Shown: positions 1 through 64,000 of the stretch, one piece after another
Numbering within the stretch: the first letter of the stretch is position 1
Layout: each line of letters opens with the position of its first letter
Virus record (IMG/VR): IMGVR_UViG_3300036546_000248
Direction: 5' to 3' (one strand)
DNA: 64,000 nucleotides
DNA from: a virus
Taxonomy: Duplodnaviria; Caudoviricetes
Notes under the pieces: model-generated
Told to the model about the DNA's origin: nothing
The model's input: only the letters and a program-made list of their open reading frames with translations
Databases searched by the model: none
Made by a program: the position numbers and the translations under genes

Positions 1-260
1 AGAAACTCATAGTTATAACCGTAGAGGAACGGGTTATTTTTCTGAGTGTGGAGGAACTGGGAGAAATTACCAAAGAACTCCATAGCTATTGGGAAGACTT
101 CCCGATAGAAGGAAAACCCTTGGGTGTTGGCACGGCCGGTGAGGATGAGGTCCATCACGCGATCTACGTCACGGCTGCCAGGTGTGGTGACAACACCACC
201 TGCACCATTAGCCACGAGAAAGCCACGTGGGTAAAGAGCGCCCGACAACTTAATTGTCAT
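1..260 (-). CDS. Conserved phiKZ-like protein (about gp91), runs off the window edge
   Basis: Read manually: ATG at 260 overlaps the upstream stop; MTIKLSGALYPRGF...NNPFLYGYNYEF is open to position 1; absent from the ORF track because it has no stop. Confidence 0.75.
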   Translation of the reverse strand, partial: MTIKLSGALYPRGFLVANGAGGVVTTPGSRDVDRVMDLILTGRANTQGFSFYREVFPIAMEFFGNFSQFLHTQKNNPFLYGYNYEF

Positions 261-1149
261 AGTAGTCGCTCTCCATGTCCATCACCTTCTTGTTCAGCTT
301 TTGCAGACGCCCTTCGGTGTAGGCGATTTCCTGCTGGAGCCGAGCATCCGGTTCACGTTCTTCTTTGAGAGCGAGCAGTCGGTATTCGAGTGCACGCTTC
401 TCTTCCAACGCCGCTTTATAGCGACTGACTTGCCATTCAGCCACAGCCATGCGGACGTAGTAGATCGGGTTCAGACGAACCGGGATCAAACCAAAGCCGA
501 GCGGGTCGGTCTTGGTCGCACCCAGGGTTTGTTCAACCATGGGGACTTCGTCAGCAGTGACGGTCATGTCCGGGATCGCAGCAAAGCTCGATTCCAGCTG
601 ACGTGTCGGGATGTAAAGGATGCGGCAAGCCTGAGCGAAGTTGTCGCGGTTATCCCACACCCAACGCTCTTCGGCTTTGGACATAGCCTTCGGCAACGTG
701 AAGCCGGTTTTGCCTTCAGCCTGTTCTTCACTCAGCGTCCAGAGCAGCAGTCGACGAGCGTAACGCGAAGCAAAGGAAGCCACCTCGAGGTACTGAATCA
801 GGTTGGCGCGCGTGAAGCTGATGGCACTGGAGCCTACGTCTTGTGCGAAAGCCTTGTTCACCATCTTCTCGATAGTGTCCAGACGCTCACCCAGACCTTC
901 CAGTACGGTAGATACCGCGTAGAGGTAGTTAGCGTTAGCCAACTTGGGGGAGATCTTTTTGGCGAACTCACGGTCGTAGTTCTGGCACTGCTTGGCATGG
1001 AGCTTGCTGCGACCGTAATGCTCTTTAACCGAGAGATACGGAGGCAGGGTGATCTCTTCGACCTCTGCGCGCAGAACCGAGAGTTCCTCGGTCAAACGGC
1101 TGCGCTCGAACGTCGGGAGCATCAGAGAAAGGAACTTTTGGATCTTCAT
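250..1149 (-). CDS. Virion structural protein (phiKZ gp90-like)
   Basis: 299 aa with C-terminal coiled coil; position in the phiKZ head-protein cluster. Confidence 0.65.
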   Translation of the reverse strand: MKIQKFLSLMLPTFERSRLTEELSVLRAEVEEITLPPYLSVKEHYGRSKLHAKQCQNYDREFAKKISPKLANANYLYAVSTVLEGLGERLDTIEKMVNKAFAQDVGSSAISFTRANLIQYLEVASFASRYARRLLLWTLSEEQAEGKTGFTLPKAMSKAEERWVWDNRDNFAQACRILYIPTRQLESSFAAIPDMTVTADEVPMVEQTLGATKTDPLGFGLIPVRLNPIYYVRMAVAEWQVSRYKAALEEKRALEYRLLALKEEREPDARLQQEIAYTEGRLQKLNKKVMDMESDYYDN

Positions 1150-1161
1150 GGTTGACTCCGG

Positions 1162-2319
1162 TCAAATCGTGGGGTTGGCGCCCATCTGGTAGGCCTTCAT
1201 GATCTCGGCCACATCCGGGCCCTTCTTGCCGTTGGAAACTTTCAGTTCCTTGAACGACAGCTCCGTCGGAATAGCAATACCCCGATGGTAGAAGGTAACC
1301 ATTTCGTAGTCCGGGTCTACCACACAGAGAATCATGCAGTAGGTTTCGTTGAAGACTTTGTCGCGTACACGCAGGTCTTTCAGACGCCCACCGACATTAC
1401 GTTCCAGTTCGCGGGCGGTGGATGCACCGATCACGATCAGGTTCGAGGCAGTGGCCACCGACGGCTGACCCGAGAAGATTGCCGAAATGCTGTTGCCACG
1501 GCGACGCTTGCGGATCTCCTCGTACAGACCCGAGTTGTCTTTGGCCAGGGTCTTCTTGTGAGCATCGATCAGGTCTTGGCACATCACGAGGTCACGGATG
1601 AACTCGAGTTGGCCTGCACGCCACGCATGGAAGCGCTCTTTGACACTGATTTTCTTGTTGCCGACCGATAAGATATGAACCAGTTCACTGGAACCAATGC
1701 CGGTGCAAATCAGGCGGACGTTGATCGGGAAGGTGGCTCTTTGGCCATCGGACTCGATGTGGACTTCGAGCATCTTACCGACCGAGAGGTTGGTGAGGTC
1801 TTGGAGCGAGGCAACTGTATCGCGACCAAGACCCATGGTTTCTTCACCACCAGGTACTTCTTCACCGGCACCAGCACTTCGCACCATGTCGCGCACCGAA
1901 GCCGCTTCCATGGAAATGCCGAGCTTTTCCAGCCCAGTAGGCTTACCCGGAACCGGGAGACGGAAGCTGTAGGAACGGGCGTCTTCCAGGACGAGGGACA
2001 CACCGTCACTGATGCCGTTGGCTACGTTGTCTTTGACGCTGCGTTGGGGGTTCAGCTTGTCGAGCAGTTTGACGACATCTACCCGACCCACGTTCACCGA
2101 CAGGGCCACGGCCTGCAGGTAATAACCACTGAACAGTGACGTCAGCGATTGCATGATATCTGGGGCGACATCCAGTTTGGTAACCCGAGCATCCATCAGC
2201 ACCAGCGGTTCAACGCGGGTGGGCTTGGTGTACTCGATCAGCGAATCGGAGGTGCTGTTACGCATAACCTCCGTCAGTTTACCGGCCAGCGCAAGACCGG
2301 TGACGACGTCATTCATCAT
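1162..2319 (-). CDS. Virion structural protein (phiKZ gp89-like)
   Basis: 385 aa; synteny; SME motif of the kind cut by the phiKZ-type head protease. Confidence 0.65.
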   Translation of the reverse strand: MMNDVVTGLALAGKLTEVMRNSTSDSLIEYTKPTRVEPLVLMDARVTKLDVAPDIMQSLTSLFSGYYLQAVALSVNVGRVDVVKLLDKLNPQRSVKDNVANGISDGVSLVLEDARSYSFRLPVPGKPTGLEKLGISMEAASVRDMVRSAGAGEEVPGGEETMGLGRDTVASLQDLTNLSVGKMLEVHIESDGQRATFPINVRLICTGIGSSELVHILSVGNKKISVKERFHAWRAGQLEFIRDLVMCQDLIDAHKKTLAKDNSGLYEEIRKRRRGNSISAIFSGQPSVATASNLIVIGASTARELERNVGGRLKDLRVRDKVFNETYCMILCVVDPDYEMVTFYHRGIAIPTELSFKELKVSNGKKGPDVAEIMKAYQMGANPTI

Positions 2320-2345
2320 AGTTGAAAATCCTTCGAAGGTGTTTC

Positions 2346-3470
2346 ATGAGCAAAACGATTAAGGATGTCTTAGGACAGATCTCACGGTCGGTTGGTCGAG
2401 GCGATATCTCCCAAGCGGCGTTGAACACGCTTTATGGGATTAACCACCGTGGGTATGGTAACCCTGTTCCGAACAACAAAGACAATGTAGGCCTGACCTT
2501 TTTTACGCGGCCTAATCTCAACCTAACATACGATAACATCTCGCCGATCCGTGTCCTGACCCCACTACTCGATGGTAATGGTGGTGGTGTGAATACGTTA
2601 CAGCGAGCCATTCGCATGATACTAGACCCTTACCTTGGGAGTCCGGCTAAGTTCGATGACCCCACCCTAGGTGGCAGTGGTGTCCCGTTGACATGTCCGC
2701 TGATTGATCAGGACAGCGCTTTCATACCGCTACTTAGCAACAATCTGATCTCCCTCAGTGGTTGGCCAGATGTAGGTGTCGAGACTTTCACCTCTACACC
2801 GGGTCTATTCCAAGAATCTTGGAGTATAGTTGATGGCCACTCGCGTTTCTATGAGACGTATGACCTCACCGCGACCTTCAAGAATATTGAAGGCGACCCT
2901 ATATCATTGCTGTTTTTCGTATGGCTCCACTATATGTCCTCGGTTTACCAAGGCGTAATGGTTCCATACCCTGAGAACATTGTGGAGCGTCGCGTTGATT
3001 ACCAGACTCGGATTTACCGTTTGATTCTGGATTACAAACGACAGTACGTTCAAAAGATTGCGTGTTGTGGCGCTGCGTTTCCGTTGAACAGTCCTTTGGG
3101 TAATGCCTTTAACTTCACTAACGAAGGGGTGTACATCAGCGACAACGATCAGCTCAACATTCGATTCAAAGCCATGGGGGCTGATTACAACGACCCCATT
3201 ATCATCTCCGAGTTCAATGCGGTGGTGGCTATCTTCAACGGTAAGATGAAAGGCAAAGCGAGTGATCGTGAACGGTACTATCGCAAAGTCTCTGCCGACG
3301 AGTTGGACTATTTCAACTACCGGGGTTATCCCTACATTGACCCAGAAACCCACGAGTTGGAGTGGTGGGTGCCGAAAGAGTTGTACACCGAATATGAAAA
3401 CCGATTCAGTTTTGGTGTTGAATCATTGAACTCAGACAAATACTCTGAGATCGACCCCTTAAAGATGTAA
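2346..3470 (+). CDS. Virion structural protein (phiKZ gp88-like)
   Basis: About 374 aa from MSKTIK; GAAGG RBS upstream; divergent from the gp89-like gene as in phiKZ. Confidence 0.6.
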   Translation: MSKTIKDVLGQISRSVGRGDISQAALNTLYGINHRGYGNPVPNNKDNVGLTFFTRPNLNLTYDNISPIRVLTPLLDGNGGGVNTLQRAIRMILDPYLGSPAKFDDPTLGGSGVPLTCPLIDQDSAFIPLLSNNLISLSGWPDVGVETFTSTPGLFQESWSIVDGHSRFYETYDLTATFKNIEGDPISLLFFVWLHYMSSVYQGVMVPYPENIVERRVDYQTRIYRLILDYKRQYVQKIACCGAAFPLNSPLGNAFNFTNEGVYISDNDQLNIRFKAMGADYNDPIIISEFNAVVAIFNGKMKGKASDRERYYRKVSADELDYFNYRGYPYIDPETHELEWWVPKELYTEYENRFSFGVESLNSDKYSEIDPLKM

Positions 3471-3488
3471 CGTTTTGGAGTTACCGTT

Positions 3489-3890
3489 ATGACCCGTAAG
3501 CACCGTTCCCTGGACCTCACCGGGCTGAAACTCGATTATGCGCTTGCCATGGCGTTGGATTGGACCGAACCGATGTATGGTGTTGGAAAGATTCGTTATC
3601 ACGAAGATGATAACTACATGACGATGGACGAACCAGATCCGGATGAGGACGAGTGCACCGAACCCCATCACTTCAACCATTATGTTCAGTGGGCGCCACA
3701 ACGTCTTAAGTCCATCATCCTCCAACTGATGATTGAGCATCGGGTGGGTGTGAAATGGGAGTGTGGTTCTGCGCGGGTCAGTAAAAGCGGGTTTGCCCAC
3801 ACCGGGGAAAATTTAGGAACTGCGGTAGCTCAATTGTTGGTGGCGTGTACGTTTGGTCTATACGTCGAGTTGCCTGAACACATTAATTGA
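3489..3890 (+). CDS. NinX/DUF2591-like phage protein
   Basis: LTGLKLDYALAMALDW resembles the NinX N-terminal motif; GGAG RBS. Confidence 0.5.
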   Translation: MTRKHRSLDLTGLKLDYALAMALDWTEPMYGVGKIRYHEDDNYMTMDEPDPDEDECTEPHHFNHYVQWAPQRLKSIILQLMIEHRVGVKWECGSARVSKSGFAHTGENLGTAVAQLLVACTFGLYVELPEHIN

Positions 3891-3904
3891 TTAAGGGGGC
3901 TACA

Positions 3905-6814
3905 ATGCCACTGTCCATTGAAGAGATGAAGGCCCAGATCGACTTGGTTCGATTCAATCCTTCAGCCATCTGCCAAGTGGCACTGGATGTGTTGGAAGAA
4001 GTCAATACAGGTACTCGCCTGATTGTTGATCCCTCCAACCCGTTCATGTTCCTCTTGGAAGCCAGTGCGGTCAACGCATCAGCTGCGATGTCTTGCTTTG
4101 CCGATTACAGCCGTAAACAATACGGGGTGATGGCACAAGATGAAGACGAAATCTACATGCACATGTCGGACAAGGATTTCTTGGGTCGCTTTGGTAATCC
4201 GTCGTCCACTACCATGGTGATGCTGCTGAGCCTTGAAGAAGTAAAAGCCAAGGCTATTCAGACCGAATTGACCAACACCCGGAAGTTGGTGATTCCTCGC
4301 CACACCACGTTCACGGTTGCCGGTTACAGCTTCATGATGCAATACCCGATCGAGCTACGGGTGATGAGCCACGGTGGCTTGAACGTGTTGCACGATGTCA
4401 GCCGCAAGTCACCGTTCATGAGTCTGGAAACAAATGTGGTGGAACATGAGATCGTCAACATCGACGGCACTGTGTTCATTTGCATTCAGATCCCGGTGTT
4501 GCAACTGAGTTCTGATATCTACTACCCCAAAGTGTCTATGGGTACTTTGACGGAAGCCACGTATACCTTCTCCGGCCAGTTCCATTTTGCTAGGGTTTAT
4601 CGGTCGTTGGAGAACGGTGAGTGGGAGGAGATGCAAACCACCCACAGCGCCCAGGTCTTTGATGTCAACACCCCTACAGCTGTTCTGAAGGTGTACGAGC
4701 AATCGGTTCGTGTGAGCATCCCTCTTGTGTACCAAGCCAACGGGATGGTCACTCGTGAGCTGCGGGTTGAGATCTACAGCACCAATGGCGAGATCAACCT
4801 GATCCTCAACAACTACCCACCGAATGCCTACAACGCGATGTGGTTGGACTACGACAATGACGACGATGGTCGTTACGTGGCGCCGCTGAAGACTTTCAAC
4901 GCCATCTCGGTGTATTCGGAAGCGACAGTAGCGGGCGGTACCAACAGCATGTCCTTTGATCAAGTGCGGGAACGTCTGATCAGTACGGCTTTGCGTGAAC
5001 AACAACTGCCAATCACCAGTGTTCAGTTGGGCGCGACCTTGGAAAACGCCGGTTTCAGCGCCGTGGTCAATACTGACTACGTCACTCAACGCCAGATCTT
5101 GGCTACACGTACACTCCCCACCCCTGAGGACCTCAGTGTCTATACAGGAATGGCTTCCACTATGGGGATGCTTCAGTGTACGGCCGATGAGATTCGTAAT
5201 CTCCACGGTGTGTATGACAACAACAAACGGCTGACCCTGACACCTAAGGTGTTGTACCGTAACACCGATTCGTTGTTGACCATCATGCCGGAAGCGACCG
5301 TCCAAGGACTCGAAGCGCTGCGTGTTACTGATCTGTTCACCCAAGAAGTCAGTGGAAAGAACTACCTCTGGTCGCCGTTCTACTACGTCTGGGGTTTGGC
5401 CGGTGATTACTTTGATGTACGGGCTTATCACTTGGATAGTCCAGACATCACGTCCAAAGCGTTTGTGGAGGAGAATCCGACGCTTGGGTTGGTGGTTGCA
5501 ACCGACTCATACGCCATTGAAAAAGTGGCTGCGGGCTACCGTGTGGTGGTGACAACTCGTTCAGGTCCTGTTTATAAAGAGCTGGATCTGGAACAACGTC
5601 ACGTGGTCTTGAGTTTTGAGGCACCGAATGAAAACGGCCGAGCATCGTTGGCCGGGACGCTGTTGTACGTAAACGAGGAAACCAGTGAAGCTGCGTATGA
5701 GTTCTTGGTGGAAACGCAGTACGATCTGGATGAAGAGCATCACCTGATCGTAACGAACTTCACTATCTTCGGACAAGTCCAGCCTTGCGGTATTCGTCTC
5801 AAGGACAAGTTCACGCTGGTCTATGGGGTGAGTAACTACCAAACGCAAGACATGCAGTTCACTGACATGGATAAGTTGACGGACACCACCTTGGTACCGG
5901 CCAGTCACTATGCGATTATCCAAGAAGAACTCAATTTTGTTTTGGGTTATTCGCTGGACCGTTTGTGGACCAATGGTCGTAGTGTGGTAGGTAGTGAAGG
6001 CTATCTGACATACGAGACTGATGTACCGGCCTTGTACGAAGCCACGCAATATCGCCGTGATCCTGTCACCGGCAGTTACGTCATTCGCATGGTAGATGGT
6101 CAACCGGATTTCGAGATCCTCCACAATATCGGAGACCCGGTGTTGGTCAATGGCGAGCCTCAGTACGCACACCGTAAAGGTGATTTGGTGTTGGACAGCA
6201 ATGGGCAACCCATTGTAGCCAGTCCGCGTAAAGTGGTACGTCAGGTGGATCTGTTCCTGGTGGATGGTCTTTACTACTTTGCCGACGATGAAACCACGTT
6301 GACCTATACCCGCTCCATTCCGAATACGGTGGTTGGGTGGTTGGAAAACGATATCACCATGGCATCGAAGAAGATGCTGGAACTGACCGACCTGTACTTC
6401 TATCCACAACGAACCACAGGTTATGTGGATGCGCTGGTCTTGGAAGGCTTTGAGATTCGCTTGGAGGTTGAGCAGGCGCTTCACATTGAGCTGTACATGA
6501 CCAAGAGTGGGTATGAAGATCTTCCGTTGCGAGCCTCTATCGAAACCAGTATCTTGGAGATTCTGGCCGATGAGTTCAAACGGGATACGGTTCGTTGCAT
6601 CGACATCGAAAACCGAATCATTGCGTCTGCTAAAGACCAAGTGATTACGGCGATGGTGTCAGGGTTGGGTGGCTCCAGTAACTACCGAGTGGTAACGCTG
6701 GTCGATCAGTCTGCACGCTTTGGCATTCGCAAAAAGCTGCAGGCCTTGGCCGACGGTACCTACTCGGTGGTGGACGATGTCACCATCAGCTTCCTGCGAC
6801 ACACCAACGCATAA
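3905..6814 (+). CDS. Large virion structural protein (phiKZ gp87-like, possibly baseplate)
   Basis: About 969 aa; AAGGGGG RBS before ATG 3905; synteny. Confidence 0.65.
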   Translation: MPLSIEEMKAQIDLVRFNPSAICQVALDVLEEVNTGTRLIVDPSNPFMFLLEASAVNASAAMSCFADYSRKQYGVMAQDEDEIYMHMSDKDFLGRFGNPSSTTMVMLLSLEEVKAKAIQTELTNTRKLVIPRHTTFTVAGYSFMMQYPIELRVMSHGGLNVLHDVSRKSPFMSLETNVVEHEIVNIDGTVFICIQIPVLQLSSDIYYPKVSMGTLTEATYTFSGQFHFARVYRSLENGEWEEMQTTHSAQVFDVNTPTAVLKVYEQSVRVSIPLVYQANGMVTRELRVEIYSTNGEINLILNNYPPNAYNAMWLDYDNDDDGRYVAPLKTFNAISVYSEATVAGGTNSMSFDQVRERLISTALREQQLPITSVQLGATLENAGFSAVVNTDYVTQRQILATRTLPTPEDLSVYTGMASTMGMLQCTADEIRNLHGVYDNNKRLTLTPKVLYRNTDSLLTIMPEATVQGLEALRVTDLFTQEVSGKNYLWSPFYYVWGLAGDYFDVRAYHLDSPDITSKAFVEENPTLGLVVATDSYAIEKVAAGYRVVVTTRSGPVYKELDLEQRHVVLSFEAPNENGRASLAGTLLYVNEETSEAAYEFLVETQYDLDEEHHLIVTNFTIFGQVQPCGIRLKDKFTLVYGVSNYQTQDMQFTDMDKLTDTTLVPASHYAIIQEELNFVLGYSLDRLWTNGRSVVGSEGYLTYETDVPALYEATQYRRDPVTGSYVIRMVDGQPDFEILHNIGDPVLVNGEPQYAHRKGDLVLDSNGQPIVASPRKVVRQVDLFLVDGLYYFADDETTLTYTRSIPNTVVGWLENDITMASKKMLELTDLYFYPQRTTGYVDALVLEGFEIRLEVEQALHIELYMTKSGYEDLPLRASIETSILEILADEFKRDTVRCIDIENRIIASAKDQVITAMVSGLGGSSNYRVVTLVDQSARFGIRKKLQALADGTYSVVDDVTISFLRHTNA

Positions 6815-6817
6815 AAG

Positions 6818-6861
6818 GCGGCATACAGGGAGGCCGAAGCCTCCCTGTACTTTTATGCCGC
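6818..6861. terminator. Bidirectional intrinsic terminator with TTTTATGCCGC box
   Basis: TACAGGGAGGC-CGAA-GCCTCCCTGTA between convergent genes; UUCG loop on the minus strand. Confidence 0.85.
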
Positions 6862-6865
6862 GTGA

Positions 6866-8038
6866 TTACAGCTTGATCTTGGAGGCATGTTCCAGCGCTT
6901 TCTTCACTTCTGCGTCGTCGTCTTGGACTGCCAAGGCGGCTACCCGCTTAAGTTTAGTAGCAGCGTACTTTTCCATACTCATCCAGAACTGGCGCGAACC
7001 AGACGAAGCCATACTGCACATCCGGGTGAAAGTCATCAATTGTTGCAGACCACTACGCAACGAATAAGACACTTTGTTGATCGCTGCACGGTGATCAGCA
7101 TCAAGGTCTTTGTTCTTTGAGACTTTCTGCTCGATCTTCTCGACCCGTTTTTCAAGAGTCGCTGTTTCATGGAAACCGCGTCCGTAGACTTTCGAGTCGC
7201 TACCGGTGTGGCCTTTATTACGTTGGAACACTTCTTCCAAATCGTGACGGAACTCGACCTTGATGTCGCGCATCGAGGTGAGACCTTCCATGATTTCAGA
7301 CATGGCACTACTGGCTGTTTCCGAGGAGAACTTGGTGATGTGACTCAATGCTTGAGGCAAGCTCAGGTCCTTGGGGTCAACCAGTTGGCTCTGTTCCACC
7401 GAAACATCTTTGGCATCCACCAACTTTTCCAGTAGGTCGACCGAGGACTTGACTTTCTCGAAGAGACCACTGGCCACCTTGTGAGCATCGGCGATGACGT
7501 GAGCCACTTTACCGTTGGTGATGATCTCTTTGAGGAAGGGGTTGAAGTAACCACTGATCTGCTGCTGATACTGTTCGTTCAGCTGCTTAGTGATTTCATC
7601 AACCTTGGCCTTGGCCTCACTGTTCATGTTAGCCACGATCCGGTCACAGACCTTGAGGCAGCGTTCGGTGGATTCGACATGACCATCGAGTTTCTTGATG
7701 GTGAATTCGATCTTCTCACGCGACTTCTTGATGTATTGGAAGATCTTGAGGGCCAATACAGCCACAGCGGCCACAGCACCTGCAATCACAAGGGCGGTCT
7801 TGAGATCAATAGATTCCAACGTCACCTTAAGGTTAGTCTGGGTGGGAGTTTGGCTGTAGTAAGCGTAGTTGGTCTCTTCCGGCAGCAGGTGAGAAGCTTT
7901 CTCGGCCATCGCACGCGATACACCGCCAGCTTCCTGAACCCCGTTCAAAAAGCCATCGATGTCCAAGGTGATGGCTTCAAGGGCGGCGAGCTGTTCTTCT
8001 TCAGTCCCGAGATCTGGAATTTCCAGTTCTTCATTCAT
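6866..8038 (-). CDS. Probable internal head/virion protein
   Basis: 390 aa; acidic N-terminus, hydrophobic helix and coiled coil; ALE motif near the N-terminus. Confidence 0.55.
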   Translation of the reverse strand: MNEELEIPDLGTEEEQLAALEAITLDIDGFLNGVQEAGGVSRAMAEKASHLLPEETNYAYYSQTPTQTNLKVTLESIDLKTALVIAGAVAAVAVLALKIFQYIKKSREKIEFTIKKLDGHVESTERCLKVCDRIVANMNSEAKAKVDEITKQLNEQYQQQISGYFNPFLKEIITNGKVAHVIADAHKVASGLFEKVKSSVDLLEKLVDAKDVSVEQSQLVDPKDLSLPQALSHITKFSSETASSAMSEIMEGLTSMRDIKVEFRHDLEEVFQRNKGHTGSDSKVYGRGFHETATLEKRVEKIEQKVSKNKDLDADHRAAINKVSYSLRSGLQQLMTFTRMCSMASSGSRQFWMSMEKYAATKLKRVAALAVQDDDAEVKKALEHASKIKL

Positions 8039-8044
8039 GACCGA

Positions 8045-8479
8045 TTACTCCGCTGCGACGATGAAATGTGCACCGTCAAGCAAAGCCGGACAGGCCTTGA
8101 GGAACTCCACCGTCTTGTTGTCGACTTCGCTGATACCACCACAGATGGCGAGGCTCAGAAGCTTCTGACCCAGCGGGTGAGTCGGTTCATGAACCAGCAG
8201 GTAGCGGGTGTACCAGACCCGGAAGATCAGGTCTTCTGCCGTGTCGATGTCCAGCGGCAGCGCTTCGTTCAGTTCGTTGAGCTTGTCGTACACAGCCGTC
8301 TTGACGGAGGTGCGGTAGTAGCTGCGAGCGTTGTCAACACGAGCCGACGGCAGAACCAGATCACGACCGACTACGCTGGCGGCGAGAATGGCGGTAGCAC
8401 GCGGACGATCATACAGACCGACGTTGCAGCTGTTCAGGTGGTTGGTGATTTCTTGGGTGAGTTGGCGCAGGTTATCCAT
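8045..8479 (-). CDS. Conserved virion protein (phiKZ gp85-like)
   Basis: 144 aa; GAG RBS; synteny. Confidence 0.55.
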   Translation of the reverse strand: MDNLRQLTQEITNHLNSCNVGLYDRPRATAILAASVVGRDLVLPSARVDNARSYYRTSVKTAVYDKLNELNEALPLDIDTAEDLIFRVWYTRYLLVHEPTHPLGQKLLSLAICGGISEVDNKTVEFLKACPALLDGAHFIVAAE

Positions 8480-8493
8480 GGGGGAGTCTCGCT

Positions 8494-9756
8494 TTAAGAA
8501 AGTTGTTTGAGGCGCTCGTGGGCTAGGAACAGATCGTTATTGACCAGTTTCTCCAACTCCACTTGGAACTTGAGCTGTTGGTACTGTTGACGACCCGATG
8601 GCAGAACCGAGGTGTAGAACATCTCGATCAATCCACGTTTGTCATCCACTTGTTTGAGCAGTTGATCCACCGCTTTGATGTCCAGCAGTGTTTCAGCCTT
8701 ACGCTCAGCCGACATCTTTTCCGATTTGATGGCTGTCATCATCTCATTACGGATGCGGCGCAGACGCGCCTCAGGCGGATCGTAGGTTTTCTCAGCCGGG
8801 TTGATGAACAGGATCAGGAGGAACAGGCCGAAGGTCAACGCCGAGAAGAAAAAGAACAGTGCCACGTTGAACACCGTCGCAATCACGTGTCCGGCGGTGG
8901 TGCGATACGAACTACCGCCACCATAGGAGCGCATGATCTTGTCCAAACCGGTTGCCAGAGCCCGTCCTGCGCCCATACGGACAGCAAACTGATCAGCCAA
9001 GGCCTCGGTAGCGGTGAGGTCATAAATCGGCGTGCCGAGCGAGCTGCGCGTATTCAGGATCTTCTTACGGACGAACACTGTCTGGAAGACCTCTTTGTCC
9101 GTACATTCCACCAACGACTCAACGTCATCGATTTCCACGTCCAGTGCTTTACAGGTTTCGTGGACCAGACGCACTTTACGAACCTTGTCGTCAGCCTTGA
9201 AGAACTGTTGGGTGGCGGCGTGCAGTACGATGTTCGTGGTCAGCACGTGACCCAGGAACTCGTAGTAGGTGAAAAGGTGACCCAGTTCGTGCAACATCAC
9301 CGCTGCGATTTCTTCGCAACTTACGAGCTTGCTTTCAAACATCCCACGCAGCACAACAGCTTTGTGTTGTACTTGGGAGAATGCACCGCCTAAGCGACCA
9401 TGAGCCAGGTCAACCCAACCGACCACCTGATCCAGCTTCTTATTCTTGATCAGACCATCGAAATCGTCTGTGCCCAAGTATGGCTTGAAGTAGTTGTACA
9501 CCAGTGGATTGTTTTTATCCACAGTTGGGATATGAACGTAGGCATTGAGATCCGATGAGTCTTCAACTTCGAAGCTCACCTTCACTCCGGTGCGATTGAA
9601 GATGATGGCAGGGATGTCAATGGCTTTGAGGGCCTTGCCTTTGTAGGCCTTCTCTTCGCGGATGCGTTGGAAAGCCAGTGTCAGCTCTTTAAAGAGCAGA
9701 TCGGATTGGACCTGGATGGCCTCCAGTCCGAGATTGAGTTTTCGTGGGGTAAGCAT
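8494..9756 (-). CDS. Virion protein with HExxH zinc-peptidase motif (phiKZ gp84-like)
   Basis: Probable start MLTPRKLNLGLEA (GGAG RBS); VMLHELGH, TEALADQFA and a C-terminal TM pair; the upstream part of the 941-aa track ORF is an antisense shadow. Confidence 0.7.
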   Translation of the reverse strand: MLTPRKLNLGLEAIQVQSDLLFKELTLAFQRIREEKAYKGKALKAIDIPAIIFNRTGVKVSFEVEDSSDLNAYVHIPTVDKNNPLVYNYFKPYLGTDDFDGLIKNKKLDQVVGWVDLAHGRLGGAFSQVQHKAVVLRGMFESKLVSCEEIAAVMLHELGHLFTYYEFLGHVLTTNIVLHAATQQFFKADDKVRKVRLVHETCKALDVEIDDVESLVECTDKEVFQTVFVRKKILNTRSSLGTPIYDLTATEALADQFAVRMGAGRALATGLDKIMRSYGGGSSYRTTAGHVIATVFNVALFFFFSALTFGLFLLILFINPAEKTYDPPEARLRRIRNEMMTAIKSEKMSAERKAETLLDIKAVDQLLKQVDDKRGLIEMFYTSVLPSGRQQYQQLKFQVELEKLVNNDLFLAHERLKQLS

Positions 9757-10080
9757 GTCAGCTCCGAAACCAGAAGAGGGCCTAAAGAAAAGATCACTCA
9801 TACTGATAACGGAGAGGGGGGGCATAAGAACCCAACCCCAGCCCCTAAGGGCCGGAGTGGGCAGGAGGAAACGGGAAAGCCATCCGACAACCAATCCCCT
9901 GAGAGCCATAGGCTGGGGGAGTCCGTAGGTGCCAAGGGATTGCTGGATCAACTTCCCCAGAGCGATGTTGGGCCAAACACCTCTCATACTAAGGTTAGAA
10001 AAGTAGTTAATTACTGACCCTGTTAAAAAACACCACCTGTCCTGATAATATGTCTTAAGGGCCTGATTGGAGTACCAACG

Positions 10081-11544
10081 ATGTCGCTGCCCGTACCTAG
10101 CGAGAATATTAAAGGCATTGAATGTAAACACGCGGTTTACACACTGCCGAATGACGATGGTGATGGGGATGCCCTGATCGTCAAAGAAGTCATTCACACC
10201 AAAGACGGTCAATTGATCCCGAACCTCAAGATCATCGAAAACTACAAGCGCGATTTTTTCTATGCGCGTGAAGGTCAACGTAACTATACAGAAAAGAAGA
10301 CTCAAGAAAAAATTAATAACCTGCAACGTTACACCTGCACCCAACGTAACCTGCTCAGACAGATTGCGCGGGCTAAAGGGGTGGGTACTTTGCGTGGGGG
10401 TTTGCGTCAGATTGCACGCGACCCTTATTTGTACGGGTGTGACATCACCACACCCACGCTCCTTAAACGTGAATACCAACTGCGTTCTCCAGATTGCTTG
10501 TCCCCCAATGGCGTAGCGGTATTCGACATCGAGACGGATGTTGTCCACGGTACTGAACAACCCATCCTGATGGCCTTGACGTTTAAGGACAAAGTCTACC
10601 TGGCTGCGACCAAGTTCTTTGTAGGTCAAGACGTTCGCTTCTTGGAAAAGCTTAACAAAGCCATTGAAAAGTACTTGGAGAAGTACACTAAAGAGCGCAA
10701 CATTACCTACGAACTGGAGATCGTTGAGACACCCGGTGAAGGCATTCGGCGTTGCTTTGCCAAAGCCCACGAATGGAAACCTGAATTCGTCACCATCTGG
10801 AACATCGACTTCGATATCCCCAAATGCGTCAAGCAATTGGAAGCTGAAGGAATTGATCCAGCTCAAGTTTTCAGCGATCCATCGGTTCCCGAGCGCTATA
10901 AGTTCTTCCGCTACAAGCAGGGCAACGCTACTAAGAAAACCGCTTCGGGTCGAATCGATTCGATTCACCCAGCCGAACGGTGGCACGTAGCCGAATGTCC
11001 AGCGACGTTCTTTCTGATCGACAGCATGTGTGTGTACAAGCGTATTCGAATGGCTAAGCAAAACCTGCCTTCGTACAGCTTGGACTACGTAATGAAGGAG
11101 GAGTTGTCGGGGCTTGGTAAGCTTAAGTTCGAAGAGGCCGACGAATATGCAGGGTTGGCATGGCACGTGTTCATGCAGACCTATTACAAAGTCGAATATG
11201 CGGTCTACAACATCTTCGACTGTATCGGTGTAGAACTGTTGGATGAGAAGACCAAAGACTTGCAGCTGGTTATCAGTACCCAGTCGCGGGCTTCGGAATA
11301 CACCATCTACAATTCGCAACCTCGTCGTTTGGTGGATGACTTCTATTTCTTCTGTCGTGACCGAGGCTATATCCTAGGTTCGTGTAGCAACGAAATGGTC
11401 CATGAATTGGACGCTTACGTTGTTGGCATGAATGGACACATCGTGACCTTACCCTCTCACCAGACAGTGGATAACGGCGTCCGCGCTATTAAAGAACTGC
11501 CTGATGTAAGGACCTACATTCGTCGTCACGTAGCCGACTTGGAT
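10081..11544 (+). CDS. Split family-B DNA polymerase, N-terminal gene (phiKZ gp82-like), exon 1
   Basis: Exonuclease motifs FDIETD, WNIDFD and YNIFD; ends VADLD at the start of polymerase motif A. Confidence 0.88.
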
Positions 11545-11901
11545 TAATTAAAAGTCCCTTCAGACTGGAAGGTCTGAATGTAAACTCTTCTAATTGCTGG
11601 AAACCCCTGAGAGCTGTTCCACCACTGCGAGGCGAAAGCCAAAGCCACGGTTTGAAAACGGAACGGATTGGGCAACCGTGGGTCCTAAGGACCCCTTTAG
11701 CAGCCAAGCTCCTCTATGCGAAAGCAGTGGAGAAGGTTCAACGACTATCCCGCAAGGGAGTAGGGACAAGCGTCCCGAAACGGAGAGCACCCGACCCACC
11801 GTATGGTGAAGGGTGATGATATAGTCTCGGCATGTGGGGAAAGCCCACAGCAGTGCTTGATCGCACGGGGTAAAGTGTTGCGACTTAACCCGAAGATACC
11901 G
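11545..11901 (+). mobile_element. Group I intron (IA2-like, ORF-less, 357 nt) in the DNA polymerase gene
   Basis: 5' exon ends in U; P1 GGAU/GUCC with a U-G pair; P AATTGCTGGAAA; Q TAGCAGCC; P7 GACTA(11743)/TAGTC(11822); P3 CTCTTC/GGAGAG; P7.1 and P7.2 hairpins; terminal G11901; splicing restores DLD-IVSTYPN. Confidence 0.92.
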
Positions 11902-12132
11902 ATTGTCAGCACGTACCCGAACGTTCAGGTGATCCTGAATATCTCGCGTGAGACCACGCTTTACGAACTGTACAAGATCAAAGGGTGTAATGAATACCAA
12001 ATGAGAATGGCTGGGTATAACCTGACAGGCGGTCACGTGAATGCGGTAGAAATTGCAGTCGACATCATGAAAGCCCCGAGCTTTGATCGGATGCTGGCAG
12101 AGTTCCTTATGGACCATCCAGACGCAGCATAA
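11902..12132 (+). CDS. DNA polymerase N-terminal gene, exon 2
   Basis: IVSTYPNVQVILNISRET completes DxxSxYP motif A; spliced product is 564 aa. Confidence 0.9.
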   Translation: MVSTYPNVQVILNISRETTLYELYKIKGCNEYQMRMAGYNLTGGHVNAVEIAVDIMKAPSFDRMLAEFLMDHPDAA

Positions 12133-12143
12133 AAGGGTTGTAC

Positions 12144-12180
12144 GCTAGGCTCCCTAGGGAGCCTAGTGCTTTTATGCCGC
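12144..12180. terminator. Bidirectional terminator with TTTTATGCCGC box
   Basis: GCTAGGCTCC/GGAGCCTAGT stem between convergent genes. Confidence 0.8.
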
Positions 12181-12635
12181 TACTTCCCACACCAGTCGTA
12201 CTTGGTACCGCCGTCATAGGCGACAGCATGTCCACGTTCAACCATGGCGGTTCCTACATTGATGTCGTCTATGTAGACATCAGCCAAAAGACGGAAATAC
12301 TTATCTCGGGCAAGGTTATGGAGTTCGATCTTCTGACCGCCTCTCAGTGCCCCTAATAGAAAATCTTTAGCCAAACCTGCTTTGTGACGCTCCGCTGCTC
12401 GCAGGACGTCGGTACTGCAACTGCTGCGAATCTCCGGGGTGTCTATCCCGTTGATCCTGACAGGTAACTCATGACCAAAGACATCCAACATCCCAGGCAG
12501 TTGTACCTTAAAGGTATCGCCATCATAGACTTCGACTACATTAGCCGAAGGCATGCGGATCATGTCAGTGGCCCACAGTGGACTCGGGAGCAATAGCGCA
12601 CACAAGAAAACTACCCGGATTAAAAGAGAACGCAT
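12180..12635 (-). CDS. Thermonuclease (SNase-like) with signal peptide
   Basis: VYDGDTF, RINGIDTPE and DKYFRLLA motifs; MRSLLIRVVFLCALLLPSPLWA leader. Confidence 0.85.
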   Translation of the reverse strand: MRSLLIRVVFLCALLLPSPLWATDMIRMPSANVVEVYDGDTFKVQLPGMLDVFGHELPVRINGIDTPEIRSSCSTDVLRAAERHKAGLAKDFLLGALRGGQKIELHNLARDKYFRLLADVYIDDINVGTAMVERGHAVAYDGGTKYDWCGK

Positions 12636-12794
12636 ACCCCACCTCACCAAAAAAAAAAAGAAACAGTTAAGCCTTCGACACCCAGCCACAGAAGTGACTG
12701 GGCGCCTTGGGTCATACCATTTCTGGGGGGGGGGGAGGTTAAGTCCTTCTAAAACAGCATAAAAAAAGAAATGGGGTCCGAAGACCCCTTTAAT

Positions 12795-13112
12795 TCAAAC
12801 GGCGACCGCTGGGGTGCGTGGGTGGTAACTGGCCATGACCTTGAGGCCTCGCTCTTCTAAGTACGAAGAGTAGTCCGCCTCAGACCCTTGCTCTTTACAC
12901 AACCCAATAAAGTTAAGGAGTTTATAGGTCCCGGTCGAATCGTCCACCGTATAAAACCCAACTTCACCTTGCAGGTCTTCCATGGGGTCTACCACCACCA
13001 CGTGGTATTCACCATCCACTGAACGTACAATGTAAGCGCTGATCACACTCACTTCTTCAAGCCTTGCAGACGTAACGTCCTGCAAGGTATGCAAGGCCTT
13101 GGTGCCATTCAT
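12795..13112 (-). CDS. Hypothetical protein
   Basis: 105 aa; GGAG RBS; followed by a UUCG terminator at 12773-12788. Confidence 0.65.
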   Translation of the reverse strand: MNGTKALHTLQDVTSARLEEVSVISAYIVRSVDGEYHVVVVDPMEDLQGEVGFYTVDDSTGTYKLLNFIGLCKEQGSEADYSSYLEERGLKVMASYHPRTPAVAV

Positions 13113-13148
13113 TTACGTGTTCTCCCTAGAACTTGAATGAGCAGTCGT

Positions 13149-13406
13149 TCAGTAGATCCGACACAGAGGACGTGTGGAGCTAGCGTCGACACCCACAGTG
13201 ATGCACTTGGGTTCTTCGATAGCCGCTACATCTACATCAAAGTACGATTCAGTGGCCCAGGTAAACAAGAAGCCTACCACAAACAGGATCGACAGGTAGA
13301 TAATCCATCGACCTTGGCGACGCAGTTGGATCTGTTCACTGGGTGTGAGTGGTCGATGATGTACGTTCGAGGTGGCGAGAATCGTACTGGAAATGTTTTT
13401 GTGCAT
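13149..13406 (-). CDS. Small membrane protein
   Basis: 85 aa with one TM segment (WIIYLSILFVVGFLFTW). Confidence 0.55.
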   Translation of the reverse strand: MHKNISSTILATSNVHHRPLTPSEQIQLRRQGRWIIYLSILFVVGFLFTWATESYFDVDVAAIEEPKCITVGVDASSTRPLCRIY

Positions 13407-13728
13407 CTTCTTCTCCGAGTCCTAATTCCTGAAAGGCGTGCTTGATTTTCCGTCTAACCCAATAGGCAGAAGGAACCTTACCTCCATTCAACCGCTTGTG
13501 CGTATACTGCAAGTTACGCGCCATGAACAGGTAGTGGTACGGAATGTACCAGTACACAGGTCCGCTACCCCGACGAACGTGGATACTCTGAAACAACTTC
13601 TCGTTTTCGGGGGTGATGTTCCCAAGGTGGTATTGACGGATCTGCTCACGCTCTTCTTCATTCAGCGGTTCGTTGTTATGAAACAAGTAGCTGGTAGGTT
13701 CTTCGTGCTGGGGTTTGTGAGCGTTCAT
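13336..13728 (-). CDS. Hypothetical protein (WVRRK family paralogue)
   Basis: 130 aa; start overlaps the upstream stop; shares a motif with 14988-15416. Confidence 0.65.
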   Translation of the reverse strand: MNAHKPQHEEPTSYLFHNNEPLNEEEREQIRQYHLGNITPENEKLFQSIHVRRGSGPVYWYIPYHYLFMARNLQYTHKRLNGGKVPSAYWVRRKIKHAFQELGLGEEDAQKHFQYDSRHLERTSSTTHTQ

Positions 13729-13931
13729 ACGCGACCTCTTACGGGGTACACCCGTTGATTGTGCAGGGTGTAGGTGTGGTGCAGTTCATCAATCGCTTTA
13801 CGCGTGCGATGCAGGTTAAGTTCCACGAAGCGGCGTTGAGCGCTGTCGCTGGCTATCTTGAGATCTTCTTCCAGATGCCGCTCATTGGCAACGAGGCATG
13901 ACAATCGAATCAAATACTGTTTACGACACAT
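13725..13931 (-). CDS. Hypothetical protein
   Basis: 68 aa; fills the gap in a minus-strand run. Confidence 0.4.
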   Translation of the reverse strand: MCRKQYLIRLSCLVANERHLEEDLKIASDSAQRRFVELNLHRTRKAIDELHHTYTLHNQRVYPVRGRV

Positions 13932-13985
13932 TTACGTATCCTCCTAAGGATAACAGGATGCCCCTCCGAAGAGGGGCGTTATTAC

Positions 13986-14444
13986 TCAGTCGTCGTAGGA
14001 AGCGAGTTCCTCTGCAATCTGTTCTGCCTGTCGAGCACGACAGCTACCACAGACTTCATAGACCGGACCGTTTGAACCTTCATCGATGTCACGCGTGTAA
14101 CGAAGGTCTTTCTGGGTGGTGACTTTCTTACACCACTCACATTGAGCTTCGTCTTCGGCATGCCTCTCGGTGAAGTACTGCTGAAGCTCCTGCTCGAGCG
14201 TATAACACTCTTCGCAGTAATGGTAATACTCAGCGCCGAACGAATCGGTTTCGCCTTGTACACGCACCGTAGCGTCGTTCTCACACTGCCACTCTTCACC
14301 CTTGGCGTACTGAAGCTTCAGAGCATCAGATGCTTTATTAGCATCGATGATCTCCTTCATGGTTTCGAAGTAGCCGGATTGTTCGAACTCACATACTGTG
14401 GATTCACGAACAGTGGTGACACGACCTGGAAGATTACTGAACAT
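13986..14444 (-). CDS. Cys-rich (zinc-finger-like) hypothetical protein
   Basis: CEEC, CEWC and CGSC motifs; AGGAG RBS; early-type promoter upstream. Confidence 0.7.
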   Translation of the reverse strand: MFSNLPGRVTTVRESTVCEFEQSGYFETMKEIIDANKASDALKLQYAKGEEWQCENDATVRVQGETDSFGAEYYHYCEECYTLEQELQQYFTERHAEDEAQCEWCKKVTTQKDLRYTRDIDEGSNGPVYEVCGSCRARQAEQIAEELASYDD

Positions 14445-14500
14445 AGTGTTCTCCTTAGAACGAGGGGGGAATAAGTGGTTTGGTTAATCCACTCACCTAG

Positions 14501-14508
14501 GTAATATA
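14501..14508 (-). promoter_or_regulatory. phiKZ-type early promoter (TATATTAC)
   Basis: TATATTAC preceded by an A-rich tract, upstream of 14444. Confidence 0.65.
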
Positions 14509-14522
14509 GATCTGAGATTTTT

Positions 14523-14978
14523 TTATTTCGGTAGGCTCAAATCGAAGCATTCTGCGAACTCCAAGACGAACTCATCCATCCAATCTTGTACGTACATCAC
14601 GTTCCAGTAAGGGGTGGCTTGAAGTCGTTTAAAGTCCAGTCGGGAAACTCGTTGTAACTGACCCAAGATCCTCTCGATTCTCCGCATGAGGAAAGGAACC
14701 TCCTCCACTTGGGTTTGTACAGTTTCACGATAGACCACCAAATACGGATGGTCTTGGTGCACACTAAGCTCACTGACAACCACCTCGGCTAAATACAACC
14801 GAGCCCCTATGTCCACTTGGGCCTCAATCGGGAGGATGTGGCCATAGTAGTTGTAGAGGGAATCGGAAGTCAGGTTGAGGTGTGGGGTGCGCGGTACAAT
14901 CTGGGTAACAAACCGATCAAAGTCGGTAATCTCACGATTATCAACTTCAAGAACCAAATACCTGATTACACTCGCCAT
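14523..14978 (-). CDS. Hypothetical protein
   Basis: 151 aa; GGAG RBS. Confidence 0.65.
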   Translation of the reverse strand: MASVIRYLVLEVDNREITDFDRFVTQIVPRTPHLNLTSDSLYNYYGHILPIEAQVDIGARLYLAEVVVSELSVHQDHPYLVVYRETVQTQVEEVPFLMRRIERILGQLQRVSRLDFKRLQATPYWNVMYVQDWMDEFVLEFAECFDLSLPK

Positions 14979-14987
14979 GGAGCACTC

Positions 14988-15416
14988 CTACGTTTTTGGT
15001 TTTGCACAACTGTCGATCTGTTCTAAGAGAGCCACTTGGGCACGCGCTTTAAGGTACCGACAGGCCTGTTTGCGTTTGCGCCTAACCCAATGTGCGTCTG
15101 GCGGAAGTTGGTTATGCTTATTAGCCGAGACCTCTTGGGTGGACGTGTTGGAGAACAGTAACCACAACGGATAATGTCTCAGTCTACCCCCTACCGCTCG
15201 CAACACTATCGCTTGGCGAAAGGTCCGACGAGCCGCAGGAGATGCATCTTTCGGATTCTCAAGGTAGGTGCGAATCAAATGGGCGTTACTACCTTCGGGT
15301 TTGACACGACGCACGCGAGAATCTTTCGTACAACCCGCCCGCATAAAGACCACTGGCTGTTCAGGTTTGGGTTCAGTGAAACCTAATGCCGACAACAAAG
15401 AAGCGGGAAACTCCAT
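14988..15416 (-). CDS. Hypothetical protein (WVRRK family paralogue)
   Basis: 142 aa; AAGGA RBS. Confidence 0.65.
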   Translation of the reverse strand: MEFPASLLSALGFTEPKPEQPVVFMRAGCTKDSRVRRVKPEGSNAHLIRTYLENPKDASPAARRTFRQAIVLRAVGGRLRHYPLWLLFSNTSTQEVSANKHNQLPPDAHWVRRKRKQACRYLKARAQVALLEQIDSCAKPKT

Positions 15417-15475
15417 GTGACATCCTTAGTTTAAGTTTATTCAAGGTATAGTTCAAAAAAGTACGATATTACTAT

Positions 15476-15645
15476 GACTACAGGCAATGAACATTCATTG
15501 CTCACGAGGAGGTGATCCACTGAGGGGTCTGGTCCTGCCGAGACGGCACCATCCAGCCCAGTACCAGCGCCTGTATAGTGACTGCTGAGAAGCAGCCATG
15601 ACTTCAGCCTCTAAAGCCCTCACCCGAAGGTGAGGGCTTTATGCT
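15476..15645 (+). ncRNA. Candidate structured small RNA with extended complement to the 16S rRNA 3' end
   Basis: No convincing ORF; GATATTAC/TATG promoter-like signal at 15465-15476; closing stem TACAGGC/GCCTGTA; several hairpins including a GAGA tetraloop; ends at hairpin 15613-15640 plus TTTATGCTGC. Confidence 0.55.
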
Positions 15646-15647
15646 GC

Positions 15648-16115
15648 TTAGGGCTTTTGGTGACAGAACGAATCGGGCCAATAGTGCAGGACTGCATCCA
15701 TGGTGGTGGACTTGGCTTTGACTAACGAGATCCCTTCGAAATGCGGGAAGAAGAGTTTCTCGTAACGGGGGGTACTGACCTCCACTGTAATCGGTCGACA
15801 GTCTTCGCTGGCGACGAAGAAGACGATGTCCTGACTGAGCAACGGACTCTCCAACCACTGCTGAGGGGGCTTTAAACCCCAGCCCACGTAGCGAGTCATC
15901 ATTGCCTGATACATCTCAGGTGTGATGCCAGAGGTGGCGATTGGGTGAACAAAATAGTCGGGTGAATTGAAGCCTTCGGGAACTTCGCACATAAACTCAA
16001 TGTTACCCAACTGAGAACGAGCCAACGCATAAGGGAATGGGGGTGGGGCGTTCAGTAAAACGGGTTCTGGTGCGGGTTGTAGAAAGTCTACTTTACAACG
16101 TACTAACACGTACAT
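15648..16115 (-). CDS. Hypothetical protein
   Basis: 155 aa; early promoter upstream. Confidence 0.65.
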   Translation of the reverse strand: MYVLVRCKVDFLQPAPEPVLLNAPPPFPYALARSQLGNIEFMCEVPEGFNSPDYFVHPIATSGITPEMYQAMMTRYVGWGLKPPQQWLESPLLSQDIVFFVASEDCRPITVEVSTPRYEKLFFPHFEGISLVKAKSTTMDAVLHYWPDSFCHQKP

Positions 16116-16164
16116 GGATGCTTAATCCTCGTTGCGTTTAAACAAGTATGTCACTTGCCTATGG

Positions 16165-16181
16165 GTAATATAGGTTTCAAA
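16165..16181 (-). promoter_or_regulatory. phiKZ-type early promoter
   Basis: TTTGAAACCTATATTAC on the minus strand. Confidence 0.7.
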
Positions 16182-16236
16182 TACTTTTTACTGGAAGGGG
16201 CATAAAAAACATCAGGTGAGTTACCCCACCTGAGTC

Positions 16237-16695
16237 TTAAAGGATGCGGTTGTACAGGTAGATGTGGACGGGAAGGTCAATGTCCGTCAATTTCTCATGG
16301 AGGAGGGGGCGAAGGAACTTAATGTAATCAAGCCCCCCATAACCACAACCCAAAGGCGGAAGCCCCAGTTCTGTGATCCCCATCTCTTTATAGTTCGCCA
16401 CAAGGTAATCCAGCCCCTCGATGACGTACTCTGGTTTAGACGGATTTTTCCAGTGTGCTTTGGTGGGAAACAATAGGACCTGATGACGTGACTTTGGGAT
16501 CTTATACAGTTGGGGTTGCCCCACCTTCAATTCACCCTTGTCACACAGATCTTTGTAGAAGTCGAAGAGCCCCCTCACCCGTTGTTTCATGGCCAATGCC
16601 AACCCATTCCCCATCACCCCTACCGTATTAACCGGGGCTGTGATAGTTTGCAACCGGGTATCAAACAAGGACCCTTCGCCTTCATACACGATCAT
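16237..16695 (-). CDS. Macrodomain ADP-ribosylglycohydrolase (DarG-like)
   Basis: VNTVGVMGNGLA, FPTKAHW and PPLGCGYGGL motifs. Confidence 0.85.
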   Translation of the reverse strand: MIVYEGEGSLFDTRLQTITAPVNTVGVMGNGLALAMKQRVRGLFDFYKDLCDKGELKVGQPQLYKIPKSRHQVLLFPTKAHWKNPSKPEYVIEGLDYLVANYKEMGITELGLPPLGCGYGGLDYIKFLRPLLHEKLTDIDLPVHIYLYNRIL

Positions 16696-17132
16696 CGCTT
16701 CGCGCCTCCTAAACCCACACCAGCGGCGGCCTGTGCCTGCTGGGCTGCCCGAATTTGCTTTTGAGTTTCAGCCGTCATGCGAGCCGCTTTCTCAGAAGAG
16801 ATTCGTAACATCAAAGCACAGTACTCGCGGGGCATGTTGAGGAAGTCCACAATAGACACCCCCCACTCTTTATGAACCTCGTACAGATGGTACTGATAAA
16901 AGGTTCGGTAAAGCGTCCCGTATTCTGACACATCTTCTTTTGGCTGATACTCAACCAACGCCAAGGGGTTAGCAGATGGGCTGCCGTGATCACAAATCCC
17001 GTACTGGGTTTCGTAGGCATCGCGCATCACCACCTGCGCCGCTATATTGTCCAACTGCTTTCCTTGTTCAAGGATTTTATCCAGCAAGGTCGGCTTGTTA
17101 TAAAACCGTGCCCCGAAGCCCGGTAACAACAC
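16692..17132 (-). CDS. Conserved chimallivirus hypothetical protein
   Basis: 146 aa; stop overlaps the macrodomain ATG. Confidence 0.6.
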   Translation of the reverse strand: MLLPGFGARFYNKPTLLDKILEQGKQLDNIAAQVVMRDAYETQYGICDHGSPSANPLALVEYQPKEDVSEYGTLYRTFYQYHLYEVHKEWGVSIVDFLNMPREYCALMLRISSEKAARMTAETQKQIRAAQQAQAAAGVGLGGAKR

Positions 17133-17161
17133 GTGGCTGTCTTGGTCTTCGGGGTTAACGG

Positions 17162-18679
17162 TTAAAGGGAGGACTTTATGAGTACCTTGTAGATGCGTTG
17201 GTTGAGCAGGGTAAAAAAAACTTGCGCCACATCAATCGGTACGACGTACGGACTGAACTGGGCCTCGTCTTCCTTAACCTGGTTGGCCTTACACACCGGG
17301 CACTCGTGCTTGGGCAGACCGATTACCGAAACAGTCACCGAGTTGATGTACTCACTCACCGCTGCCAAGGTGGTGGTGCGGGTCTCTTCATCGGCAGTCA
17401 ATACACCCATGAGGTTTTCGATCGTGTCACGGTCAGTGCCGATTTCCGCCTCTTCGATATGCACTTCCTTCACCCAGTGACCGTACTGACGCAGGTTGGT
17501 CAAACGCCCCTGGTTGGTGATGTAGGCATCGCGCTCATCGCCACGGATGTTCTCACCGAATGCACCTTCCATCACCTTGATGATGTTGGCAATCCAGGCG
17601 TTGCCCGAATTGTAGTACTGTTCGATGGTTGGGACCGCCAGAGTGATGGCGATTTGGTCGGTGATGGACACCCGACGTTCTTGGTTGTACTTGTGCTCTT
17701 CGGCGTAGCGCTTGAGGTCTTCGTCGGACATCCGCGCCTTGCGCTGAGACATGCGCTTGGTCTGCCATTCCGACAGCGCCGCACGGTTGGTCCACATCAG
17801 CTTGCTGAGATTCAGCAGGGCTTCGAACACATGGTTGCACACCTTCTCGGTGTTGATACAGCCACGCGAATACGGGTAACCGTTCGGGTAGATGGCCGAT
17901 GCCAGACCCCAAAGGATCAACGGGATATCGGTCACCAACACAATGCTTTCCAAGTACTTGGGCGACATTTCTTTAGCGTTGGTGTCGTAGACGTGCTGGA
18001 GTGCAAAATCCAGCAGATCGTTGATCAGGTGAACCGCGGTGTTCGAAAACACCAGACCGTTGGTCATACGACCCAGCGTCACTTTTGCCGAACCGACACG
18101 ACGCTCCAGTTCGAGGATCGACGCTTCAGACGGCGCTTTGAAACTGACCCAGATACCAGTATGCCACAGCGGTACTTGGTGGATGGTACCCAAACCCAGC
18201 GCAGCCGTCATGCGCATGACAGCACGCTCGCCAGTCAGGACAGTACCGGACTCTGCAAAGCGCGGACGGGAGATGCCCATGGGTTGGCCAGCCGACTCAA
18301 CGGTCTGTTGCCAGTCACCGCCTTCTTGGTCCAGCGCTGCTTGGAAGGGTTCGTTGCGCAGCAGGTTGGCAGAACCACGTTCGAGCGATTCAACCCAACG
18401 GCGAGTACCAGCATCACCTTCGACCTCGATGTTCGGGTGGTTATCACCGGTCTCTTTGAGATCGCCCAGTGTCCCGTTGATGAACGTCAGGTGTAGGTTG
18501 GGATCGGCGAAGATCGCTTTGGCATCGGCACCGGAGTACGGTTTGTCGATGGGGTACTGAAGACGAACATTGAGGTTAACCGCTTTCGGGGCGTAGCTAC
18601 TGGTCGACTTCGAGTTCAGGGTGTTCTCGACACCTTCTTCGGGTGCGTTCTCGGGTGTTGGCAGTTCGTTCTCAGACAT
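17162..18679 (-). CDS. Conserved chimallivirus protein with C-terminal CxxC (about gp77)
   Basis: Probable start MSENELP immediately after the upstream stop; CPVC; synteny. Confidence 0.6.
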   Translation of the reverse strand: MSENELPTPENAPEEGVENTLNSKSTSSYAPKAVNLNVRLQYPIDKPYSGADAKAIFADPNLHLTFINGTLGDLKETGDNHPNIEVEGDAGTRRWVESLERGSANLLRNEPFQAALDQEGGDWQQTVESAGQPMGISRPRFAESGTVLTGERAVMRMTAALGLGTIHQVPLWHTGIWVSFKAPSEASILELERRVGSAKVTLGRMTNGLVFSNTAVHLINDLLDFALQHVYDTNAKEMSPKYLESIVLVTDIPLILWGLASAIYPNGYPYSRGCINTEKVCNHVFEALLNLSKLMWTNRAALSEWQTKRMSQRKARMSDEDLKRYAEEHKYNQERRVSITDQIAITLAVPTIEQYYNSGNAWIANIIKVMEGAFGENIRGDERDAYITNQGRLTNLRQYGHWVKEVHIEEAEIGTDRDTIENLMGVLTADEETRTTTLAAVSEYINSVTVSVIGLPKHECPVCKANQVKEDEAQFSPYVVPIDVAQVFFTLLNQRIYKVLIKSSL

Positions 18680-18681
18680 TG

Positions 18682-19131
18682 TTACACCTGCGGGTTCTGA
18701 TTGAGTTGGTTGAAAAGGTCGGTGATCTGCATAGCAGTCGGCACCACGACCAATTGATATGACGTGATCCACTGATCATAGGCCTGTGCCACATCCATCA
18801 GGAGGGCCAGTTTAGGCAGGTCGACTACGCCACCACGGTGTTGATCGACTGCAGCGTTCAGTTGATTCAGTCGTGTACTGAAATCCTGAACGTCGCGATT
18901 CAGTGTATTGGCCAGTTGCATCAGCGAAGCTTTATCCGCAACGCGTGCCACCAGTTCCTGATTGCGCAGAAGAGCAACCACCTGTGTGGGCGACTGGTTC
19001 AGCTGGAAGCACTGAGCTTGCAAATGGCTCAGATCATTCCAGATGTTTTCGAAGTCTTTGCGCTCCTGAATCAGCTCTTTAAGACTGTTCGGCCCACGCT
19101 TGACGTAGGAAGGGTTGTGCTTACGGGACAT
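18682..19131 (-). CDS. Hypothetical coiled-coil protein
   Basis: About 149 aa from MSRKHNP. Confidence 0.6.
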   Translation of the reverse strand: MSRKHNPSYVKRGPNSLKELIQERKDFENIWNDLSHLQAQCFQLNQSPTQVVALLRNQELVARVADKASLMQLANTLNRDVQDFSTRLNQLNAAVDQHRGGVVDLPKLALLMDVAQAYDQWITSYQLVVVPTAMQITDLFNQLNQNPQV

Positions 19132-19235
19132 AACGTATTCCGCCTTTTGTAAATTGATTCGTGGGCTCGGGAACAATTTTCGAGCATGGTCTCGTATAAT
19201 TTGGGAAGGTCGTATTATTTAACCGGAGGTTCATT

Positions 19236-20090
19236 GTGGTAGAAGAAATTGAAGAATTCCTGGGTACGGTGATCACACCTGAATTGACTGCAGTGTATGT
19301 GGATGCCGTCCAGGTTATTCTGGACTCCGGGATCAGTATGCACATTGTTCAACTCGAAGGTCTGATCAGTCAAGAAGGCGAAATTGGTCGCGACCAAGTG
19401 GTCAATGAGATCGACACCTACCTTAAAAACTTGTTGGAATCGACCCTCAACCAATTTGGTGTGTTCTTAAATGAGACCTTTGGTCTTAAACAAGCCACCG
19501 CTATTATCCGCAGTATCAACACCTTGGACGACTTTGATGACGTTGAGACCATCGAAGCCATCTGCCTGTCCGAAGAATCGCCCGAGGAGCGGCTCGCAGC
19601 GCTCGTGGAGCTGACTTCTGAGTTCACCGTGGAAGATCTACTGCTTCATCTCGATAACGTCAACCCGGCGCTCCTGAAGCGTTTGCTGACCACCGTTCAT
19701 AAGGTAGACGATGGGTTTGATACCCCCACCGTTCAACGCACTGGAAAAGTGGTACGTATTAAAAGTTGTACCAGTCAGTTGAAAGACCCGTGGCTGTTGG
19801 CCTATGTGGATGCTGGGGGTAAGATCAATCTACCGGTTGCCAGCATGGCCGAAGCGTTTCGGACGTACTACGAAGAAAAACGTGTCGCCGATCCGATGTT
19901 GGATCGCAACGTCTCCGAACTGGCTTTGCAGCTCATGGCCTTTATCTTGGCTTCTGATGTGGCCGATGCCGACCTACTTCGTGTCAGTGAAGAAGTGGTT
20001 GAAGACACCTTCCTTAAGTTGCCCCTGATCATTCGAGTAATGGAACAGGTGCGCGAAATCCTCTCGGCGGTAACTCATGAACAAGCTTGA
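19236..20090 (+). CDS. Probable virion protein (phiKZ gp79-like)
   Basis: 284 aa; GGAGG RBS with GTG start; directly precedes the vRNAP subunit as in phiKZ. Confidence 0.55.
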   Translation: MVEEIEEFLGTVITPELTAVYVDAVQVILDSGISMHIVQLEGLISQEGEIGRDQVVNEIDTYLKNLLESTLNQFGVFLNETFGLKQATAIIRSINTLDDFDDVETIEAICLSEESPEERLAALVELTSEFTVEDLLLHLDNVNPALLKRLLTTVHKVDDGFDTPTVQRTGKVVRIKSCTSQLKDPWLLAYVDAGGKINLPVASMAEAFRTYYEEKRVADPMLDRNVSELALQLMAFILASDVADADLLRVSEEVVEDTFLKLPLIIRVMEQVREILSAVTHEQA

Positions 20091-21372
20091 TTACCTTTTT
20101 GCAGCGCTTAACGCAGGCGCATATCGCAAGAAATCGTGGGCTCTGTCTGTCTTCAGTGTGACGCAGGGTCCGGAAGAACGTTACCCCTATGCTCTTCTGC
20201 GTACGGAAAAGAACACCGTCTTTGTTGATCCGGAGAACCCTGAGAACCTGATCACTATTGATGATGCCCAACCCCAAGAACCCTTATTCCGGTTCACGGA
20301 TCGAGTGGACATCACTCCCGCCTTGGTACCCAATTGCAAAAAGGCAATGAACGTACCGGTTGGAAACGTCTTCTTCAACTTCTATGTCCTGGTCTACGCC
20401 TTGGGTGATCGGATCGAGTTCATGACAGGTAAGCTCACGCCTGGCGCTGTACAGAACAAGATTCGTCCTTTGATGGCCGACTATCCGGAAAATGGAGAGC
20501 GTGATCCTAAACTGATTTATCCAGACGATTACCGCAAGTTCAACAAGGCCATCTTTGGTATTTCAGGGTTCACTCAACTGTGTGTGCCTTCGGCCACCAA
20601 GCGCATGTTGACCACTCACCCAGATGCTCGTAAGTTGCGAGCAGAACTTCTCGAGAAGAACAAAGACCGTCTCTGGGACCCGGCCGTCATTGCTAAGATG
20701 GAAGCTGAACTCATTGCACTGGATAAAGAATGGATGAAATCTGATCCCGACGGGGGTGATGGGTTCTTCGTGAAGGAGAATAAATCCTACGGTGTGGTTC
20801 GTAAACGCATGCACCTGATGCACGGCGCCGAGATGGGCTTCCAAGACGGCACCAAGGCCACGCTGGTGGTCAACAGCCTGAATGAAGGTTGGGATATCGA
20901 CAAGATGCCTGACATGATCAACTCGCTCCGGGAGGGTTCTTACAACCGCGGTCGTGATACCGCCTTGGGCGGCGAGGCAGTGAAGTTCTTGGGTCGCGTG
21001 TTCCAGAACACCACCATCACTGAACAGGACTGTGGTAGTAAGTTGGGTTGGGAGAAAGAATTCACCGAACACAACTTCAAAAAGTTCGTAGGCTTTTACC
21101 GGGTTACCCCACAAGGCTCTGAAGAAATCACTGAAGACTACGCCAAATCTCAGATTGGTAAAAAAGTCACAGTGCGCTCACCAATGTTGTGCAAGACGCC
21201 TAAGACGGGTTTCTGCCAGCGTTGCATGGGCAATCCCAATGCGATCAACCCGACGGCTTTGGGTTTGCTGGCGGCTGACCTAGGGTCGCAGATGATGTAT
21301 ATCTTCATGGGAGCAATGCACGGTAAGGTCCTTTCTGTTGCATCATATGACTTTAAGAAGAGTATTACTTAA
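20077..21372 (+). CDS. Virion RNA polymerase beta-prime C-terminal subunit (phiKZ gp80-like)
   Basis: EQDCGS, VRSPMLC...CQRCMG zinc site and MHG; bridge-helix-like GRDTALGG. Confidence 0.8.
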   Translation: MNKLDYLFAALNAGAYRKKSWALSVFSVTQGPEERYPYALLRTEKNTVFVDPENPENLITIDDAQPQEPLFRFTDRVDITPALVPNCKKAMNVPVGNVFFNFYVLVYALGDRIEFMTGKLTPGAVQNKIRPLMADYPENGERDPKLIYPDDYRKFNKAIFGISGFTQLCVPSATKRMLTTHPDARKLRAELLEKNKDRLWDPAVIAKMEAELIALDKEWMKSDPDGGDGFFVKENKSYGVVRKRMHLMHGAEMGFQDGTKATLVVNSLNEGWDIDKMPDMINSLREGSYNRGRDTALGGEAVKFLGRVFQNTTITEQDCGSKLGWEKEFTEHNFKKFVGFYRVTPQGSEEITEDYAKSQIGKKVTVRSPMLCKTPKTGFCQRCMGNPNAINPTALGLLAADLGSQMMYIFMGAMHGKVLSVASYDFKKSIT

Positions 21373-21392
21373 AGCATCTCCCAGTAATAATT

Positions 21393-21449
21393 GACTTTCT
21401 ACCGTCATATATATGATTTAACACTCTGTGTATGGTGGTAGAAATGTCA
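21393..21449 (+). promoter_or_regulatory. RBS/start-sequestering hairpin with an internal TATG late-promoter-like site
   Basis: TTTCTACCGTCATA (21396-21409) pairs with TATGGTGGTAGAAA (21431-21444); TGAC/GTCA extends the stem over the ATG. Confidence 0.7.
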
Positions 21450-22259
21450 GTACGTGAAAAGATCCCTGGTGTGTATATCCAGACGCATCGCGCGTCTGGT
21501 GCCTTTTATATCGGCGCAAGTGTAGATGTATATCGAAGTGCAACTGAAGACCTTCGGCGCTTGCGTAAAGGATTCCACTCATCCAAAGAACTACAAAAGC
21601 TCTTTGATGAGAATCCATACATCGATTCTCGGATCATGGGGTGTGGGAGTATAGAAGAAGCAGACAACCTTAAGCGAGAGTTGATCGCTAAGGATTTTTC
21701 CAATCCCCTCATGCTCAATCAAAATAACCGGCTGAATGTCAGTGCGGTCTACAGACTGACACACATACCCACCGGTTACTTCTATATAGGGAGTGCCAAT
21801 AACTTTACTGAAAGAAGAATAGTACATGAGTACACTTTGAAAAAAGGTGAGCACATGTCTCAAAAGTTACAGGAACTCTACAATGAGAATCCAGACCCCA
21901 GCGTTCTTAAATGGGACATCATTCTTGCACATCCTCGTTCCCACGCACATGAGTTGGAGCAAAAGCTGATCAATGATTCTCTTAACGATCCGCTCTTGCT
22001 AAATAAATCGACGAACGTAAAGGGTAACAATGTTGCTGCTTCGTTAGAGTTGCGAGAAAAGCGTAGAGCCGTAGCCAAACAACTCTGGGCTGAAGGACGG
22101 ATGCGCGACCCTAGTGTCTCAGGAGCAAGTAAAAAGGTGTCAATAGATGGCAACATCTATGACAGCGTGGTAGCTGCTTCTAAGCAACTGAATCTCGCTA
22201 CACATCACATCTATCGTCGGGTTAAGTCTGACGATTGGCCAAGTTATCAATACCTTTAA
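21444..22259 (+). CDS. Free-standing homing endonuclease with two GIY-YIG domains and a C-terminal NUMOD-like HTH
   Basis: GVYIQ...FYIGAS and AVYRL...FYIGSA; C-terminal VSIDGNIYDSVVAASKQL. Confidence 0.85.
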   Translation: MSVREKIPGVYIQTHRASGAFYIGASVDVYRSATEDLRRLRKGFHSSKELQKLFDENPYIDSRIMGCGSIEEADNLKRELIAKDFSNPLMLNQNNRLNVSAVYRLTHIPTGYFYIGSANNFTERRIVHEYTLKKGEHMSQKLQELYNENPDPSVLKWDIILAHPRSHAHELEQKLINDSLNDPLLLNKSTNVKGNNVAASLELREKRRAVAKQLWAEGRMRDPSVSGASKKVSIDGNIYDSVVAASKQLNLATHHIYRRVKSDDWPSYQYL

Positions 22260-22272
22260 TTAGGAGCGTTAC

Positions 22273-23136
22273 ATGACCAGTATCAACAAACCGGCTGCCC
22301 AGTGGACCGACGAAGAACTGCTGGCGTGGGCTCGTGGTGAAGCCAGCCCCAGCGGTCAAGCCAGCAATCGTACCGTATCCCGCGAATGCATCGCGCGCTT
22401 TGGTTTCGAAAACACCGACGACATCGACAGCGTTAAGGCTTTCGTGATTGCCAAGTTCGTGGTCGAGGGTGACGAAACGACTGACGAAGAGCCGTCCTTG
22501 GAACCGCAGCCCAACGAAGGTGGTGAAGGTAGCGACGAAGCCGGTGACGCCACCGAAACTACAGAGACCACAACTCCTGTGGTTGAAGCTGCTCCAACTC
22601 CTGTTGCTCCGGCGACTGTAGCACCTGAAGCGCCCGCCGCCGATGAAGAAAGCGGTGAGCCCGAAATGCCAGAAGAAAACGTTCTGGTCAAACCCACCCC
22701 TGTCACTTTCAATCAGGCCAACATGTCTCGCGAAATCATCGAAAACAACCTGGCGGACTACGCCAAAACCATGGCTCCGAACGTTCCGACTTCGGCCGAA
22801 ACCGCAGCCACCAAACAACTGATGCTCTACCGCACCATTCAGATCGTGCTGCGCAGCACCGGTGGCGACTTCACGCAGAACCTGAACCTGCTGCTGGACT
22901 TCATCGCCGCGCATCGTCAGACCCTGTTCGCTGAGATTCGTGCGTTCCGCAGCATGGACATCGTGCGTCTGCCGGCCAACGAGCGCAAGAACTTCGAGCG
23001 ACTGCTCAACCTGTTTATCGGCACCGCCGTACGTGAAACCCGTGCGCTGGCGCTGAAGCAGGTTGACCTGACTCGCACCGTCGAAGGTCTGGATGCTGGT
23101 GCTCAACAGCGCGTGATCGAGTTCTACTCGATTTAA
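22273..23136 (+). CDS. Hypothetical, probably virion-associated protein
   Basis: 287 aa; AGGAG RBS; acidic Pro/Ala linker between two domains. Confidence 0.55.
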   Translation: MTSINKPAAQWTDEELLAWARGEASPSGQASNRTVSRECIARFGFENTDDIDSVKAFVIAKFVVEGDETTDEEPSLEPQPNEGGEGSDEAGDATETTETTTPVVEAAPTPVAPATVAPEAPAADEESGEPEMPEENVLVKPTPVTFNQANMSREIIENNLADYAKTMAPNVPTSAETAATKQLMLYRTIQIVLRSTGGDFTQNLNLLLDFIAAHRQTLFAEIRAFRSMDIVRLPANERKNFERLLNLFIGTAVRETRALALKQVDLTRTVEGLDAGAQQRVIEFYSI

Positions 23137-23155
23137 GCGGCAAAAAAAAAAGGTA

Positions 23156-23194
23156 CTCTAGGACTCCCTTAGGAGTCCTAGAGCCTTTATGCCG
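23156..23194. terminator. Bidirectional terminator with TTTATGCCG box
   Basis: 12-bp stem CTCTAGGACTCC/GGAGTCCTAGAG; A-tract on the left. Confidence 0.85.
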
Positions 23195-23659
23195 TCAGTG
23201 AACCGTCGCTTGTTGAGCTTCGGCGTTAAACGGATACACCACCAGAGTTTCTTTTACCAAACTGTTCCGATACTGTTGGGTCAGAACAGCCTTGGCATGG
23301 GGGTGTAGGTTCGTTCGAGCAATCAAGTCTTCGCACACCGCTTGCGAATAACCCACCGAAGCTAATGTGTTGATCATCGTACTGTACTGTCGCTGTTCGT
23401 AGTGGGGATCAACCAACTTGGACTTTTGCAATTGCTTACAATACGCCCAGCAACACAACGAGGAAAAGAGGAAGATCTCAGGATGTTCTTCCAAAAACAT
23501 CTTGGCATCCAAAGACCCCATCAATTCCACAGCCAACCCCATAGCCCCGCAGAGCCACTCCATATCACACTCTTTGATTACCGGATACAGGATTCGGGCA
23601 TCGTGGAAGGCGAGGGGGTACTTGAGTAACAGTTCTGAGACGTCAAGGACACCGGCCAT
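23195..23659 (-). CDS. Hypothetical protein
   Basis: About 154 aa from MAGVLDV; overlaps the helicase tail. Confidence 0.55.
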   Translation of the reverse strand: MAGVLDVSELLLKYPLAFHDARILYPVIKECDMEWLCGAMGLAVELMGSLDAKMFLEEHPEIFLFSSLCCWAYCKQLQKSKLVDPHYEQRQYSTMINTLASVGYSQAVCEDLIARTNLHPHAKAVLTQQYRNSLVKETLVVYPFNAEAQQATVH

Positions 23660-25392
23660 TCGAAGACGTACGGCTTGTCCTTGTTGATTGGGAACGAGGT
23701 ATTGCGTGACCCGTTGAGGGATTGGTTGTGGTTCCATAGTTCAAAATCGTGAAGCTCCTCGCTACACGGTTCTCCCATTTCGATAGAAGGTATAGAAAGC
23801 TCCCACTCGAGGTAATCGCCCCAATCGGCGATGGTGACGCCGGTGGGTACGTATTTGTGACTAAGGACGCGGCCGGTGAAGGCCTCCTTTTTGCGATGGT
23901 GGTATTCGATGTGTTTATCGATGTCCGCACACACGAGGTAGTAGAACTTCGGCACCGACCCTTCCCACTGCAACAACTCCCGCAGGCGCCCGAAGGCTTG
24001 CAGGTTAGCAGTCGACGAACCCAACGCATCGGTCATGATGACGGTGAGCAGGTCCGGGATGTCTTGTGCAGTGCCTAACGACTTCAGGGTTGAGACAATG
24101 ATTTCACCTTTGTAGGTGTCTTCAATACTCGTCCCTTGAACGTGCAGCACCACCTTGTGTTCGGGGAACATCTGTTCGAAGTGGCGATGAAGCTTAGTGC
24201 ACATCTCGACAGTGGCGGCGTACACCAAACATTTCTGACCACGTTTGAACTCTTGTAGGTAAGTCTCGGTGATGACCATCCCTACCATGTCCATGTAGGC
24301 TTTCAGGATATCCTTCTGCTTCATAATGGACTGTTCAAACAACACATGCGAATAGGACTTACGACTGTGGTTTAGCCAACGCAAGCGATGGCCCACACGC
24401 AATCGATACTCCAACCCCACCGCTTCGGCGTAAACCACACGCCCTTTGGGTTTGATGCGCCAATGGGGCGGGAACATCTCCGCCACACGGGAATTCACAA
24501 ACGGGTCGTCACCTTCCAAGGTACCCGACAGTGAGATGGTTTTCTCAACGTTGGTGTACAGGTCTTGGCGGTAGTTCAAGTGGAAGTCTTGATGCACCTC
24601 ATCGATCAGGCGAATACCAAACCCACAGACGTCATAGAACTCATGGGGTAGACAGGCGTAGCCCATCTCCAATATGCCTTCTTTGTGGATTTCGTATTCT
24701 TTCAGGTAATTGTAGAACGTCATGTTCGAACAGATAACGAACTTGGCATCCAGCGTACCGTCGACAGCCATCTGAGTGACTGCCTTAAGGGAGGCTGATC
24801 CCTTGATGACAATGATATCGCCCTTTTTGATCTTGAAGGCTTTCTCGATGTCACTGATCCATTTCTCCACGTACATCGCTTTGATGCACACAAAGGTTCT
24901 TTTCTTAATCTTGCTGATTGCAAGCAACGCGGTGAACGTTTTACCACGACCAGGGTCAATGGTGGCAACCTTGGTCACCCCTTCGTCGGTGATGTAGTCA
25001 ACCAACTCGACTTGGTAGTCACGCGGCTCCCGAAGATCAATCAGCTCCAGTTCAATGTCGTCGCCATAGTTCTTTGGCAATTCGACTACGTTGATTTTAC
25101 CCTTTCCATAACCGTGGCGTTCCAGAACCACGAAGAGTTCAGGCAACAGGTTACGGTGGAAATTAAAAACAGTTCGATCCCGTGTTACACCCACAAACAC
25201 GCGCAGCATGGTTCGTACGAATCGCCCATTTGGACTTCGGGTGAACCCAAACTGCGCGAGCCGGTCGCACATTTCGAACAGGGCCGGACGGACACGAGGT
25301 CCGAAGTTCGACACCCGTACGAAATGGCTTCCAAGCTCTAAGGTCAACTCTGTGCCTACTTTGGGTGGAACCGGGGTAGGTCTAGTAGGCAC
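23578..25392 (-). CDS. SF2 DNA helicase (UvsW-like, phiKZ gp75-like)
   Basis: PGRGKT, IDEVH, SGT and QAFGRLR motifs. Confidence 0.88.
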   Translation of the reverse strand: MPTRPTPVPPKVGTELTLELGSHFVRVSNFGPRVRPALFEMCDRLAQFGFTRSPNGRFVRTMLRVFVGVTRDRTVFNFHRNLLPELFVVLERHGYGKGKINVVELPKNYGDDIELELIDLREPRDYQVELVDYITDEGVTKVATIDPGRGKTFTALLAISKIKKRTFVCIKAMYVEKWISDIEKAFKIKKGDIIVIKGSASLKAVTQMAVDGTLDAKFVICSNMTFYNYLKEYEIHKEGILEMGYACLPHEFYDVCGFGIRLIDEVHQDFHLNYRQDLYTNVEKTISLSGTLEGDDPFVNSRVAEMFPPHWRIKPKGRVVYAEAVGLEYRLRVGHRLRWLNHSRKSYSHVLFEQSIMKQKDILKAYMDMVGMVITETYLQEFKRGQKCLVYAATVEMCTKLHRHFEQMFPEHKVVLHVQGTSIEDTYKGEIIVSTLKSLGTAQDIPDLLTVIMTDALGSSTANLQAFGRLRELLQWEGSVPKFYYLVCADIDKHIEYHHRKKEAFTGRVLSHKYVPTGVTIADWGDYLEWELSIPSIEMGEPCSEELHDFELWNHNQSLNGSRNTSFPINKDKPYVFEWPVSLTSQNCYSSTPSPSTMPESCIR

Positions 25393-25406
25393 AATGTTGC
25401 TCCTAG

Positions 25407-27383
25407 TTAACGTACGCCGGATTTGCCCACGACCAGATAGTCGAGGGGATGGTCAGGACGGTTGTCCAAGATGAAGGTTCGGATATCGCTGAGTACCGCC
25501 CCCTGCTTCTCATAGGCCATGGTGGCCGACAAGCTGCGGAACCACATGTTGTCCTCGTAATACCCCACTACACCATTCAGCCGGTCAACCGGCATACGGT
25601 GGTCATGGTTCTCGGGGTCAATTGCCATGGTGGCCAACAAGATCGCTTCCAGGTGCGCAATGTTCACACTGAGCTTGGAGTTGATCAGGTCGTCAAACGC
25701 AAACAGGGCTTCCTCGGTGGTGCTGTAGGAGCCTGAGTTCATGCGCTTGGAGGACTTATCGCGAGCCTTGTTCGCACTAGGCGAGGCCTTGATGAAGTTC
25801 TCAATCATGGTCATGTATTCCACAGTGTTCAGGTGACGCTGCGGCAGTTCAAAGATATCGTCCTCGAAGTCCCAGTCCGACAGATCGATCAGGAAATCAC
25901 CACGGGAGGTGGTGGTCCAACCGACTTCCTTGAGGAAGCTCAAGAACAGCTCACCGAAGTAAGCACGTCGAGAACCCATCGAGACAGAGACCGTCACAGT
26001 ATTGATCGCCCCGTCATTAATAATCTCCAGCTGAACTTCAACCAACTCAGCCAGACGTTCCATCGGCAACTCACGGACATGACGTACCCGATGCAGGTCA
26101 GTCAGGCGTGGAGCATACTGATGCGGGACAATCAACCGCACTTCATCGGCAATTTTCAATTCTGCCATTAGGCGCAGTTTCGATTCGTCGCTACCCTCCC
26201 GTATGTAGTATTGATCGTGTTCCGAGATCTTGAAAGATTCCACGCTAGTACTGCCATCCAGGTGTTTGGTCGACAATACGCGCTGCGACAGAATCTCACA
26301 GAGCGTGGTGGCACTGACGTGACCCAGTACCGTCTTGGCCGGAATGGCGTTGGCCAGTTCGCCGAAGCAGGTGGCACAAACACCGTATGGATCAAGGTGT
26401 TGACACTTAAGGATGCTGCGGGTTTTCAGGGTACGACCGATCAACTTGTTACGGTCGCGCTTGATGATGGGTTTGAGTTTTCCATCATCTTCCAGATAGA
26501 ACTTACCCAACAGGTTCTCGAAGTTGGAGGAGGTGATCTTCCACTCGATGTAATGTTGGCTACCGCAGTCGCCTGGATGGATGTGCTTCAGCGTCTCACA
26601 CACCAGCTGCATCCGACGGTTGAAGTACTCAGAATCAGCCACTGGGTCTTTGGCAAACCACAGGGCCTTGGACGCCGAGCGAGACTCGATCATCGATTCG
26701 TACAGCTTGGTGATCCCGTGGGTGTAACCTTTCAGCACCGGAGTGTGGAAGATGCGTGAGTTGATGTCCGTCAGATAGCCTCGTACCGAGACACACTGGA
26801 GAATCTGACCCATGCTCACCAGACCTGACTTAGCCACCTTGGCCACAGGGTTACCCACCAGTTCGTTCTCGTCGAGCAAAACCCCCCGCACGGCGGTGTA
26901 GGTGTGTTCGATAGAGTTCGGGGACGGTTTGGTGTTGTCGTTAATTTCCTTGATCTTGGGATGGGTGACGATGTCGATGAAATCAAGAATGCAGATACTG
27001 CTCACCGACTGCGGGACGTTCCAGGTGAAATCGTTGTAGATGTCCTGGAAGGTGTCGTACACCACTTGTCGGGCAGCATCCAGATCCAACAGATGGCCTT
27101 CGCCGCGTTCATCGAACCAGTCTTTGGTTTCAAACAGGGAGGTTTCAATCAGCTCGGCGGTGGTGCGCATACCGAGGCGAGCTTTACCGATGTGATAGCG
27201 TTTGTACACAGGGGCTTGCGGGTAGAGTCGGTTGAACACCATGGTGTACCAACTGTACTGCGTCAACCGGGTATCAGTTTCAAGGTCCCCATCATCGAAC
27301 TCCAGAATAAAGGGACGGTCCGGCATGGCCCACAGTTGAGCAGTAGACATAGCCAGAATCTGGCGCACGGGAATACGTTCCAC
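25407..27383 (-). CDS. Non-virion RNAP beta-prime C-terminal subunit (phiKZ gp74-like)
   Basis: HPGDCGS, TRSILKC...CATCFG and STKHLDG. Confidence 0.85.
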   Translation of the reverse strand: MERIPVRQILAMSTAQLWAMPDRPFILEFDDGDLETDTRLTQYSWYTMVFNRLYPQAPVYKRYHIGKARLGMRTTAELIETSLFETKDWFDERGEGHLLDLDAARQVVYDTFQDIYNDFTWNVPQSVSSICILDFIDIVTHPKIKEINDNTKPSPNSIEHTYTAVRGVLLDENELVGNPVAKVAKSGLVSMGQILQCVSVRGYLTDINSRIFHTPVLKGYTHGITKLYESMIESRSASKALWFAKDPVADSEYFNRRMQLVCETLKHIHPGDCGSQHYIEWKITSSNFENLLGKFYLEDDGKLKPIIKRDRNKLIGRTLKTRSILKCQHLDPYGVCATCFGELANAIPAKTVLGHVSATTLCEILSQRVLSTKHLDGSTSVESFKISEHDQYYIREGSDESKLRLMAELKIADEVRLIVPHQYAPRLTDLHRVRHVRELPMERLAELVEVQLEIINDGAINTVTVSVSMGSRRAYFGELFLSFLKEVGWTTTSRGDFLIDLSDWDFEDDIFELPQRHLNTVEYMTMIENFIKASPSANKARDKSSKRMNSGSYSTTEEALFAFDDLINSKLSVNIAHLEAILLATMAIDPENHDHRMPVDRLNGVVGYYEDNMWFRSLSATMAYEKQGAVLSDIRTFILDNRPDHPLDYLVVGKSGVR

Positions 27384-27448
27384 TAGGAACCTCCTCGAAG
27401 TTAGACGGCTGTGGGGTTACCCCCACAGCGAAGTTTATAAGAACATCC

Positions 27449-29713
27449 TCAGATGCTAGGTGGCGTCTGAGGCCTTTCAGGTTTGTACACGAAACGAATG
27501 CCCGCACACTCCAGAACGTGGGTGACGAACAGGATGTTGCGACCCTGTCCGAGCGGAAACTTGTCCCGGTCAATAACCTTGGGGATGTTGGTTGGTTGTG
27601 GTGCACGCAGGATGTTAGCCGTGATCTCCTTGTGTACCGTTGGGTTGTTAGACTGATCCACCAGATCGGCTGCTACGTAGCCACCGGCTGTACTGGCAAG
27701 TAGACGGACTTCACCTTCCCCGGTCAGTCGGATGGGTGAGGCACGACCTGGGTAGGCGTACTTATCCATCTTGGTGATCTTTGCTGGAATGCCGTGGTGC
27801 TGCAACTTGGCAGAAGCAACGCCTGACCACTCACTACCGGTTTTCTCCAGCTCGATCACGTAAACGCTACCGATCATGATCGGGGCATCCGTCACGACCC
27901 GCTTACCGTTTTGGGCAATGAAGCTCACAGGACCATAGCAAGGTGGGTACTTCGCTTGGACTTGCTGGACCGTCTCGACATAATCGATCGGGTTGTGTGT
28001 TGGCATCCACAGGTAGATACCATCACGCATCACCGACAACAGGTGCTCCTCGATGGGTTGTTTGTACTCCCCACGAGCAAACATCTGAGCCATCCACGGC
28101 GACACGATGTCGTAGTAACCAAAAAGGTATTGCCACGCCTGTGCCACAATGGCCGGGTCCAACTGAATGTCTTGTCCCGGTACGATGTTGCTTTCTCGAC
28201 TGCCGAACAGCGCGTTCTGTAGGTTGAAGGTGGGTTTGGGTTTCGGTGGGACGTCATCACCCCAAGGACTGAAGCCAAACATTTGACGAATCTTCTTAGT
28301 GACGTCGCGCGATGCAGCATTGAAGTACTGCTCGTACAAACGACCCAAGTTCATCCGTTTGATGTTGGAGTCGGCATCCATGATGTAGTCAGCTGAATTG
28401 CCTTCTGCATCCACCGGCATGTTAGCCCGTGGCCAGATCCCACAGATAACCGCCTTATCGCCATGGGTCCCGGTGATCTTGTTGCCGATCGTAGGTACCA
28501 TGTCGTATTGGTAGGTCACCTCAATCCGCCATTCGTCCAGCTCGTTACGACGGTAGGTTTTATTGACATCCATACTGCCTTGACGACTATCGCGATGACG
28601 TTCGTTCAGGTAGGTACGGGCTTCAACCAACAACCGGTTAAACTCATACCCAAGGGTTGGACGACCTTCCGGACGACGACAGACTTTCTCATACTCCTGC
28701 CAGATACGACGGTAGTAGTTAGTGGCGGCTGTGTGGTACTTGCGCAGCTGCCGATCCATACCTGCCGGGGTATTGCAATTACGCAGCAGGTGATTGTGCT
28801 GAACCATGATATCAATCACAGTAGCGCCAGGGGTTGCATAGACCAGTCGGTCGTAGATGTAGTCAGGTTCCCGCAAAGCGGTCGGCGACATCTCGATCGG
28901 AGCCAGCAGCGGATCGTATTTGCGCAGAGCAAACAGAAGACCGTCATCACGGATCTTTTCACCAATGTCCGGTACAGGCTTGTATTCATCCGGACGTTCA
29001 GGATTACCGTAGAGATTGATCATGTAGTAGTGCTGACCACAGCTCTCTACCCGCTTCTCAAACCCTTGGGCTGTGAGTTTCGGAAGAACATCATCGGCAA
29101 AGATCGCACCGTCCTCAATCACGCCTTCGACGGACATCAGACACATGTTCAACTCAAGGCCGTATTTGTAGTCTCCTTCTGGTGTGACGCTTGGAGAATC
29201 AGCCACTTTGGTACCCGCTCGGATGCGGGCTTCGGCAGTCATCTGACGGACGACGTTCTGGTCCTTCTGATATTCGAATCCGAAGTGCTGGTGGTTACAG
29301 TTATACATCGGAAGGATCATTACATCGACGTGACCGGTTTTCGCATCTTCGTAGATGTACGCCGTTTCGGGGGAGAAAGCAATGCTGTCGATACCGGCAG
29401 TTTGGTCGTAGCGATGCACTACGGCCAAAATCACCACATTGTTCTCAAAGCGCTTGGAGAACGTGTACTTAGCAAACTCTCGTTCGGTACCGGTTTGTTG
29501 ACGGCGCAGGGTGCTGCCTTTAATCACAAGGCTCGAACCCAATGCCGAGTTTGCCATCTGGACCCGCGGGGAACTGTCGCCGCGCAGGTGGGAGTTCAGG
29601 TTACTGACACCAACCAGTTCGGGGAACAGTTGGCATTCGGCTTCCATCGGGTCAACCTCATTGTAGTGAGGTACCTGAGTGTGCTTGAAGACCTCTTTGA
29701 CTTCATCCGACAC
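27449..29713 (-). CDS. Non-virion RNAP beta C-terminal subunit (phiKZ gp71-73-like), uninterrupted
   Basis: IEDGA, GNKITGTHGDKAV, RMNLGRLYE and GEGEVR. Confidence 0.9.
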   Translation of the reverse strand: MSDEVKEVFKHTQVPHYNEVDPMEAECQLFPELVGVSNLNSHLRGDSSPRVQMANSALGSSLVIKGSTLRRQQTGTEREFAKYTFSKRFENNVVILAVVHRYDQTAGIDSIAFSPETAYIYEDAKTGHVDVMILPMYNCNHQHFGFEYQKDQNVVRQMTAEARIRAGTKVADSPSVTPEGDYKYGLELNMCLMSVEGVIEDGAIFADDVLPKLTAQGFEKRVESCGQHYYMINLYGNPERPDEYKPVPDIGEKIRDDGLLFALRKYDPLLAPIEMSPTALREPDYIYDRLVYATPGATVIDIMVQHNHLLRNCNTPAGMDRQLRKYHTAATNYYRRIWQEYEKVCRRPEGRPTLGYEFNRLLVEARTYLNERHRDSRQGSMDVNKTYRRNELDEWRIEVTYQYDMVPTIGNKITGTHGDKAVICGIWPRANMPVDAEGNSADYIMDADSNIKRMNLGRLYEQYFNAASRDVTKKIRQMFGFSPWGDDVPPKPKPTFNLQNALFGSRESNIVPGQDIQLDPAIVAQAWQYLFGYYDIVSPWMAQMFARGEYKQPIEEHLLSVMRDGIYLWMPTHNPIDYVETVQQVQAKYPPCYGPVSFIAQNGKRVVTDAPIMIGSVYVIELEKTGSEWSGVASAKLQHHGIPAKITKMDKYAYPGRASPIRLTGEGEVRLLASTAGGYVAADLVDQSNNPTVHKEITANILRAPQPTNIPKVIDRDKFPLGQGRNILFVTHVLECAGIRFVYKPERPQTPPSI

Positions 29714-29781
29714 GATAGACTCCTTAGTCTTCTACGAGTTTAAGGGGCAGTGGTGATCACTCACCAAGGGTATTCACCTTA

Positions 29782-29789
29782 ATAATATA
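29782..29789 (-). promoter_or_regulatory. Early-type promoter upstream of the nvRNAP operon
   Basis: AAACAAACCTATATTAT on the minus strand. Confidence 0.55.
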
Positions 29790-29824
29790 GGTTTGTTTTT
29801 TCTTTACTGCGGACGGACACAGAC

Positions 29825-30169
29825 ATGACCATGCCTATCCAAGAGTTGATGACCAACACGGTGGCTCAAGTTTATTGCGACCAAGCGTTTCGCGATACGG
29901 TCGAGTCAGTCTTGAACATCATCAAAGTCAATCCTAACAATCGCACCATCGGTATCGAGCCCGGCATCGCCTACAAATATGAGTTTGACTTCTACGGGTT
30001 GTTGTCACACCTCAAAATTCCTACGAGCATGCACTGGTTAACCCTGCGGGTAAACGGTTATCGAGACCCACGGGACTACGTACACACCCATGTCGAACTG
30101 GTCATCCCAAGCGAAGACGACCTGACGTATGTGCGTCGGATGTACAAGACACGAAAGGGCATACTTTGA
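29825..30169 (+). CDS. Conserved small protein
   Basis: 114 aa; LRVNG...P...LVIP pattern; synteny. Confidence 0.6.
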   Translation: MTMPIQELMTNTVAQVYCDQAFRDTVESVLNIIKVNPNNRTIGIEPGIAYKYEFDFYGLLSHLKIPTSMHWLTLRVNGYRDPRDYVHTHVELVIPSEDDLTYVRRMYKTRKGIL

Positions 30170-30176
30170 AAAAAAA

Positions 30177-30215
30177 AACAGGGGACCGAAGTCCCCTGTT
30201 GCTTTTTTATGCCGC
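30177..30215. terminator. Bidirectional terminator with TTTTATGCCGC box
   Basis: AACAGGGGAC-CGAA-GTCCCCTGTT. Confidence 0.85.
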
Positions 30216-30216
30216 C

Positions 30217-31575
30217 TTAGATCCCGGTGGGGAACATCGGCTGTTGCATAAAGGGTTGTTGCATGGGTTGTTGGTATTGACCAGGGAAGCCCATCATGGT
30301 CTGCTGCGGTTGTGCGAACTGTTGTGCGAACATCTGCTGCGGAGTCATCATCGGCTGCTGAACCGGTTGCTGATACTGAGGTTGCATCATCATCGGTTGA
30401 GGTTGAGCCGCTACGCCCATACGCTTAGCCAACAGATCACTGAAGGAGACCGTATCGGATTCCTTCGTAGCCTGATGAGCTTGCGGTTGGTACTGCGGTT
30501 GTGGCGGCTGTTGGGTTTGAGTTTCCCACGGCATGACAGCGGGGGTTGTTGGAGCTGGGGTGTTGGTAGCCTGAGGCTGAAGCGACACTTCTGCGTTCTC
30601 GATGCTGGCCAACGCGTGATGCGCGGCGTGTTTCGGGGCGCTGGTGTCGAGCACCACCACCTTGTTCGATGCAGCAGGCTTGACTTCGGCACCGGTCTTA
30701 TCCAGCACCACGCCTTCGTTACCCGACAGGCTCGGGATCAGATCGCGGTACTTGCCAAGGTCGTTGAGTTCCTTGTCGAAGTCCACGTTGATCAGCAGCT
30801 TGTCCGCATCGTCCAAATGTTTCTTGAACTTGCGCACGACGCTATTGAGCTGTTTGGCCACCTTAGCAAACGACGACATCATCGCATGGAAGTACGGTGC
30901 GACGTCGCTGTTGGTACCGAAGCTGTACTTGTCCACGTCCTCGGCTTGCGGCAGGATGTAGTCGAACAGGGCCTTGATGGCTTTCTTGTTCTTCTGACTT
31001 CCCAGCGTAACCGTGAAGACTTCCTTCCCCGGCGTACCGAGTTGTTCGATCAGCGGGAAGGTGGTAACGGCTACGCGGGAGTAACCTTTACCTTTCCATT
31101 GACCGGCACGCTTGAGGTACATGTTGATCAGCTGGTTCTTGTCGATACCCAGCTGCTCGATGGTTTTGGTCAGGTCCTTGAACGTATTCTCGGTGACCGG
31201 ACCGACCAACGAGAGGAACTCGTGTTGGTCAGGCGTGAGCTTCTTCTGAGCATCCACATTGACGGCAATCGCCATCAGCTGGGTGGCCAGCTCGGTTGTG
31301 ACACCGAGTATCCGCACCATCAACAGCGCCTTGAGTTTGCGCAGTACTTCGGACTCACCACGCAACAGGCTTTCCGACAGCGGATGGAAGGCGATGGTGG
31401 TGTTCCAGTTGGGGTTGGCCAACACTTCGGAGGTCGGCATCACCAGACGCTTGGCAGGTTCCTTACCCACCGTACACGGCGTGTGGATACCGTCCAGGTC
31501 CATGCTGATCAGACCTTCCTTGTTGACAACGAGGCCGGCAGCTGCCAGCACGGACTCATATAGTGGAATGAGCAT
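30217..31575 (-). CDS. Conserved core protein with Q/P/M-rich disordered tail (phiKZ gp70-like)
   Basis: 452 aa; synteny. Confidence 0.55.
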   Translation of the reverse strand: MLIPLYESVLAAAGLVVNKEGLISMDLDGIHTPCTVGKEPAKRLVMPTSEVLANPNWNTTIAFHPLSESLLRGESEVLRKLKALLMVRILGVTTELATQLMAIAVNVDAQKKLTPDQHEFLSLVGPVTENTFKDLTKTIEQLGIDKNQLINMYLKRAGQWKGKGYSRVAVTTFPLIEQLGTPGKEVFTVTLGSQKNKKAIKALFDYILPQAEDVDKYSFGTNSDVAPYFHAMMSSFAKVAKQLNSVVRKFKKHLDDADKLLINVDFDKELNDLGKYRDLIPSLSGNEGVVLDKTGAEVKPAASNKVVVLDTSAPKHAAHHALASIENAEVSLQPQATNTPAPTTPAVMPWETQTQQPPQPQYQPQAHQATKESDTVSFSDLLAKRMGVAAQPQPMMMQPQYQQPVQQPMMTPQQMFAQQFAQPQQTMMGFPGQYQQPMQQPFMQQPMFPTGI

Positions 31576-33034
31576 AGTTCATGCCTCCGAGTGGGTTTTG
31601 ATTGTTTGCGACCTGGGTCACAGTTTTGTTTGCCAAGCTTTCGATGTCGCTGACGTACTGCATGGCGTAGTTGACGTTTTGCGAGAGCAGCGGGGTGGTC
31701 AGCGAATCTGCAAAGGACGGCGCACAGAAGTACTGCTCAGGACCTCCCATTACAGAAGCGAAGATGTGGGTTTCGCCATACATGTCAATCATGACACGGA
31801 TGTTGAAGTCCACTGCGTTGTTGATCGAAAGACCGGTGAGGATCTCGTGAATCAAACGGTTGATGAAACTGTTGGTGGCGAACTTGATCATATCCGGGGT
31901 GGGGAGCCAGGACGACGGGGCGCCTTGAAGGTCAACCAAGAACTCACGGGTCACCGTACGGTTGGTAGCCGAGAACGCCACCTTGGTCAGGAAGTGGTCC
32001 GACATCAACGCGGGAACTTGCGAACTGATCACCTGTGCAATGATGCCTTCGGTGTTCGACGCATTCCAGTTGGCCGAGGCACCTGCTTGGTGAAGCGGCA
32101 TTTGGAAGTTCTCGTTAGTGGACGGTTCGATCAAACTGACGCGATCGTCGAGGTTGCCATGATTCGACCCGATTTCCATAAGACACTTGTAGGTGAATGA
32201 ACACCCTTCTTGGAAACCACCGTTCTGGATGATCTGGTGCAAGATCCGGTTTTGGTTAATGCTCATCTCGGCGTAATGACCGATCGCACGATCGAGGGTG
32301 TCGCCGTACGGAGTGGCCATGCTATCGGACGCTGAGATGTTGTGGATCGGCAGCGAGCCCTTGAGCACTCGAGAGAGGTACTGGTTGGGCAGGTCGTTGG
32401 CAATCGTGGAGAACTTGGGTGTGTTCCCAGCAAAAGCCGTACGACCATCAATCACAGGTTCGGAGTAGTTGCCCGGTCCTGCAATCTGCATGATGCTGAA
32501 CACGTCCTCTGGACGCAGACCCAGCGTAACCGTTTCACCACCACCCATACCGAAGGTTGGGTTGTACTCACCCGAGAGGACTCGGTCAGAACCAGCCAGG
32601 CGGATGCCACCCTGTGTACCGAGGTTCAAGCTGAGCACGCGGTTGACGACCAACTGCATGTCCGGGTCAAAAGTCACTTGGCTCAGATTGCGGTGGTAGC
32701 CTTGGTAGTTGGTGTACCCCGACATGTACTGCTTGACCAGGCCGGTTTGATTCTGGATCTCCACCTCCATCATGAAACGCAGGCGTGGGGTATCCCAACC
32801 ACTGATGATGTTGCTATCCCAGTAAACGTCGGCCGAAGGACGCAGGATGCTGCCTGCGTAAGGGGCCAGTGCACCGGGGGTGATATGTTGACCCTCCTGA
32901 GTGACCTGACGCAGCGTGTCAACCATGTTGTTGTCCACGTTGTTGGTCAGGTGATAAGGACGTTGGAACTGCGGGTTGTGAGATCCGGTCGGGGTGAACA
33001 GAACTCGAACGATCTTTACATAACTGGGCAACAT
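31556..33034 (-). CDS. picA: Probable nuclear-shell protein import factor PicA/Imp1 (phiKZ gp69-like)
   Basis: 492 aa; second gene upstream of the small divergent gene and directly after the gp68-like subunit; positional inference. Confidence 0.55.
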   Translation of the reverse strand: MLPSYVKIVRVLFTPTGSHNPQFQRPYHLTNNVDNNMVDTLRQVTQEGQHITPGALAPYAGSILRPSADVYWDSNIISGWDTPRLRFMMEVEIQNQTGLVKQYMSGYTNYQGYHRNLSQVTFDPDMQLVVNRVLSLNLGTQGGIRLAGSDRVLSGEYNPTFGMGGGETVTLGLRPEDVFSIMQIAGPGNYSEPVIDGRTAFAGNTPKFSTIANDLPNQYLSRVLKGSLPIHNISASDSMATPYGDTLDRAIGHYAEMSINQNRILHQIIQNGGFQEGCSFTYKCLMEIGSNHGNLDDRVSLIEPSTNENFQMPLHQAGASANWNASNTEGIIAQVISSQVPALMSDHFLTKVAFSATNRTVTREFLVDLQGAPSSWLPTPDMIKFATNSFINRLIHEILTGLSINNAVDFNIRVMIDMYGETHIFASVMGGPEQYFCAPSFADSLTTPLLSQNVNYAMQYVSDIESLANKTVTQVANNQNPLGGMNYAHSTI

Positions 33035-33062
33035 AGGGGAACGTTCCTTACTAACAAGGGGT

Positions 33063-34625
33063 TTAGATTATACGAGCAGCCGCCAACTGATGATCGACGG
33101 GGGTCAGAATGTAATCCATCAAGAGGCGAACCAATTGACTTTTCACATCGGCCGGTACTGTGATCACGTTGTCGAACTCAAAGCGAAACTCACTGACTTT
33201 CTCGACTGGTACATAGACGGCCCAGTAATTGGTCGACATTTCCAGTGCAAGGGCGTCAATGGCCCGACAAGCCGCATTGGTCTGTCGGTCTGAAGTCTTA
33301 CCGCTCTGTCTTGTGCTGTAGGGGTACAGACCCACCAGCTTTTGTACCGCATCTGAACTGATGCGGCTACGGCTTTCCACGGTGAACATCGCCGACTCTT
33401 CTTCCCAGTTATAAGCCGTTGCAGTCAACAACACCGCCAGCTCTTTGAAGCCCCAATGGAACATCAAGGCTTGGGTGGCGCCGATGGTGCGAAGAAGAGA
33501 AGGTTTGTCCAAGTTGGGGATCGCCCGTGGGGACAGGACTTTCGACATGACCCACTGAACCAAAGTCATCTGGTGTGGGGCGATCGGGTCCAGCTCCAGC
33601 TTCCATGCATTGCGGATGCACATCTCCACCAACTCCGGCGGTACCGTCGGATCGATAGCATGCGTCATCTGCATGTAGTTCTCAGTGTAGATCGATTGGG
33701 GGATCAGATCACCATCCGAGATTTCTTGCTTGACCTTGTAGGTTTCAGCGATCGACATGTTGTCTTCATCGCCACCACGATCGGTCGGGTTGTGCTTGGG
33801 GTTCAGCTTGCCGTCACCGGCTGTAAAGCTGCGATCCAAAGACTTGTAGGTATTGCGCAGGTAGTGGTACACGTTGCTGATGATGCTACTGTTGACATCC
33901 ACCACCGTCACTTCCGACAACGCCACTTTCTTGACGATGGCGCGACAGTACAGGTGGTCTGGCAATTCAGTAGAACTCAGACCAAAGCACACCGAAGCCA
34001 CCGAAATCGCTTCTCGTGCAATGTTGGCTTCCACATAAGCCCGCAGACGTTGAGCACCTGGTGTGGTTTCGATCCAAGTGTCTCCAAGAAGACCGTAGGC
34101 GTATTGCTCCTTATGGTTGTTACCCACGTTCTTGTTGATGAAGATGAACTGGTAGAACACCGGAACCATCAGCTCCAACGACACTGCCAAGACGGCCAGC
34201 TCTTTATAGTCGTTGATCAGGTATGTCCGGTCCTCGGGATTACCGTCATACTGGTCGTAGATGTTCTCCGGGATATAGATGCTTCCGTACCCCAAGACCC
34301 AATAACGCAGTTGGTCGTAGGTAAAGAGATCGTACATCCGCTTTACAACTTTCTTCAACTTACCGAACAGCAGTCGAAGCTCCCCCTGTGTCCGCATCAG
34401 CTCGTAAGCTTCAACGTAACACTCCCATAAAGCTTGTTGCTTATCCGCAGGCCATGAGGCGATGAACCCATTGATCGGGTTAAACAGATTGTCGAGATTC
34501 TTGAAGCTGGTGCGATTGAGCATCGACCCACTCCACTCCAACTCCTGTCCCTGATGGCTCGTCAGAAAAGAACCGATCATCTGGGCCGATTGGTTCTCTT
34601 TCGAACGAATGCCGGCAATCTTCAT
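33063..34625 (-). CDS. Non-virion RNAP promoter-specificity subunit (phiKZ gp68-like)
   Basis: 520 aa, helical, similar in size to gp68; synteny. Confidence 0.65.
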   Translation of the reverse strand: MKIAGIRSKENQSAQMIGSFLTSHQGQELEWSGSMLNRTSFKNLDNLFNPINGFIASWPADKQQALWECYVEAYELMRTQGELRLLFGKLKKVVKRMYDLFTYDQLRYWVLGYGSIYIPENIYDQYDGNPEDRTYLINDYKELAVLAVSLELMVPVFYQFIFINKNVGNNHKEQYAYGLLGDTWIETTPGAQRLRAYVEANIAREAISVASVCFGLSSTELPDHLYCRAIVKKVALSEVTVVDVNSSIISNVYHYLRNTYKSLDRSFTAGDGKLNPKHNPTDRGGDEDNMSIAETYKVKQEISDGDLIPQSIYTENYMQMTHAIDPTVPPELVEMCIRNAWKLELDPIAPHQMTLVQWVMSKVLSPRAIPNLDKPSLLRTIGATQALMFHWGFKELAVLLTATAYNWEEESAMFTVESRSRISSDAVQKLVGLYPYSTRQSGKTSDRQTNAACRAIDALALEMSTNYWAVYVPVEKVSEFRFEFDNVITVPADVKSQLVRLLMDYILTPVDHQLAAARII

Positions 34626-34759
34626 AAACAGGTACTCCTTAGTACTGGTTGCCAGAGGATATTATACACTTATAAAAGCTTTCAATCCCGTGGTCGCATG
34701 GAGGGACGTGGGTTGGTGTGCCTGCTGCCGGACAGGCCGACAGCAGGACTCGTGGGGTG

Positions 34760-35521
34760 TTACATGTTGTAATCGTCGTCGCTGCCCCAGTCGTTACCAC
34801 TACTTGCCGGTGCGCCGCCGTTACCGCCGTTGCGATTACCACCGCCGTTGTAGCCACCGCCGTTGCCGCCACCATTACGGTTGCCGCCACCGTTGTAGCC
34901 ACCACCAGAACCACCGTCTTTGTTCTTCGGTTCCGGAGCCACGTACTCAGCAACAGCCACACCGCCGGTCAGGTTGTTGATGGTACGACGCCAGCCACGA
35001 GCGAAGAAGTTCGACGCTTCAGCTTTCGAGAGCGGTTGACCATCCGGACCCATGATCGCATGGTAGTTGGTGCCCAGGAAATCGAACTTCAGGTACGGAC
35101 GATCCTTGGCGACCAGCGCAATGAACATCACGCCTTCTTTGTCGCGACCCAGAATGGTGGTGGACACCACACGAGGTTCTTCAGAACGCTTGCCTTCGAA
35201 GAAGGTATGGTTCTTGTTGACGATCTTGTAAGCCGTGTCGGGACCCGACTTCAGGACCGCATCGAACAGTTCGAGGAATGCCCCGAAAGTCAGATGATCC
35301 ATGGCAGCACGGATGTTGCCATTGTTCTTGTCGTTCGGAACGTTGGTGTAGACGTCCAGGTGGATTTGGTTTTTGACCACGCTAACAGCCAGCGCGCCGG
35401 GGAACTTCGCACCTTGGTCGGTCAGGGTTGGACCCGAAAGGCGAAGTTTGTACTCGTCCAGGGCGTTTTTCTTACGCGGTGCCGGACGGAAATTGTTGTT
35501 GCCAGCCATGATTTTTGTCAC
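34760..35521 (-). CDS. Conserved protein with Gly/Asn-rich tail and acidic end (SSB-like architecture; about gp67)
   Basis: Two GGYNGGGNRNGG repeats, then DWGSDDDYNM. Confidence 0.55.
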   Translation of the reverse strand: MTKIMAGNNNFRPAPRKKNALDEYKLRLSGPTLTDQGAKFPGALAVSVVKNQIHLDVYTNVPNDKNNGNIRAAMDHLTFGAFLELFDAVLKSGPDTAYKIVNKNHTFFEGKRSEEPRVVSTTILGRDKEGVMFIALVAKDRPYLKFDFLGTNYHAIMGPDGQPLSKAEASNFFARGWRRTINNLTGGVAVAEYVAPEPKNKDGGSGGGYNGGGNRNGGGNGGGYNGGGNRNGGNGGAPASSGNDWGSDDDYNM

Positions 35522-35573
35522 TCCTCGGTTTTACACATTATGGGGCAAAAAGGTAGTTTTTTACCTTTTTGCG

Positions 35574-36428
35574 TTAGAACATCTTCAACAAAATCATTTT
35601 GAATTCAGGGTGAAACGGGTAGCTGTTGATACACTGTTTCATCCGACCCAATGTGGTGGTTGGTGTCCAAAGGTACTTAGACGCCATGTCCACAAACTGA
35701 CGCTTCTCTTTAATAGGGAAGGTTTGAAAGTGAACACCATCACCGAAGAGTTGAAGGGTTACGTGGTTAAAAGGCATCCGGGTCAAATCCAACCCAGCAC
35801 CCCCTGTGAGTTTTGACGACCACTGGGTGTGTGGTTTGATCTTACCGGTGTGAGACTCCAATAGATCCAGTCTTTGGAATTCGTAGCGAGACAGTAGATC
35901 GATTGGCATATGCGTCACAATCAAACTGTCTTGAGGACAACCCTTAAGGGTCAAGTCGCTGTGTTGTAAATCGATCACGCCACTTTTGGTCAATGCCCCT
36001 AGGACAAAATCCTCTTGCGACACCATTGCTTTCTGCAAATCCGTTTTGGGGGTCTTGAGAAAACAATGTTGGTATTTCTTCTCCAACCCTGCGTAGGACT
36101 GAATGTAGAAATACGGGGTACACAAACCTCGCGTGACGGAATCTAGCGACCCCATGATGACCTGAATCTCAGCGGTTAACGCATCAAACAAGTCGTCGTC
36201 CTTTATTGCATCCTTTCGATCGCGCGCTACCGCGCCGATCAGGTTCCGTAGCAGGGTGCGTACGTTGAACCAGATGGCACGATAGTTGTTGATCGGTGGT
36301 TTTGCCTTGTGTTCCGGGTGATCCTCCGACACCCCGAACGCACTCTCCAGTGCTAACGCTGTGGCAATGGAGATCGGGGCGTAATTACCCAGTTCACGTT
36401 CGGCCAGAGGAGAATATCTTCTGGTCAT
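35574..36428 (-). CDS. Possible 5'-3' exonuclease/RNase H-like (PIN-fold) protein
   Basis: WFNVRTLLRN, IVTHMPIDLL and FGDG; adjacent to SbcD. Confidence 0.45.
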   Translation of the reverse strand: MTRRYSPLAERELGNYAPISIATALALESAFGVSEDHPEHKAKPPINNYRAIWFNVRTLLRNLIGAVARDRKDAIKDDDLFDALTAEIQVIMGSLDSVTRGLCTPYFYIQSYAGLEKKYQHCFLKTPKTDLQKAMVSQEDFVLGALTKSGVIDLQHSDLTLKGCPQDSLIVTHMPIDLLSRYEFQRLDLLESHTGKIKPHTQWSSKLTGGAGLDLTRMPFNHVTLQLFGDGVHFQTFPIKEKRQFVDMASKYLWTPTTTLGRMKQCINSYPFHPEFKMILLKMF

Positions 36429-37533
36429 TTAACAGATTCTCCGCAAGTTGGTGGTAGAGAGGATCGTGAACTTCTTCCTTGAAGCGCGCCATTATCAAAC
36501 CGAAGATGTTGTCGGGGGTAATGGCAGCAGGGGTAAAGGGTGTGATGATGCGGTTAACCGCCTCACGTTTACCTTTCTCTTGGTCCATGACCTTGGTGGT
36601 TAGGAAGTGCTCGGTGTACTTCGTCTTCAGTTCATTCAAACTGAGGATGATGGGGTCCGTCTTATTTGCTAAGATGCGTACATGTGAGCCTGGCGGTAGC
36701 GCCAATACTTGCTGCTCTACCTTATCGGTGGCCAAATCCAGGCTATCGCCACTACAGTCTACCGAGACATACATCTTAGCGTTACGGTTTTCTATAAAGC
36801 GAATTTCATGCCGACCATCGGCTTTGGTTTTAACCCAGAGATGTCCTTTGGCTTCTTCCTCACCGTGACAGAGTCGATCAAAAGAACCTGCTGCCAGAAT
36901 GTTGCCGTTCTGCGAGCGTTTGTGGATGTGTCCCCCGAATACAAAGTACCGGGTGATGTTCTGATAACGGTCACATTGGTGCTTTGGGGCTGGGACGTGT
37001 TCGGGCAGCTGGTGCTCAAAAGCCCCGTGGAGGACAGTGAAGTCCACTTTTTCCAAGCCGTGTTCAGCCAACGCTTTTTGAACATCCAACCACACATCGT
37101 TGGGATCGTGTTTCCACTCATCCGGAACGTACAGGACGTGAATCCCCAATTCGGCAATGTACTCAATCGACAGGGTGTCAACGTATTTAAAGTTGGCCCC
37201 TATCGTGTTGTTGGCGTACACCATGTTCGCACTTTGTTGCCAATCATGCGAAGGTGTTCCGTACAGACACCGAACAATGACATTGCGTCGTTTACACTGA
37301 GCGAGGAAGTCGTTCATCCAACGGTCGATCAACTCCAGATTAGGATCGGAGTAATCCAACAGTCGATCAAACAGGTCCCCTGCAATGATGAACAGATCCA
37401 GTTCACCAAAGGCATCAGTGTCCGGAAACTCCCGACGAAGGTTCTCGATGATGTGGGCTGTTTCGGTGTTGTGGTGACCTAAGTGCACATCACCTATTTC
37501 GGCGATCGTTAGCTCACGCAAGCTCGTAGTCAT
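36394..37533 (-). CDS. SbcD/Mre11-like metallophosphoesterase nuclease
   Basis: DVHLGH, GDLFD, GTPSHD and GHIH. Confidence 0.88.
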   Translation of the reverse strand: MTTSLRELTIAEIGDVHLGHHNTETAHIIENLRREFPDTDAFGELDLFIIAGDLFDRLLDYSDPNLELIDRWMNDFLAQCKRRNVIVRCLYGTPSHDWQQSANMVYANNTIGANFKYVDTLSIEYIAELGIHVLYVPDEWKHDPNDVWLDVQKALAEHGLEKVDFTVLHGAFEHQLPEHVPAPKHQCDRYQNITRYFVFGGHIHKRSQNGNILAAGSFDRLCHGEEEAKGHLWVKTKADGRHEIRFIENRNAKMYVSVDCSGDSLDLATDKVEQQVLALPPGSHVRILANKTDPIILSLNELKTKYTEHFLTTKVMDQEKGKREAVNRIITPFTPAAITPDNIFGLIMARFKEEVHDPLYHQLAENLLNDQKIFSSGRT

Positions 37534-38062
37534 CGATGAAGTCCCCATCACTGGATGGTGAGGCAGTGGTTTGTGGTTCGGCAACTTTGGTTGCGTTAGG
37601 GTCTTTGATCACCCCAAAATGTCGCAACACAACACGCCATTCCTCTTTCTCCGCTTCAGACAGGGCCACTACTTGGGTCTTGGCCTTCACCGCATTACCG
37701 ATGTAGCGTTGACCAAGGGTGGGCACCACGTCGTCTTTTTGTAGGGACTTGGCTACGTGTTCGAACATCGTGTCGCCCCGATGGCGAGCCGGCTTGAAGG
37801 TAAACCGACGAGAGATCGGAGGGCAACGGAAAAGCAGTTCGCTACCACGATAGACATCCAACGGCCGTTTGACGTTGTCCGACACTTGAAGCCAAGGCTG
37901 AAGGCTCGGGCGTTCTTCAGTGCTCAGCAACATGGGTAGGATGGCTTCGCGAAAGTACTCTTCGCTGCAACGCGGCACATCACTTTGGAACAATTGGTTA
38001 AGGTCTGAGATGGCTTCTTTAACGCGTTCGGTGTTTTTTACAATCGGTTCTTTCTTCGTCAT
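37514..38062 (-). CDS. Conserved hypothetical protein
   Basis: About 182 aa from MTKKEP; GAGGA RBS. Confidence 0.6.
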   Translation of the reverse strand: MTKKEPIVKNTERVKEAISDLNQLFQSDVPRCSEEYFREAILPMLLSTEERPSLQPWLQVSDNVKRPLDVYRGSELLFRCPPISRRFTFKPARHRGDTMFEHVAKSLQKDDVVPTLGQRYIGNAVKAKTQVVALSEAEKEEWRVVLRHFGVIKDPNATKVAEPQTTASPSSDGDFIDDYELA

Positions 38063-38133
38063 GGTCTGGTCCTCAACACAAACGACTAGGGTCATACCCT
38101 AGTCGTTGTGTATAAAGAGTTACTTAGTGCGCT

Positions 38134-38856
38134 TTACGATTGTGTTTTAACCGGCACCTGGACAGAAGTTTCATCCAGGGGCTTGTCAGTGATCAGGTTA
38201 ACAGTGATGTAAACCAGCTGACCTGGTTTGTACTGTTTGGAGCGGTGTTCTTCGAGCACGGCGGTTCCGAGTTGAGTTGCGTCGGATTCGGCGTCGAAGG
38301 GTTTGTACTGGGGTAGGCCATTCTCATCACGAGTGATATCGTAGAGAAACAACCCGCCGTCACGCAGTACACACATAACCAGAGCATGGTCCGTACATTC
38401 CAGTGAGGAGTCGATAGTAGCCCGACCCTCCTCCACCAGTTGTTGGATCGTTTTAGGTTCCGGGGTGTGGGCGTGGTGGTCGTGACTGTGTTGGGTTTGT
38501 GTCAAGCGTTGACGCAGCTCAACGATCAGGTCATCAAACTTGGTACCGATTTCTTCCACCATTTTGCGACTGGCCTTGTCTGCGCAAATTTCTGCCAGAC
38601 GGATGATCTTGACATTTTGTTCGGTCACCACTTCATCCAGTACCGAGATCAACTGATTCAGTCGGATGAAAACTTGGTCCACTTTCGGACCTTGTTGTGG
38701 GAATGTGGACTGTCTCATACGAGCAGCAACACCGTTCCCCTCCACCGTTACTGGAGCAGCGGTTGTGGTTTCTTGGGAAGTAGGGGTAGTCGTCAAAGAA
38801 TAATCGGGAGTGGTCACAGGGGGTTTCCTTTTTTTAACCGTTGTTGATTTCAGCAA
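38134..38856 (-). CDS. Hypothetical coiled-coil protein
   Basis: 240 aa. Confidence 0.55.
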   Translation of the reverse strand: MLKSTTVKKRKPPVTTPDYSLTTTPTSQETTTAAPVTVEGNGVAARMRQSTFPQQGPKVDQVFIRLNQLISVLDEVVTEQNVKIIRLAEICADKASRKMVEEIGTKFDDLIVELRQRLTQTQHSHDHHAHTPEPKTIQQLVEEGRATIDSSLECTDHALVMCVLRDGGLFLYDITRDENGLPQYKPFDAESDATQLGTAVLEEHRSKQYKPGQLVYITVNLITDKPLDETSVQVPVKTQS

Positions 38857-39235
38857 TTTTCGCCACTTTGGAGTTGATCAAGGACAACTCACGACCGGCG
38901 TAATACTGTTGACCATTTACCAGCACTCGGATATCCAGCGAAAGGTCGATCAGGTCGGGTCTGTCAGGGTCAGGGGTGGTAGCTTCAGCATCCACCTCAG
39001 CACCGTCAAAGTACCGGGAGAGCAACGTCACCAACGTACTGCGAGTTTCGTCGGCCAAACGCATGGGTTGTTCGGTGTTGTTCTGGATAATGGCGGGGAA
39101 GGATGCCACTGATCCGTCGAAGATGAAGGATTGAGATTTCTCGCTCACCAAGAAATACCCCAACAACTTATCGAGCTTCTCGGGAACATCACCAACCCAA
39201 CCAGAGGCACTGAGGGAGGGGATCTCAACATTCAT
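38834..39235 (-). CDS. Conserved hypothetical protein
   Basis: About 133 aa from MNVEIP; GAGG RBS; downstream of terminator 39288-39310. Confidence 0.6.
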   Translation of the reverse strand: MNVEIPSLSASGWVGDVPEKLDKLLGYFLVSEKSQSFIFDGSVASFPAIIQNNTEQPMRLADETRSTLVTLLSRYFDGAEVDAEATTPDPDRPDLIDLSLDIRVLVNGQQYYAGRELSLINSKVAKIAEINNG

Positions 39236-39313
39236 ATACACCTCAACGAGACAGGGCAAAAAATAAGGCTTCATATAAAGGGGATGAGTGAGGGGACAAA
39301 GTCCCCTCACCAA

Positions 39314-39937
39314 TCACCAAAGTGAGGAATTGAATTTACTGGTCGGATCGTCCCGACCAGTACGGTAGCGCATCAGCAGTTCACTCCAAGTACAGAGCAC
39401 GTCAACCTTCTGATCGAAGTTCAGTTGGTCTTCCGATTTCTCATGTTCCAAGAAGTAGGTGACTGCACGCCATTCCTCGCCTTCTTCAGTGTCCTCTACA
39501 ATCCCGGACATGACGCACTGGTAGTGATAATGTTCCTCACCCACTGCATCGCCATGTTCGTTCACATAGGTTTCACTATAACCGTCGATCTTCTGGTCCA
39601 GATACGCTTGGCGTATCTCGGGCTGGGCCATCAGGAACGGCTGCATCACCACCGGGGCATGTTGCAAGGCTGCAATACCCACCAGTTGACGAATGCTGTC
39701 ATCATCCCACAGACTGACAACCCGTCGCGCGCCGGCTCGGGCCAGGCGGGCTGCGTCCTCACCGAAGAACCGACTCCACTCGTTCCGGGTATTCTGAACG
39801 AAGTTAAGTCCTTCTTGAGTTAGCATGGGGGTAATCTGCTGATGCAGGGTGTTGACAAACTGCTGCACTTCGGGGTGGGGTGCACCATACAACAATTGGT
39901 CAAACGTATTGGTACCGCCAATTACCATTTGGGCCAT
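39314..39937 (-). CDS. Conserved core protein (possibly phiKZ gp59/Imp3-like)
   Basis: 207 aa; AGGAG RBS; the gp59 identity is positional only. Confidence 0.45.
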   Translation of the reverse strand: MAQMVIGGTNTFDQLLYGAPHPEVQQFVNTLHQQITPMLTQEGLNFVQNTRNEWSRFFGEDAARLARAGARRVVSLWDDDSIRQLVGIAALQHAPVVMQPFLMAQPEIRQAYLDQKIDGYSETYVNEHGDAVGEEHYHYQCVMSGIVEDTEEGEEWRAVTYFLEHEKSEDQLNFDQKVDVLCTWSELLMRYRTGRDDPTSKFNSSLW

Positions 39938-39977
39938 GAATTACTCCTTCTACATAAAGTAGTGGCTAATGGTAATT

Positions 39978-40289
39978 TTAGATCGCGTAGATGCCACGCT
40001 CCGCGAACCACTTCTCGGTACCGCGCTTTGCCACCAGGTAGAGGCCTTGTGGGTTGGTGAGGTAGAGCGAGTAGGTGGTGGCGGGTGCAGGGACACTACC
40101 CCCGTTGGCCACTTTCTTCGTTTCGGTTTGTTCATCAGGAACCAGCGAGAAGGTATAGCCGTGCTTGGCCAGCTCCTCACGCATCTCCTTGAACTCCTGT
40201 GGGGTGGACTTAACCACCAGCAGGTAGGTCCGCGACGTATTCAGTTGGTTGTTCTGCGCCAGTTGGAGCAGCTCTTGTGCCTTGTTCAT
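39978..40289 (-). CDS. Hypothetical protein
   Basis: 103 aa; GAGGA RBS. Confidence 0.6.
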   Translation of the reverse strand: MNKAQELLQLAQNNQLNTSRTYLLVVKSTPQEFKEMREELAKHGYTFSLVPDEQTETKKVANGGSVPAPATTYSLYLTNPQGLYLVAKRGTEKWFAERGIYAI

Positions 40290-40336
40290 TCGAGGTGTCC
40301 TCGGTGAGAGGGGACTGAAAGCCCCCTCAAGTTTAT

Positions 40337-40510
40337 TTAGCGACCCCGGTGGATGTAGTTCGAGATCGTAGTCACCACAGGCGCAGGGATTGCGATGTGG
40401 CTAGAGATACTGCGGGGTTTGCGGGTGTCGTAAACACCGTTGCGGGGTGCCAGTTCATCCAGAGCCTCCAACATCTGGTGGTCCAGAATAATGATGCCAT
40501 TGAGAGCATC
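40337..40510 (-). CDS. nvRNAP beta-prime N-terminal subunit, exon 2
   Basis: DALNGIIILDH... supplies the last Asp of NADFDGD. Confidence 0.9.
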   Translation of the reverse strand, partial: DALNGIIILDHQMLEALDELAPRNGVYDTRKPRSISSHIAIPAPVVTTISNYIHRGR

Positions 40511-41900
40511 CTTTGATGTTTCTGCTATGTGAACCAACTTACACAACTGGACTTGTTGTAAACTGATTTAATCTACCTAAAGCCCATGGGGTGTTATAAA
40601 CGAATGCCCACGGACCTACTTGTCGAATGACATCCTTCTTAAGGGTTGTCGTTACAGCTTTCTTACTCAGACCTTGAGTGGTGTGGAACAGACTGGCGCT
40701 CTTAAACACCGAGACTTCGCCCGTCACCACATTCTTGGCCAACACTTCTTTAGGACCTCTACCCAAAGCTCGATCCAAAGACTCTTGGTCGATTTCGGGC
40801 AAACCTTCTTCCTTATACGCACAGACATAACGTTTGTTAACCAAACGCAAGACATCGCCTCTGGACATACATTGGAAGATGTGGCTGGGAAGTGCATCGA
40901 TAGCACGCCCTAAAAGACCCATCGAAGGGTATTCCTGAACTTCGTTGGTCTGGATATCTAAACACAACACTGGTCGTGAAGGCTGTTGACCCAGACTATC
41001 CCTTTCACGGATACGAGCTTTGTGAAGCTGTTCGGGGATTCTATCCTTTGTTCCATGGTGGGTGAGTACCCACCCATCGATAGGGATTCCTTCCTTAATG
41101 TGCTTCCAAATCACCTCAGGTTGATACCCGAAGTGCTCTCCCGCATGGAACAGGTCTCGGAGGAACATACACACACCGTCCTTATCAGCCAAAATCCGCG
41201 GACGTGATTCTGACTTAAAGAGTGCAGCGTGTATATTGTTAACCTTAACCGTTGCCCATTCGAGGTTTTCTACGTCGTTATTGGTACAGTCTCCATCGAT
41301 GTGGTTCACTGTTAACTGACTAACGTCCCTATCCCACGGTAAGTGTGCCAAGGCCACCATCCGATGAACGCCGAACGTTGGCATACTGCCATCCAACATT
41401 CTAACGTTAACCGTGATGTAGCCGTCAAGGTTGACGTAGTAATTCTTCTCAACGCCTTCGGAGTCAAAGATCCTACCGCACCGAGAAGCCATATACCCGT
41501 CAGTGCCCGGTATGATCTTCAAATCCATAACGTATCCTTTTCTTTATTTACACATAGCAGAAACGCACGAGTCGTTAATTCGTGGTTACCTGTGGTCCAG
41601 ACAGATAACTTCCTCACTTTCATGAGGCGGTAGACTATATCTTCTTCCAGTTTCCCAGAAGCTCCCTGTTTCGAATGTCACTTGACACCCTACTCTACTC
41701 GGTTCGTCTCTCGACGCCTTTCGATAGTCGTTGAACCTTGTCCGTAACTTGTCTCCCGACAATTTGTAGGACCTTGGCTGCTGATTGTCCAATCTCGATT
41801 CTTTTCAAACCATGACGTTTATCGTTTCCGATTCCGCTTTGGTGAACCAAGCTCTAAGGAGTTTCCAGCAATTTAAGGAGTTTAATGACGGCAATACTCT
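40511..41900 (-). mobile_element. Group I intron (IA2-like, 1390 nt) carrying an HNH endonuclease
   Basis: P1 UGACGGU/GCCGUCA with a U-G pair; P10 AGAGUAUU/GAUGCUCU; AAUUGCUGGAAA; AAUCAGCAGCC; P7 GACUA/UAGUC; terminal G; 14-bp inverted repeat (41551-41564/40518-40531) loops out the ORF. Confidence 0.95.
40539..41528 (-). CDS. Intron-encoded HNH homing endonuclease (NUMOD4-HNH)
   Basis: VHRMVALAHL...VNHIDGDCTNNDVENLEW; NUMOD4-like N-terminus. Confidence 0.92.
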   Translation of the reverse strand: MDLKIIPGTDGYMASRCGRIFDSEGVEKNYYVNLDGYITVNVRMLDGSMPTFGVHRMVALAHLPWDRDVSQLTVNHIDGDCTNNDVENLEWATVKVNNIHAALFKSESRPRILADKDGVCMFLRDLFHAGEHFGYQPEVIWKHIKEGIPIDGWVLTHHGTKDRIPEQLHKARIRERDSLGQQPSRPVLCLDIQTNEVQEYPSMGLLGRAIDALPSHIFQCMSRGDVLRLVNKRYVCAYKEEGLPEIDQESLDRALGRGPKEVLAKNVVTGEVSVFKSASLFHTTQGLSKKAVTTTLKKDVIRQVGPWAFVYNTPWALGRLNQFTTSPVV

Positions 41901-43157
41901 ACCGTCAAAATCAGCATTCATACCCCCTAGTACTAGGACTGATAAGCTCACTGTATTGACGTTGATGTCTTCACTCTTGATGCGGGTGACGTACAGGCGT
42001 TGCGCCGACAAACGGGTCAACGTAGGGTTACGTTGGAAGATTACCGGGATGCCCTTACGAGGCGATTCGGCGATCATTTCCTTGAAGATCTCATCGATCA
42101 GAGGATGGTACCGCAAGGTGTGTTCGAACAACAGCTTGTTGATTTGCTTGGGCGAATACCCACGATGGAGCAGTTTGGCCGTCAGGTGAGTTTTGAACAC
42201 CATGATGGACAGGGACCACGGGAGTTCCAGTTCCTCATGATGGTGTTGGTCTGAACGCGAGGTGATTACAGCCCGGAAGCTGAAATGGTCACGAGAACCA
42301 AACACGTGTTTACGCCACCAACCTGTTTTACTACCCAACTGCGCACCGATGAACGGGGCATAGTACTCAGATAGCATCACGATGGCCGTGACGGTACGTT
42401 TCTCGATTTCCTCTTGGCTCAGTTTGGTTTGACTGTGCACAATGCCGCTGATGGTGTAAATCGCATCAATGGCAGGGCGCATGGTCAGGTCACCGTACAG
42501 GCCTGTAGCTGCCTTCTCGATGATGAACGCCGCTTTCGACGGGATGGGCACCTTATGGCTGAAGATCAGATCGCGGTACAAAGCAATGAAAGTGCGTAGG
42601 TATTCCACCTTACGCTTCTTCTTATTGTCGTACAGCGGCCCTTCCTCCGAGCACATCAGTTGCATGATACTGTCGAAGTTGTGGTAGAAAGAATTCAACC
42701 CCCGCTTATACCCTTGTGCCGAAAGGCTTTGGGTGAAGAACTCCATCTTCTTATTCGGTGGGCGATATCCCGGATTGATCAACCAGTCCAGTAGACTGAC
42801 GCTCTTGATCGTCATCTCGGACTTCAAGATCACGTAGACCCAGGGGTTGATCAGACGTTCTACCCCTTGAGGGGCAGCAATCCACAACAACGCCTCCAGC
42901 GGCCGTTCCGTAGAAGGCAGGCAGAAGTGGTTACAGATTGGACAACGTACGCCAACGTTGTACTGATACTTCAGGTAGCCGCAATCGCATGAAGGTACGA
43001 TATCAAGCGACTCACCAGTGTACTTGGTGATTGCGAGGTTGTGGAGAGCGTCTCGGTCCTCTTTGCTGTCGATTTGATAATCGTTAATGATGAGCGGTAC
43101 GCTGGTCAGTGAATCAAATAGCTGATCGTGGTTCACGATCTCTGCACAGACACCCAT
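41901..43157 (-). CDS. nvRNAP beta-prime N-terminal subunit (phiKZ gp55-like), exon 1
   Basis: Zinc finger CDC...CPIC, FSFRAVI, RNPTL and NADFDG; spliced product is 476 aa. Confidence 0.92.
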
Positions 43158-43177
43158 CTGTCGAGACTCCCATAGCT

Positions 43178-43217
43178 GACATAAAAAATAAAAAGGGGAG
43201 GCAATGCCTCCCCTTTT
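43178..43217 (-). terminator. Terminator after chimallin
   Basis: AAAAGGGGAGGC/GCCTCCCCTTTT stem, T-tract and TTTTATGTC. Confidence 0.85.
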
Positions 43218-43232
43218 CGCTAGGCCGCTAAA

Positions 43233-45230
43233 TTAGCGACCCCAAACACCGCTGAACGCCTGGTTCCCGAAACGGGTACCGTAGTTCGGCTGGATCGCGC
43301 CCGAGGACATCCAGTTACCCAGGTTCGGGTTGACCAGCTGGCCTTGGAAGGTGTAGCCACCGCGAGTTGCACCCTGATTGAACGAATCAACCATGTTGCC
43401 CGGACGTACGGACAGACCGGCTTCTTCGATCGAATCGCTCAGAGCCTTGATGAACTGCTCGGAGAAGGTCACGCGACGCGCGAAGCCCTTGACCACGACG
43501 CTGCCGGAGAGCAGGCGATCGATGATGGTCTTGCGCTCGTGCAGACGCACAGCCAGCGGGATGTTGCGATCGAGGTGAGTACGCTCCCACTTCTCCACCA
43601 GAGTCGGATCGTCCTTGCCAGCCAGGTTCAGGATGGCGAGGTAGTCCAGCTCACGCAGATCACGCAGGTGACCGTCGCTGTTGGTGTAGTAGCCCAGGTG
43701 GATGCGGTCAGCATCGTCGAAGCACACCGGCGCATCGAACGGGAAGTGCTTCTCGAAGCGACCCAGGGTCAGGCGGTTGGCCGCCATCAGGATGCTCTTA
43801 CGCGCGTCTTCGTTCTTGTTCGCCGCAGCGATGAAGGTCTGCTGCAGCCAGCTCAGTTCACCAGCTTCTTCGATGTCCAGCGTGTACAGTAGCTGCTGGT
43901 TGAAGAACATGCTCATCATCTGAGCAAACTGCTGGTCACCGAAGTTGGTGGCCGAAGTGTCGATCTTGTTGCCCGGTTGACCAGGGTTGGCCGGGTCCTT
44001 GATCTCGTAGCCGATGGCGCCGATATCGCGGAGGTTGATGCCCTTGCGAGCGTTGGCACCTTCCGAGTACGCCTTGAGCGGACGACGGAAAGCGTTCCAC
44101 CAGTTGCCACCACGACCCAGCTGTACTGCAGTCGACAGCGCCAGGAGTTGGAGTTCCATGGACACGACATCGGTCAGTGATTCGACGGAGGTCAGTACGA
44201 GGCGAGGCTGGTACATCACACCCGGCATCATCTGCTGCGGCTGCATCATCGGGAACATGCCGAATTGCTGCTGAGCAGGTTGTTGCGGGTTGTACATCAG
44301 ATCGACGTAGCCGGTCACACGGGTCAGTTCACGCGGAGGACGCATGTCCAGACCTTGGGTGTCGGCGTTGTTGCTGGCGCTGACGGTCAGCTCGATGTCT
44401 TCGCGAACCGGCAGGCCCACGATGTTGGTACCATGAACCGAACCGTACTCGGAGCGAGCGGTCAGGATGTCCTTCTCGCCGAACTCGGCCAGGGTGAAGG
44501 GCGGAGCCTCGGCACCCAGCTTCAGATCCAGCACAGCCCAGACGGCCTGAACGCTGTTGTGCAGCCAGTCTTGGAAACGCTCGACCGGAATTTCCTTGTC
44601 GATCTCGGTCGGGATCACGGTGCAACCGGCATCATGCACTTGGGCATTCACGCCGAAGGTGTCGATCACGAACTTCTTCACGGTGTCCCAGTGGGACTTG
44701 TGGTTGTAGATGTCGCTCGGTGCGAAGATCGTTTCGATGGTGTGGCCATCGATGGTGGTGATGTTCGGCTGCAGCGGACGGCCAGAACCTTCGATCATCA
44801 GGTCGTAGACGCCGATGTGGGTTTGACCCTGATGAACTTCCTTCATGCACACGAGGATGCTGGAGTAGTTCACTTGCAGCTGGTTGCTGTCCAGCACCAG
44901 GAAGCGGAAGGCTTCGAGGGTCTTGGTGTCCATGACACGCTTGGCGCGTTCCAGGAGACCGTCGTGGATCTTCTGAACGGTTTCACCGCTCATGTTACGG
45001 CTGACGAGGCCGCGGTGCTGGCTGTTCACGTTCATGATCGAACGGCCGGCCTGGCCCACACGGGCGGAGGTATTGGTGTTCATGGTGGTCCCTCCCGATT
45101 CCGGGATCTGCTGCTGTTGGGGTTGGGGAGCAGGTTGAGCCTGCTGGGTTTCGTTAGCGCCCAGGCCAGCTTGACGCATGGCATCGGCCAGGCTGCCGTT
45201 GGATTTCCCGCTATCGCGATTGACACTCAT
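43233..45230 (-). CDS. chmA: Chimallin, phage nuclear shell protein
   Basis: 665 aa from MSVNRD (GAAGGA RBS); Q-rich N-terminus; RDIGAIG...IDTSATNFGDQQF, RDLRELDYLAILN and FIKALSDSIEEAGL resemble 201phi2-1 gp105 as recalled; directly upstream of the gp55-like gene. Confidence 0.88.
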   Translation of the reverse strand: MSVNRDSGKSNGSLADAMRQAGLGANETQQAQPAPQPQQQQIPESGGTTMNTNTSARVGQAGRSIMNVNSQHRGLVSRNMSGETVQKIHDGLLERAKRVMDTKTLEAFRFLVLDSNQLQVNYSSILVCMKEVHQGQTHIGVYDLMIEGSGRPLQPNITTIDGHTIETIFAPSDIYNHKSHWDTVKKFVIDTFGVNAQVHDAGCTVIPTEIDKEIPVERFQDWLHNSVQAVWAVLDLKLGAEAPPFTLAEFGEKDILTARSEYGSVHGTNIVGLPVREDIELTVSASNNADTQGLDMRPPRELTRVTGYVDLMYNPQQPAQQQFGMFPMMQPQQMMPGVMYQPRLVLTSVESLTDVVSMELQLLALSTAVQLGRGGNWWNAFRRPLKAYSEGANARKGINLRDIGAIGYEIKDPANPGQPGNKIDTSATNFGDQQFAQMMSMFFNQQLLYTLDIEEAGELSWLQQTFIAAANKNEDARKSILMAANRLTLGRFEKHFPFDAPVCFDDADRIHLGYYTNSDGHLRDLRELDYLAILNLAGKDDPTLVEKWERTHLDRNIPLAVRLHERKTIIDRLLSGSVVVKGFARRVTFSEQFIKALSDSIEEAGLSVRPGNMVDSFNQGATRGGYTFQGQLVNPNLGNWMSSGAIQPNYGTRFGNQAFSGVWGR

Positions 45231-45292
45231 CAGTTTATTTCCTTCAGGTTTGTTTGCGCAAACAACCCACACATCGGTGAGTATTCCAATGG

Positions 45293-45300
45293 GTAATATA
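45293..45300 (-). promoter_or_regulatory. Early promoter of chmA
   Basis: TATATTAC about 63 nt upstream of the ATG. Confidence 0.65.
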
Positions 45301-45439
45301 TACCCGATTTCTTTTCGAATACGATTCAGGTGACCGATAGCGATCATGCATCCTAAATCCCTTGGCGGAAAACCCACCAAGTTGTATTCGTCTATACCAT
45401 AGGTGAGAATGTAATTAAATATCTAATCCACATTCTTCC

Positions 45440-45745
45440 TCAAAGCTCAACACGACGATTCTCAGCCGTAACCCAATGACAGTAGCCCTCTTTGCGGGCT
45501 GCTTTCTTAGCTTCACATTCGGCACCCAGTTCAGAGATCTCTTTACTGTAGTACTCGAAGTCAAACGGGTTACCATAGGGAACGCCTCCACTATCTAGGT
45601 GGCGAACCTTGAGTCGTACATACTGCCGCTCTTTCACATACCCTTTGCTATGGGTGTTTTTATTTACCAGGCCGGTAGGGTTACCAAAGCGCTTAACAGC
45701 AAGGGACAGAGCACGTTCCAGATCCTGCATCGCTTGAGATGTCAT
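45440..45745 (-). CDS. Hypothetical protein
   Basis: 101 aa; AAGGAAG RBS. Confidence 0.6.
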   Translation of the reverse strand: MTSQAMQDLERALSLAVKRFGNPTGLVNKNTHSKGYVKERQYVRLKVRHLDSGGVPYGNPFDFEYYSKEISELGAECEAKKAARKEGYCHWVTAENRRVEL

Positions 45746-45837
45746 GATTCTTCCTTATAGAGAAGTGTTAGCGGTACCAATTCACGTGGATAGTATGTAG
45801 GCCAAATTCTTTTAAATCGCATTTTTCTGGGGGCTTT

Positions 45838-46929
45838 ATGTATTCCCTATTCAGCAAGGGGGAGTGGGGTAACCGGGGTGGTGCTCCTACCTACCTCAAC
45901 TATCGCTACTCCTTAAAGGGTTTGCGGAGCAACCTGGAGCGCGTGGTTCACTATAACCGAATCTACCCACGGGCTGTCAAACCTAATCATTTCCTCGTAC
46001 GTCTCATTCACTCCTTAAATGTACCCATGACCATGGACCCCCAACGCATGGTGGACGTGGTCTCTGAACGGACAGAAGGTGTGGGGATGGCGATGAACAT
46101 CACCTCACCATTGAACAAAGGGCGGATCTTCCACCCAGGGGTTCTTTACGGCGAAGGGTCTCAGGAAATCCTGATTGCCGACTCTGCGTACTTTGATGTC
46201 AGGGAACACCAAGATTCGTGGGAAGAACTGCGGCCCCTTGAGTTCCTGTACCACCCCAAAACAGATTTGGGTATGGATCTGCCTTGGGGTCTTCAGAACA
46301 ACGAAGAGTCAGGGCTATCGGTGATTCGCATCAACGTACCCATGTTGGCGTTTCAATACCAGCAATGGCGTCAACGGGAATGGTCGTTCAATCCTGAGAA
46401 TCAACGCACCGTGATGCAGTTCATTGCCTCCTACCCACTGAACAATCTACTGTACTCCCAAGTGGATTGGGCGATCCTGAACCGCATCATACACACCTAT
46501 CGGGGTTTGCCTTGCGCAGACAGTCAGGTGCGTAAACCATTTCAGTTAACCGATTACACCGATCGACTACAGGTAGCCATCGATCAGATGGTCCATGACT
46601 ATCGGACTCGTGCCTTTACCATGGAGCAGTTGTTGGACAGTATCCAGCTGCTGGGCGCCCCGACTGCGTTGGAACGCGTGGCGCTACCTAAACTGTTGGC
46701 TACCCGGCAAGTGAAATGGGCGCTGATGATGGCTCGAGAACCCTTGGTGCGTTTTCTGGTGGATTGGAACAATGAAACCGGCAACAAGAAAAATCGAGCA
46801 CAACTGATCAAGGTTCGACAAGAACTGATCAGGTTTCACAACGACAATGTCCTTCGAGGTTCTGTACCTAAAAAGGCAGTGCCCTATTGGGAACAACGTT
46901 TCAAAGAACTGATCGACTTGACGTCATAG
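45838..46929 (+). CDS. Conserved chimallivirus core protein (phiKZ gp52-like)
   Basis: 363 aa; lies between chmA and the polymerase gene as in phiKZ. Confidence 0.6.
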   Translation: MYSLFSKGEWGNRGGAPTYLNYRYSLKGLRSNLERVVHYNRIYPRAVKPNHFLVRLIHSLNVPMTMDPQRMVDVVSERTEGVGMAMNITSPLNKGRIFHPGVLYGEGSQEILIADSAYFDVREHQDSWEELRPLEFLYHPKTDLGMDLPWGLQNNEESGLSVIRINVPMLAFQYQQWRQREWSFNPENQRTVMQFIASYPLNNLLYSQVDWAILNRIIHTYRGLPCADSQVRKPFQLTDYTDRLQVAIDQMVHDYRTRAFTMEQLLDSIQLLGAPTALERVALPKLLATRQVKWALMMAREPLVRFLVDWNNETGNKKNRAQLIKVRQELIRFHNDNVLRGSVPKKAVPYWEQRFKELIDLTS

Positions 46930-46932
46930 GTG

Positions 46933-46969
46933 GCTAGGGAGGGGCGACCCTCCCTAGCTTTTATGTCGC
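46933..46969. terminator. Bidirectional terminator with TTTTATGTCGC box
   Basis: GCTAGGGAGGG-GCGA-CCCTCCCTAGC. Confidence 0.85.
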
Positions 46970-49132
46970 CGTTTCCCACTCTTGAACGAAATCACTCACC
47001 AGCTTGGTGTTGTTTCCATTCACCAAGAAGATCCCAAGGGCTTCAAGGATGAGGTAGAACGGCCGAACGGTTGAGTAGACAAGTTTACGGATGTTCATTG
47101 CTTGCACCACTTCTTTAGGCAATCCTCGACGCTCCACATTGTCCTTGGGGAGGAGTAGTGTAGTCATTCCAGGTTTGTTGGCGAAGTGCTTGGCAATTTT
47201 AGCAGCAACCTCCGGGTTTTCAATAGAAGCGATCCATTCCTGAATGGCTGTCTTGTTGGAAAGATCTAGCGATACCTTAATGGCTGGGTAGGGTAGCTCA
47301 GGAGCGTCCCCATAGTGCGGGGCAAAGATATCCTGCCAATACACGTAATGTTGATACGGGGACTGGCTCGGGTTGGTGTAGGAGTTGGCCGTCTTAACCG
47401 ATGAACGGGCCAAGTATTCAGACTTACCTTTAACCACAGAGTCGATAATACCGAGTTCGATATTGGCAATTTTGCGGTAAAGGTCAATCATCGAGATTTG
47501 TTGGTCTGCGATGACCGTGTCCATGATCTCCTTGATGGTCTCCGTCACCACCGCCATAATCTGTGGCGGACAGTTCGAGTCCTTCAGGTAAACCCCTTTG
47601 ATCTCCTCCTCGAGGTGTTTGAAGACGTTGCCTTCTCGTGCTGCCTTGTAGGCGAAGTAGTGTTTAGCCATAGAAGTCAGACCGAACACCGAGAATGCAA
47701 ACTCATTCTTCATGGCCAGAACGTTCAGCTTTTCGGGAATAACACCCAAGATGGTCGACAGTTTAGCCAAGACATGGATAATTGACTGAGATGCCAAGTA
47801 CACCATGGTGTAGTTGATGCTAAAGGCTTCTTCGCTGAAGTCCACCTTGCCCAAGTACCACTCCACCCAGTTCTCTACCGCAAAGATCGTGGAGTCCGTA
47901 TCAGAGGTGATTGCCACATGACGCATGGAGTTACGAATCCGTGCGACGGATGCAGGGACGTTGTCCGTTACCCAAAACGCCTCGATCAACAACGCGTATT
48001 GCTCAAGGGTTTCGATAACCTTCTTCGCAAATTCACCCATGACGCAGATGCCATGAATGTCGTTAGCATTCCCTTGTTCAGCCGACTCCTGTAGTTTCTT
48101 CAGGGTGCGTCCGTCCAACTCTTTGGCACAGATCAAACTGACGTAGGCTTTAAGGTCATTGTCCATCCCCTTCACATAAACCTTGGCATCTGTGTATGAC
48201 AGGGTGGTGCCGGTAGGTTTGCTGGACATGATTTGGAGGAAGGTGTGTACGAAGGTTGGGTTGTACTTTGCCAGATGCCACATGTCGCCTACGTAAACAA
48301 AGGCTGCACGTTCTAAGGGTTGGAGACCCTCTACCAACTTACGGACTTCCAACTCCTGCTTATTGTTACGCCAGTAATGGCGGGTACTGTAGAGGATGAC
48401 ATCCATAACCTGATCGACACTGGGGATTGTCAACCCGTAGGTCTCTACTGCTTTGCCCACCAGGTTGTAGTCGACATGACCGATGATGGAGGTGATGTTA
48501 GCCAAGACCACATCAGGGGCCCAGTAGTGACGATTACCCGCCAAGAACTTCTCGTTGTTGGCATTACCGTAACTTGTAGCTACACGGCAGGTAGACGTCA
48601 AGCTGGAGTGGGCCGACTTATTGTAGAATATTGTTGAAGCCGAAGCTTGACCACCAGAGATCGAGTTGTTGGCGATCTTGTACGTGGACTGTTCGTTCTC
48701 CTTAATGTCCGCCACCACCATATTACCCGCCATTTTAGCATCGAAGGCCTCGTCTTTAACCTTAGCGCGACCCTCAATGTTACCGGTAACGTAGATAGAG
48801 AGGAGCGACTCTCGGCGATTGGGGTTCTCGTATACGGTCATGGCAGGCGAGAACAACAACCTACGGTCTTTGATGTTGTTAAGGTATTCGGTGTACGTTA
48901 GGACCTTTTGTTCACGGTCACCGTTTTTATTACGGGCCAGGTGCAGAACTTCTGGATCTTTGATCTCCAAACGACCGCCACGTGCCGTCACTTGGTTAAC
49001 CCAGGCCTGACAAACCTCAAGAGGTTTACCGGTGCGCTTGGACAGATAAAGAGCCATGTCACTGCGATAGTTTCCCAGCACATCCAAGTCACGGTTGTAA
49101 TGGCTGGCGGGCTTAATGAATGCATTGTTCAT
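46961..49132 (-). CDS. Split family-B DNA polymerase, C-terminal gene (phiKZ gp50-like)
   Basis: Motif B KIANNSISG and motif C SDTDST. Confidence 0.88.
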   Translation of the reverse strand: MNNAFIKPASHYNRDLDVLGNYRSDMALYLSKRTGKPLEVCQAWVNQVTARGGRLEIKDPEVLHLARNKNGDREQKVLTYTEYLNNIKDRRLLFSPAMTVYENPNRRESLLSIYVTGNIEGRAKVKDEAFDAKMAGNMVVADIKENEQSTYKIANNSISGGQASASTIFYNKSAHSSLTSTCRVATSYGNANNEKFLAGNRHYWAPDVVLANITSIIGHVDYNLVGKAVETYGLTIPSVDQVMDVILYSTRHYWRNNKQELEVRKLVEGLQPLERAAFVYVGDMWHLAKYNPTFVHTFLQIMSSKPTGTTLSYTDAKVYVKGMDNDLKAYVSLICAKELDGRTLKKLQESAEQGNANDIHGICVMGEFAKKVIETLEQYALLIEAFWVTDNVPASVARIRNSMRHVAITSDTDSTIFAVENWVEWYLGKVDFSEEAFSINYTMVYLASQSIIHVLAKLSTILGVIPEKLNVLAMKNEFAFSVFGLTSMAKHYFAYKAAREGNVFKHLEEEIKGVYLKDSNCPPQIMAVVTETIKEIMDTVIADQQISMIDLYRKIANIELGIIDSVVKGKSEYLARSSVKTANSYTNPSQSPYQHYVYWQDIFAPHYGDAPELPYPAIKVSLDLSNKTAIQEWIASIENPEVAAKIAKHFANKPGMTTLLLPKDNVERRGLPKEVVQAMNIRKLVYSTVRPFYLILEALGIFLVNGNNTKLVSDFVQEWETAT

Positions 49133-49226
49133 GACAGATACCTGTTTGAGACCACTCTTATCAGATAGGTCAAACTAAGATTTATTTACAGCGGGCATAC
49201 ACCCGCCCGAAGGCGGGTACACACCT

Positions 49227-49796
49227 TTAGCGTTTAATCGCCCAAGTTTCAAACAACTCGCCCACCTTTTTGTACTCTTCCGGAGTACGTTGAGAGGACT
49301 GACTCATGATGGTCTCGACGGTTGGAATCGGCAAGGGTGGAATTTCCATGTCCTTGTCTTTGAGCAACACCTCAAGATCAATTTTCACCCAGTCGTAGGG
49401 TTCGCCGTCAATGTTTTCAAAGACGTCCACCTCATACTGGTAGTCAGAACCTTCAATGGGGTAGCAGTAACGCTTCTTGCGCAGCGAATGGGGTGCCATC
49501 AACAGCATGAGTTCGAACATGTCTTGAGTGACAGGCTTCTCAGCTTCTTTCTTACCCAACTCGCCGGGGGTCTTGAACTTCAGACACAGTTCGTAGTCGC
49601 GGTCATTGACTGCCCGTACCCGAATTTGACCAAAGCCTTTCTCGCCCTTGTCCACATGGATCTCAGCCTGCTCCTGCTGCTCCTTGAGGAGTTCAGGATT
49701 GATCCAGTCAAAGTTCTCTACACGAGCAAAGAACGTGTACTCGATTTCTTGCTTGGCTTTACCTTCGCTTTCTGCGAGTTCCTCCAAGCTGATCAT
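49227..49796 (-). CDS. CYTH-domain (triphosphate tunnel metalloenzyme) protein
   Basis: EIEYTF, RVR, ELCLK, KKRY and YEVDVF; start uncertain. Confidence 0.75.
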   Translation of the reverse strand: MISLEELAESEGKAKQEIEYTFFARVENFDWINPELLKEQQEQAEIHVDKGEKGFGQIRVRAVNDRDYELCLKFKTPGELGKKEAEKPVTQDMFELMLLMAPHSLRKKRYCYPIEGSDYQYEVDVFENIDGEPYDWVKIDLEVLLKDKDMEIPPLPIPTVETIMSQSSQRTPEEYKKVGELFETWAIKR

Positions 49797-49901
49797 TAGT
49801 CGCCGTAGTCGCACAGGATCACCTTTTGAAAAAACGGAAAAAATAAAAGGCGGTGCACCCAAGCCGAAGCTTGAGCGCGACCACCCATCAGTCGAACGTC
49901 A

Positions 49902-50321
49902 TTAGATAGCGGACGACTGTTTCACGATTTCTACTTGGTTAAATCCGTTAGCAGCCAAAGCCTCGAGGATCTTTTCAGCCTCGCCTGGATTGACATTGCC
50001 TACACGAACCATGACGTTGGTGTAGTCCAGCACTTGTACAGACGAGGCCTTGATCCAAGGCAAACCCAGAATGGATTGTTGTCCGTTACTGTGTTTGACT
50101 CGGACGTAGAGGTACTCATCGTACGCATCTACCGAGCCTGGTGGCAGTGTGGGATAGACGTTGGCATGCATGGCCGGTGCATCCAGACCCAACATACGTG
50201 CGGTGTCGGCATCAACGATACCCATCACCTTAACGTTTTTGAAGTTGTTACCCAGGATCAGACTGGGGTAGACTTCAAAAGAGACTTGCTTTGAGAGTGG
50301 GAATTGGTCTTGCGTGGCCAT
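49902..50321 (-). CDS. Conserved chimallivirus hypothetical protein
   Basis: 139 aa; GLPWI motif. Confidence 0.65.
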   Translation of the reverse strand: MATQDQFPLSKQVSFEVYPSLILGNNFKNVKVMGIVDADTARMLGLDAPAMHANVYPTLPPGSVDAYDEYLYVRVKHSNGQQSILGLPWIKASSVQVLDYTNVMVRVGNVNPGEAEKILEALAANGFNQVEIVKQSSAI

Positions 50322-50679
50322 TGTGTTTGGACTCCAGTTCGAGAAGGATCAAACCCTCATCGTTAAGAAAAGTGATGTCGCGAATCTTACCTTGCTTAAG
50401 CAAGGGTTTAAGTAGCGGATCTTCGGCCAACTGTTGGACATGGTGAATTACTTTATCCAACAGTTGACTATCGAATTGTTCGATCTCCCCCGACAGGCTC
50501 GGTTCGTCGTAGGGATCAATGGCTTCGTAGATCGATTGGACGATGTAGGCCAACAGATGCTTAACCGCCTGACTCAACCCTGGGATGTCATTAAGCGCAT
50601 CTTGGTTCAGGTGTCGACTCACTAGCTGAAGGGCTTCTTCAATATCCTCAGAGGTGGTTGAGACGTTTATGAGCTTCAT
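50275..50679 (-). CDS. Hypothetical protein
   Basis: 134 aa. Confidence 0.55.
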   Translation of the reverse strand: MKLINVSTTSEDIEEALQLVSRHLNQDALNDIPGLSQAVKHLLAYIVQSIYEAIDPYDEPSLSGEIEQFDSQLLDKVIHHVQQLAEDPLLKPLLKQGKIRDITFLNDEGLILLELESKHNGHARPIPTLKASLF

Positions 50680-51064
50680 AATGCAGATTAACCTCGAGTT
50701 TAGAAGTAATCAGCAATTTAGGTTTTAACACCAACAGTTCCCCGACGAAACGATCGAGTTGGAAAAGGCTCTCGCCTTGGGGTGTGTAGACCTGCATGGC
50801 CGACAGACGATGTTGTAAGGTATTGGCAAGAACGGAGATAGCCGTTGAAAGGATCATCCCGTCGTTATTGGGGTGTTGGGTAGAATGTCCATACACCTGA
50901 TAGGAGAACACGTAACCATTTACCGCCATAGGATCATAGCGGCGTAACATGATGTCGGTCAAACTGACTACGATCTCAGCAATGTCGTAGTCCATGTTAG
51001 TCATGGCTCGTGTGGCGCCTGTGAAATCCGATACTGCATCGCGCAAGTCAATGACTAAATTCAT
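50648..51064 (-). CDS. Hypothetical protein
   Basis: About 138 aa from MNLVID, after terminator 51085-51106. Confidence 0.55.
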   Translation of the reverse strand: MNLVIDLRDAVSDFTGATRAMTNMDYDIAEIVVSLTDIMLRRYDPMAVNGYVFSYQVYGHSTQHPNNDGMILSTAISVLANTLQHRLSAMQVYTPQGESLFQLDRFVGELLVLKPKLLITSKLEVNLHYEAHKRLNHL

Positions 51065-51102
51065 TCTATAAAATCTCCGGCATACTAGAGGGCCTAAGCC
51101 CT

Positions 51103-51558
51103 CTAGGATCTGCGGCAGACTTTGACTAGCATATTCTGACCTCGCCAACCGACCACACTGCGATACAGCATCGGGTGGTTTGCGATTTTGTAAACCTCCA
51201 TGAAGTTCACGAGTTCATAATACACTTCTAAAGCCAACGCAGTAAGTTGATGGTGGACGACGGCGTCGTTCACGTCTTCATAACAATTCGTTGGATTCAC
51301 GTGTTGTATTTTTTGCTCGAACTCAGCCAGAATGGTGGTGGATCTCGGGGGAGTACTGGGGAGGGGGAAGGGACTTGAGAAGTCCAAGTAGTATGCAGGG
51401 TGACTGCAGTAACTACGTTGGTCGGCTATCTCAACTTTATCCATGACCGTAACCGATGTTTCCATGAAGTCCTTGAGAGACATCTTATTTTGCTCAAGGT
51501 GTGGCTCCACGTGTTCGTACATCGCTATCAGGTGACTCAAGGGGATCGATAGGATCAT
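51103..51558 (-). CDS. Hypothetical protein
   Basis: 151 aa. Confidence 0.55.
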   Translation of the reverse strand: MILSIPLSHLIAMYEHVEPHLEQNKMSLKDFMETSVTVMDKVEIADQRSYCSHPAYYLDFSSPFPLPSTPPRSTTILAEFEQKIQHVNPTNCYEDVNDAVVHHQLTALALEVYYELVNFMEVYKIANHPMLYRSVVGWRGQNMLVKVCRRS

Positions 51559-51904
51559 AGTGACATTCCACGACTAGCACAGCTTGGGTTTGTTTACTGA
51601 CTCGAAGGTCACACTGACTCATGTGCTCTCCTAGGTAGTGGAACAGTACGTGCTCCAACGCATTCATGTAATCTAGGTACTGTTGGTGTAGGTGGGTCAC
51701 CGTTTCCGAGTACGCCACCCCTTCATCACCTAAGACCCGATCAAAGAATAAGTCGGCTAACACTTGACCGTCGCCCCTATTACCTAAGAGTTTCACAGCC
51801 AAACAACACAAGCTTTGCGACGACTCATTTAAGTACGTCAAGAGTTTAAGGGAGGGAGGTGGTAGTTCGGAGTTCGGGATTGCCAACACCACCACCGGAC
51901 TCAT
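51494..51904 (-). CDS. Hypothetical protein
   Basis: 136 aa; ATG overlaps the upstream stop. Confidence 0.5.
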   Translation of the reverse strand: MSPVVVLAIPNSELPPPSLKLLTYLNESSQSLCCLAVKLLGNRGDGQVLADLFFDRVLGDEGVAYSETVTHLHQQYLDYMNALEHVLFHYLGEHMSQCDLRVSKQTQAVLVVECHYDPIDPLESPDSDVRTRGATP

Positions 51905-52401
51905 CGCATTGCTTCCAGAGCACGGCGCACGCGTTCGGGTACGTAGTCACCGTTGTCTTCTGCTTCTTCCAACCACTCCTGTGCTTGTTCCTCAATATTG
52001 AAGGTGACAGGCGCAGCTCGCTCACGAAGGATTTCCACTAAGGTATCTCCCCGTCGAATCAGACGAAAGTTACAGACGTACTCGCTGATGTCGTACTCGA
52101 AGCTGAGGTTGAAGATTTGGTTCATCTGGTCACGCACCGCATCGAAGATCTCTTCGAGTTGGGTCGTCTCCAGTCCGTAATCAGCGATTTGTTTCTTGAT
52201 GACTTCACAACACGCCATCACATTACCGCTTATACGGTTCTCTACCAGTTGGTAGAGGATCGACTCCAGGTTCAGGTACTGAGCAGCGGCACCGAAGTGA
52301 TCGCATAGCGCAGTCTCCATAAACCCCAAGACCCGAGAGGTCTCAACCACCACCCGTCTAGGGTTTGATGGTGCTTCGGTATTTGTCCCAGAATAGTGCA
52401 C
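51901..52401 (-). CDS. Hypothetical protein
   Basis: 166 aa; start uncertain. Confidence 0.55.
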   Translation of the reverse strand: MHYSGTNTEAPSNPRRVVVETSRVLGFMETALCDHFGAAAQYLNLESILYQLVENRISGNVMACCEVIKKQIADYGLETTQLEEIFDAVRDQMNQIFNLSFEYDISEYVCNFRLIRRGDTLVEILRERAAPVTFNIEEQAQEWLEEAEDNGDYVPERVRRALEAMR

Positions 52402-52879
52402 GGTAATCTTCCCCGCGATTCAAAATGTAACTGTTACCCATCTGCTTGAGTGTGGCGTGATGCCAACTGGGTTCAATTGAGAAGGAGCTGGCAAGGTGGT
52501 CTTGGAGGAAACTGTCCAGAGGTTCGATCACCTCAAGCTCAATGATTTCACCCCATTTGAGCAAAGACGGGTTGGGATTTTTGGTTACGCCGACCACATT
52601 GGCAAAACCAGGAAAGATCCGTGCGATCAGACTCTCCATAACCTCGACTTCAAAGGATACTAACATATCCTTACGGTCCACCAGATTCAGCTCCTGCTCA
52701 TCTTCATACCACAACATTAGATCACGCAAACGCATGATAAAGAGGTGCCGCACCACGTGGGTACACACCGAGTTGCTAAAACGCAATTCTTCTTTCGGGA
52801 TCATCCCTTCTTCGATGATGTCGTGAAGTCTTGCCTTTAGGAACTCAACCCAATCACGGGTGGGGATAACGTATTTCAC
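52358..52879 (-). CDS. Hypothetical protein
   Basis: 173 aa; AAGGA RBS with GTG start; promoter-like TTTCAAACCTATAAC at 52923-52937. Confidence 0.6.
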   Translation of the reverse strand: MKYVIPTRDWVEFLKARLHDIIEEGMIPKEELRFSNSVCTHVVRHLFIMRLRDLMLWYEDEQELNLVDRKDMLVSFEVEVMESLIARIFPGFANVVGVTKNPNPSLLKWGEIIELEVIEPLDSFLQDHLASSFSIEPSWHHATLKQMGNSYILNRGEDYRALFWDKYRSTIKP

Positions 52880-53084
52880 AGGTTAATCCTTTCTTTAAAG
52901 GGGTCGGCCACTTCACTAAGATGTTATAGGTTTGAAACTTCTTAGGATGCGTTACAAGGGGTTCTCTATAAAATACGTGGTCAGGTATTGTTTAACAGAC
53001 GAAAACGTTATCTGGCGCTTCCTAGAGGGCTTATAAAGGATTTAAGGAAAAGGCGGCATAAAGGGAGGGGCGAACCCCTCCCTC

Positions 53085-53490
53085 TACACCCCACCTTCTG
53101 GGTGGAAAGGAGTAAACTGACCGGCCTGGTAACGTACGAAGACTTCCCCTTAAGCAGCCCTGTACCTACCAGCGATGTTCTCTGTACGACACAACACCGT
53201 TCCCGAGTCGTTGTTGCATCAGAACATACACCAGCCTCGTTCACCCACTGAAAAACCGCTACCCCGCCCTACGGATTGTAATAACTTTGCTCGCTCCACC
53301 GTGCGCAAACAAACAAATGAACGGTGGCAAAGTCCGGGTCACTTCTGTATTCATCCACACAGCTTTCACCGAGACCCATAACTCGGTTATCCGTACACAC
53401 GGAGCAGCGCCATAGACGTTGCCAGCGGAGAACACTCGGTGTTAATCCATTGTCCGTGAAAGCCAACGGATTTTTTTTTTCAGTACCGAT
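53085..53490. ncRNA. Candidate large structured ncRNA (about 400 nt)
   Basis: No credible ORF; nested long-range stems; flanked by terminator hairpins 53062-53083 and 53531-53548. Confidence 0.5.
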
Positions 53491-53565
53491 TAGATCGCAT
53501 ACTATAGGGCAAAGCCCCGAGAAAAAAAAAAGGAGGCCGAAGCCTCCTGAGGTTTTTGTGCCACC

Positions 53566-53988
53566 TCAGGGAATCTGAGGCAGTCCAACGAGCTGAGAAA
53601 CAAGGTTGCGGCGGTACTTATACCATCCATCTGGGTGGGTGTGTAATCCGGCTTCTTGGCTAGCACGACGGATGCTGTCATCGTCCTCAAAAAGCAGGGG
53701 TACCGGAAAATAGCGATAGCAACCAGGTTGACCTGAACGTACCAGTGTGTGTTTGGAACGTCCCTCCCAATTACCAGTTTCAATACCTCGCTTGATCAGT
53801 TCGATCATGGAGGTGCCTTCATTAGACAGGCTCTGAATGTTGGTGTAGTGGGTGTGAGTCCGCGCAGGGTCATCCAGTTGCGGGGTGATGTTACGGATGA
53901 AGACAGTCCCTTCTTCATCATGTTCAATCGTATTGCCGTTATTAAGCCGCACGTAAGACTTATCGGCATTAATGGTAATATCTACCAT
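53566..53988 (-). CDS. Hypothetical protein
   Basis: About 140 aa from MVDITI; GGAG RBS. Confidence 0.55.
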   Translation of the reverse strand: MVDITINADKSYVRLNNGNTIEHDEEGTVFIRNITPQLDDPARTHTHYTNIQSLSNEGTSMIELIKRGIETGNWEGRSKHTLVRSGQPGCYRYFPVPLLFEDDDSIRRASQEAGLHTHPDGWYKYRRNLVSQLVGLPQIP

Positions 53989-54340
53989 GAGTTTTACTCC
54001 ACGTGTATTTCCGTACGAGTTGATAGGACTGGTATTCGAATGCAAACGACACGCACCCGAAGGCCAAAGGTCCCCACCACCCTAGGAAAATGAAAGGGAT
54101 GATACCGACCACAACAGTCATAAACGTCAAGCTGGCTTGGTCAGTTGCTGACTTCAACCAAATCTCAACGGCCTTCCCCCCCAACACTGCTAGGCAGAGT
54201 GCTCTAGCGCCCGCATAGAAAGTCCACACCATTGCGATACGATGAGTTAACGCAAGGCCTGCCCATTTATATATCCCCAGCATCCCTACTGCTATGATGA
54301 GGTAGATCACAAAAGGTATTACACCCTTGCTAGTTTTCAT
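53969..54340 (-). CDS. Membrane protein
   Basis: 123 aa with 3-4 hydrophobic segments. Confidence 0.6.
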   Translation of the reverse strand: MKTSKGVIPFVIYLIIAVGMLGIYKWAGLALTHRIAMVWTFYAGARALCLAVLGGKAVEIWLKSATDQASLTFMTVVVGIIPFIFLGWWGPLAFGCVSFAFEYQSYQLVRKYTWSKTHGRYYH

Positions 54341-54396
54341 GTTGGCTACTTCTTATTTCCGTTTTAGTTTTAGTCTCACCGTTAGGAGCACGTCCC

Positions 54397-55008
54397 ATGA
54401 CGGCTAAACTTACTTCCCTCTTCGACACAAATCTCAGTTTGGTTTATAGTGCCGAAGGGATCGAGTTGGTTGATGCGGCTAAACGCCGTGACGCACCCTC
54501 GATTTACATTCTGTTGACGGACACCAAGACCCAGTTTAGCAAAGTCAGTAAACTGATTACGGGTGATCCCTACAACCATGTGTCCTTGATGTTAACCGAC
54601 AGTTTCGACGATCCTATCTACACCTACGCCTTGAACAACGGCATCAGTTCACTTAAGGGCGGTTTCATGGTGGAAGATCGTTCTAACTTGTACGGTTCAT
54701 TTTATTCGCTTTACGAGTTAAAAGTAACAGGCGCAGCGTACCGTCAGATCAAGGAACGGGTAGAGTACCTTGCGGCAAATCCCAATCAGACTCGGTATAA
54801 CCATCTGGGTTTGTTCAACGCCATCTTCCGCAAGAATATCTTTTCCTCTGAGGACGGGCAGATCTCCATCTGTTCTGAATTCGTGGTTGAGGTCTTACGC
54901 TTTGGCGGCATAGAACTCTTAAAGGGTAGACTCGGTAGCACCATCCGGCCTTACGACCTGGTGCGCTCCAAGCTACTGAAATTTGTACGCCGAGGCAAAA
55001 TCAACTAG
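54397..55008 (+). CDS. Permuted papain-like (NlpC/P60, YiiX-type) protein
   Basis: YNHVSL...ICSEFV with His before Cys; AGGAG RBS. Confidence 0.75.
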   Translation: MTAKLTSLFDTNLSLVYSAEGIELVDAAKRRDAPSIYILLTDTKTQFSKVSKLITGDPYNHVSLMLTDSFDDPIYTYALNNGISSLKGGFMVEDRSNLYGSFYSLYELKVTGAAYRQIKERVEYLAANPNQTRYNHLGLFNAIFRKNIFSSEDGQISICSEFVVEVLRFGGIELLKGRLGSTIRPYDLVRSKLLKFVRRGKIN

Positions 55009-55266
55009 ACGGCATAATTAGGAAACGCCCCCGTCTCGACTCGAGTCAGGTCTGAGTGTCTTTTGCTTCGCTGCTGCCTCAAAGGGCTGCTGCTAGCTTG
55101 GACTACTGCCTGGGCTGCGGCCGAGGGGGGGTGTTCTTTACTGCTTTTGAAGCTATCAAGCAAACCCTAGGGGGGTGGACAGCTGATAGAGGCCGTTCGT
55201 CCTAGGTGTGTTACTATTAACGACTGCTGGGTTGGTAAACCCTTTACTGCCGAACTTAATCGGTTC
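55008..55266 (-). ncRNA. Candidate ncRNA with repeated GCAG motifs
   Basis: Starts at the G of TATATATG; nine GCAG motifs; small hairpins; ends at TTATGCCG. Confidence 0.5.
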
Positions 55267-55344
55267 ATATATATAGCGCATCAATAGACGCTTCTATCTT
55301 AAACCATGGCCCTGAACCCTGTGAACTGGCGGGGGGTTTTATGC

Positions 55345-55845
55345 CGCGCGTTAAAAGGCCGCGGACTCACCTCAGATATATGTTCAAAGATAGACGCTCC
55401 GTTGACCGCCAGCACTGACCGAACCACCCAAATGACTTGGCGCCATTGGTAGCATAAGGTCAGCATGATGAGTAGCAGAAAGAAAAAGATTCCTTGTATG
55501 CTCGCATGGACGGTTGATGGGAAATAGGAGACGTCTGCGCCTTACAGGCACCTTAAGCCTGGGGTGCGAATCTCCCACCAATGTGCGTCGCCTAGGCCAA
55601 CTCTCATCCACTACAAACCCGTAAGCTGTTTTAACACGGGGAATATCGATTCCTTCTCGTGTTACTGCCTCGTGTTGAAAGGACCGTAAAGTGTAAGCCT
55701 TCTGCGACCAGCCGTTGGAGGTGGTATAGTAGCCGACATCCACACCCTGAACTTCAACCCCCGCTGGGATTCCCTGATTCAGCAAGTGCGCCAACGCCAA
55801 TGCACCCATACCACCGATGATCAAGACTCTTATACAAAGCCCCTT
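55345..55845 (-). other. Structured region: ncRNA or a doubtful 146-aa ORF
   Basis: Long-range stems that need G-U pairs on the minus strand; ORF 55384-55824 has a poor RBS and an atypical second half. Confidence 0.35.
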
Positions 55846-55914
55846 ATTAAAAATGGTGGGTTGGTAGAGCGACCAGGAAAAGGTATCGCTCTAGGCTCCA
55901 ACCCCACCAAAACC

Positions 55915-56076
55915 TTAACAGACCATCTCGGGAACCGGGATGCCCAACTCTTCGCACCGTTTCTCCAAATCAGCTTGGGCTTGTTGAAACTGCTCAATCC
56001 GCTTCAAAGTCTCTTCTCGAGCCTTCGGATTCGGTGTGGGTAGCTTCAAGTCGCTTAACTTGATTGGACGGAGCAT
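55915..56076 (-). CDS. Small hypothetical protein (53 aa, not in the ORF track)
   Basis: GAGGA RBS; MLRPIKLSDLKLPTPNPKAREETLKRIEQF...; followed by a long hairpin and T-tract. Confidence 0.6.
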   Translation of the reverse strand: MLRPIKLSDLKLPTPNPKAREETLKRIEQFQQAQADLEKRCEELGIPVPEMVC

Positions 56077-56273
56077 GTGGTGTCCTCATATGGATAACGT
56101 TCGAGCATCGCGATTCGCTTGCGAGTCAAACCCATACACAGTACAAACTGGAACAATCCCAGCCCCACTGCCGCATGCCAGGAAAACAAACTTCCAATGG
56201 CTGCACCTATCACTGCACAGAATACGACGAACAAGGTGCGTAAAACCAAATACTCTTTTTGCTCTTGCGTCAC
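56055..56273 (-). CDS. Small membrane protein
   Basis: 72 aa with two TM segments. Confidence 0.55.
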   Translation of the reverse strand: MTQEQKEYLVLRTLFVVFCAVIGAAIGSLFSWHAAVGLGLFQFVLCMGLTRKRIAMLERYPYEDTTCSVQSS

Positions 56274-56316
56274 GATGATGAAGTCCTATTTCAATGGTGG
56301 TGTTTAAGACAATGTA

Positions 56317-56796
56317 TTACCAACCAGCGCTGGGCGGTGGATTGTTATTAATCGTAACCTTCTTCGTACGGACCCAACTACGAATGTCTATCCGTGTGGG
56401 TGCTTTGGTCATACGAATGGTCTCCTTTGTTTTGTATTCACTCTGGAAGTTATTGACCGCATTCCCAACTAACTCCCAGTGGTCTGTCGACTTGGGTTTA
56501 AACTCGTGGAGGAATACTGGACACTCCAAAAGTTCCTTAAGTCCCACCTGTCGATGTTTGGACGATAGTTCAATCACGAGTATGTCACCCTCGATCTTAA
56601 AACGATCTAACTCAAAAGACTTCTCGATAGACGACGCCCATCCGAGTCCTATGGCCGATTCTTTATCCGTGGTAGCGTAAAGGTACCGGTTGGATTCAGT
56701 CTCATCCCATTTAATTTCTTTTCCCGTGTGTTCATAACCTGGCTTTAATACAAGGTCATTAAAGCCAGTGCCGTGATATAATTTACTGGGAAGCAT
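56317..56796 (-). CDS. Putative ADP-ribosyltransferase (Arr-like fold)
   Basis: LYHGT...LKPG...YLYATT...AI..G...HEFKP...SEYKTKETIR parallels the motif order of rifampin ADP-ribosyltransferase. Confidence 0.55.
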   Translation of the reverse strand: MLPSKLYHGTGFNDLVLKPGYEHTGKEIKWDETESNRYLYATTDKESAIGLGWASSIEKSFELDRFKIEGDILVIELSSKHRQVGLKELLECPVFLHEFKPKSTDHWELVGNAVNNFQSEYKTKETIRMTKAPTRIDIRSWVRTKKVTINNNPPPSAGW

Positions 56797-56809
56797 CTGA
56801 CATCCTTAC

Positions 56810-57010
56810 TTATCCCAAACCGATGCCCGAAGGACGATTAACCACCAGATGTTTCTCGGGGTCGTACTTTTCTTGCGGGAACTGGTTGTGCCAGGGTTGG
56901 CTCATGCAGCAGGTACAGAGCCACTTACCTGACGGCCACGGTTGTGATACCGGTGACAGCTCATCAAGGTCAACCGTTCCACAATTGTCGCAAACAAACA
57001 AGTGGCTCAT
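56810..57010 (-). CDS. Small zinc-ribbon protein
   Basis: CDNC and CTCC; directly after phuZ. Confidence 0.65.
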   Translation of the reverse strand: MSHLFVCDNCGTVDLDELSPVSQPWPSGKWLCTCCMSQPWHNQFPQEKYDPEKHLVVNRPSGIGLG

Positions 57011-57020
57011 ATAGTACCTC

Positions 57021-58001
57021 TTACAGAACCAAACCGTCGTCTTGTGCTTCGTCCAGATCCACGATCTTGCGGGTCTGTACGCGGCTATCGCGACGAGCGT
57101 TGTAGTCGTTACGGGTTTCCTCGAGCTTCTCGTAAGTCGCGCCGAGGTGTTGGGTCGAGATCACGAAATGGATCTCTTCGATGTCCTGCACCTTGTGCTG
57201 GAAGTAACCAGTTGCCGAGTAGTCCGGCACCGGATCGGTAAGATGCGGTTGGTCACGATCAGCGTAGAGGCTGGCCACCGAGATCGGATCGGTGATGCTC
57301 TTGGCCGACTTCTGGTCGATGAAGATGTCCAGCAGCGAGAGCTGCGGCGCCACTTCGGTCGAGTGGTTGTAACGCAGCCAGTGACTGACGTCTTTGGTAT
57401 CCAGCTCGGCATTCTGACGCGAAGCCAGGTACGACAGGCAGGAGGTAGCGAACGCCAGCTTTTTGTCCACCGCGCTGCGGGTGTTGTCGCCACCGTTGTG
57501 CAGGTAGTAGGTCACGACAGGGGCCGATTCCTTCTTACTGATAGCCGCCAACGATTTCAGGGTGTTGACGGTGTTGTTGGCAGTGATGTTCGATTCCGAA
57601 GAACCGGCAGTCAGTACCACGACCGGCAACCCGCGCGCCAGCAGTTCGGAGACGATCAGCGGACCCAGAACAGAACCCGAGCCACCGGAGGCCGAGAACA
57701 CGACGATGTTGAACTCACCAGGCTGCTGCGATTGCAGGATGTGCTTGATGGAGCTGGAGATCTGAGCGTGGTTCTCACGACGCACCTTACCGGAACCGTC
57801 GGTGTTGTCGAGGATGTAGATCTTTTCCTCGGGGATTTCCGGAGTCAGGTTGGAGCGACTGGTGTCGATGAACGCCGGATCGATCGCAGCGAACCCATCA
57901 CCTCCCTGACTCTTCAGGTAGTTTGCAGCGAAATTGACCCCGAGGCCCCCACACCCAAAAATTCGAACGGTACCGACACCAGAAACGTTTTTATCGCTCA
58001 T
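57021..58001 (-). CDS. phuZ: PhuZ phage tubulin
   Basis: GCGGLG, IDTS, GSGKVR, SGGSGS tubulin signature; C-tail IVDLDEAQDDGLVL. Confidence 0.93.
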   Translation of the reverse strand: MSDKNVSGVGTVRIFGCGGLGVNFAANYLKSQGGDGFAAIDPAFIDTSRSNLTPEIPEEKIYILDNTDGSGKVRRENHAQISSSIKHILQSQQPGEFNIVVFSASGGSGSVLGPLIVSELLARGLPVVVLTAGSSESNITANNTVNTLKSLAAISKKESAPVVTYYLHNGGDNTRSAVDKKLAFATSCLSYLASRQNAELDTKDVSHWLRYNHSTEVAPQLSLLDIFIDQKSAKSITDPISVASLYADRDQPHLTDPVPDYSATGYFQHKVQDIEEIHFVISTQHLGATYEKLEETRNDYNARRDSRVQTRKIVDLDEAQDDGLVL

Positions 58002-58128
58002 ATGAATTCACCTTGTATTCAGGTTAAGTTTAGTACATAGGGATTACCGTTTATAGGTTGGGTAGATCCCTACATGGGTTTATGCTGGCATCTCTTCAAA
58101 GAAATACCAAACACATATCTTTTTTTAC

Positions 58129-58728
58129 TTACAACAAATCCACGAGGTCGCGTTGTTCTTGAAGCTCCTGTTTAAACGCCTGTGTGTACAGGTTTGGATA
58201 GCGGGCATAACCTTGACTACCAAACTTCTCTTTAATGTGTGTCAATGCTCCTTTACGGGCGGCTTCGTGATTATCCCCTCGATGGAGTCGATACTCAATG
58301 GCGCGTTGGAGCATGCCTTTAAGATTCTTATCCGGGAACCCCCGATCTGCTGAGGACATCAATTCAGCAAACTGGTTGGTAAACGGCTGCTGGTTAGACG
58401 CCCGGTGTTCACGACAACCTGAGGCCACCAAAGAACGCTCTTCAGGGTCCAATTGAGCGATCAGTGGGTAATCAGTAGTCATGATCCACTCACCGGACAT
58501 CAGGTGGTGGTTGTAACGACTCCACGAAAACAAGTCGTGGAAATAAGCAACCAACAGAATAAGTTTGGGGTTAAAACCCAAACGTAATTTATTGTTGATG
58601 TGGAGTCCTGTCAACTCTACGTTGCGGAAATGGTCTACTCGATGGGCGGCATCATTCAACGACCACGCATGAGAGAAGTCACTGATGATGGTGAGCCGCA
58701 TGTCATCGAGTTCATCTTTGTTCGACAT
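58129..58728 (-). CDS. HD-domain phosphohydrolase
   Basis: HRVDH, AYFHDL, HH and SADRG motifs. Confidence 0.75.
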   Translation of the reverse strand: MSNKDELDDMRLTIISDFSHAWSLNDAAHRVDHFRNVELTGLHINNKLRLGFNPKLILLVAYFHDLFSWSRYNHHLMSGEWIMTTDYPLIAQLDPEERSLVASGCREHRASNQQPFTNQFAELMSSADRGFPDKNLKGMLQRAIEYRLHRGDNHEAARKGALTHIKEKFGSQGYARYPNLYTQAFKQELQEQRDLVDLL

Positions 58729-58759
58729 CTTCATTCTCCTAAGAATTGCTGGGTTGGGT

Positions 58760-58972
58760 TTATTTATCGCTGAGGGCAAAAGCCTTGTTAGCGAACTCGA
58801 GGGCTTTTTTCATACAGGCATCTTTAACCGGACCTTCACGATGACTGTCAGCTTCAATAACCATCAGGTCGGCCTGTTGAAAGAACTGCTCCGCCTTACG
58901 ACGGTTCTCCCAACGTTTGACTGCATGTGCTGCACGCTTTCCCCAATGTACAGGGTTAATCCATTTGAACAT
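58760..58972 (-). CDS. Hypothetical protein
   Basis: About 70 aa from MFKWIN; GGAG RBS. Confidence 0.5.
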   Translation of the reverse strand: MFKWINPVHWGKRAAHAVKRWENRRKAEQFFQQADLMVIEADSHREGPVKDACMKKALEFANKAFALSDK

Positions 58973-59101
58973 GATAGTGCTCCAATCGACTGAAGGCTGG
59001 ACATTACTTCCCACAGATAGTATACACCTGAATTATTTTCCAATAAGAGATTGACTTACCCGCAATTTTATAGAAGGGGAAACTAACGTAGGACCTTAAC
59101 T

Positions 59102-59920
59102 ATGAACGCCATTCAAAAAGCTCTAAAGGACATTCGAACCAGTATCCCCAAAGAGATCCTGGAACGTACGTTCTTAACCCAAAACATGTCTGCCTTCGGT
59201 GGACGTCATAACTTCCAACCTTTGTCGTTGGATCAACGCATTCGTGAGGCTGTGATCGATGGAATTGTTTTGCCGGATTGTCATCTTGTGGGTGGCACTG
59301 AAGTCACTGTCCCGCTTGGCTCAGTACGTCCCGAGTACGTCAACTCGTACAACCTCGTTTATCGGGTGCCGAAGCACCTCACCCAACAGCGCAGTATCGT
59401 CCGTGTTCTCCATATAACCTTCGGTGATGGCGGTATCGCAGGGTCGATGAACCTAGGCCTTCAAGGCCGCTCTGCGGTATTGGACAAAGCCCAAGGGGTT
59501 TTGCAGTCACGCCTGCCGATTCCGATTGTCTCTACCGCCAACATTGAGTTGATCGGTGAAAACACTGTACTGGTGCGAGAGAACATTGCCATGCCAGGCA
59601 ATCCGTACCTGCGGTGTGTGGTCGAGAACGATGCTGAACTCAATGGCTTCTTACCTGCAGCCATTTTGGTGTTTGGTAAGATGTGTGTGTTGGCCTGTAA
59701 GGGCTACATCTACAACAACATCAACATCAGTATGGACCAAGCCCAGCTCTCGGGTGGTATGGCCTTAGGTCGGTTTCGTGAAGTGGTGGACGGGTATTCC
59801 GACGCCATGGAACAATACCAAACCATGTTCGATGAACGCTGGCGAAAGGTGGCGCTCCTCAGTGACCCGAGTCAACATTCAAGACACCTTAAAATGATTA
59901 CTGGTGGTCGTTGGGGCTAA
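59102..59920 (+). CDS. Conserved chimallivirus protein
   Basis: 272 aa; AGGA RBS; followed by hairpin 59929-59951. Confidence 0.65.
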   Translation: MNAIQKALKDIRTSIPKEILERTFLTQNMSAFGGRHNFQPLSLDQRIREAVIDGIVLPDCHLVGGTEVTVPLGSVRPEYVNSYNLVYRVPKHLTQQRSIVRVLHITFGDGGIAGSMNLGLQGRSAVLDKAQGVLQSRLPIPIVSTANIELIGENTVLVRENIAMPGNPYLRCVVENDAELNGFLPAAILVFGKMCVLACKGYIYNNINISMDQAQLSGGMALGRFREVVDGYSDAMEQYQTMFDERWRKVALLSDPSQHSRHLKMITGGRWG

Positions 59921-59965
59921 CACAACCAGAGGAGGGGACGGTCCCCTCCTCGTAAGGATTTCTTT

Positions 59966-60721
59966 ATGACTCTTAAAAAACCCCCGTATCAAGAAGGTCC
60001 CGATAGCACCTTCCGTCATATGGACAAAGATTACCAACTCGACCCCCTACTAGCCGATGCTGCGAAGTTACCTGTCAAACAAGTCCATACCAACCAATTG
60101 GAATGGAACTTACGTTTCGGGGAACCGGACCCCATCCGCTTGAAAGAGGCTGATACCCGGTACCCCATCATCATCACTGAAGAGCCTCGGTTTGGTTGGG
60201 TGATCCTTGATGGCTTTCACCGCTTCTGTAAGCTGATCGAACAAAAACGCACTACCTGTTCGGTACGGATCATTCCCAGAGAGTGGCTCAAACGCTACAG
60301 GGTGTCTCTGGAGAGCGATTCACCCATCACGGTAGGTCGAGCTACCTTAGATCAAGCTAAAGCCTTCCTGGAGCCTCTGGGGATCATTTACAACCTCCCT
60401 CAAATGGGTGCCATCAACTACTCAGACGTCCCGCACCAATACACCTTCGCCTACCAGCAAGAACAACCCGTAGGACTTCTGATCACCACCACCTTACACA
60501 ACGACTTCGTGTCTTTGAACGTCAACCCAGAAGCAGACTACATCCACGTAGGCGGTACGCTGTTAAATTCTGTAAGGATCAATCAGGTATTGGTCAGGAC
60601 AGAGGACGAGGCGTTAAACAGCCTACTCAAGTATGCAGGGTATCGCCTGGCTGAGTCTTTGGTGAAGTATAACCTTTACCGTAAAGTCTTCTCTGCCTCT
60701 GAGTTCCTCTCTATTCAGTGA
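59966..60721 (+). CDS. ParB-like domain fused to a GNAT-like domain
   Basis: PIII...ILDGFHR; C-terminal VG.L...LNVNPE...VGGTLL. Confidence 0.55.
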   Translation: MTLKKPPYQEGPDSTFRHMDKDYQLDPLLADAAKLPVKQVHTNQLEWNLRFGEPDPIRLKEADTRYPIIITEEPRFGWVILDGFHRFCKLIEQKRTTCSVRIIPREWLKRYRVSLESDSPITVGRATLDQAKAFLEPLGIIYNLPQMGAINYSDVPHQYTFAYQQEQPVGLLITTTLHNDFVSLNVNPEADYIHVGGTLLNSVRINQVLVRTEDEALNSLLKYAGYRLAESLVKYNLYRKVFSASEFLSIQ

Positions 60722-60733
60722 AAAAAAAAAGCA

Positions 60734-60775
60734 GGGCATAAAAGCTACAGGGGAGCTAGGCTCCCCTGTATGCCG
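60734..60775. terminator. Bidirectional terminator with TATGCC boxes on both sides
   Basis: TACAGGGGAGC-TAG-GCTCCCCTGTA. Confidence 0.85.
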
Positions 60776-61105
60776 TTACCACACGTAGTTACGAGCAGCA
60801 GTAGCCGCTTGAGAGAAGTCCAAGTCGAACAAGAACGTTCCCACAGGCGTTACCGCCTGATACCGATGTGCACTCGGGGTTGGGTTAGACCGACGAGCAA
60901 AGAACTCAGGGTCTTCCAACTGTACCAAGACTTCATGATGACGTCCTACCACGTCTACCAGAGCACCCAGTACTTTAGGTTCCAGTCGCCCAGTCAGCTC
61001 CAGGTTACGACTAGGGTTTTCGCCGATTTTCTCACGGATGACCCGTAAGGCTTGAGCGTAGCGTGCACAGACGACTTCGTTATCTTTCCAGACGTTGTTT
61101 TTCAT
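60776..61105 (-). CDS. Hypothetical protein
   Basis: 109 aa; CAA-rich leader without an SD. Confidence 0.55.
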   Translation of the reverse strand: MKNNVWKDNEVVCARYAQALRVIREKIGENPSRNLELTGRLEPKVLGALVDVVGRHHEVLVQLEDPEFFARRSNPTPSAHRYQAVTPVGTFLFDLDFSQAATAARNYVW

Positions 61106-61580
61106 GTTAAGTGTTGGCTCGTTGTTGTTGGTTCACTTACACCCCAACTCCACTGGAGGTTACGTTGGTTAGGTGCTTGTGTTTAATAGGGTTAGTTAAC
61201 AGTAGAGACGTAAAAGGTTTTTCAAAAGCATAGGAAGGGAATCTTCGATTCCCTGCTCTTTAGCCCCCTTTCCCCCGCCAGTTCATGGCCTTTACGCTAC
61301 GCTCCAAGACCATTCACGCGAGTGAAATGGGATTGGTTTAGCTGTCAGTCAGTCCTAGTATCTCCGCTTACGCTTCGCTACTACTCCTTCCTTCCGCTTT
61401 TATGTCAAAGCCATACCGAAGTAATGTAAAAAAATACTGACACAGGAAAACAAGACTAGATAACCCTAAGAGATACCCCAGAGGGGATCTAAAAAAGCAA
61501 ACATTTATCTATGCCCCGCCGCCCCGCGCTGCCCGCCGGCATAACCGGGCGCAACGGCCGAAGCCGCCCGCCCAGCCTAC

Positions 61581-62069
61581 TTAGCACGCTGTGGCTACGT
61601 ACAAGGCAGCATCTTCCAGAGAAGTCACTACCGCGATGCCTTTCTGTCGCAATGCGTCCACCGCCAGCGCCTCAGGACGCTTGGTGACCACCACCGAGTT
61701 CTCAGGGTTGTTCATCGCAGCGTTCAGAAATTCTTCCTGAACAGCCTGACCCAGATCCTCTTCAGGCAGTACATACACCTGAGTGGCTTCACTCAACAAC
61801 TCTTCGGTGAGTTCGGCTGCATGCTCTTGAAGCTGGATGGTTTCCAGCGAAGGGATTTCTACACCCCGCCCAGGTAGATTCCATACCCGGAACTCTTTGT
61901 AAGAGTCCTGGAGGATCTGCTCCCATTCACCCGATTGGATGTTGCCATGGAAGATCACACTGCGTTCAGGCTCGAAGCCCTCGAAGAGAGGATGTTCGAC
62001 GCTGTCGTCGTCCACCACGCTTTCTTCGTGATTTTCCATACTGAGTTGGAAGATGTCACGGACGCTCAT
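61581..62069 (-). CDS. Acidic, probably virion protein
   Basis: 162 aa; LSMEN propeptide-like motif; GAGG RBS; GC-rich UUCG terminator 61547-61573. Confidence 0.6.
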   Translation of the reverse strand: MSVRDIFQLSMENHEESVVDDDSVEHPLFEGFEPERSVIFHGNIQSGEWEQILQDSYKEFRVWNLPGRGVEIPSLETIQLQEHAAELTEELLSEATQVYVLPEEDLGQAVQEEFLNAAMNNPENSVVVTKRPEALAVDALRQKGIAVVTSLEDAALYVATAC

Positions 62070-62157
62070 TGTCGGTACCTCAGCTAGTGGCTAAGAATGT
62101 GGATAAAAAAAAGAAGAGTCGAGCGCATCCCTTAGGATGCACCCGACTTCATAGGTA

Positions 62158-62664
62158 TTACGTTGTGGTGATGAAATTGCGCAGATAGACTTTACGGCTG
62201 AAACCAACGTTCTGAGCAAAGAGGATCAGGAGGTGTCCGTCACCACTTTCTTCTGGACACAAGGCCACATTGATACCCGCAGCTTCCAAGCGAACCAGGT
62301 TCTTACGGATTAGGCCTACATCAGACACCAACAGTGCTCGAGCCGAAGTCATCATCGCATTGATGTGGCTAGAGAGGTCCAGGCGCAGCTCTGGGGTGTC
62401 TTTACCTTGCAGTGCAGACTTCAGGACATCGAAGCGCAGGATCAGGCTTCCTACGGCATCGGTCTTGAACGTTGGACGAATGGCGTCGGTTACCACACGC
62501 TGTTCTTGTGTCGGTGTCGCCTCATGGTGCGCCATGTCCGCAGCCAAGTCATTACCCTTGTGTTGAGACCCTTCACTTTCCATAAAGGTCTGTAGGTTCT
62601 GGTTCAATGCATCCATGTCCAGATGGAAGTGGGTATCGGTGTTCAGAGTGTCGATGGTATTCAT
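62158..62664 (-). CDS. Hypothetical protein
   Basis: 168 aa; AAGGA RBS. Confidence 0.6.
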   Translation of the reverse strand: MNTIDTLNTDTHFHLDMDALNQNLQTFMESEGSQHKGNDLAADMAHHEATPTQEQRVVTDAIRPTFKTDAVGSLILRFDVLKSALQGKDTPELRLDLSSHINAMMTSARALLVSDVGLIRKNLVRLEAAGINVALCPEESGDGHLLILFAQNVGFSRKVYLRNFITTT

Positions 62665-62692
62665 GGTACTTTTCCTTAAAAGTCAGACAAGT

Positions 62693-62953
62693 TTATTCTT
62701 CGAAGCGTGCTTGGATATTCTTCAAGGTTTCAGCAGCTGCTTCTTCACCGTACTCTTTGCGTACGATATCGAGCATCTCCACAATCTCATCACGCAACAT
62801 GATGGTGGCGTTATAAGCAACGGTGACGTGTACCGCCTCATCGAAGTAGCGTTCAGAATCCTCCACCATCGGGAATCGGCGGAAGAGGTCAAACCACATA
62901 CGGGCAACTGCTACTTCAAACAGATACAGCTGTTCCAACAAACGGACCATCAC
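62693..62953 (-). CDS. Hypothetical protein
   Basis: 86 aa; GGAGG RBS. Confidence 0.6.
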   Translation of the reverse strand: MMVRLLEQLYLFEVAVARMWFDLFRRFPMVEDSERYFDEAVHVTVAYNATIMLRDEIVEMLDIVRKEYGEEAAAETLKNIQARFEE

Positions 62954-63001
62954 ACACCCTCCTTAGGGCTATAGACTGGGGTCCGAAGACCCCGACGGTT
63001 T

Positions 63002-63454
63002 TTACTGACCGACGTTCATCTGAGCGTAGGCTTTCTTGTTATAGCGATCGACCATGCTCTTCTGCATCTCAACCAAACGCAGACCGAGATTGGGGTTGCC
63101 GGGAATGCCGAGAATGGTATTGAACTCGTCGGAGGTGAGTTCGTTAGGATACATCCAACGCAGCTCCCGTGGTAGGTTGGTCACCACGATCACAGCATCG
63201 TGTGGTTGAACCTTATCAAGCTTCCGGGCACGGCGCTCGAATATCACCAGATTGCCCAGAGGACTGCCGATGATGATCCCATTACGCATCATGTTGTCCA
63301 CGAAGCGTACCACTTCACCGTCTTCCAACTCAAGGTCATCATGGACCAAGTGATCGAAATACCCGGTTCCGTTATTCCACTTGGGATCGAATGGTACGAA
63401 GCGTTCGATCTTGGCCAACACATTGTCGATCTGACGGATAGTGGGGTGAGTCAT
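63002..63454 (-). CDS. Hypothetical protein
   Basis: 150 aa; AGGAG RBS; early promoter upstream. Confidence 0.65.
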   Translation of the reverse strand: MTHPTIRQIDNVLAKIERFVPFDPKWNNGTGYFDHLVHDDLELEDGEVVRFVDNMMRNGIIIGSPLGNLVIFERRARKLDKVQPHDAVIVVTNLPRELRWMYPNELTSDEFNTILGIPGNPNLGLRLVEMQKSMVDRYNKKAYAQMNVGQ

Positions 63455-63513
63455 TGTGAATCTCCTGAGATTACGAGGGTTAATGAATAAGAGTTTGTAA
63501 CTTATTCCCTTGA

Positions 63514-63530
63514 GTAATATGTATTTGAAA
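63514..63530 (-). promoter_or_regulatory. phiKZ-type early promoter
   Basis: TTTCAAATACATATTAC on the minus strand. Confidence 0.65.
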
Positions 63531-63577
63531 ATATTTTATTTGGTATCCTGTGACTCCCAAGCCTTAGGACATAAACC

Positions 63578-64000
63578 ATGGCCTCCACTATCAAGGACAC
63601 CTTCAAGAAGGAATTGTCCTACCTTGAGATTGACAGTAAGTTGGTCAAACGGTTGGCCAATTTCAAACACAGCTTCATTAACCGCAACGACGACCACATC
63701 AAGTTCTTTGGGGGAAACCTCCTCGGGGTTGAAGTCGTCCGTTATCTGCAAGCCGACCGGGACACGTGGTTCGGGGAAGTGTTGGATATTGACGATGACG
63801 CCCTGACAGAATCACTCTACTCCTTGGAAGTGATCAACGAAGAATACAAACGTACCTCGGACGTGGTGAACCTCACCAGTGCGTGGTTGCTCCATGCGCT
63901 GTACACCTCCAGTAAGCTGACGGTGCGTGAGAAAGAACAAGCCATGATCGATGTGGCGTACATGCTTCAGGTCAAGTTCATCACCAGCATCTTCGCCCAC
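63578..64000 (+). CDS. Virion structural protein (phiKZ gp32-like), partial
   Basis: Read manually: MASTIKDTF...HIKFFGGNLLGV..., open to the window end; AGGA RBS. Confidence 0.75.
   Translation, partial: MASTIKDTFKKELSYLEIDSKLVKRLANFKHSFINRNDDHIKFFGGNLLGVEVVRYLQADRDTWFGEVLDIDDDALTESLYSLEVINEEYKRTSDVVNLTSAWLLHALYTSSKLTVREKEQAMIDVAYMLQVKFITSIFAH

Follow-up and report, generated by a model that had tools for sequence, protein, structure and literature searches.

Conserved structured RNA elements in a chimallin-encoding, phiKZ-like jumbo phage

Do the intervals between the genes of a nucleus-forming phage encode structured RNAs, and do such RNAs belong to one system? The window analyzed here, a stretch of 64,000 nucleotides, has Pfam matches to chimallin and a divergent PolB and comes from a chimallin-encoding, phiKZ-like, nucleus-forming jumbo phage. 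Small RNAs are already documented in nucleus-forming phages, and the idea is therefore not new. ONT-cappable-seq of 201phi2-1 detected 11 sRNAs, 8 of which arise via premature termination in 5' UTRs and one of which immediately precedes a tRNA (PMC11512511). Most sRNAs of 201phi2-1 and phiKZ consist of a promoter and a close terminator in a 5' UTR, and a few are intergenic (PMC11512511; PMC10914365). The original prediction was that six ORF-free intervals, one of them less certain than the rest, constitute a noncoding RNA repertoire. All six are present and lie between real genes on the gene map of the window, with the following elements.

R1 (9.9 kb): 9822-9985, minus strand; ~164-nt structured unit, a leader or an sRNA, preceding the virion structural gene 8494-9756
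R2 (15.5 kb): 15476-15645, plus strand (predicted); ~170-nt unit with minus-strand genes on both sides
R3 (53.3 kb): 53055-53498, minus strand; ~444-nt two-domain RNA
R3-family core: 53244-53361, minus strand; supported by a covariance-model match and pair statistics
R4 (55.1 kb): 55010-55266, minus strand favored; ~257-nt element between convergent genes
R5 (55.6 kb): 55350-55835, minus strand; ~480-nt structured region adjoining R4 on its upstream side
R6 (61.3 kb): 61224-61412, minus strand; non-coding leader upstream of gene 60776-61105

We compared the six intervals with uncultivated relatives (~95% and 77-86% identity) and with coding controls. Conserved structure was evaluated by running RNAalifold on the window and its relatives against column-shuffled alignments and same-locus coding controls, for which z ranged from -0.1 to -2.2 in 400-nt coding segments and from -1.9 to +1.3 in 180-nt coding segments (n = 16 controls). 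Covariation power is low for R1, R2, R4, R5, and R6 because only three independent lineages represent them. Rfam family membership was assigned at covariance-model scores at or above the family gathering score (Rfam 15), and no interval of the six matches a Rfam 15 family, even at E <= 5. R1, R2, R3, R4, and R6 contain no ORF shared among relatives. The folds of five of the six intervals fall far outside the control range, the 61.3-kb fold being near the controls, and for the same five intervals conservation, compensatory changes, and the comparison with controls bear out the repertoire prediction. It is thus likely that the 9.9-, 15.5-, 53.3-, 55.1-, and 55.6-kb intervals are conserved structured RNA elements and that an ordinary non-coding leader occupies the 61.3-kb interval. 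The analysis establishes that R1-R4 are non-coding, that the elements are conserved and carry compensatory changes, and that R3 belongs to a wider RNA family.

The predicted framing of these units by phage promoter and terminator signals was recovered at 9.9, 15.5, 53.3, and 61.3 kb; the 5' signal is absent at 55.6 kb, and framing is doubtful at 55.1 kb, where TATG is lost in one lineage. Late promoters of phiKZ require TATG with G at +1, and its middle promoter motif, AAanTTACc, lies near -24 (PMC4666361). TATG, a motif short enough to occur by chance about every 256 nt, is conserved at the 5' edges of R1, R2, R3, and R6; near -24, an A-rich motif ending in TAAC or GTAC is present in R1 and R2 as well. 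The same four elements end in strong hairpins with U-rich tails of the form ...UAUGC (UUCUUAUGCC, UUUAUGC, UUUAUGCC, and UCCUAUGCUUUU), each combining the G+C-rich hairpin and the U-rich tract on the transcribed strand by which we defined intrinsic terminators. The hairpin stems covary in R1, R2, and R3. Strong hairpins with TTATGCC recur across the intergenic regions, and TTTATGC occurs 15 times compared to 5.5 expected. We infer from sequence both the transcription of R1-R5 and every function considered for them below: most units are probably transcribed by the phage non-virion RNA polymerase from TATG-type promoters, and the transcripts would end at phage hairpin-UUAUGCC terminators.

R1 has z = -11.3 on the minus strand versus -2.5 on the plus strand (16 coding controls, -1.9 to +1.3). 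Both sides have changed in 15 of its 57 pairs (alignment A7), compared to 0-5 compensated pairs in controls; its single-sequence folding z is weak, at -1.6. Downstream of a conserved TATG (G at 9985), which is preceded by TAATTAAC near -24, R1 folds into a small hairpin and then a long stem of variable sequence; next come the invariant CCGUUUCCUCCU tract and, last, the terminator hairpin at 9831-9864, which leads into UUCUUAUGCC. The CU tract is unpaired in the MFE fold. The interval, claimed to be ORF-free, is crossed by a 941-codon open frame; this frame is broken by indels in relatives. The start of the downstream gene was confirmed against phrog_2767, and the order of promoter, short RNA, terminator, and gene suggests a premature-termination 5' leader that would release a ~164-nt RNA. 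Through its exposed CCUCC tract, this RNA could base pair with Shine-Dalgarno regions. No pairing target was identified for R1, and the 12-nt complement of the tract is not enriched in the window (10 versus 5.4 expected); R1 may act only in cis.

The 201phi2-1-type layout of a start site, a terminator within ~250 nt, and a gene is present in the sequences of both R1 and R6. R6 has a conserved GGTATGG (G at 61412) at its 5' edge. Within it are one covarying mini-hairpin and a tract rich in purines, GGAAGGAAGGAG; UCCUAUGCUUUU follows its terminator hairpin (61236-61256), and TTATGCC occurs a second time, at 61544. Its alignment (A4) has conserved blocks, yet only 7 of 126 pairs are compensated, and z values of -2.5 and -3.3 with SCI of 0.51-0.60 are at or near the level of coding controls (single-sequence z = -2.70). 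R6 is probably an ordinary leader, non-coding and only marginally structured. The position of R1 and R6 directly upstream of same-strand genes would also fit a reading in which the elements are only cis-acting parts of mRNAs, such as attenuators, 5' or 3' UTR structures, or terminator-promoter modules, and no separate RNAs accumulate. Such a reading would match the 5' UTR origin of 8 of the 11 201phi2-1 sRNAs (PMC11512511), the enclosure of R4 by an inverted TTATGCC pair resembling bidirectional terminators elsewhere, and the lack of a promoter motif belonging to R5 itself. We nevertheless consider it unlikely for the set, given the organization of R3 and R2.

R3 has TATG at its 5' edge, with G at 53498. 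Its 5' domain extends to ~53244, a 3' three-way-junction domain occupies ~53095-53243, and a terminator hairpin at 53055-53090 is followed by UUUAUGCC. In alignment A2, 27 of 150 pairs are compensated, and z is -10.1 on the minus strand (single-sequence z = -4.36). Similarly diverged coding controls have 6-15 compensated and 13-36 broken pairs, compared to 29 and 7 in R3, and SCI of 0.45-0.62, compared to 0.86; the two best-conserved controls reach 0.70-0.83. The 5' half belongs to a new RNA family, defined here, with members in 13 IMG/VR contigs plus two other metagenome contigs. In the family core, GACCCG and a covarying closing helix are followed by a hairpin whose loop is U-rich (pyrimidine-rich), a UCCG-UAGNN-CGGG hairpin, and GUAGCGG. 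A covariance model built from distant lineages only, leaving out clade A, to which the window belongs, matches the core stretch of the window with 43.1 bits (E = 2.4e-10). Across the 15 sequences of the family alignment (A13), 96.5% of cells are paired versus 80.4% in shuffles, 15 of 27 pairs have changed on both sides, and the covariation score of 0.377 versus 0.157 was reached by none of 500 shuffles.

The family occurs at the heads of tRNA arrays. In every non-A lineage with data, tRNA arrays lie downstream of the RNA on the same strand, and in clade B a tRNA-like gene lies within ~10 nt of its end. Neither ARAGORN nor RF00005 detects a tRNA in the window, and RF00005 has no matches in the clade A genomes, one of which is 100% complete; clade A has kept the RNA despite lacking tRNA genes. 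The 5' domain of R3 probably represents the leader that ancestrally headed a phage tRNA operon. Because the clade lost its tRNA genes but kept the RNA, R3, read as a stable RNA of two domains, would have to work on its own, most likely as a protein-binding scaffold around an invariant 19-nt element and the U-rich loop. Depending on the lineage, the RNA is followed by tRNAs, ORFs, or a second domain, so the family is not tied to one downstream gene. This arrangement argues against a purely cis-acting role, as does the strong terminator of R3, after which comes a separately conserved promoter region.

R2 likewise argues against cis-only action, being antisense to both neighbors and having conserved promoter-like and terminator signals of its own. 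These are a AAAAGTAC motif near -24, TATG with G at 15476, and a terminator hairpin (15614-15640) that has TTTATGC behind it on the plus strand alone. Alignment A5 contains an invariant 70-nt core and compensated changes in two hairpins. R2 is 89% identical in G005 and ~90% in the G004 copy, while flanking genes are at 70-77%. The z values are -5.9 and -5.5 on the two strands (single-sequence z = -4.46), and no pairs are broken on the plus strand. The 13-nt complement to the 16S 3' tail is real: AGGAGGTGATCCA (15507-15519) exactly complements the conserved 3' end of 16S rRNA, occurs just once in the window, is flanked by two stable helices, and is invariant in all five aligned copies and a sixth contig, i.e., in 6/6 clade members examined. 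R2 thus resembles a stand-alone ~170-nt RNA, antisense to an intergenic spacer, with an accessible and invariant 13-nt Shine-Dalgarno-like tract.

These properties of AGGAGGTGATCCA would fit a reading in which the RNAs form a layer specific to the nucleus-forming lifestyle, with ribosome capture through R2 and the 16S 3' tail, help with export, or a sponge for defense proteins. We regard such a layer as very improbable. R2 is confined to clade A, the clade C 11-mer falls within an ORF, and the complementarity between R1 and R2 amounts to just 6 bp. The GCAG-repeat "sponge" proposed at 55.1 kb does not hold up, as several GCAG sites in R4 change in relatives and the repeats are not conserved. 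Moreover, the phage genes themselves use Shine-Dalgarno sites, and anti-SD blocking would therefore harm the phage too. Ribosome capture, export through the chimallin shell, and defense-protein sponging are speculation. We give a similarly small chance to the proposal that the R2 tract pairs with the 16S 3' tail and thereby captures or reprograms cytoplasmic 30S subunits in infected cells, and that, separately, the R3 family is a new large-RNA class tied to tRNA biology but working without phage tRNA.

R4 consists of near-invariant blocks (55005-55052 and 55107-55283) around a hypervariable hairpin (55053-55106), all enclosed by the inverted TTATGCC pair (55017 on the minus strand, 55339 on the plus strand). 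Core identity is 93-96% in L003 and L004, compared to 76-80% in flanking genes (alignments A3 and A10). The z values are -7.2 on the minus and -4.6 on the plus strand, and the SCI is unremarkable for this level of conservation; the core is too nearly invariant for covariation to appear. TATG is lost in L004, and the 3' end is atypical as a terminator. Near-invariance of ~180 bp on both strands between convergent genes, a TATATATA tract with long inverted repeats, and folding energies that leave the strand unsettled could instead mean that R4 works as DNA, whether as an origin of replication, a site of packaging or recombination, or a binding site for a protein, with no RNA made. This seems improbable: an invariant core joined to a hypervariable hairpin whose basal part stays paired through compensated changes is typical of RNA, R4 is single copy in each genome, and four one-sided changes, G-U to G-C or U-A, keep pairing on the minus strand. 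We read R4 as a likely RNA element, with the minus strand favored.

Directly upstream, R5 has z = -8.6 and SCI = 0.79 on the minus strand versus z = -3.5 and SCI = 0.55-0.62 on the plus strand, with 13-14 compensated pairs and a weak single-sequence folding z of -1.1. We detected no TATG promoter for R5 itself. Joined, R4 and R5 make up ~830 structured nt, which may be a single long minus-strand RNA or a 3' region. The claim that the intervals are ORF-free fails at R5, which contains a 146-codon minus-strand ORF (55384-55824), and some intervals could be missed or decaying protein genes, R5 being a small protein gene or Rossmann-type remnant whose structure signal is secondary. Eight variants keep 104-176 codons of the frame open, its N-terminus resembles a GxGxxA beta-alpha-beta motif as read by eye, and its central 82 codons have dN/dS of 0.22-0.29 against L004. 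Over the frame, most comparisons give dN/dS of 0.49-0.82 with dS of 0.16-0.31, compared to 0.07 and 1.2 in the neighboring gene. Both frame ends vary between lineages; the five copies encode 146, 145, 147, 109, and 82 aa, with truncations in L003 and L004, and L004 retains the R5 pairing though the ORF N-terminus is lost (alignment A11). Two alternative peptide versions correspond to one compensated hairpin swap. The ORF has no Pfam or PHROG match and no homologues outside the clade, and AlphaFold2 returns a pLDDT of 37. With no shared ORF in R1, R3, R4, or R6, we find the missed-gene reading rather doubtful, albeit the least doubtful of the alternatives, and R5 may be, or may once have been, a small protein gene in addition to a structured RNA. 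Taken together, the five structured elements appear to be a mixed set with no single system.

Outside the six intervals, two group I introns, recognized as full-length RF00028 matches with >50 bits that interrupt a host gene, add to the RNA repertoire of the phage; they are the only matches to pass the Rfam gathering scores.

Group I intron: 11535-11850, plus strand; Rfam RF00028, 61.1 bits (cut-off 50)
Group I intron: 41611-41910, minus strand; Rfam RF00028, 79.8 bits

The first splits a DNA polymerase gene (exons 10081-11547 and 11803-12132; match to phrog_3011, DNA polymerase), and segment 11545-11910 is absent from 5/5 relatives. The second is assigned to an RNA polymerase beta-prime-like gene (41805-43157), whose match to Rpb1 domain 2 is marginal (25.2 bits versus a cut-off of 25.3).

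Several known RNAs offer comparisons. The tRNA gene cluster of phage T4 encodes the stable RNAs species 1 and 2 (RNA C and D). The R3-family RNA is also a structured non-tRNA RNA within or bordering a phage tRNA operon and presumably is released by tRNA processing as well. Unlike the T4 RNAs, to which it has no detectable sequence similarity, it is larger (~250 nt or more), and R3, which has an additional domain and a terminator of its own, persists in a clade that has lost all tRNA genes. GOLLD (RF02032) and ROOL (RF03087) resemble R3 in being multi-domain, covariation-supported RNAs of >400 nt and, like the R3 family, are phage- or prophage-associated and often near tRNA genes; R3 differs in having no Rfam match (E <= 5), in its smaller size, and in its narrow group of uncultivated jumbo phages. 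Regulatory sRNAs with C/U-rich seeds, such as RsaE/RoxS and RNAIII, mask Shine-Dalgarno sites. The unpaired, invariant CCUCCU tract of R1 similarly adjoins a terminator hairpin, an arrangement that pairs with GGAGG ribosome-binding sites, although R1 has no identified target and possibly acts only in cis. Finally, we found no sequence or Rfam link between the sRNAs of 201phi2-1 and phiKZ and R1-R6, and the gene downstream of R1 is a homologue of PhiPA3 gp086 rather than of the gp182 tail protein, which has a conserved leader sRNA. The sRNAs share the 5' UTR layout with R1, the intergenic layout with R2, and the position upstream of tRNA with the R3 family, whereas the predicted R3 (444 nt) and R5 (~480 nt) RNAs are far longer than the units reported in those phages (<250 nt).

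Pfam searches of the window return chimallin (PF25677) at 43233-45380 (E 5.7e-59), a divergent family B DNA polymerase at 46961-49132, and split RNA polymerase subunits, which together indicate a phiKZ-like, nucleus-forming jumbo phage. The closest chimallin matches are just 26-30% identical, and megablast of the window (G+C ~51%) hit just an intron among 50,697 phage records; no deposited phage is close in DNA. ARAGORN found no tRNA genes in the window, and its Rfam matches are two group I introns only:

Group I introns in the window
11535-11850, plus strand: RF00028, 61.1 bits, within the DNA polymerase gene
41611-41910, minus strand: RF00028, 79.8 bits, within the RNA polymerase beta-prime-like gene

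Because 11545-11910 is absent from 5/5 relatives searched, the DNA polymerase intron appears to be a recent gain or mobile.

Genes were mapped by codon-usage gene calling, checked against PHROGs; Pfam and PHROG searches, run on internal as well as flanking ORFs, served gene-boundary placement only. With a median intergenic spacing of ~65 nt, the gaps that hold the candidate intervals (R1-R6) are unusual:

Candidate intervals on the gene map
9757-10080: gap between genes, R1 locus
15417-15647: gap between genes, R2 locus
52880-53565: gap between genes, R3 locus
55009-55383: gap between genes, R4 locus
55384-55824, minus strand: R5 interval, taken up by a low-scoring 146-codon ORF
61106-61580: gap between genes, R6 locus

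Relatives were retrieved with gene 54397-55008, which lies between R3 and R4, and their R1 and R2 loci were drawn from the same records. Four IMG/VR contigs contain intergenic DNA alignable to the window, two at ~95% and two at 77-86% identity; with the window they make up clade A, counted as three independent lineages. The same query recovered three distant contigs (63% amino-acid identity) and six metagenome contigs. Across 44-64 kb, conservation of the intergenic candidates (77-86% identity) equals that of coding DNA (67-88%), which disfavors a neutral-spacer reading.

We folded each interval from the window and its relatives with RNAalifold and scored consensus energies against column-shuffled alignments. 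Coding segments of equal length from the same loci, treated by the same procedure, served as controls.

Consensus structure of candidate intervals and coding controls
Coding controls, 400 nt: z -0.1 to -2.2; compensated pairs 1-15 overall and 6-15 in controls of like divergence; broken pairs 13-36; SCI 0.45-0.62 in controls of like divergence and 0.70-0.83 in the two most conserved
Coding controls, 180 nt: z -1.9 to +1.3; 0-5 compensated pairs
R1: z -11.3 minus, -2.5 plus; 15 compensated pairs
R2: z -5.9 and -5.5 on the two strands; zero broken pairs on the plus strand
R3: z -10.1 minus; 29 compensated and 7 broken pairs; SCI 0.86
R4: z -7.2 minus, -4.6 plus; SCI ordinary given its conservation
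R5: z -8.6 minus, -3.5 plus; SCI 0.79 versus 0.55-0.62
R6: z -2.5 and -3.3; SCI 0.51-0.60

The original prediction of at least five ORF-free structured units, R6 being a possible further one, holds, as to structure, for R1-R5, whereas R6 lies at the control level and is indistinguishable from coding segments. As to the lack of ORFs, it stands for R1, R3, R4, and R6, in which no ORF of at least 25 codons is common to all three lineages, and fails for R5 with its 146-codon frame. Single-sequence z values against dinucleotide shuffles (-1.6, -4.5, -4.4, -2.4, -1.1, and -2.7 for R1 to R6) indicate that thermodynamics alone backs only R2 and R3; the putative structures of R1, R4, and R5 rest on comparison.

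R3 (53055-53498, minus strand) has a predicted start at CTATAGTATGCG, immediately past the upstream gene's terminator. Its fold comprises a 5' domain plus a three-way junction on the 3' side, and a strong hairpin and then UUUAUGCC mark the predicted 3' end. Placement on the plus strand on G-U pair grounds is contradicted by the mean fold energies, -180 kcal/mol for the minus strand versus -134 kcal/mol for the plus strand. After comparison with distant lineages, the first alifold model of the 5' domain was replaced by one with an ACUUUGC/GCAAAGU helix. Just one 32-nt block of R3 is alignable to the distant relatives, where it lies directly upstream of same-strand arrays of 8-13 tRNA genes. The pattern CCGTAGNNCGGGGTAGCGG matched 14 IMG/VR contigs, one of them (L026) spurious; the remaining 13 represent at least four lineages. 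By themselves, the distant lineages fold into a consensus in which 13-18 pairs are compensated, and a covariance model built from them with clade A left out finds window 53244-53361 on the minus strand (43.1 bits, E 2.4e-10). In a 15-sequence alignment of the family, 96.5% of cells are paired, versus 80.4% in shuffles and 35-48% with partners slid; both sides have changed in 15/27 pairs, and the covariation score (0.377 versus 0.157) is attained by 0/500 shuffles. The motif occurs in none of 50,697 phage records and none of 185,579 species genomes.

Same-strand tRNA genes follow the R3-family RNA in every lineage outside clade A with downstream sequence. The clade A genomes (G002, G004, and G005), among them a 222,670-bp record with a completeness rating of 100%, gave no tRNA matches. 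In clade A, the RNA thus appears to have outlived the tRNA operon that it once led, and to have acquired a second domain plus a terminator of its own. R3, R4, and R5 are each single copy per genome, and we rejected mobile elements as their identity.

In the distant relatives L005 (5722-8677), L006 (3999-8705), L007, L011, L012, L027, and L036, arrays of 5-13 tRNA genes occupy the position syntenic with R3. Directly after the R3-family RNA, a tRNA-like 127-nt sequence (L005 8966-9092 and L006 8986-9113, both minus) scores 36-45 bits with the Rfam tRNA model and is skipped by ARAGORN; it resembles a tRNA carrying a ~55-nt insertion past the anticodon region. Between this odd gene and tRNA-Tyr, a conserved stretch of ~300 nt (L005 ~8680-8965, minus; also in L006, L011, and L012) is not tRNA, has no Rfam match, and may be a further structured RNA within the array.

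The promoter and terminator grammar proposed to frame these units is a reasonable reading. TTTATGC occurs 15 times in the window against 5.5 expected, a strong hairpin followed by TTATGCC(G) is found at at least 14 intergenic sites, and the phiKZ late promoter is TATG with the start at G, middle promoters having an additional AAanTTACc near -24 (PMC4666361). Terminator hairpins at 6809-6858, 12127-12177, 23187, 30207, 60741, and 61544 are bordered on one flank by GCATAAA and on the opposite flank by TTTATGCCG. The motif is far longer than a U-tract and holds the phiKZ late-promoter core TATG, which suggests combined terminator-promoter modules. An AT-rich element, AAATCTCAGATCTATATTACCTAGG, at 14493-14530 (minus), upstream of gene 13986-14444, is single copy in the window and multi-copy in every relative genome, and is a candidate consensus for early promoters (those of the virion RNA polymerase).

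R1 (9822-9985, minus strand) has its predicted 5' start at a conserved TTAGTATG, and near -24 lies a TAATTAAC motif. Its small hairpin covaries, and the sequence of its long stem differs almost completely in the mid (77-86%) lineages with pairing retained. The invariant CCGUUUCCUCCU tract is unpaired, and a covarying terminator hairpin and then UUCUUAUGCC follow; a virion structural gene (8494-9756) begins 66 nt downstream. Complements of the CU tract, sought as R1 targets, are not enriched, and pairing with R2 was dismissed at only 6 bp by inspection. A 941-codon open frame (8494-11319, minus) overruns the virion gene, crosses R1, and continues antisense through the DNA polymerase gene; though strikingly long, it is not a gene, because relatives' indels break it within R1.

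R2 (15476-15645, plus strand) has an invariant 70-nt core, AGGAGGTGATCCA included, and compensated changes in two hairpins. TTTATGC follows its terminator on the plus strand only, which argues for that strand; so placed, R2 would lie antisense to a spacer that two minus-strand genes flank. We rejected two short frames as genes: indels break the 33-codon plus-strand frame, and the 27-codon minus-strand frame sits in invariant sequence, with every change non-synonymous. An 11-mer considered as an R2 homologue in distant clades lies within an ORF there and is attributed to chance. Ribosome capture, export, or sponging by the candidate RNAs, as originally envisaged, is speculation, and the sole point in its favor is the invariant 13-mer of R2, complementary to the 16S 3' end.

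In R4 (55010-55266), enclosed by an inverted TTATGCC pair, a hypervariable hairpin lies between two near-invariant blocks and is closed by a helix of ~22 bp whose innermost pairs covary. A GCAG-repeat "sponge" in R4 was discarded, as several GCAG sites are not conserved. R5 (55350-55835, minus strand) adjoins R4. Its frame has 145-147 codons in near lineages; of the two mid lineages, L003 has 109 codons and L004 has 82, with differing ends. Its dN/dS is 0.49-0.82 at low dS (0.16-0.31), compared with 0.07 and 1.2 in the neighboring gene; the central part against L004 gives 0.22-0.29. Pfam and PHROG searches returned no match, close homologues number just eight (104-176 residues), and AlphaFold2 pLDDT is 37. 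Two alternative peptide versions are the exact counterpart of a hairpin swap with compensated changes, and L004 retains the helix where the frame is lost. We moderately favor a structured RNA with a relic or incidental frame; a gene for a small protein, with heavily structured mRNA, is a possible alternative.

In L005, L006, L007, and L012, a region lying downstream of the 54397 homologue by 340-640 nt is syntenic with R4 and R5 and has conserved minus-strand structure (z -5.8, SCI 0.77); sequence similarity to R4 or R5 is undetectable there. A 53-codon minus-strand gene at 55914-56076, below the default ORF-list length, is conserved in 4/4 relatives, with dN/dS 0.08-0.27 in the more diverged comparisons, and is followed by a long hairpin at ~55858-55905.

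Nucleus-forming phages keep transcription and translation apart, and little of their RNA biology has been charted. Two model members have had their small RNAs mapped, none of which is known to have a function. R1-R6 match no catalogued family: Rfam gave zero matches within the six intervals at the gathering threshold and at E <= 5. Comparison of relatives, a line of evidence that does not depend on RNA-seq, indicates that a distant uncultivated clade keeps five or more structured RNA elements. What is new is an RNA family shared among several lineages of jumbo phages, which normally heads a tRNA operon and seems to survive complete tRNA-gene loss; it is thereby a tangible object for work by Northern blot, pull-down, or antisense knock-down. 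The advance is incremental rather than surprising, which would change if a function such as ribosome binding proved true. The sRNA concept in such phages is already established by 201phi2-1, in which ONT-cappable-seq mapped 11 sRNAs: eight arise when transcription ends prematurely in a 5' UTR, three map between genes, and one sits immediately upstream of a tRNA (PMC11512511). One leader sRNA of that phage, located ahead of the gp182 tail gene, is conserved (PMC11512511). R1 was rejected as its counterpart, since R1 instead leads the gene for another virion protein, a homologue of PhiPA3 gp086.

What the first reader, a model, noticed from the sequence alone, without database searches (positions are those of the whole stretch)
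15476..15645. Candidate phage sRNA carrying a 13-nt perfect complement of the 16S rRNA 3' tail
AGGAGGTGATCCA (15507-15519) is exactly complementary to the conserved 16S end (UGGAUCACCUCCU). A given 13-mer is expected about 0.002 times on both strands of 64 kb. It extends well beyond a normal SD and has no canonical start codon at SD distance. It lies in a ~170-nt unit with a promoter-like GATATTACTATG, a 5' end that begins a closing stem (ACUACAGGC/GCCUGUA-UAGU), internal hairpins (GCAAUGA/UCAUUGC, UGCCG/CGGCA, CUGCU-GAGA-AGCAG) and a terminator plus TTTATGCTGC box. Inference: on + it could be a 30S-ribosome decoy or tether for host translation shut-off or ribosome recruitment to the phage nucleus. 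On - it would be an anti-SD mimic that blocks SD-led mRNAs or decoys a 16S-cutting defence nuclease.
Basis: partly seen in the sequence, partly recalled or inferred. Interest (0 to 1): 0.8.

Follow-up and report, generated by a model that had tools for sequence, protein, structure and literature searches.

The report
Phage RNA complementary to 16S tail
A phiKZ-like jumbo phage carries a gene for a small folded RNA whose never-changing centre is a perfect 13-letter complement of the tail of the host ribosome's 16S RNA. Look-alike, unannotated genes sit in phiKZ and other model Pseudomonas phages, so this may be a phage RNA that grips host ribosomes directly.

Summary
AGGAGGTGATCCA sits at 15507-15519 (+). 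It is unique in the window and is its longest 16S complement. It lies in a ~170-nt unit (15476-15647) between two minus-strand genes of a phiKZ-like jumbo phage.

Fourteen distinct copies from related uncultured phages fold the same way. 99% of cells are paired and 11 pairs show compensatory changes (0 of 500 shuffles reach this). G.U pairs favour the + strand 25 to 1. The 23 nt around the 13-mer never vary (0/23 against 69/149 columns). The overlapping ORF is not conserved (11-48 codons, two frames), so the unit is non-coding.

Similar stand-alone, unannotated units occur in phiKZ, PhiPA3, 201phi2-1, PS119XW and Phabio. There the complement to the 16S end runs 14 nt in Phabio and 17-19 nt in the other four (wobbles counted). 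Five non-Pseudomonas relatives lack it.

The best reading is a trans-acting phage RNA that pairs with the anti-Shine-Dalgarno tail of 30S subunits. What that pairing achieves is unknown. Neither expression nor binding was shown here. I found no description of it in the papers I could search. It is directly testable in phiKZ.

The parts
15455..15476 (+). Promoter-like stretch. It holds an A-run (15455-15460), ATATTAC (15466-15472; the phiKZ early consensus is TATATTAC) and TATG (15473-15476; the phiKZ late motif, with +1 at the G, 15476).
   Evidence: Consensus sequences come from PMC7058600 Table 2 and PMC7598289. The spacing of the A-run differs from the four other early-like sites in the window. 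The motif is degraded in L131 and L141, so the promoter class is not settled.
15476..15647 (+). Whole RNA unit (~165-172 nt): a four-way junction domain, a 3' hairpin and a terminator.
   Evidence: Fold. Alignment of 14 copies. Pair counts, (99.0% paired, 11 compensatory pairs). Strand from 25 G.U cells against 1 A.C cell.
15479..15485 (+). P1 closing stem, 5' strand. It pairs with 15569-15575.
   Evidence: One G-C to A-U swap in L146. A similar closing stem (CAAGGCA/UGCCUUG) is found in the Pseudomonas phage copies.
15486..15499 (+). P2 hairpin.
   Evidence: The stem never varies; the loop differs in L141 and L146.
15501..15523 (+). Invariant 23-nt core. It holds the 13-nt 16S complement (15507-15519) and is predicted as a weak hairpin, P3.
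   Evidence: 0 of 23 columns vary, against 69 of 149 elsewhere, Fisher p = 3.5e-6. P3 pairs never vary, so pairing is neither supported nor refuted. Cost to open is 5.4 kcal/mol against -23.7 for the duplex.
15525..15559 (+). P4 stem (15525-15532 with 15553-15559) enclosing hairpin P5 (15536-15548), which has a GNRA-type loop.
   Evidence: P4 has three pairs changed on both sides and P5 has two. The P5 loop begins G-N-G-A in all 14 copies.
15560..15568 (+). Unpaired junction with a near-invariant GGTACC palindrome.
   Evidence: Its role is unknown.
15578..15599 (+). P6 hairpin with a GNRA loop. It is dispensable, being absent in L146.
   Evidence: Three compensatory pairs. The loop is GAGA, GUGA, GGGA or GAAA in 11 copies and inverted (UCCC) in two. 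It is deleted in L146.
15605..15647 (+). Terminator hairpin (15613-15641) with an outer CAGC/GCTG clamp and the CTTTATGCTGC box.
   Evidence: two compensatory pairs, 7 copies each way. The CTTTATG box is kept in all relatives. The hairpin is nearly symmetric, so it may also end the minus-strand 155-aa gene.
14988..15416 (-). Basic 142-aa ORF that always lies next to the RNA gene in the window's clade, transcribed divergently. It is a possible partner, unproven.
   Evidence: Linkage. No Pfam or PHROG family. No fold match.

Best explanation
Window 15476-15647 (+) is a stand-alone gene for a structured non-coding RNA of about 170 nt in a phiKZ-like jumbo phage. A closing stem holds three arms. 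The middle arm presents a 13-nt stretch that is a perfect complement of 16S rRNA positions 1528-1540, which include the anti-Shine-Dalgarno sequence. I infer that the RNA leaves the phage compartment and hybridises to the free 3' tail of 16S rRNA on host 30S subunits. The net gain is about -18 kcal/mol, against -7 to -11 for the duplex alone of an ordinary Shine-Dalgarno site. It would therefore occupy or tether those subunits without being translated. Shown here: the RNA-level structure, the + strand, the lack of a conserved ORF, the invariance of the complement, and the same complement (longer in four of five) in similar units of five Pseudomonas phage genera. Inferred: transcription in this phage, binding to 30S, and any effect on translation.
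For: The 13-mer is unique and the longest 16S complement in the window. Fourteen distinct copies were found, 12 through the neighbouring protein and one each through a 13-mer-containing pattern (L131) and a 3' block that lacks it (L135). Flanking proteins fall to 60-67% identity while the 23-nt core has 0 variable columns against 69/149 elsewhere. Structure: 99.0% of cells paired, 11 pairs with changes on both sides, 0/500 shuffles as high, slid controls 0-4. Strand: 25 G.U cells against 1 A.C cell, and GNRA-type loops on +. Non-coding: ORF of 11-48 codons in two frames. Energetics. Similar units in phiKZ, PhiPA3, 201phi2-1, PS119XW and Phabio are intergenic and have their own terminator and CTTTATG box. 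In phiKZ, PhiPA3 and PS119XW the motif reads UAAGGGGG-UGAUCCAG and pairs with the last 17-19 nt of the common bacterial 16S end, with only G.U wobbles. The rreB small mRNA shows that a 17-nt Shine-Dalgarno sequence holds an RNA on 30S subunits and hampers its translation (PMC5711450).
Against: No transcript ends or strand were shown for this phage. Metatranscriptome contigs cover the unit but run across the proposed +1 into the neighbouring gene. The promoter match is imperfect and is degraded in some copies. The invariant flanks of the 13-mer are not explained by pairing to the 16S tail alone. The covariance model of the window's clade finds only Phabio, and weakly (12 bits), so common descent with the Pseudomonas phage units is likely but not proven. 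Five non-Pseudomonas relatives lack the motif. The neighbouring phage genes carry purine-rich, SD-like stretches before their starts, so a complete block of the anti-SD would hurt the phage too. The 16S end used for comparison comes from general knowledge (universal primer rD1/1541R), not from the unknown host.
Confidence: 0.55

Rival explanations
1. The RNA pairs with the 16S 3' region, but its purpose is not to block initiation. It may act on immature or damaged subunits, invading the 3' strand of helix 45 during 30S assembly. Or it may cap the 16S 3' end so that 3' exonucleases or defence nucleases cannot start there.
For: In the Pseudomonas phage copies the complement runs past the single-stranded tail into the 3' strand of helix 45. 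In phiKZ, PhiPA3 and PS119XW it reaches the very last nucleotide, giving a flush duplex end. In the window, CUGAGGG after the 13-mer can pair imperfectly with the same strand. RNase R starts 30S decay at the 16S 3' end (title and abstract of PMC10901742).
Against: No data bear on assembly or decay here. The window copy and Phabio do not pair with the last base. Opening helix 45 on a mature subunit costs energy that I did not compute.
Confidence: 0.15
2. The conserved core is a binding site for a protein or for another RNA, and its match to 16S rRNA is a side effect of a purine-rich motif. Candidate partners are the neighbouring basic 142-aa protein and a nucleus-associated RNA-binding protein.
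For: The invariant flanks (15501-15506 and 15520-15523) go beyond the 16S complement. The 142-aa gene is always adjacent in the window's clade. ChmC of PhiPA3 binds several unannotated small RNAs (bioRxiv 10.1101/2023.09.22.559000).
Against: The Pseudomonas phage units lack a 142-aa homologue nearby, yet keep the match and in four of five extend it, exactly along the 16S sequence. Their A-to-G change still pairs as G.U. A 17-19-nt match by chance is very unlikely.
Confidence: 0.17
3. The functional strand is minus. On that strand the unit is part of the long 5' leader of the 142-aa gene and carries a copy of the 16S tail. That copy could mask Shine-Dalgarno sites or decoy a factor that binds the 16S end.
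For: The unit lies in a minus-strand gene block and is always just upstream of the 142-aa gene. RNA-library contigs join the unit to the 5' end of that gene. One copy has an A.C cell that would be G.U on minus. Two copies have the P6 loop inverted.
Against: G.U cells are 25 against 1 in favour of +. The P5 loop is G-N-G-A on + in all 14 copies. In PS119XW and PhiPA3 the terminator has a T-run only on the strand that carries the complement. In Phabio, 201phi2-1 and PhiPA3 the unit runs with its flanking genes on that strand.
Confidence: 0.08
4. It is a tiny mRNA of the rreB kind. The extended Shine-Dalgarno sequence drives, or throttles, translation of a short peptide from CTG or from the upstream ATG.
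For: An ATG-led ORF of 33 codons spans the motif, and a CTG lies 7 nt after GGAGG. rreB is a 165-nt mRNA with a 17-nt Shine-Dalgarno sequence.
Against: ORF length ranges from 11 to 48 codons, and two copies use another frame. Indels shift the frame, and substitutions follow stems, not codons. No ATG, GTG or TTG lies at Shine-Dalgarno distance. No start at that distance was apparent to the eye in the Pseudomonas phage copies.
Confidence: 0.05

Closest known systems
rreB / rreR small mRNAs of alpha-proteobacteria (Hahn et al. 2016, PMC5711450)
   Same: They are about 165 nt. They have an unusually long complement to the 16S 3' end (16-17 nt). They associate strongly with 30S subunits through it, and translation is poor.
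   Different: rreB is a bacterial gene with a conserved 14-aa ORF and a GTG start at Shine-Dalgarno distance. The phage unit has no conserved ORF or start. It has a covarying multi-stem fold and is carried by lytic jumbo phages.
Small RNAs catalogued in phiKZ and 201phi2-1 (Grad-seq PMC8545117; ONT-cappable-seq PMC10914365, PMC11512511)
   Same: They are short, structured, terminator-ended transcripts from intergenic or 5' leader regions of the same phage group, and some are conserved between genera.
   Different: The named ones lie elsewhere: 3'UTR_PHIKZ298, the 5'UTR of p40, those upstream of PHIKZ221, PHIKZ302 and gp182, and sRNA005 upstream of gp277. The phiKZ copy of this unit lies between gp203 and gp204, and the 201phi2-1 copy between gp304 and gp305. 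None of those papers mentions a 16S complement in the text I could read. Their candidate tables were not available to me.
Synthetic oligonucleotides complementary to the 16S 3' end, used as initiation inhibitors (from general knowledge, not checked here)
   Same: They occupy the anti-Shine-Dalgarno tail by base pairing and so compete with mRNA.
   Different: They are artificial and unstructured. Here the complement is presented by a natural folded RNA.
Extended Shine-Dalgarno of rpsU in Flavobacteriales (PMC9976891, abstract seen)
   Same: A long Shine-Dalgarno sequence serves as a probe of the state of the 16S tail.
   Different: It is a cis-acting part of an mRNA that is translated, and a host gene rather than a phage gene.
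Protein-sponge RNAs such as CsrB/RsmZ
   Same: The idea is the same: a small RNA titrates a component of the translation apparatus through GGA-rich sites.
   Different: Those carry many GGA hairpin loops and bind CsrA/RsmA. This RNA has one site, and that site matches rRNA over 13-19 nt.

Membership tests
rreB/rreR-type small mRNA with extended Shine-Dalgarno | At least 16 nt complementary to the 16S 3' end | tested here: not met
   13 nt in the window copy, 14 with a G.U. The phiKZ, PhiPA3, 201phi2-1 and PS119XW copies do reach 17-19 nt.
rreB/rreR-type small mRNA with extended Shine-Dalgarno | Conserved short ORF with a start codon at Shine-Dalgarno distance | tested here: not met
   No ATG, GTG or TTG within 14 nt. 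ORF of 11-48 codons in two frames.
rreB/rreR-type small mRNA with extended Shine-Dalgarno | Co-sedimentation with 30S subunits | not testable with these tools
   This needs gradient fractionation. Public Grad-seq data for phiKZ exist (PMC8545117) but could not be re-read here.
Stand-alone small RNA gene (promoter, structured body, intrinsic terminator) | Conserved secondary structure supported by covariation | tested here: met
   11 compensatory pairs and 99.0% of cells paired; 0/500 shuffles as high.
Stand-alone small RNA gene (promoter, structured body, intrinsic terminator) | Own promoter and mapped transcript ends | tested here: inconclusive
   ATATTAC and TATG motifs are present. RNA-library contigs cannot show ends or strand.
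Stand-alone small RNA gene (promoter, structured body, intrinsic terminator) | Intrinsic terminator on the coding strand | tested here: met
   A G+C-rich hairpin with two compensatory pairs is followed by TTTAT. The simple scan missed it because the T-run is short.
Published phiKZ-group sRNAs (sRNA005/sRNA upstream of gp182, 5'UTR_p40, 3'UTR_PHIKZ298) | Same genomic position relative to homologous genes | tested here: not met
   The phiKZ copy lies between gp203 and gp204, and the 201phi2-1 copy between gp304 and gp305.
Any Rfam family, tRNA, tmRNA or group I intron | Score at or above the family threshold | tested here: not met
   No gathering-score match at the locus. The best sub-threshold match is CC2171, 20.6 bits against a threshold of 75. 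No tRNA or tmRNA.
CsrA/RsmA sponge RNA | Several GGA motifs in hairpin loops | tested here: not met
   There is a single GGA-bearing arm. The other loops are GNRA-type.
One RNA family shared by the window's clade and the Pseudomonas chimalliviruses | Statistically supported sequence and structure similarity beyond the 16S complement | tested here: inconclusive
   Shared features: a block of 20 of 21 nt with Phabio, the same order of closing stem, hairpin, complement, arm with GNRA loop, 3' hairpin and terminator, and the CTTTATG box. The covariance model scores only Phabio, at 12 bits.

The most novel reading that the evidence does not exclude
A family of jumbo-phage riboregulators whose direct target is the ribosome itself. 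The RNA base-pairs with the last 13-19 nt of host 16S rRNA, covering the anti-Shine-Dalgarno tail and the edge of helix 45. In this way it captures, marks or reprograms 30S subunits during infection by nucleus-forming phages.
Probability: 0.45. Interest if true: 0.9.

Novelty: new variant of a known kind. Interest (0 to 1): 0.8.

Why it matters
Phages are known to take over ribosomes with proteins (phiKZ gp014, for example). I found no phage RNA that works by pairing with ribosomal RNA in the literature I could search. Nucleus-forming phages must pass their mRNAs to host ribosomes outside the shell, and how they bias those ribosomes is an open question. A conserved RNA with a 13-19-nt grip on the anti-Shine-Dalgarno tail would be a simple handle on that problem. 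Copies sit unannotated in phiKZ, PhiPA3 and 201phi2-1, so the idea can be tested at once in laboratory strains with existing tools and partly with public data. It would also add an RNA gene to 57 or more deposited phage genomes.

Tried and rejected
- **Rfam, tRNA and tmRNA scans:** nothing at the locus.
- **blastn of the unit and of 6 kb around it against deposited phages:** no match. Only a 44-nt core query at a lax threshold found Phabio.
- **A 14-nt pattern scan of viral contigs:** only chance hits.
- **Metagenome scan with a 3' block that excludes the 13-mer:** one new copy and one duplicate (L137, the same contig as L004), both with the 13-mer intact, plus four chance hits.
- **RNA libraries:** contigs of four runs cover the unit, but they show neither ends nor strand. 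Their gaps prove nothing.
- **142-aa neighbour:** no Pfam or PHROG family, no solved-structure match (Foldseek best E 0.5; VIA-align best Z 3.0), and only its own small family in the profile search.
- **Covariance model R1:** no second copy in the window. No hit in five non-Pseudomonas relatives, although that tool warns an empty answer shows nothing. Only Phabio among five Pseudomonas phages.
- **Looser 10-nt pattern in those relatives:** chance hits inside genes.
- **ChmC eCLIP peak between PhiPA3 gp203 and gp204:** a different locus from the PhiPA3 copy.
- **Supplementary tables of the two ONT-cappable-seq papers:** not held. I therefore cannot say whether the phiKZ or 201phi2-1 copy is among their unnamed candidates.
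- **Two transposon-mutagenesis preprints:** they say nothing about this intergenic region.
- **Cross-clade alignment:** too poor for a joint consensus fold.

Full report
**Observation.** The 13-mer AGGAGGTGATCCA is at 15507-15519 on the + strand and occurs once in the window, even when one mismatch is allowed. It is the reverse complement of the 16S rRNA end that the universal reverse primers (rD1/1541R) copy. Over a thousand papers in the library hold this string or a close variant, and the listed ones I saw print it as a 16S primer. It is the longest complement of the 16S tail in the 64 kb. The next is 11 nt inside coding DNA, and matches that sit before starts are 8 nt or shorter. No ATG, GTG or TTG follows within 14 nt.

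**Setting.** The unit fills a 231-nt gap between two minus-strand ORFs, 14988-15416 (142 aa) and 15648-16115 (155 aa). Neither has a Pfam or PHROG family. The window comes from an uncultured phiKZ-like jumbo phage. ORF 17162-18772 is a homologue of phiKZ gp077 and matches 239 jumbo phage records. There are two group I introns. Relatives are 221-223-kb viral contigs. DNA runs that hold the stretch come from shale-gas, groundwater, surface and wastewater samples.

**Copies in the window's own clade.** I found 14 distinct copies: 12 through the neighbouring 142-aa protein, one (L131) through an 18-nt pattern that overlaps the 13-mer, and one (L135) through a 3' block of the unit that does not include it. 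The flanking protein falls to 60-67% identity and flanking DNA to about 75%. The unit itself stays about 93% identical. The 23 nt at 15501-15523 have no variable column, against 69 of 149 elsewhere (Fisher p = 3.5e-6). The most divergent copies (L141, L146) have rewritten stems P4, P5 and P6, and one has lost P6. The core is still untouched.

**Structure and strand.**
- On the alignment of 14 copies, 99.0% of cells form standard pairs.
- Eleven pairs carry changes on both sides. None of 500 shuffles reaches that, and sliding the partners gives 0-4.
- The arm that holds the 13-mer never varies, so its predicted weak hairpin is neither supported nor refuted.
- For the strand, 25 cells are G.U on +, which would be mismatches on minus. 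One cell shows the reverse.
- The P5 loop begins G-N-G-A in all 14 copies. The P6 loop is GNRA in 11 of the 13 copies that have P6, and inverted in two.
- The unit is preceded by ATATTAC (the phiKZ early consensus is TATATTAC) and TATG (the phiKZ late motif, with the start at G, here 15476).
- Four similar ATATTAC sites with upstream A-runs lie before minus-strand genes elsewhere in the window. The spacing at our site differs, and some copies have a weaker motif.
- I take + as the functional strand with about 85-90% confidence.

**Not coding.** The ATG-led ORF across the motif is 11, 18, 24, 33, 37 or 48 codons long, depending on the copy. Two copies use another frame, and paired indels shift the frame inside it. 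Substitutions follow helices, not codons.

**A wider family.** A 44-nt core query found a 21-nt block with one mismatch in Pseudomonas phage Phabio. It lies in an unannotated gap that has its own upstream and downstream terminators. The Phabio unit in turn matched Pawinskivirus phages. A pattern search then found one intergenic site each in phiKZ, PhiPA3, 201phi2-1, PS119XW and Phabio.

All five sites share the same order of parts:
- an ATATAG motif, or TTATAG in 201phi2-1;
- a closing stem (CAAGGCA with UGCCUUG);
- a hairpin;
- the 16S complement;
- an arm with a small hairpin that is often GNRA-looped;
- the 3' strand of the closing stem;
- one more hairpin;
- a terminator followed by CTTTATG.

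An inner helix covaries between genera, read directly: GAUAC/GUAUC, GGUAC/GUACC, GUACUC/GAGUAC and GGGGU/ACCCC.

In phiKZ, PhiPA3 and PS119XW the motif reads UAAGGGGGUGAUCCAG, followed by CC or UC. This can pair with the last 17-19 nt of the common bacterial 16S end, right up to its final base. The single A-to-G change gives a G.U pair. 201phi2-1 reaches 17 nt.

The phiKZ unit lies between gp203 and gp204. It is present in 57 Pseudomonas phage records, nearly always with no annotated feature. In PS119XW, as in the window, it runs against both neighbours. In Phabio and phiKZ the next gene has its own TATATTAC promoter after the unit's terminator. So the unit is a gene of its own, not a leader.

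Five non-Pseudomonas relatives lack the motif: pEa_SNUABM_54, Eowyn, PCH45, Xoo-sp14 and RP31.

My covariance model of the window's clade scores only Phabio, and weakly. Common descent of the two groups is therefore likely but not proven. If they were instead independent inventions, the case for the 16S target would be stronger still.

**What is known.** Grad-seq and ONT-cappable-seq papers describe small RNAs of phiKZ and 201phi2-1. The named ones lie at other loci (compared with 89, 90), and none of the text I could read mentions a 16S complement. Searches combining phiKZ or nucleus-forming phages with anti-Shine-Dalgarno terms found nothing relevant. The candidate tables of those papers were not available. 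The nearest analogue is rreB of Bradyrhizobium. It is a 165-nt mRNA whose 17-nt Shine-Dalgarno sequence holds it on 30S subunits and impedes its translation. The phage unit differs in having no conserved ORF or start.

**Mechanism.** Opening the 13-mer costs about 5.4 kcal/mol. The 13-bp duplex gives -23.7, against -7 to -11 for ordinary Shine-Dalgarno sites. I therefore commit to the following: the RNA is made from the + strand, reaches the cytoplasm and hybridises to the 16S tail of free 30S subunits.

What follows from that binding is open. A full block of initiation seems unlikely, because the neighbouring phage genes carry purine-rich, SD-like stretches before their starts. Partial titration, tethering of subunits, or shielding or remodelling of the 16S 3' end and helix 45 are all possible.

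The rivals, given with odds in their own section, are:
- action on immature or decaying subunits;
- a protein or other RNA as the true partner;
- the minus strand as the functional one;
- a tiny mRNA.

**Limits.**
- Expression, RNA ends and binding were not shown.
- RNA-library contigs cover the unit but cross the proposed start.
- The host of the window's phage is unknown.
- The 16S end used for comparison is the general bacterial one, taken from my own knowledge.

Noticed in passing
window 11535-11850 (+) and 41611-41910 (-): Two group I introns above the Rfam threshold (61 and 80 bits). The first appears to interrupt a + strand gene that starts at 10081.
   Followed up: no
window 14501-14507 (-), 16165-16171 (-), 45293-45299 (-), 63514-63520 (-): ATATTAC sites with an A-run 10-13 nt upstream. 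At least two lie about 45-50 nt before minus-strand starts. They are likely early promoters of the phiKZ type (consensus TATATTAC).
   Followed up: partly
window 15625-15628 and 15588-15591; L003-L149 copies: Hairpin loops are inverted between copies while the stems stay the same. The terminator loop is CGAA or TTCG, and the P6 loop is GGGA or TCCC. This looks like loop inversion within palindromic DNA.
   Followed up: partly
window 15648; L004:2026-2769, L006, L135, L147:458-1270: An indel hot spot lies exactly at the stop codon next to the unit. Several relatives carry an extra gene there, called at 247 aa in L004 and 270 aa in L147, which the window lacks. L004 also lacks the 151-aa gene at 14523-14978.
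   Followed up: partly
window 12124-12178: A second GCAGCATAAA box flanks another symmetric terminator-like hairpin between convergent genes. This suggests a shared terminator design in this phage.
   Followed up: no
window 16237-16695 (-) and 12180-12689 (-): A macro-domain protein (PF01661) and a staphylococcal-nuclease-like protein (PF00565) lie in the same minus-strand block as the RNA gene.
   Followed up: no
window 26528-26538 (+): An 11-nt complement of the 16S tail with no start codon at normal spacing. It is probably chance inside a gene.
   Followed up: partly
L167 (phiKZ 212000-214000), L169 (PhiPA3), L156 (PS119XW), L155 (Phabio): In the Pseudomonas phages the RNA unit lies beside, or within about 700 nt of, the packaged helicase gene of the phiKZ gp203 (DarB-like/SNF2) kind. 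It runs either divergent from that gene or upstream of it.
   Followed up: partly
window 15563-15568: A near-invariant GGTACC palindrome sits in the unpaired junction of the RNA. In some copies it extends to a 10-nt palindrome. This could mean dimerisation or a protein site.
   Followed up: no

Follow-up and report, generated by a model that had tools for sequence, protein, structure and literature searches.

Trans-acting base-pairing sRNAs such as RNAIII of Staphylococcus aureus and GcvB of enterobacteria carry C/U- or G/U-rich seeds that are directed against translation-initiation regions; GcvB targets C/A-rich enhancers. The RNA gene analyzed here resembles both in that it is predicted to specify a stand-alone RNA whose unpaired pyrimidine/GU-rich seed is complementary to C/A- or purine-rich sequence in or next to a ribosome-binding site. 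It differs from them in being phage-encoded and putatively aimed at the phage's own nuclear-shell mRNA, in displaying the seed on a near-invariant and probably double-pseudoknotted scaffold, and in having neither sequence or Rfam similarity to them nor an intrinsic U-tail for Hfq. By this analogy, the assignment that is slightly favored is a base-pairing sRNA with a looped seed that is a member of no Rfam family.

ROOL and GOLLD are large, pseudoknot-rich structured phage RNAs of unknown function that often lie beside tRNA islands (PMC12286853). The element described here is likewise large and, by prediction, pseudoknot-rich, and two groups of its homologues (groups B and D) share the tRNA-island habit. 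Different from ROOL and GOLLD, it has no Rfam match even at E values up to 10, its module 1 measures only ∼250 nt, its periphery is not conserved, and a loop complementary to an mRNA can be identified. When the locus was first annotated, ROOL and GOLLD were mentioned for comparison; the likeness holds for the tRNA-island context of distant homologues and for nothing else. The sRNAs of phiKZ and 201phi2-1 are ncRNAs of the same phage family; they are short (<250 nt), mostly derived from 5′UTRs and without known targets (PMC8244752, PMC11512511). The present element differs from them in size and origin, and its models R1 and R2 match nothing in either phage.

The minus-strand RNA gene and its boundaries

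The window, that is, the whole stretch of 64,000 nucleotides analyzed, belongs to an uncultured phiKZ-like jumbo phage of the nucleus-forming kind. All the Chimalliviridae markers are present: chimallin (ChmA), PhuZ, a split RNA polymerase with a subunit gene also on the minus strand, and a phiKZ-type DNA polymerase (Table 1). The candidate RNA sits in a 690-nt gap between two minus-strand genes of unknown function, which encode 140 aa (upstream) and 173 aa (downstream). The window also contains two group I introns (Rfam RF00028) at 41611–41910 (-) and 11535–11850 (+), the former splitting the RNA polymerase subunit gene next after chmA.

Table 1. Positions of the RNA gene, its parts and related features in the window.
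Feature	Position	Strand	Remarks
chmA, nuclear shell protein (chimallin), predicted regulated gene	43233..45230	-	PHROG 4795, E 2e-107; PF25677 in homologous loci
Predicted target in chmA 5′ leader: 16-nt palindrome + AC	45248..45265	-	paired part 45260-45248
phiKZ-type DNA polymerase	46961-49132	-	
3′ hairpin (53104-53092) and terminator hairpin, then TTTATGCCG	53054..53104	-	18 double changes in terminator
Whole predicted ncRNA gene, ∼440 nt including terminator	53055..53498	-	414-439 nt in homologues
Module 2: three-way junction, apical loops GGGAA (53204-53200) and SD-like UAAGGGG (53152-53146)	53110..53246	-	
Module 1	53256..53441	-	
8-nt junction with conserved A and C, then invariant core CCGUAGGnCGGGGUAGCGG	53256..53282	-	
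P4 arm presenting U-rich loop, covarying stem	53283..53334	-	60-110 nt long in other lineages
Predicted antisense segment GUUUGUUUGCGCA	53302..53314	-	perfect complement of chmA leader -30 to -18 (complement search)
ACCCG, predicted partner CGGGGU (one bulged G)	53335..53339	-	invariant in all groups
Multibranch: P1 enclosing H1 (53422-53404), H2 (53403-53390), H3 (53387-53368)	53340..53441	-	
H3 loop (RYGG), predicted pseudoknot with CCGU at 53274-53271	53374..53381	-	100% pairable
5′ hairpin P0, variable, group A only	53445..53471	-	88% of cells paired
TATG late-promoter motif, predicted +1 = G at 53498	53498..53501	-	invariant in 10 homologues
Terminator of upstream 140-aa gene: UUCG hairpin and U run	53522..53548	-	kept in homologues; insulates RNA gene
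PhuZ	57021-58001	-	

Syntenic loci were gathered via the two flanking proteins, yielding ten distinct versions of 55–95% identity that constitute group A. As judged from these sequences, the gene-free stretch encodes a real, conserved structured minus-strand ncRNA. The last G of TATG, the consensus of the phiKZ late promoter, serves as the start site in that phage (PMC4666361), and a transcript would begin here at the corresponding G. At the other end, the downstream terminator followed by TATGCCG is invariant among the homologues, and the downstream gene carries its own conserved promoter-like leader.

The strand was evaluated from base pairing and stability. When the model helices are read on the minus strand (P1a and H3 rows excluded), 106 cells hold G-U and 25 hold A-C; the single-sequence folding z is -2.3 for the minus strand versus -1.2 for the plus strand, and the minus strand gives the more stable fold in every homologue. 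The initial annotation had taken the G-U pairs to favor the plus strand and the flanking terminators and TATG site to favor the minus strand; all three measures contradict the plus-strand reading. The fold of the single sequence is barely above chance, and the case for the RNA is a comparative one. A coding function was rejected: the 65-aa minus-strand ORF, the translation of which had been named at the outset as grounds for giving up the RNA, is disrupted by stops or frameshifts in every homologue below 95% identity, and substitutions are spread evenly over its codon positions (115/111/134). Since the TATG and the terminators are kept, the G-U bias favors one strand and the 65-aa ORF collapses in the homologues, the locus is read as a minus-strand RNA gene of ∼440 nt. 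In sequence terms it constitutes an independent non-coding transcription unit, with a conserved TATG, conserved terminators and no conserved ORF.

Two related features were noted. The leader of the 173-aa gene, at 52880–53004 (-), is 77% conserved, more than most of the periphery of the ncRNA, and contains an invariant middle-promoter-like element at 52997–52985. The sequence TTATGCC(G/T), which takes the place of a U run behind the terminator hairpin of the candidate RNA, occurs eight times in the window, at 6853, 12172, 23187, 30207 and 55339 on the plus strand and at 61544, 55017 and 53061 on the minus strand.

Architecture and distribution of the RNA

All the sequence words quoted in the initial annotation were found at their given positions, and the large structured RNA of two modules that it envisaged is borne out by strong compensatory change among the ten syntenic homologues. 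The CTTTG/CAAAG and CCACCGT/ACGGTGG stems are paired in 98–100% of homologue cells, ACCGAG/CTCGGT in 98% with covariation in four of six pairs, and the inner helix ATGTTCT/AGAACAT in 77% with 20 double changes. The two closing helices, ACTGAAAAA/TTTTTCAGT and TGGGTG/CACCCA, do not hold, each being paired in just 54% of cells across the homologues.

Module 1 starts with P1 around H1, H2 and H3, which is followed by ACCCG, the P4 arm, the 8-nt junction and CCGUAGGnCGGGGUAGCGG. Within group A, 99% of its cells pair and two-sided change occurs in 10 of 29 pairs. This covariation exceeds that in all 500 shuffles and all slid controls; kinship inflates the comparison with the shuffles and is retained in the slid controls. 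In the joint alignment of all lineages, which was fitted to the model and is thus biased towards it, 16 of the 29 pairs covary, and the last pair of P1 varies with the lineage among C-G, U-A and A-U. The core shows 91% identity, versus 53–56% in the flanking parts. Two crossing pairings are predicted. In that of the H3 loop with CCGU, U is faced by A or G and G by C or U in every case, with no two-sided change, and the putative ACCCG–CGGGGU pairing never varies. The core of module 1 is near-invariant and, in the model, probably double-pseudoknotted, and as a new RNA fold it is worth structural study.

The invariant core (18 nt, the most conserved part) is not accounted for by antisense pairing; only catalytic or docking readings explain it. 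The core might be a new ribozyme for self-processing of RNA operons or for cutting a paired mRNA, with the peripheral arms as passengers or guides. Such an enzyme could account for the ∼35 near-invariant nucleotides in the predicted double pseudoknot amid freely varying peripheral helices, for the fixed-length junction with its conserved C, and for the position of the element at the head of polycistronic tRNA arrays in group B. However, no ribozyme in Rfam matches, no candidate scissile site is identifiable and the group C element is a unit placed directly before a terminator, which makes catalysis improbable. The predicted core topology also differs from that of HDV, twister, pistol and hammerhead ribozymes. 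Under the favored assignment as a base-pairing sRNA, the core would instead provide stability or a docking site for a protein or the ribosome.

Module 2 shows two-sided change in 31 of 44 pairs, has conserved GGGAA and UAAGGGG loops and is absent from the loci outside group A. It comes after a U-rich linker, and in group B the same linker leads into a tRNA. Because of this restriction to group A and the run of the linker into a tRNA, module 2 may be a separate RNA; it is probably co-transcribed.

More distant members, which share module 1 and belong to uncultured nucleus-forming phages, were found by an exact search for the core motif, so that the invariance of the motif in groups B, C and D is partly built in. 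In group B the element leads tRNA arrays and is again preceded by a homologue of the 140-aa gene; in group C it occupies the same PhuZ-to-polymerase interval, with a terminator directly after it. A borderline member (L050) is located in a tRNA cluster. Groups B and D are both co-located with tRNA arrays, whereas the element of this window has no tRNA island. A model built from group A only scores group B at 32–48 bits, compared with 12–18 for chance carriers of the motif, and the joint model scores group C at 44–45 bits and L050 at 26, compared with less than 20 for chance carriers. The element is single-copy, model R2 matching once per carrier genome.

Several searches delimited the family. 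Relaxed core patterns retrieved from IMG/VR only chance matches of 11–13 bits or coding DNA, and the single match of the core pattern in GTDB, in a haloarchaeon, was set aside as apparent chance. When sequences of all four groups (A–D) were compared by BLAST with 50,697 records of cultured phages, only terminator or chance matches were returned. Models R1 and R2 and the core pattern have no match in 17 cultured nucleus-forming phages, so the element is not a core gene of the Chimalliviridae. The initial annotation had recognized no family, and the Rfam 15 search agrees: there is no match at gathering thresholds (ROOL, GOLLD, OLE, RNase P, tmRNA, SRP, 6S, group I/II introns, riboswitches and small ribozymes included) and only chance hairpin matches at E up to 10, and ARAGORN was negative. 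Resemblances to motifs of RNase P, tmRNA, group I introns, HDV, TPP, cobalamin and c-di-AMP RNAs were dismissed, as the matching letters are not conserved in the homologues. A reverse-transcriptase template RNA of the retron, DRT or telomerase-like type was rejected, PF00078 being absent from five carrier genomes, one of them complete; an rRNA mimic or anti-rRNA was rejected as well, since identity to E. coli rrnB is at shuffle level and the complementary runs are short or G-U-rich. The literature searched describes neither this RNA nor RNA control of chmA. The element represents an uncatalogued RNA family.

The loci of the distant groups hold further features of note. Downstream of the element, amid normal tRNAs, lie tRNA-shaped RNAs in which structured inserts of 50–100 nt replace the anticodon arm (L038:7141–7267 onward; also L033, L035, L048 and L053). 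In subgroup B1 only, the element is followed by a Shine-Dalgarno sequence and a conserved hydrophobic ORF of ∼50 codons (L033, ∼4800–4950 (-); L034, L035, L039, L044 and L048). Hammerhead-like words (CUGACGA ... GAAA) occur ∼300 nt upstream of the group C element (L036, ∼11000–11066 (-); L037 and L060), with no Rfam match and no evident stem III.

The U-rich loop and the chmA leader

On the minus strand the P4 loop, previously read as a AAACAAACAAAT loop, is rich in U, and it is likely an antisense element. Because it is single-stranded yet invariant in group A, it was suspected of having a partner, and its complement was sought across whole genomes. A complement was found on the sense strand 8.04–8.06 kb downstream of the element in all three other genomes searched; in the window this position falls in the chmA leader, and the complement there is the longest perfect one in the 64 kb outside the RNA gene. 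Pairing of the loop with the tmRNA resume site was also considered; its match to chmA is the longer one. Among the 86 leaders of the window, that of chmA ranks first (-19.9 kcal/mol versus a median of -6.8), and its perfect run of 13 compares with at most 9 in the others. The predicted pairing ends 3 nt before the chmA Shine-Dalgarno. The target site is identical in seven group-A leaders while their flanks differ, and a loop variant in two loci (L023 and L027) keeps the pairing through G-U.

The contrast with group B was tested after the chmA idea had been formed from group A. In subgroup B1, UUUC repeats make up the loop and GAAA repeats the chmA leader; the two can form 15 bp that include the Shine-Dalgarno, and chmA ranks first of 24 and first of 22 leaders. 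Exchange of partners across lineages fails, the group A loop reaching -6.7 on the B leader and the group B loop -8.4 on the A leader; this covariation of loop and leader rests on the single contrast of A versus B, both partners being essentially invariant within group A. A conserved unpaired seed facing a conserved complementary site is thus present in groups A and B1 and weak in B2, where chmA ranks 4 of 24. In group C, P4 lacks a comparable loop, and the sole match, of 11 bp, comes from another segment. B-type loops may hit many mRNAs, since ribosome sites with the purine-rich AAAAGGA abound in these phages. From this complementarity it is considered likely that the RNA binds the chmA leader.

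Since a 16-nt palindrome contains the group-A site as one of its halves, it was also considered that the loop mimics half of an operator in the chmA leader and titrates a DNA- or RNA-binding regulator, or that the element acts at the DNA level. Eleven nucleotides of the group-A palindrome recur in the loop, and perfect palindromes of 14–16 nt precede chmA in groups A and C as well as in LucasX, RAY and Moabite. Mimicry is nonetheless highly improbable: the loop fits the complement of the 3′ side of the palindrome plus flank (13 nt) better than a copy of its 5′ side (11 nt), group B leaders have no palindrome and their loops are still complementary, and the strong G-U strand bias and the framing by promoter and terminator speak for an RNA.

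The chmA match could also be incidental, with the element acting as a stable RNA of the tRNA-island type. It would then serve as a decoy or sponge, the U-rich loop being bait for U-specific ribonucleases, S1 or Hfq and GGA loops being bait for CsrA, or form a multimer, as do ROOL and GOLLD with their RNA-only cages. In favor of this are the tRNA arrays next to the element in groups B and D, the fact that RNA-targeting defences are those that reach nucleus-forming phages (PMC13282480), and the two GGGA apical loops of module 2. On the other hand, a decoy leaves the unique 13-nt match and the lineage-matched switch of loop and leader unexplained, the GGA loops are without the A of ANGGA in most members, and no conserved kissing-loop pairs were found for a multimer. 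This explanation is improbable too.

Possible control of nuclear-shell synthesis

The chmA leaders carry TATATTAC, which is taken to be an early-type motif, in contrast to the TATG of the RNA gene. The RNA would most likely be made after the early chmA mRNA, as a stand-alone RNA transcribed mid or late in infection by the phage non-virion RNA polymerase. Module 1 would fold into a compact, nuclease-resistant scaffold, with the P4 arm displaying the loop, pyrimidine-rich and single-stranded. Once exported to the cytoplasm, the RNA would use this loop to base-pair in trans with the chmA mRNA at its translation-initiation region, directly ahead of the Shine-Dalgarno in group A and across it in group B. 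The duplex would block 30S loading, and nuclear-shell synthesis would be turned down once the nucleus is built. On the sequence evidence, a trans-acting antisense repressor of ChmA translation is somewhat more probable than the other readings taken together.

Alternatively, the RNA may bind the chmA mRNA and not repress it, opening the leader hairpin, stabilizing the message or tethering it, for instance to ribosomes or the shell, so that ChmA synthesis is promoted or localized. The group-A site is the 3′ arm of the leader hairpin and stops short of the Shine-Dalgarno, and the large invariant core and the SD-like module 2 loop suggest extra docking functions. However, the leader hairpin of group A is weak and does not hide the Shine-Dalgarno, and the B1 duplex covers the Shine-Dalgarno itself; activation or tethering is quite unlikely, and repression remains the preferred sign of the predicted effect.

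ChmA is indispensable to the phage nucleus, and the literature searched does not deal with what limits its synthesis after completion of the shell. In phiKZ, antisense 11-mer oligomers directed at the Shine-Dalgarno of chmA abolish both ChmA synthesis and the formation of the nucleus (PMC12571901); a phage RNA with the ribosome-binding region of chmA as its target would be the natural counterpart of these synthetic molecules. It would also supply a precise and testable mechanism for one of the numerous structured orphan RNAs in jumbo phages. A more far-reaching view, unlikely as it stands, is that nucleus-forming phages control their shell through a dedicated RNA class encoded in the PhuZ-to-polymerase interval. 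The invariant core would then be an active device, a ribozyme or one that docks to the ribosome or shell, which an exchangeable guide loop would steer to the chmA mRNA; unrelated RNAs, that of RAY for example, would act on chmA likewise.

The perfect palindromes of 14–16 nt are located 35–50 nt upstream of the chmA start in five lineages (window 45250–45265 (-), L130, L076 (LucasX), L078 (RAY) and L079 (Moabite)). They are unrelated in sequence and absent in group B, and are possibly an operator or an RNA dimerization site for control of the shell gene.

Right after phuZ, other nucleus-forming phages carry putative RNAs not recognized as members of the family by the models. In Erwinia phage RAY (L078:1075–1230) and in AH06 (L095:20–190), a TATG-led, terminator-bounded RNA of ∼110–150 nt is located there. 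A U/C-rich loop of the RAY RNA is perfectly complementary over 10 nt to the ribosome site of RAY chmA, the sole such site in 12 kb, and AH06 keeps 9 of the 10 loop bases; the RAY match opens a cultured laboratory system for the idea of an RNA acting on chmA. After phuZ in Serratia phage Moabite (L079:1045–1370) lies a TATG-led, gene-free stretch of ∼300 nt that ends in a terminator, a candidate ncRNA of another family.

Follow-up and report, generated by a model that had tools for sequence, protein, structure and literature searches.

A conserved, hairpin-rich non-coding island with lineage-variable cassettes between convergent genes of uncultured nucleus-forming jumbo phages

Most intrinsic terminators of phage phiKZ, as mapped by ONT-cappable-seq, share a hairpin followed by the motif YTTATKYYGT (Putzeys et al. 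2024; PMC10914365); where genes converge in phiKZ, the same study describes terminator regions that are bidirectional. The core of the phiKZ late promoter, which is used by the nvRNAP, is TATG with the G as position +1, a sequence that is necessary, not sufficient (PMC4666361). Both phiKZ and 201phi2-1 have documented small RNAs that are intergenic or derived from UTRs. Long hairpins processed by RNase III are also known in phage transcripts, as in the R sites of T7 and in lambda. Here we describe a non-coding island, present in uncultured nucleus-forming jumbo phages, on which constraint is much stronger than on the genes that flank it, and we compare it with these systems.

The island lies in a viral stretch of 64,000 nucleotides that was analysed as a whole and is referred to as the window. 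Chimallin (43233-45380), the PhuZ tubulin (57021-58001), and a divergent family B DNA polymerase (PolB, 46961-49132) are all encoded on the minus strand of this 64-kb window and together identify its source as an uncultured nucleus-forming, phiKZ-like jumbo phage. BLAST searches of named phages returned no match for the region or for the 203-aa protein encoded next to the island, and the best PhuZ match among named phages, to Xanthomonas phages, is 43% identical. The 203-aa gene is the sole plus-strand gene within a run of minus-strand genes, and the island is placed between convergent units, with this gene on one side and the minus-strand unit of PhuZ through gene A and ORF B on the other. 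Searches of Pfam, PHROGs, NCBIfam, and PDB with the neighboring proteins yielded no RNA-binding or nuclease assignment. Elsewhere in the window, two group I introns (11535-11850, plus strand; 41611-41910, minus strand) score above the Rfam gathering threshold, and a second gene-free island of ~680 nt (about 52880-53565) lies on the far side of the neighboring genes and is without gene calls in all relatives obtained (986-1668 in L030 and equivalents). A third ORF-free island, at 61221-61580, has TGAACTGGCGGGGG (inverted) and the word (T)ATGCTTTTGAA in common with the island studied here; a covariance model found no overall homology between the two. The window also contains TATATTACC 50-70 nt upstream of gene starts, including that of chimallin (14508, 16172, and 45300, the last on the minus strand), and all 12 copies of TATATTA in a relative's genome are intergenic; the TATATTA/TATATTACC word is likely the core of an early (virion RNAP) promoter.

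Orthologues were anchored on the 203-aa gene that ends at 55008, which gave 11 distinct orthologous loci, four from IMG/VR (L001-L004) and seven from public assemblies (L030-L036). In all of them, from 99% down to 69% amino acid identity, the island directly follows the 203-aa gene. It is an ORF-free, hairpin-rich segment of ~340 nt, extending from 55009 to about 55347 (table 1), and the GCAG-rich stretch that first drew attention to it makes up its larger part. The scaffold of the island is 93-97% identical in L003, L004, and L030, compared with 79-80% nucleotide identity in the flanking gene and 55-60% at its third positions; in L033 and L036, the corresponding values are 86-89%, 70-72%, and 45-48%. 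The island scaffold is thus conserved far above synonymous sites. In the 12-sequence alignment, 96% of the cells in seven helices are standard pairs, compared with 39-50% in slid controls, eleven pairs have changes on both sides, and the covariation score was matched by none of 500 shuffles. The helices of the island covary, therefore; hairpin C1 (helix 4) contributes three pairs changed on both sides. Single-base changes in the 22-mer, which is otherwise invariant, occur in three relatives; C2 and box 3 are separated by a constant 67-72 nt; and H0 takes the form CCGCA/TGCGG in L001-L003 and is replaced by other stems in L032-L035. Across 55009-55298 no reading frame is conserved, and the small ORFs listed in the island core are ruled out because 1-nt indels in relatives break all of them.

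Table 1. Coordinates of the island's features and of the adjoining genes in the window.
Feature	Position	Strand	Remarks
203-aa gene	54397..55008	+	Weak PHROG 1128 match; stop codon 1 nt ahead of box 1
Box 1	55010..55017	-	CGGCATAA on plus, TTATGCCG(T) on minus; matches the phiKZ-type terminator tail, after D1
D1, long irregular hairpin	55021..55136		Lower stem C5/G7; conserved internal loops ACUCGAG and UGCGG
Tip cassette of D1	55053..55107		Hypervariable; in the window a CUG/CAG-type hairpin with 5/9 CTGC
Linker	55132..55149		U-rich on plus (GUGUUCUUUACUGCUUUUG), A-rich on minus; putative tail of plus-strand terminator
Mid-domain cassette	55150..55221		Hypervariable; closed stem-loop domain in every lineage
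CTGCTGG linker (AGCAG on minus) and hairpin C1 (GGGUU/AACCC)	55224..55242	-	C1 100% paired
22-mer GCCGAACTTAATCGGTTCATAT (minus strand ATATGAACCGATTAAGTTCGGC)	55249..55270	-	Holds hairpin C2 and TATG (G at 55266, candidate late-type start)
Hairpin Dh1 (AGCG/CGCT)	55275..55292		Sequence varies, pairing kept (helix 6)
Hairpin D2	55305..55321		GC-to-CG swaps at three pairs (helix 7)
Box 3, TTTTATGCCG	55337..55346	+	Inverted partner of box 1; Arg-His-Lys in ORF B
Hairpin H0 (CCGCG/CGCGG)	55344..55364		Variable, beside box 3
ORF B, small hydrophobic (GIFFFLLLIMLTLCYQW...VLAVNGASIF...)	about 55496 to 55299	-	Stop 55301-55299
Gene A	55500..55824	-	Conserved N-terminal two thirds (~105 residues) of listed 146-aa ORF

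At the right-hand boundary of the island is a minus-strand unit, gene A and ORF B, that converges on it. The 146-aa ORF listed there (55384-55824, minus strand) is not one gene and represents a read-through artefact of this lineage, its C-terminal third containing stops or frameshifts in L003, L030, L031, L033, and L036. ORF B starts at or just after the stop codon of gene A and stays open, despite synonymous or conservative changes, in all but one of 12 relatives; several relatives are without a canonical start codon and have an Ile codon after AAGGA. The 3' part of ORF B crosses the covarying hairpins H0 and D2 and box 3 (read as Arg-His-Lys). Given its stop at 55299, the non-coding part on the minus strand extends from 55298 to about 55010 and constitutes the 3' region of gene A/ORF B. 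A type I toxin-antitoxin pair composed of ORF B and the RNA was considered and rejected, its basis being just that the ORF is small and hydrophobic.

Database searches point to a narrow distribution of the island. A search of Rfam with 54300-56300 at E<=10 found nothing in the island and two chance-level matches outside it, and Rfam covariance models had no match in seven orthologous loci. Scans at the Rfam gathering threshold likewise yielded nothing of relevance to the island. We built our own covariance model from the right half of the island and searched the window, a whole relative genome, and a clade with 63% identity (L005-L007); the model recovered only the island itself, which indicates that the island has no paralogue and that the L005-L007 clade lacks a homologue. 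Exact-pattern scans of IMG/VR and JGI metagenomes returned the same lineages only, plus chance matches in coding regions. Within the scope of these searches, the island appears to belong to no Rfam family, to lack paralogues, and to have homologues only within one uncultured clade. In L005-L007 (4573-4760), the counterpart of the 203-aa gene is followed by what looks like a plain terminator, then by TTTATG-N-CGGCATAAAAGC, a variable hairpin of 55-90 nt, and GCTTTTATG, an arrangement that is shorter, lacks the 22-mer, and encloses its variable hairpin in boxes.

The left-hand end of the island can be compared directly with phiKZ terminators. Box 1 is invariant in all 12 sequences, and on the minus strand D1 is followed in every one of them by (C/T/A)TTATGCCG(T/C). 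The sequence TTATGCCGT agrees with the phiKZ tail YTTATKYYGT (PMC10914365), and the locus has both a stable GC-rich hairpin followed by the tail motif in the transcript sense and, as for phiKZ-type terminators, a position at gene ends between convergent genes. As a stand-in for the genome of the window we used G002, a 221-kb IMG/VR genome that is 99% related, in which CGGCATAAA is present in 23 copies (1.7 expected), 29 of the 44 GGCATAA boxes have a neighboring hairpin that is more stable than the fifth percentile of random 45-mers, and, among 7-mers, the box ranks with T-runs and the early-promoter word TATATTAC as one of the most enriched in intergenic DNA. Boxes in the window (cGGCATAAa on the sense strand of the gene) lie 0-5 nt past stop codons and directly ahead of perfect GC hairpins, which are often followed by CTTTTATGCC, such that the modules are palindromic. 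A module composed of a stop codon, cGGCATAAAAG, a perfect GC hairpin, and CTTTTATGCC recurs genome-wide (in the window at 6853, 12172, 23187, 30207, 53055, and 60735), and, because it is palindromic, we predict that it is bidirectional. The module with cGGCATAAAAG appears to be this clade's counterpart of the phiKZ terminator motif.

D1 covaries in helices 2 and 3 and folds about equally well on either strand. The stem of seven C and five G residues proposed in the sequence-only reading is real; it corresponds to the lower stem of this long hairpin, with compensatory changes and conservation in 12 sequences. With the TTATGCCG tail behind D1 on the minus strand and a U-rich tail behind it on the plus strand, the structure is best read as a bidirectional terminator of the phiKZ type, and we consider it most likely that D1 is a very long bidirectional intrinsic terminator. 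This reading supports the 3' boundary that had been proposed for a minus-strand RNA, and both of the proposed ends are present on that strand, TATATATG with its G at 55266 and TTATGCCG at 55017-55010. The base of D1 (AGGAAAC ... GUGUUCUUU; 55021-55030, 55132-55139) resembles the GUUCU-NAGG-AGAAC hairpins with which this phage presents Shine-Dalgarno sequences, a resemblance that may be coincidental.

Two segments of the island differ from the scaffold in that they are replaced as units. Cassette types were assigned from module-by-module identity matrices. The tip cassette of D1 is swapped for unrelated hairpins in L003, L004, and L030-L036, and in L003, L004, and L030 the flanks are still 93-97% identical despite the replaced tip; the sequence of the mid-domain is unrelated between lineages. 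Tip type A is found in the window, L001, and L002, type B in L003, L004, and L030, and other tips in other lineages; mid-domain type A is found only in the window and in L001-L004. The modules therefore reassort: tip B is identical in L003 and L030 but is combined with mid-domain A in the former and with an unrelated mid-domain in the latter. The right flank is a mosaic in which the window resembles L004 and L001-L003 are of another type. In addition, a contig from a wastewater RNA library has a further replacement of 55150-55243, and the type-A form is present in the same sample. Comparison of these loci shows two hairpin cassettes that have evidently been exchanged between lineages.

The evidence on the strand and start of a transcript is of several kinds. 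Mean fold z-scores are -3.25 for the minus strand and -2.54 for the plus strand, and 10 of 12 orthologues have the lower value on the minus strand; the patterns of G-U pairs do not discriminate, because each strand finds its own register. Of the 12 sequences, 11 have TATG inside the 22-mer (minus strand, 55269-55266), and L004 has AATG instead. The longer word TATWTATG occurs three times in 221 kb, too rarely for a general promoter consensus of the phage, and a sigma-70 scan found nothing meaningful. The proposal of a minus-strand RNA from ~55266 to the TTATGCCG box is plausible in that the box fits the phiKZ tail and the TATG is kept. RNA-library contigs from three studies include the island, and DNA carry-over is possible in these data. 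In one oligo-dT library, contig depth is 4.6 over 55557-55882 (gene A), 22 over 55317-55522 (ORF B region), and 32 over 55108-55287; the plus-strand gene is not covered at all, and the contig runs into an adapter at ~55105, within D1 and off the predicted terminator tail. Runs X15, X17, and X20 from RNA libraries have flat depth or holes in their cover. The contigs hint weakly at a minus-strand RNA that may be processed in D1, and cannot give strand, ends, or level.

Taking these observations together, we lean with moderate confidence toward a reading in which the island is a compound bidirectional terminator/insulator at the convergent junction combined with a stable, structured minus-strand 3' tail of a small-membrane-protein operon. 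We posit that D1 stops RNA polymerase arriving from either side, by means of the UUUAUGCCGU tail on the minus strand and the U-rich tail on the plus strand. The gene A/ORF B message would end in a structured 3' tail, formed by the minus-strand RNA from 55298 to about 55010, and an additional minus-strand RNA of ~250 nt would be made, probably from the conserved TATG at 55266. Four hairpins (C2, C1, the mid-domain, and D1) would protect the 3' end of the minus-strand RNA, and the long stem of D1 may be cut by RNase III. A plain terminator does not account for the near-invariant 22-mer, the conserved internal loops of D1, or the obligatory mid-domain; an island function beyond termination is therefore likely, and an RNA that acts in trans is a serious rival.

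This rival, which we regard as unlikely and nonetheless as the best of the alternatives, holds that the ~250-nt minus-strand RNA is modular and acts in trans, with a scaffold of C2, C1, A-rich linkers, and terminator that presents the cassettes as specificity determinants; such an RNA could work as an antisense regulator or as a decoy for a host factor, either a defence factor or an RNA-binding one. It would account for cassettes that are swapped whole while the scaffold is still 93-97% identical, for the reassortment of tip and mid-domain types (L003 versus L030), and for the occurrence of two mid-domain variants in one wastewater sample. A partner is suggested by the conserved single-stranded linkers and by the 22-mer, which is invariant apart from three single-base variants, and the small intergenic and UTR-derived RNAs of phiKZ and 201phi2-1 provide precedents. 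However, candidate antisense targets in the genomes of relatives are chance-level matches of 14-17 nt only, the island has neither a paralogue nor an Rfam family, and the turnover of cassettes could be neutral if any stable hairpin suffices. We are more cautious still about the stronger form of this idea, a modular ncRNA with an ultra-conserved scaffold, whose cassettes recombine between co-circulating jumbo-phage lineages and are under diversifying selection as specificity determinants, for instance of a decoy for a host nuclease or defence system or of a tunable antisense regulator, and consider it rather doubtful.

The other readings are less likely than a trans-acting modular RNA. If the plus strand were the functional one, the 203-aa gene would have the island as its 3' UTR, in which as many as three phiKZ-type terminators in tandem (D1 with the U-tail, C1 with UUUAUGCCG, and the G-run with UUUUAUGCCG) would shield the PhuZ-side operon from antisense read-through. 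We find this improbable. In its favor, absolute fold energy is lower for the plus strand, whose fold also contains many conserved G-U pairs within D1; TTTATGCCG comes after C1 in L004, with near-variants of it at other loci; and there is a terminator-like site at 55317-55334 on the plus strand. Against this, the z-scores favor the minus strand, C1 is just 5 bp long, box 3 is without an adjacent upstream hairpin in L032-L035, and in the one informative RNA library the plus-strand gene has no cover compared with a depth of 32 over the island.

An element that acts as DNA, such as a replication origin, a packaging site, or a recombination hot spot, with the 22-mer as a protein-binding site next to an AT run and cruciform-prone repeats, seems to us slightly more improbable again. 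The near-invariant 22-mer adjoins one of the genome's very few pure A/T octamers, the mosaic flanks indicate crossovers within the island, and the cumulative G-C curve of a relative peaks 3.5 kb away. The skew maximum is, however, a broad plateau from 180 to 193 kb that is not centered on the island, the short AT run next to the 22-mer is 9 bp long and degrades in relatives, and the compensatory changes in the hairpins and the terminator boxes are more simply explained by RNA.

The sequence-only reading had interpreted the island as a sponge on the strength of GCAG on the minus strand, and the count itself was exact. CTGC occurs on the plus strand at 55071, 55074, 55087, 55090, 55106, 55115, 55141, 55224, and 55247, that is, nine times in 180 nt where the frequency in the window predicts 0.75; the runner-up among the 180-nt segments of the 64 kb has five copies, none of 500 dinucleotide shuffles of the stretch attains nine, and GCAG is absent from the plus strand of the same stretch. 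Four of the copies form two overlapping pairs in two CTGCTGC heptamers, which leaves seven non-overlapping sites. The placement that had been proposed for the motif, at the 3' foot of mini-hairpins, holds for UCGG-CAGUA (55247) and AACCC-AGCAG (55224), both in small minus-strand hairpins, and does not hold for the five copies at 55071-55106, which are base-paired inside or at the edge of one hairpin tip as part of a single CUG/CAG-type stem.

It is the comparison with relatives that decides the matter. Counted from box 1 to TATG, the window has nine CTGC and the 11 orthologues have 7, 6, 3, 2, 4, 4, 2, 3, 1, 0, and 3, such that the two closest keep seven and six and the remainder zero to four. 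Conserved positions are limited to 55115 (9 of 12 sequences) and 55224 (10 of 12). The copies at 55071-55106 fall in the cassette that is swapped wholesale in other lineages, and those at 55141 and 55247 are gone even in near-identical relatives by way of single-base changes, 55141 being polymorphic (TTTATTGC in L001, L002, and L004) and 55247 reading TTAATGCCG or TTTATGCCG in the closest relatives. The excess of GCAG thus appears, among these loci, to be specific to one lineage, and under the compound-terminator reading it would be a by-product of a CUG/CAG-type tip and of point variants of terminator-tail sequences, with no array of binding sites. A CsrB/RsmZ-like sponge, in which repeats of a hairpin with GCAG would serve to titrate either an RNA-binding protein or a ribonuclease of a defence system, is very improbable despite nine copies in 180 nt, far above chance, and two that sit after small conserved hairpins, because the count is not conserved in orthologous loci (0-7 copies and two conserved positions), which the sequence-only reading had itself named as a refutation, five of the nine copies are paired in one exchangeable stem, two others are erased by point changes in near-identical relatives, and the neighboring genes encode no recognizable RNA-binding domain. 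The non-conservation of GCAG in this way removes a tempting but wrong reading of the island as a new sponge RNA.

When the island is compared with described systems, its closest counterparts are the terminators of phiKZ (PMC10914365) and 201phi2-1 (PMC11512511), in which a GC-rich hairpin is followed by TTAT-K-Y-Y-G-T, as D1 is followed by UUUAUGCCGU on the minus strand. Like the bidirectional terminator regions of phiKZ, the island is found between convergent genes, and the box occurs beside short GC hairpins throughout G002. The phiKZ terminator stem is 7 bp long, whereas D1 has ~45 bp, conserved internal loops, and an exchangeable tip. Unlike phiKZ terminators, the island also has, between its two inverted boxes, ~200 nt of further conserved structure that includes the near-invariant 22-mer. 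With the RNase III hairpins of T7 and lambda, D1 has in common a long imperfect stem, internal loops, and a position at a transcript boundary; cleavage in D1 is putative, and the sharp end of an RNA-library fragment in its stem at ~55105 comes from a single contig-adapter junction. The CsrB/RsmZ sponge RNAs are similar to the island in being multi-hairpin non-coding RNAs in which a short motif is locally over-represented, but their motifs lie in hairpin loops and are conserved in multiplicity, whereas in the island the motif is mostly base-paired or at the feet of stems and its count is not conserved. The putative minus-strand RNA can be set beside DapZ and MicL as a short, structured RNA that would be delimited by a phage terminator and is conserved in related phages, and it may have its own start in the 3' region of an operon; the island has no sequence or Rfam relationship to either and, unlike them, has hypervariable cassettes and has been seen only as metatranscriptome contigs. 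Terminators with the phiKZ motif and small terminator-bounded RNAs are already known in phiKZ-like phages, and the island links that motif to an unusually long, apparently bidirectional hairpin. What is unusual in the island is the exchange of cassettes within a fixed RNA scaffold, which, if adaptive, would be a new route by which giant phages diversify RNA function and, if not, would provide a natural example of a compound bidirectional terminator for transcription by phage RNAP.
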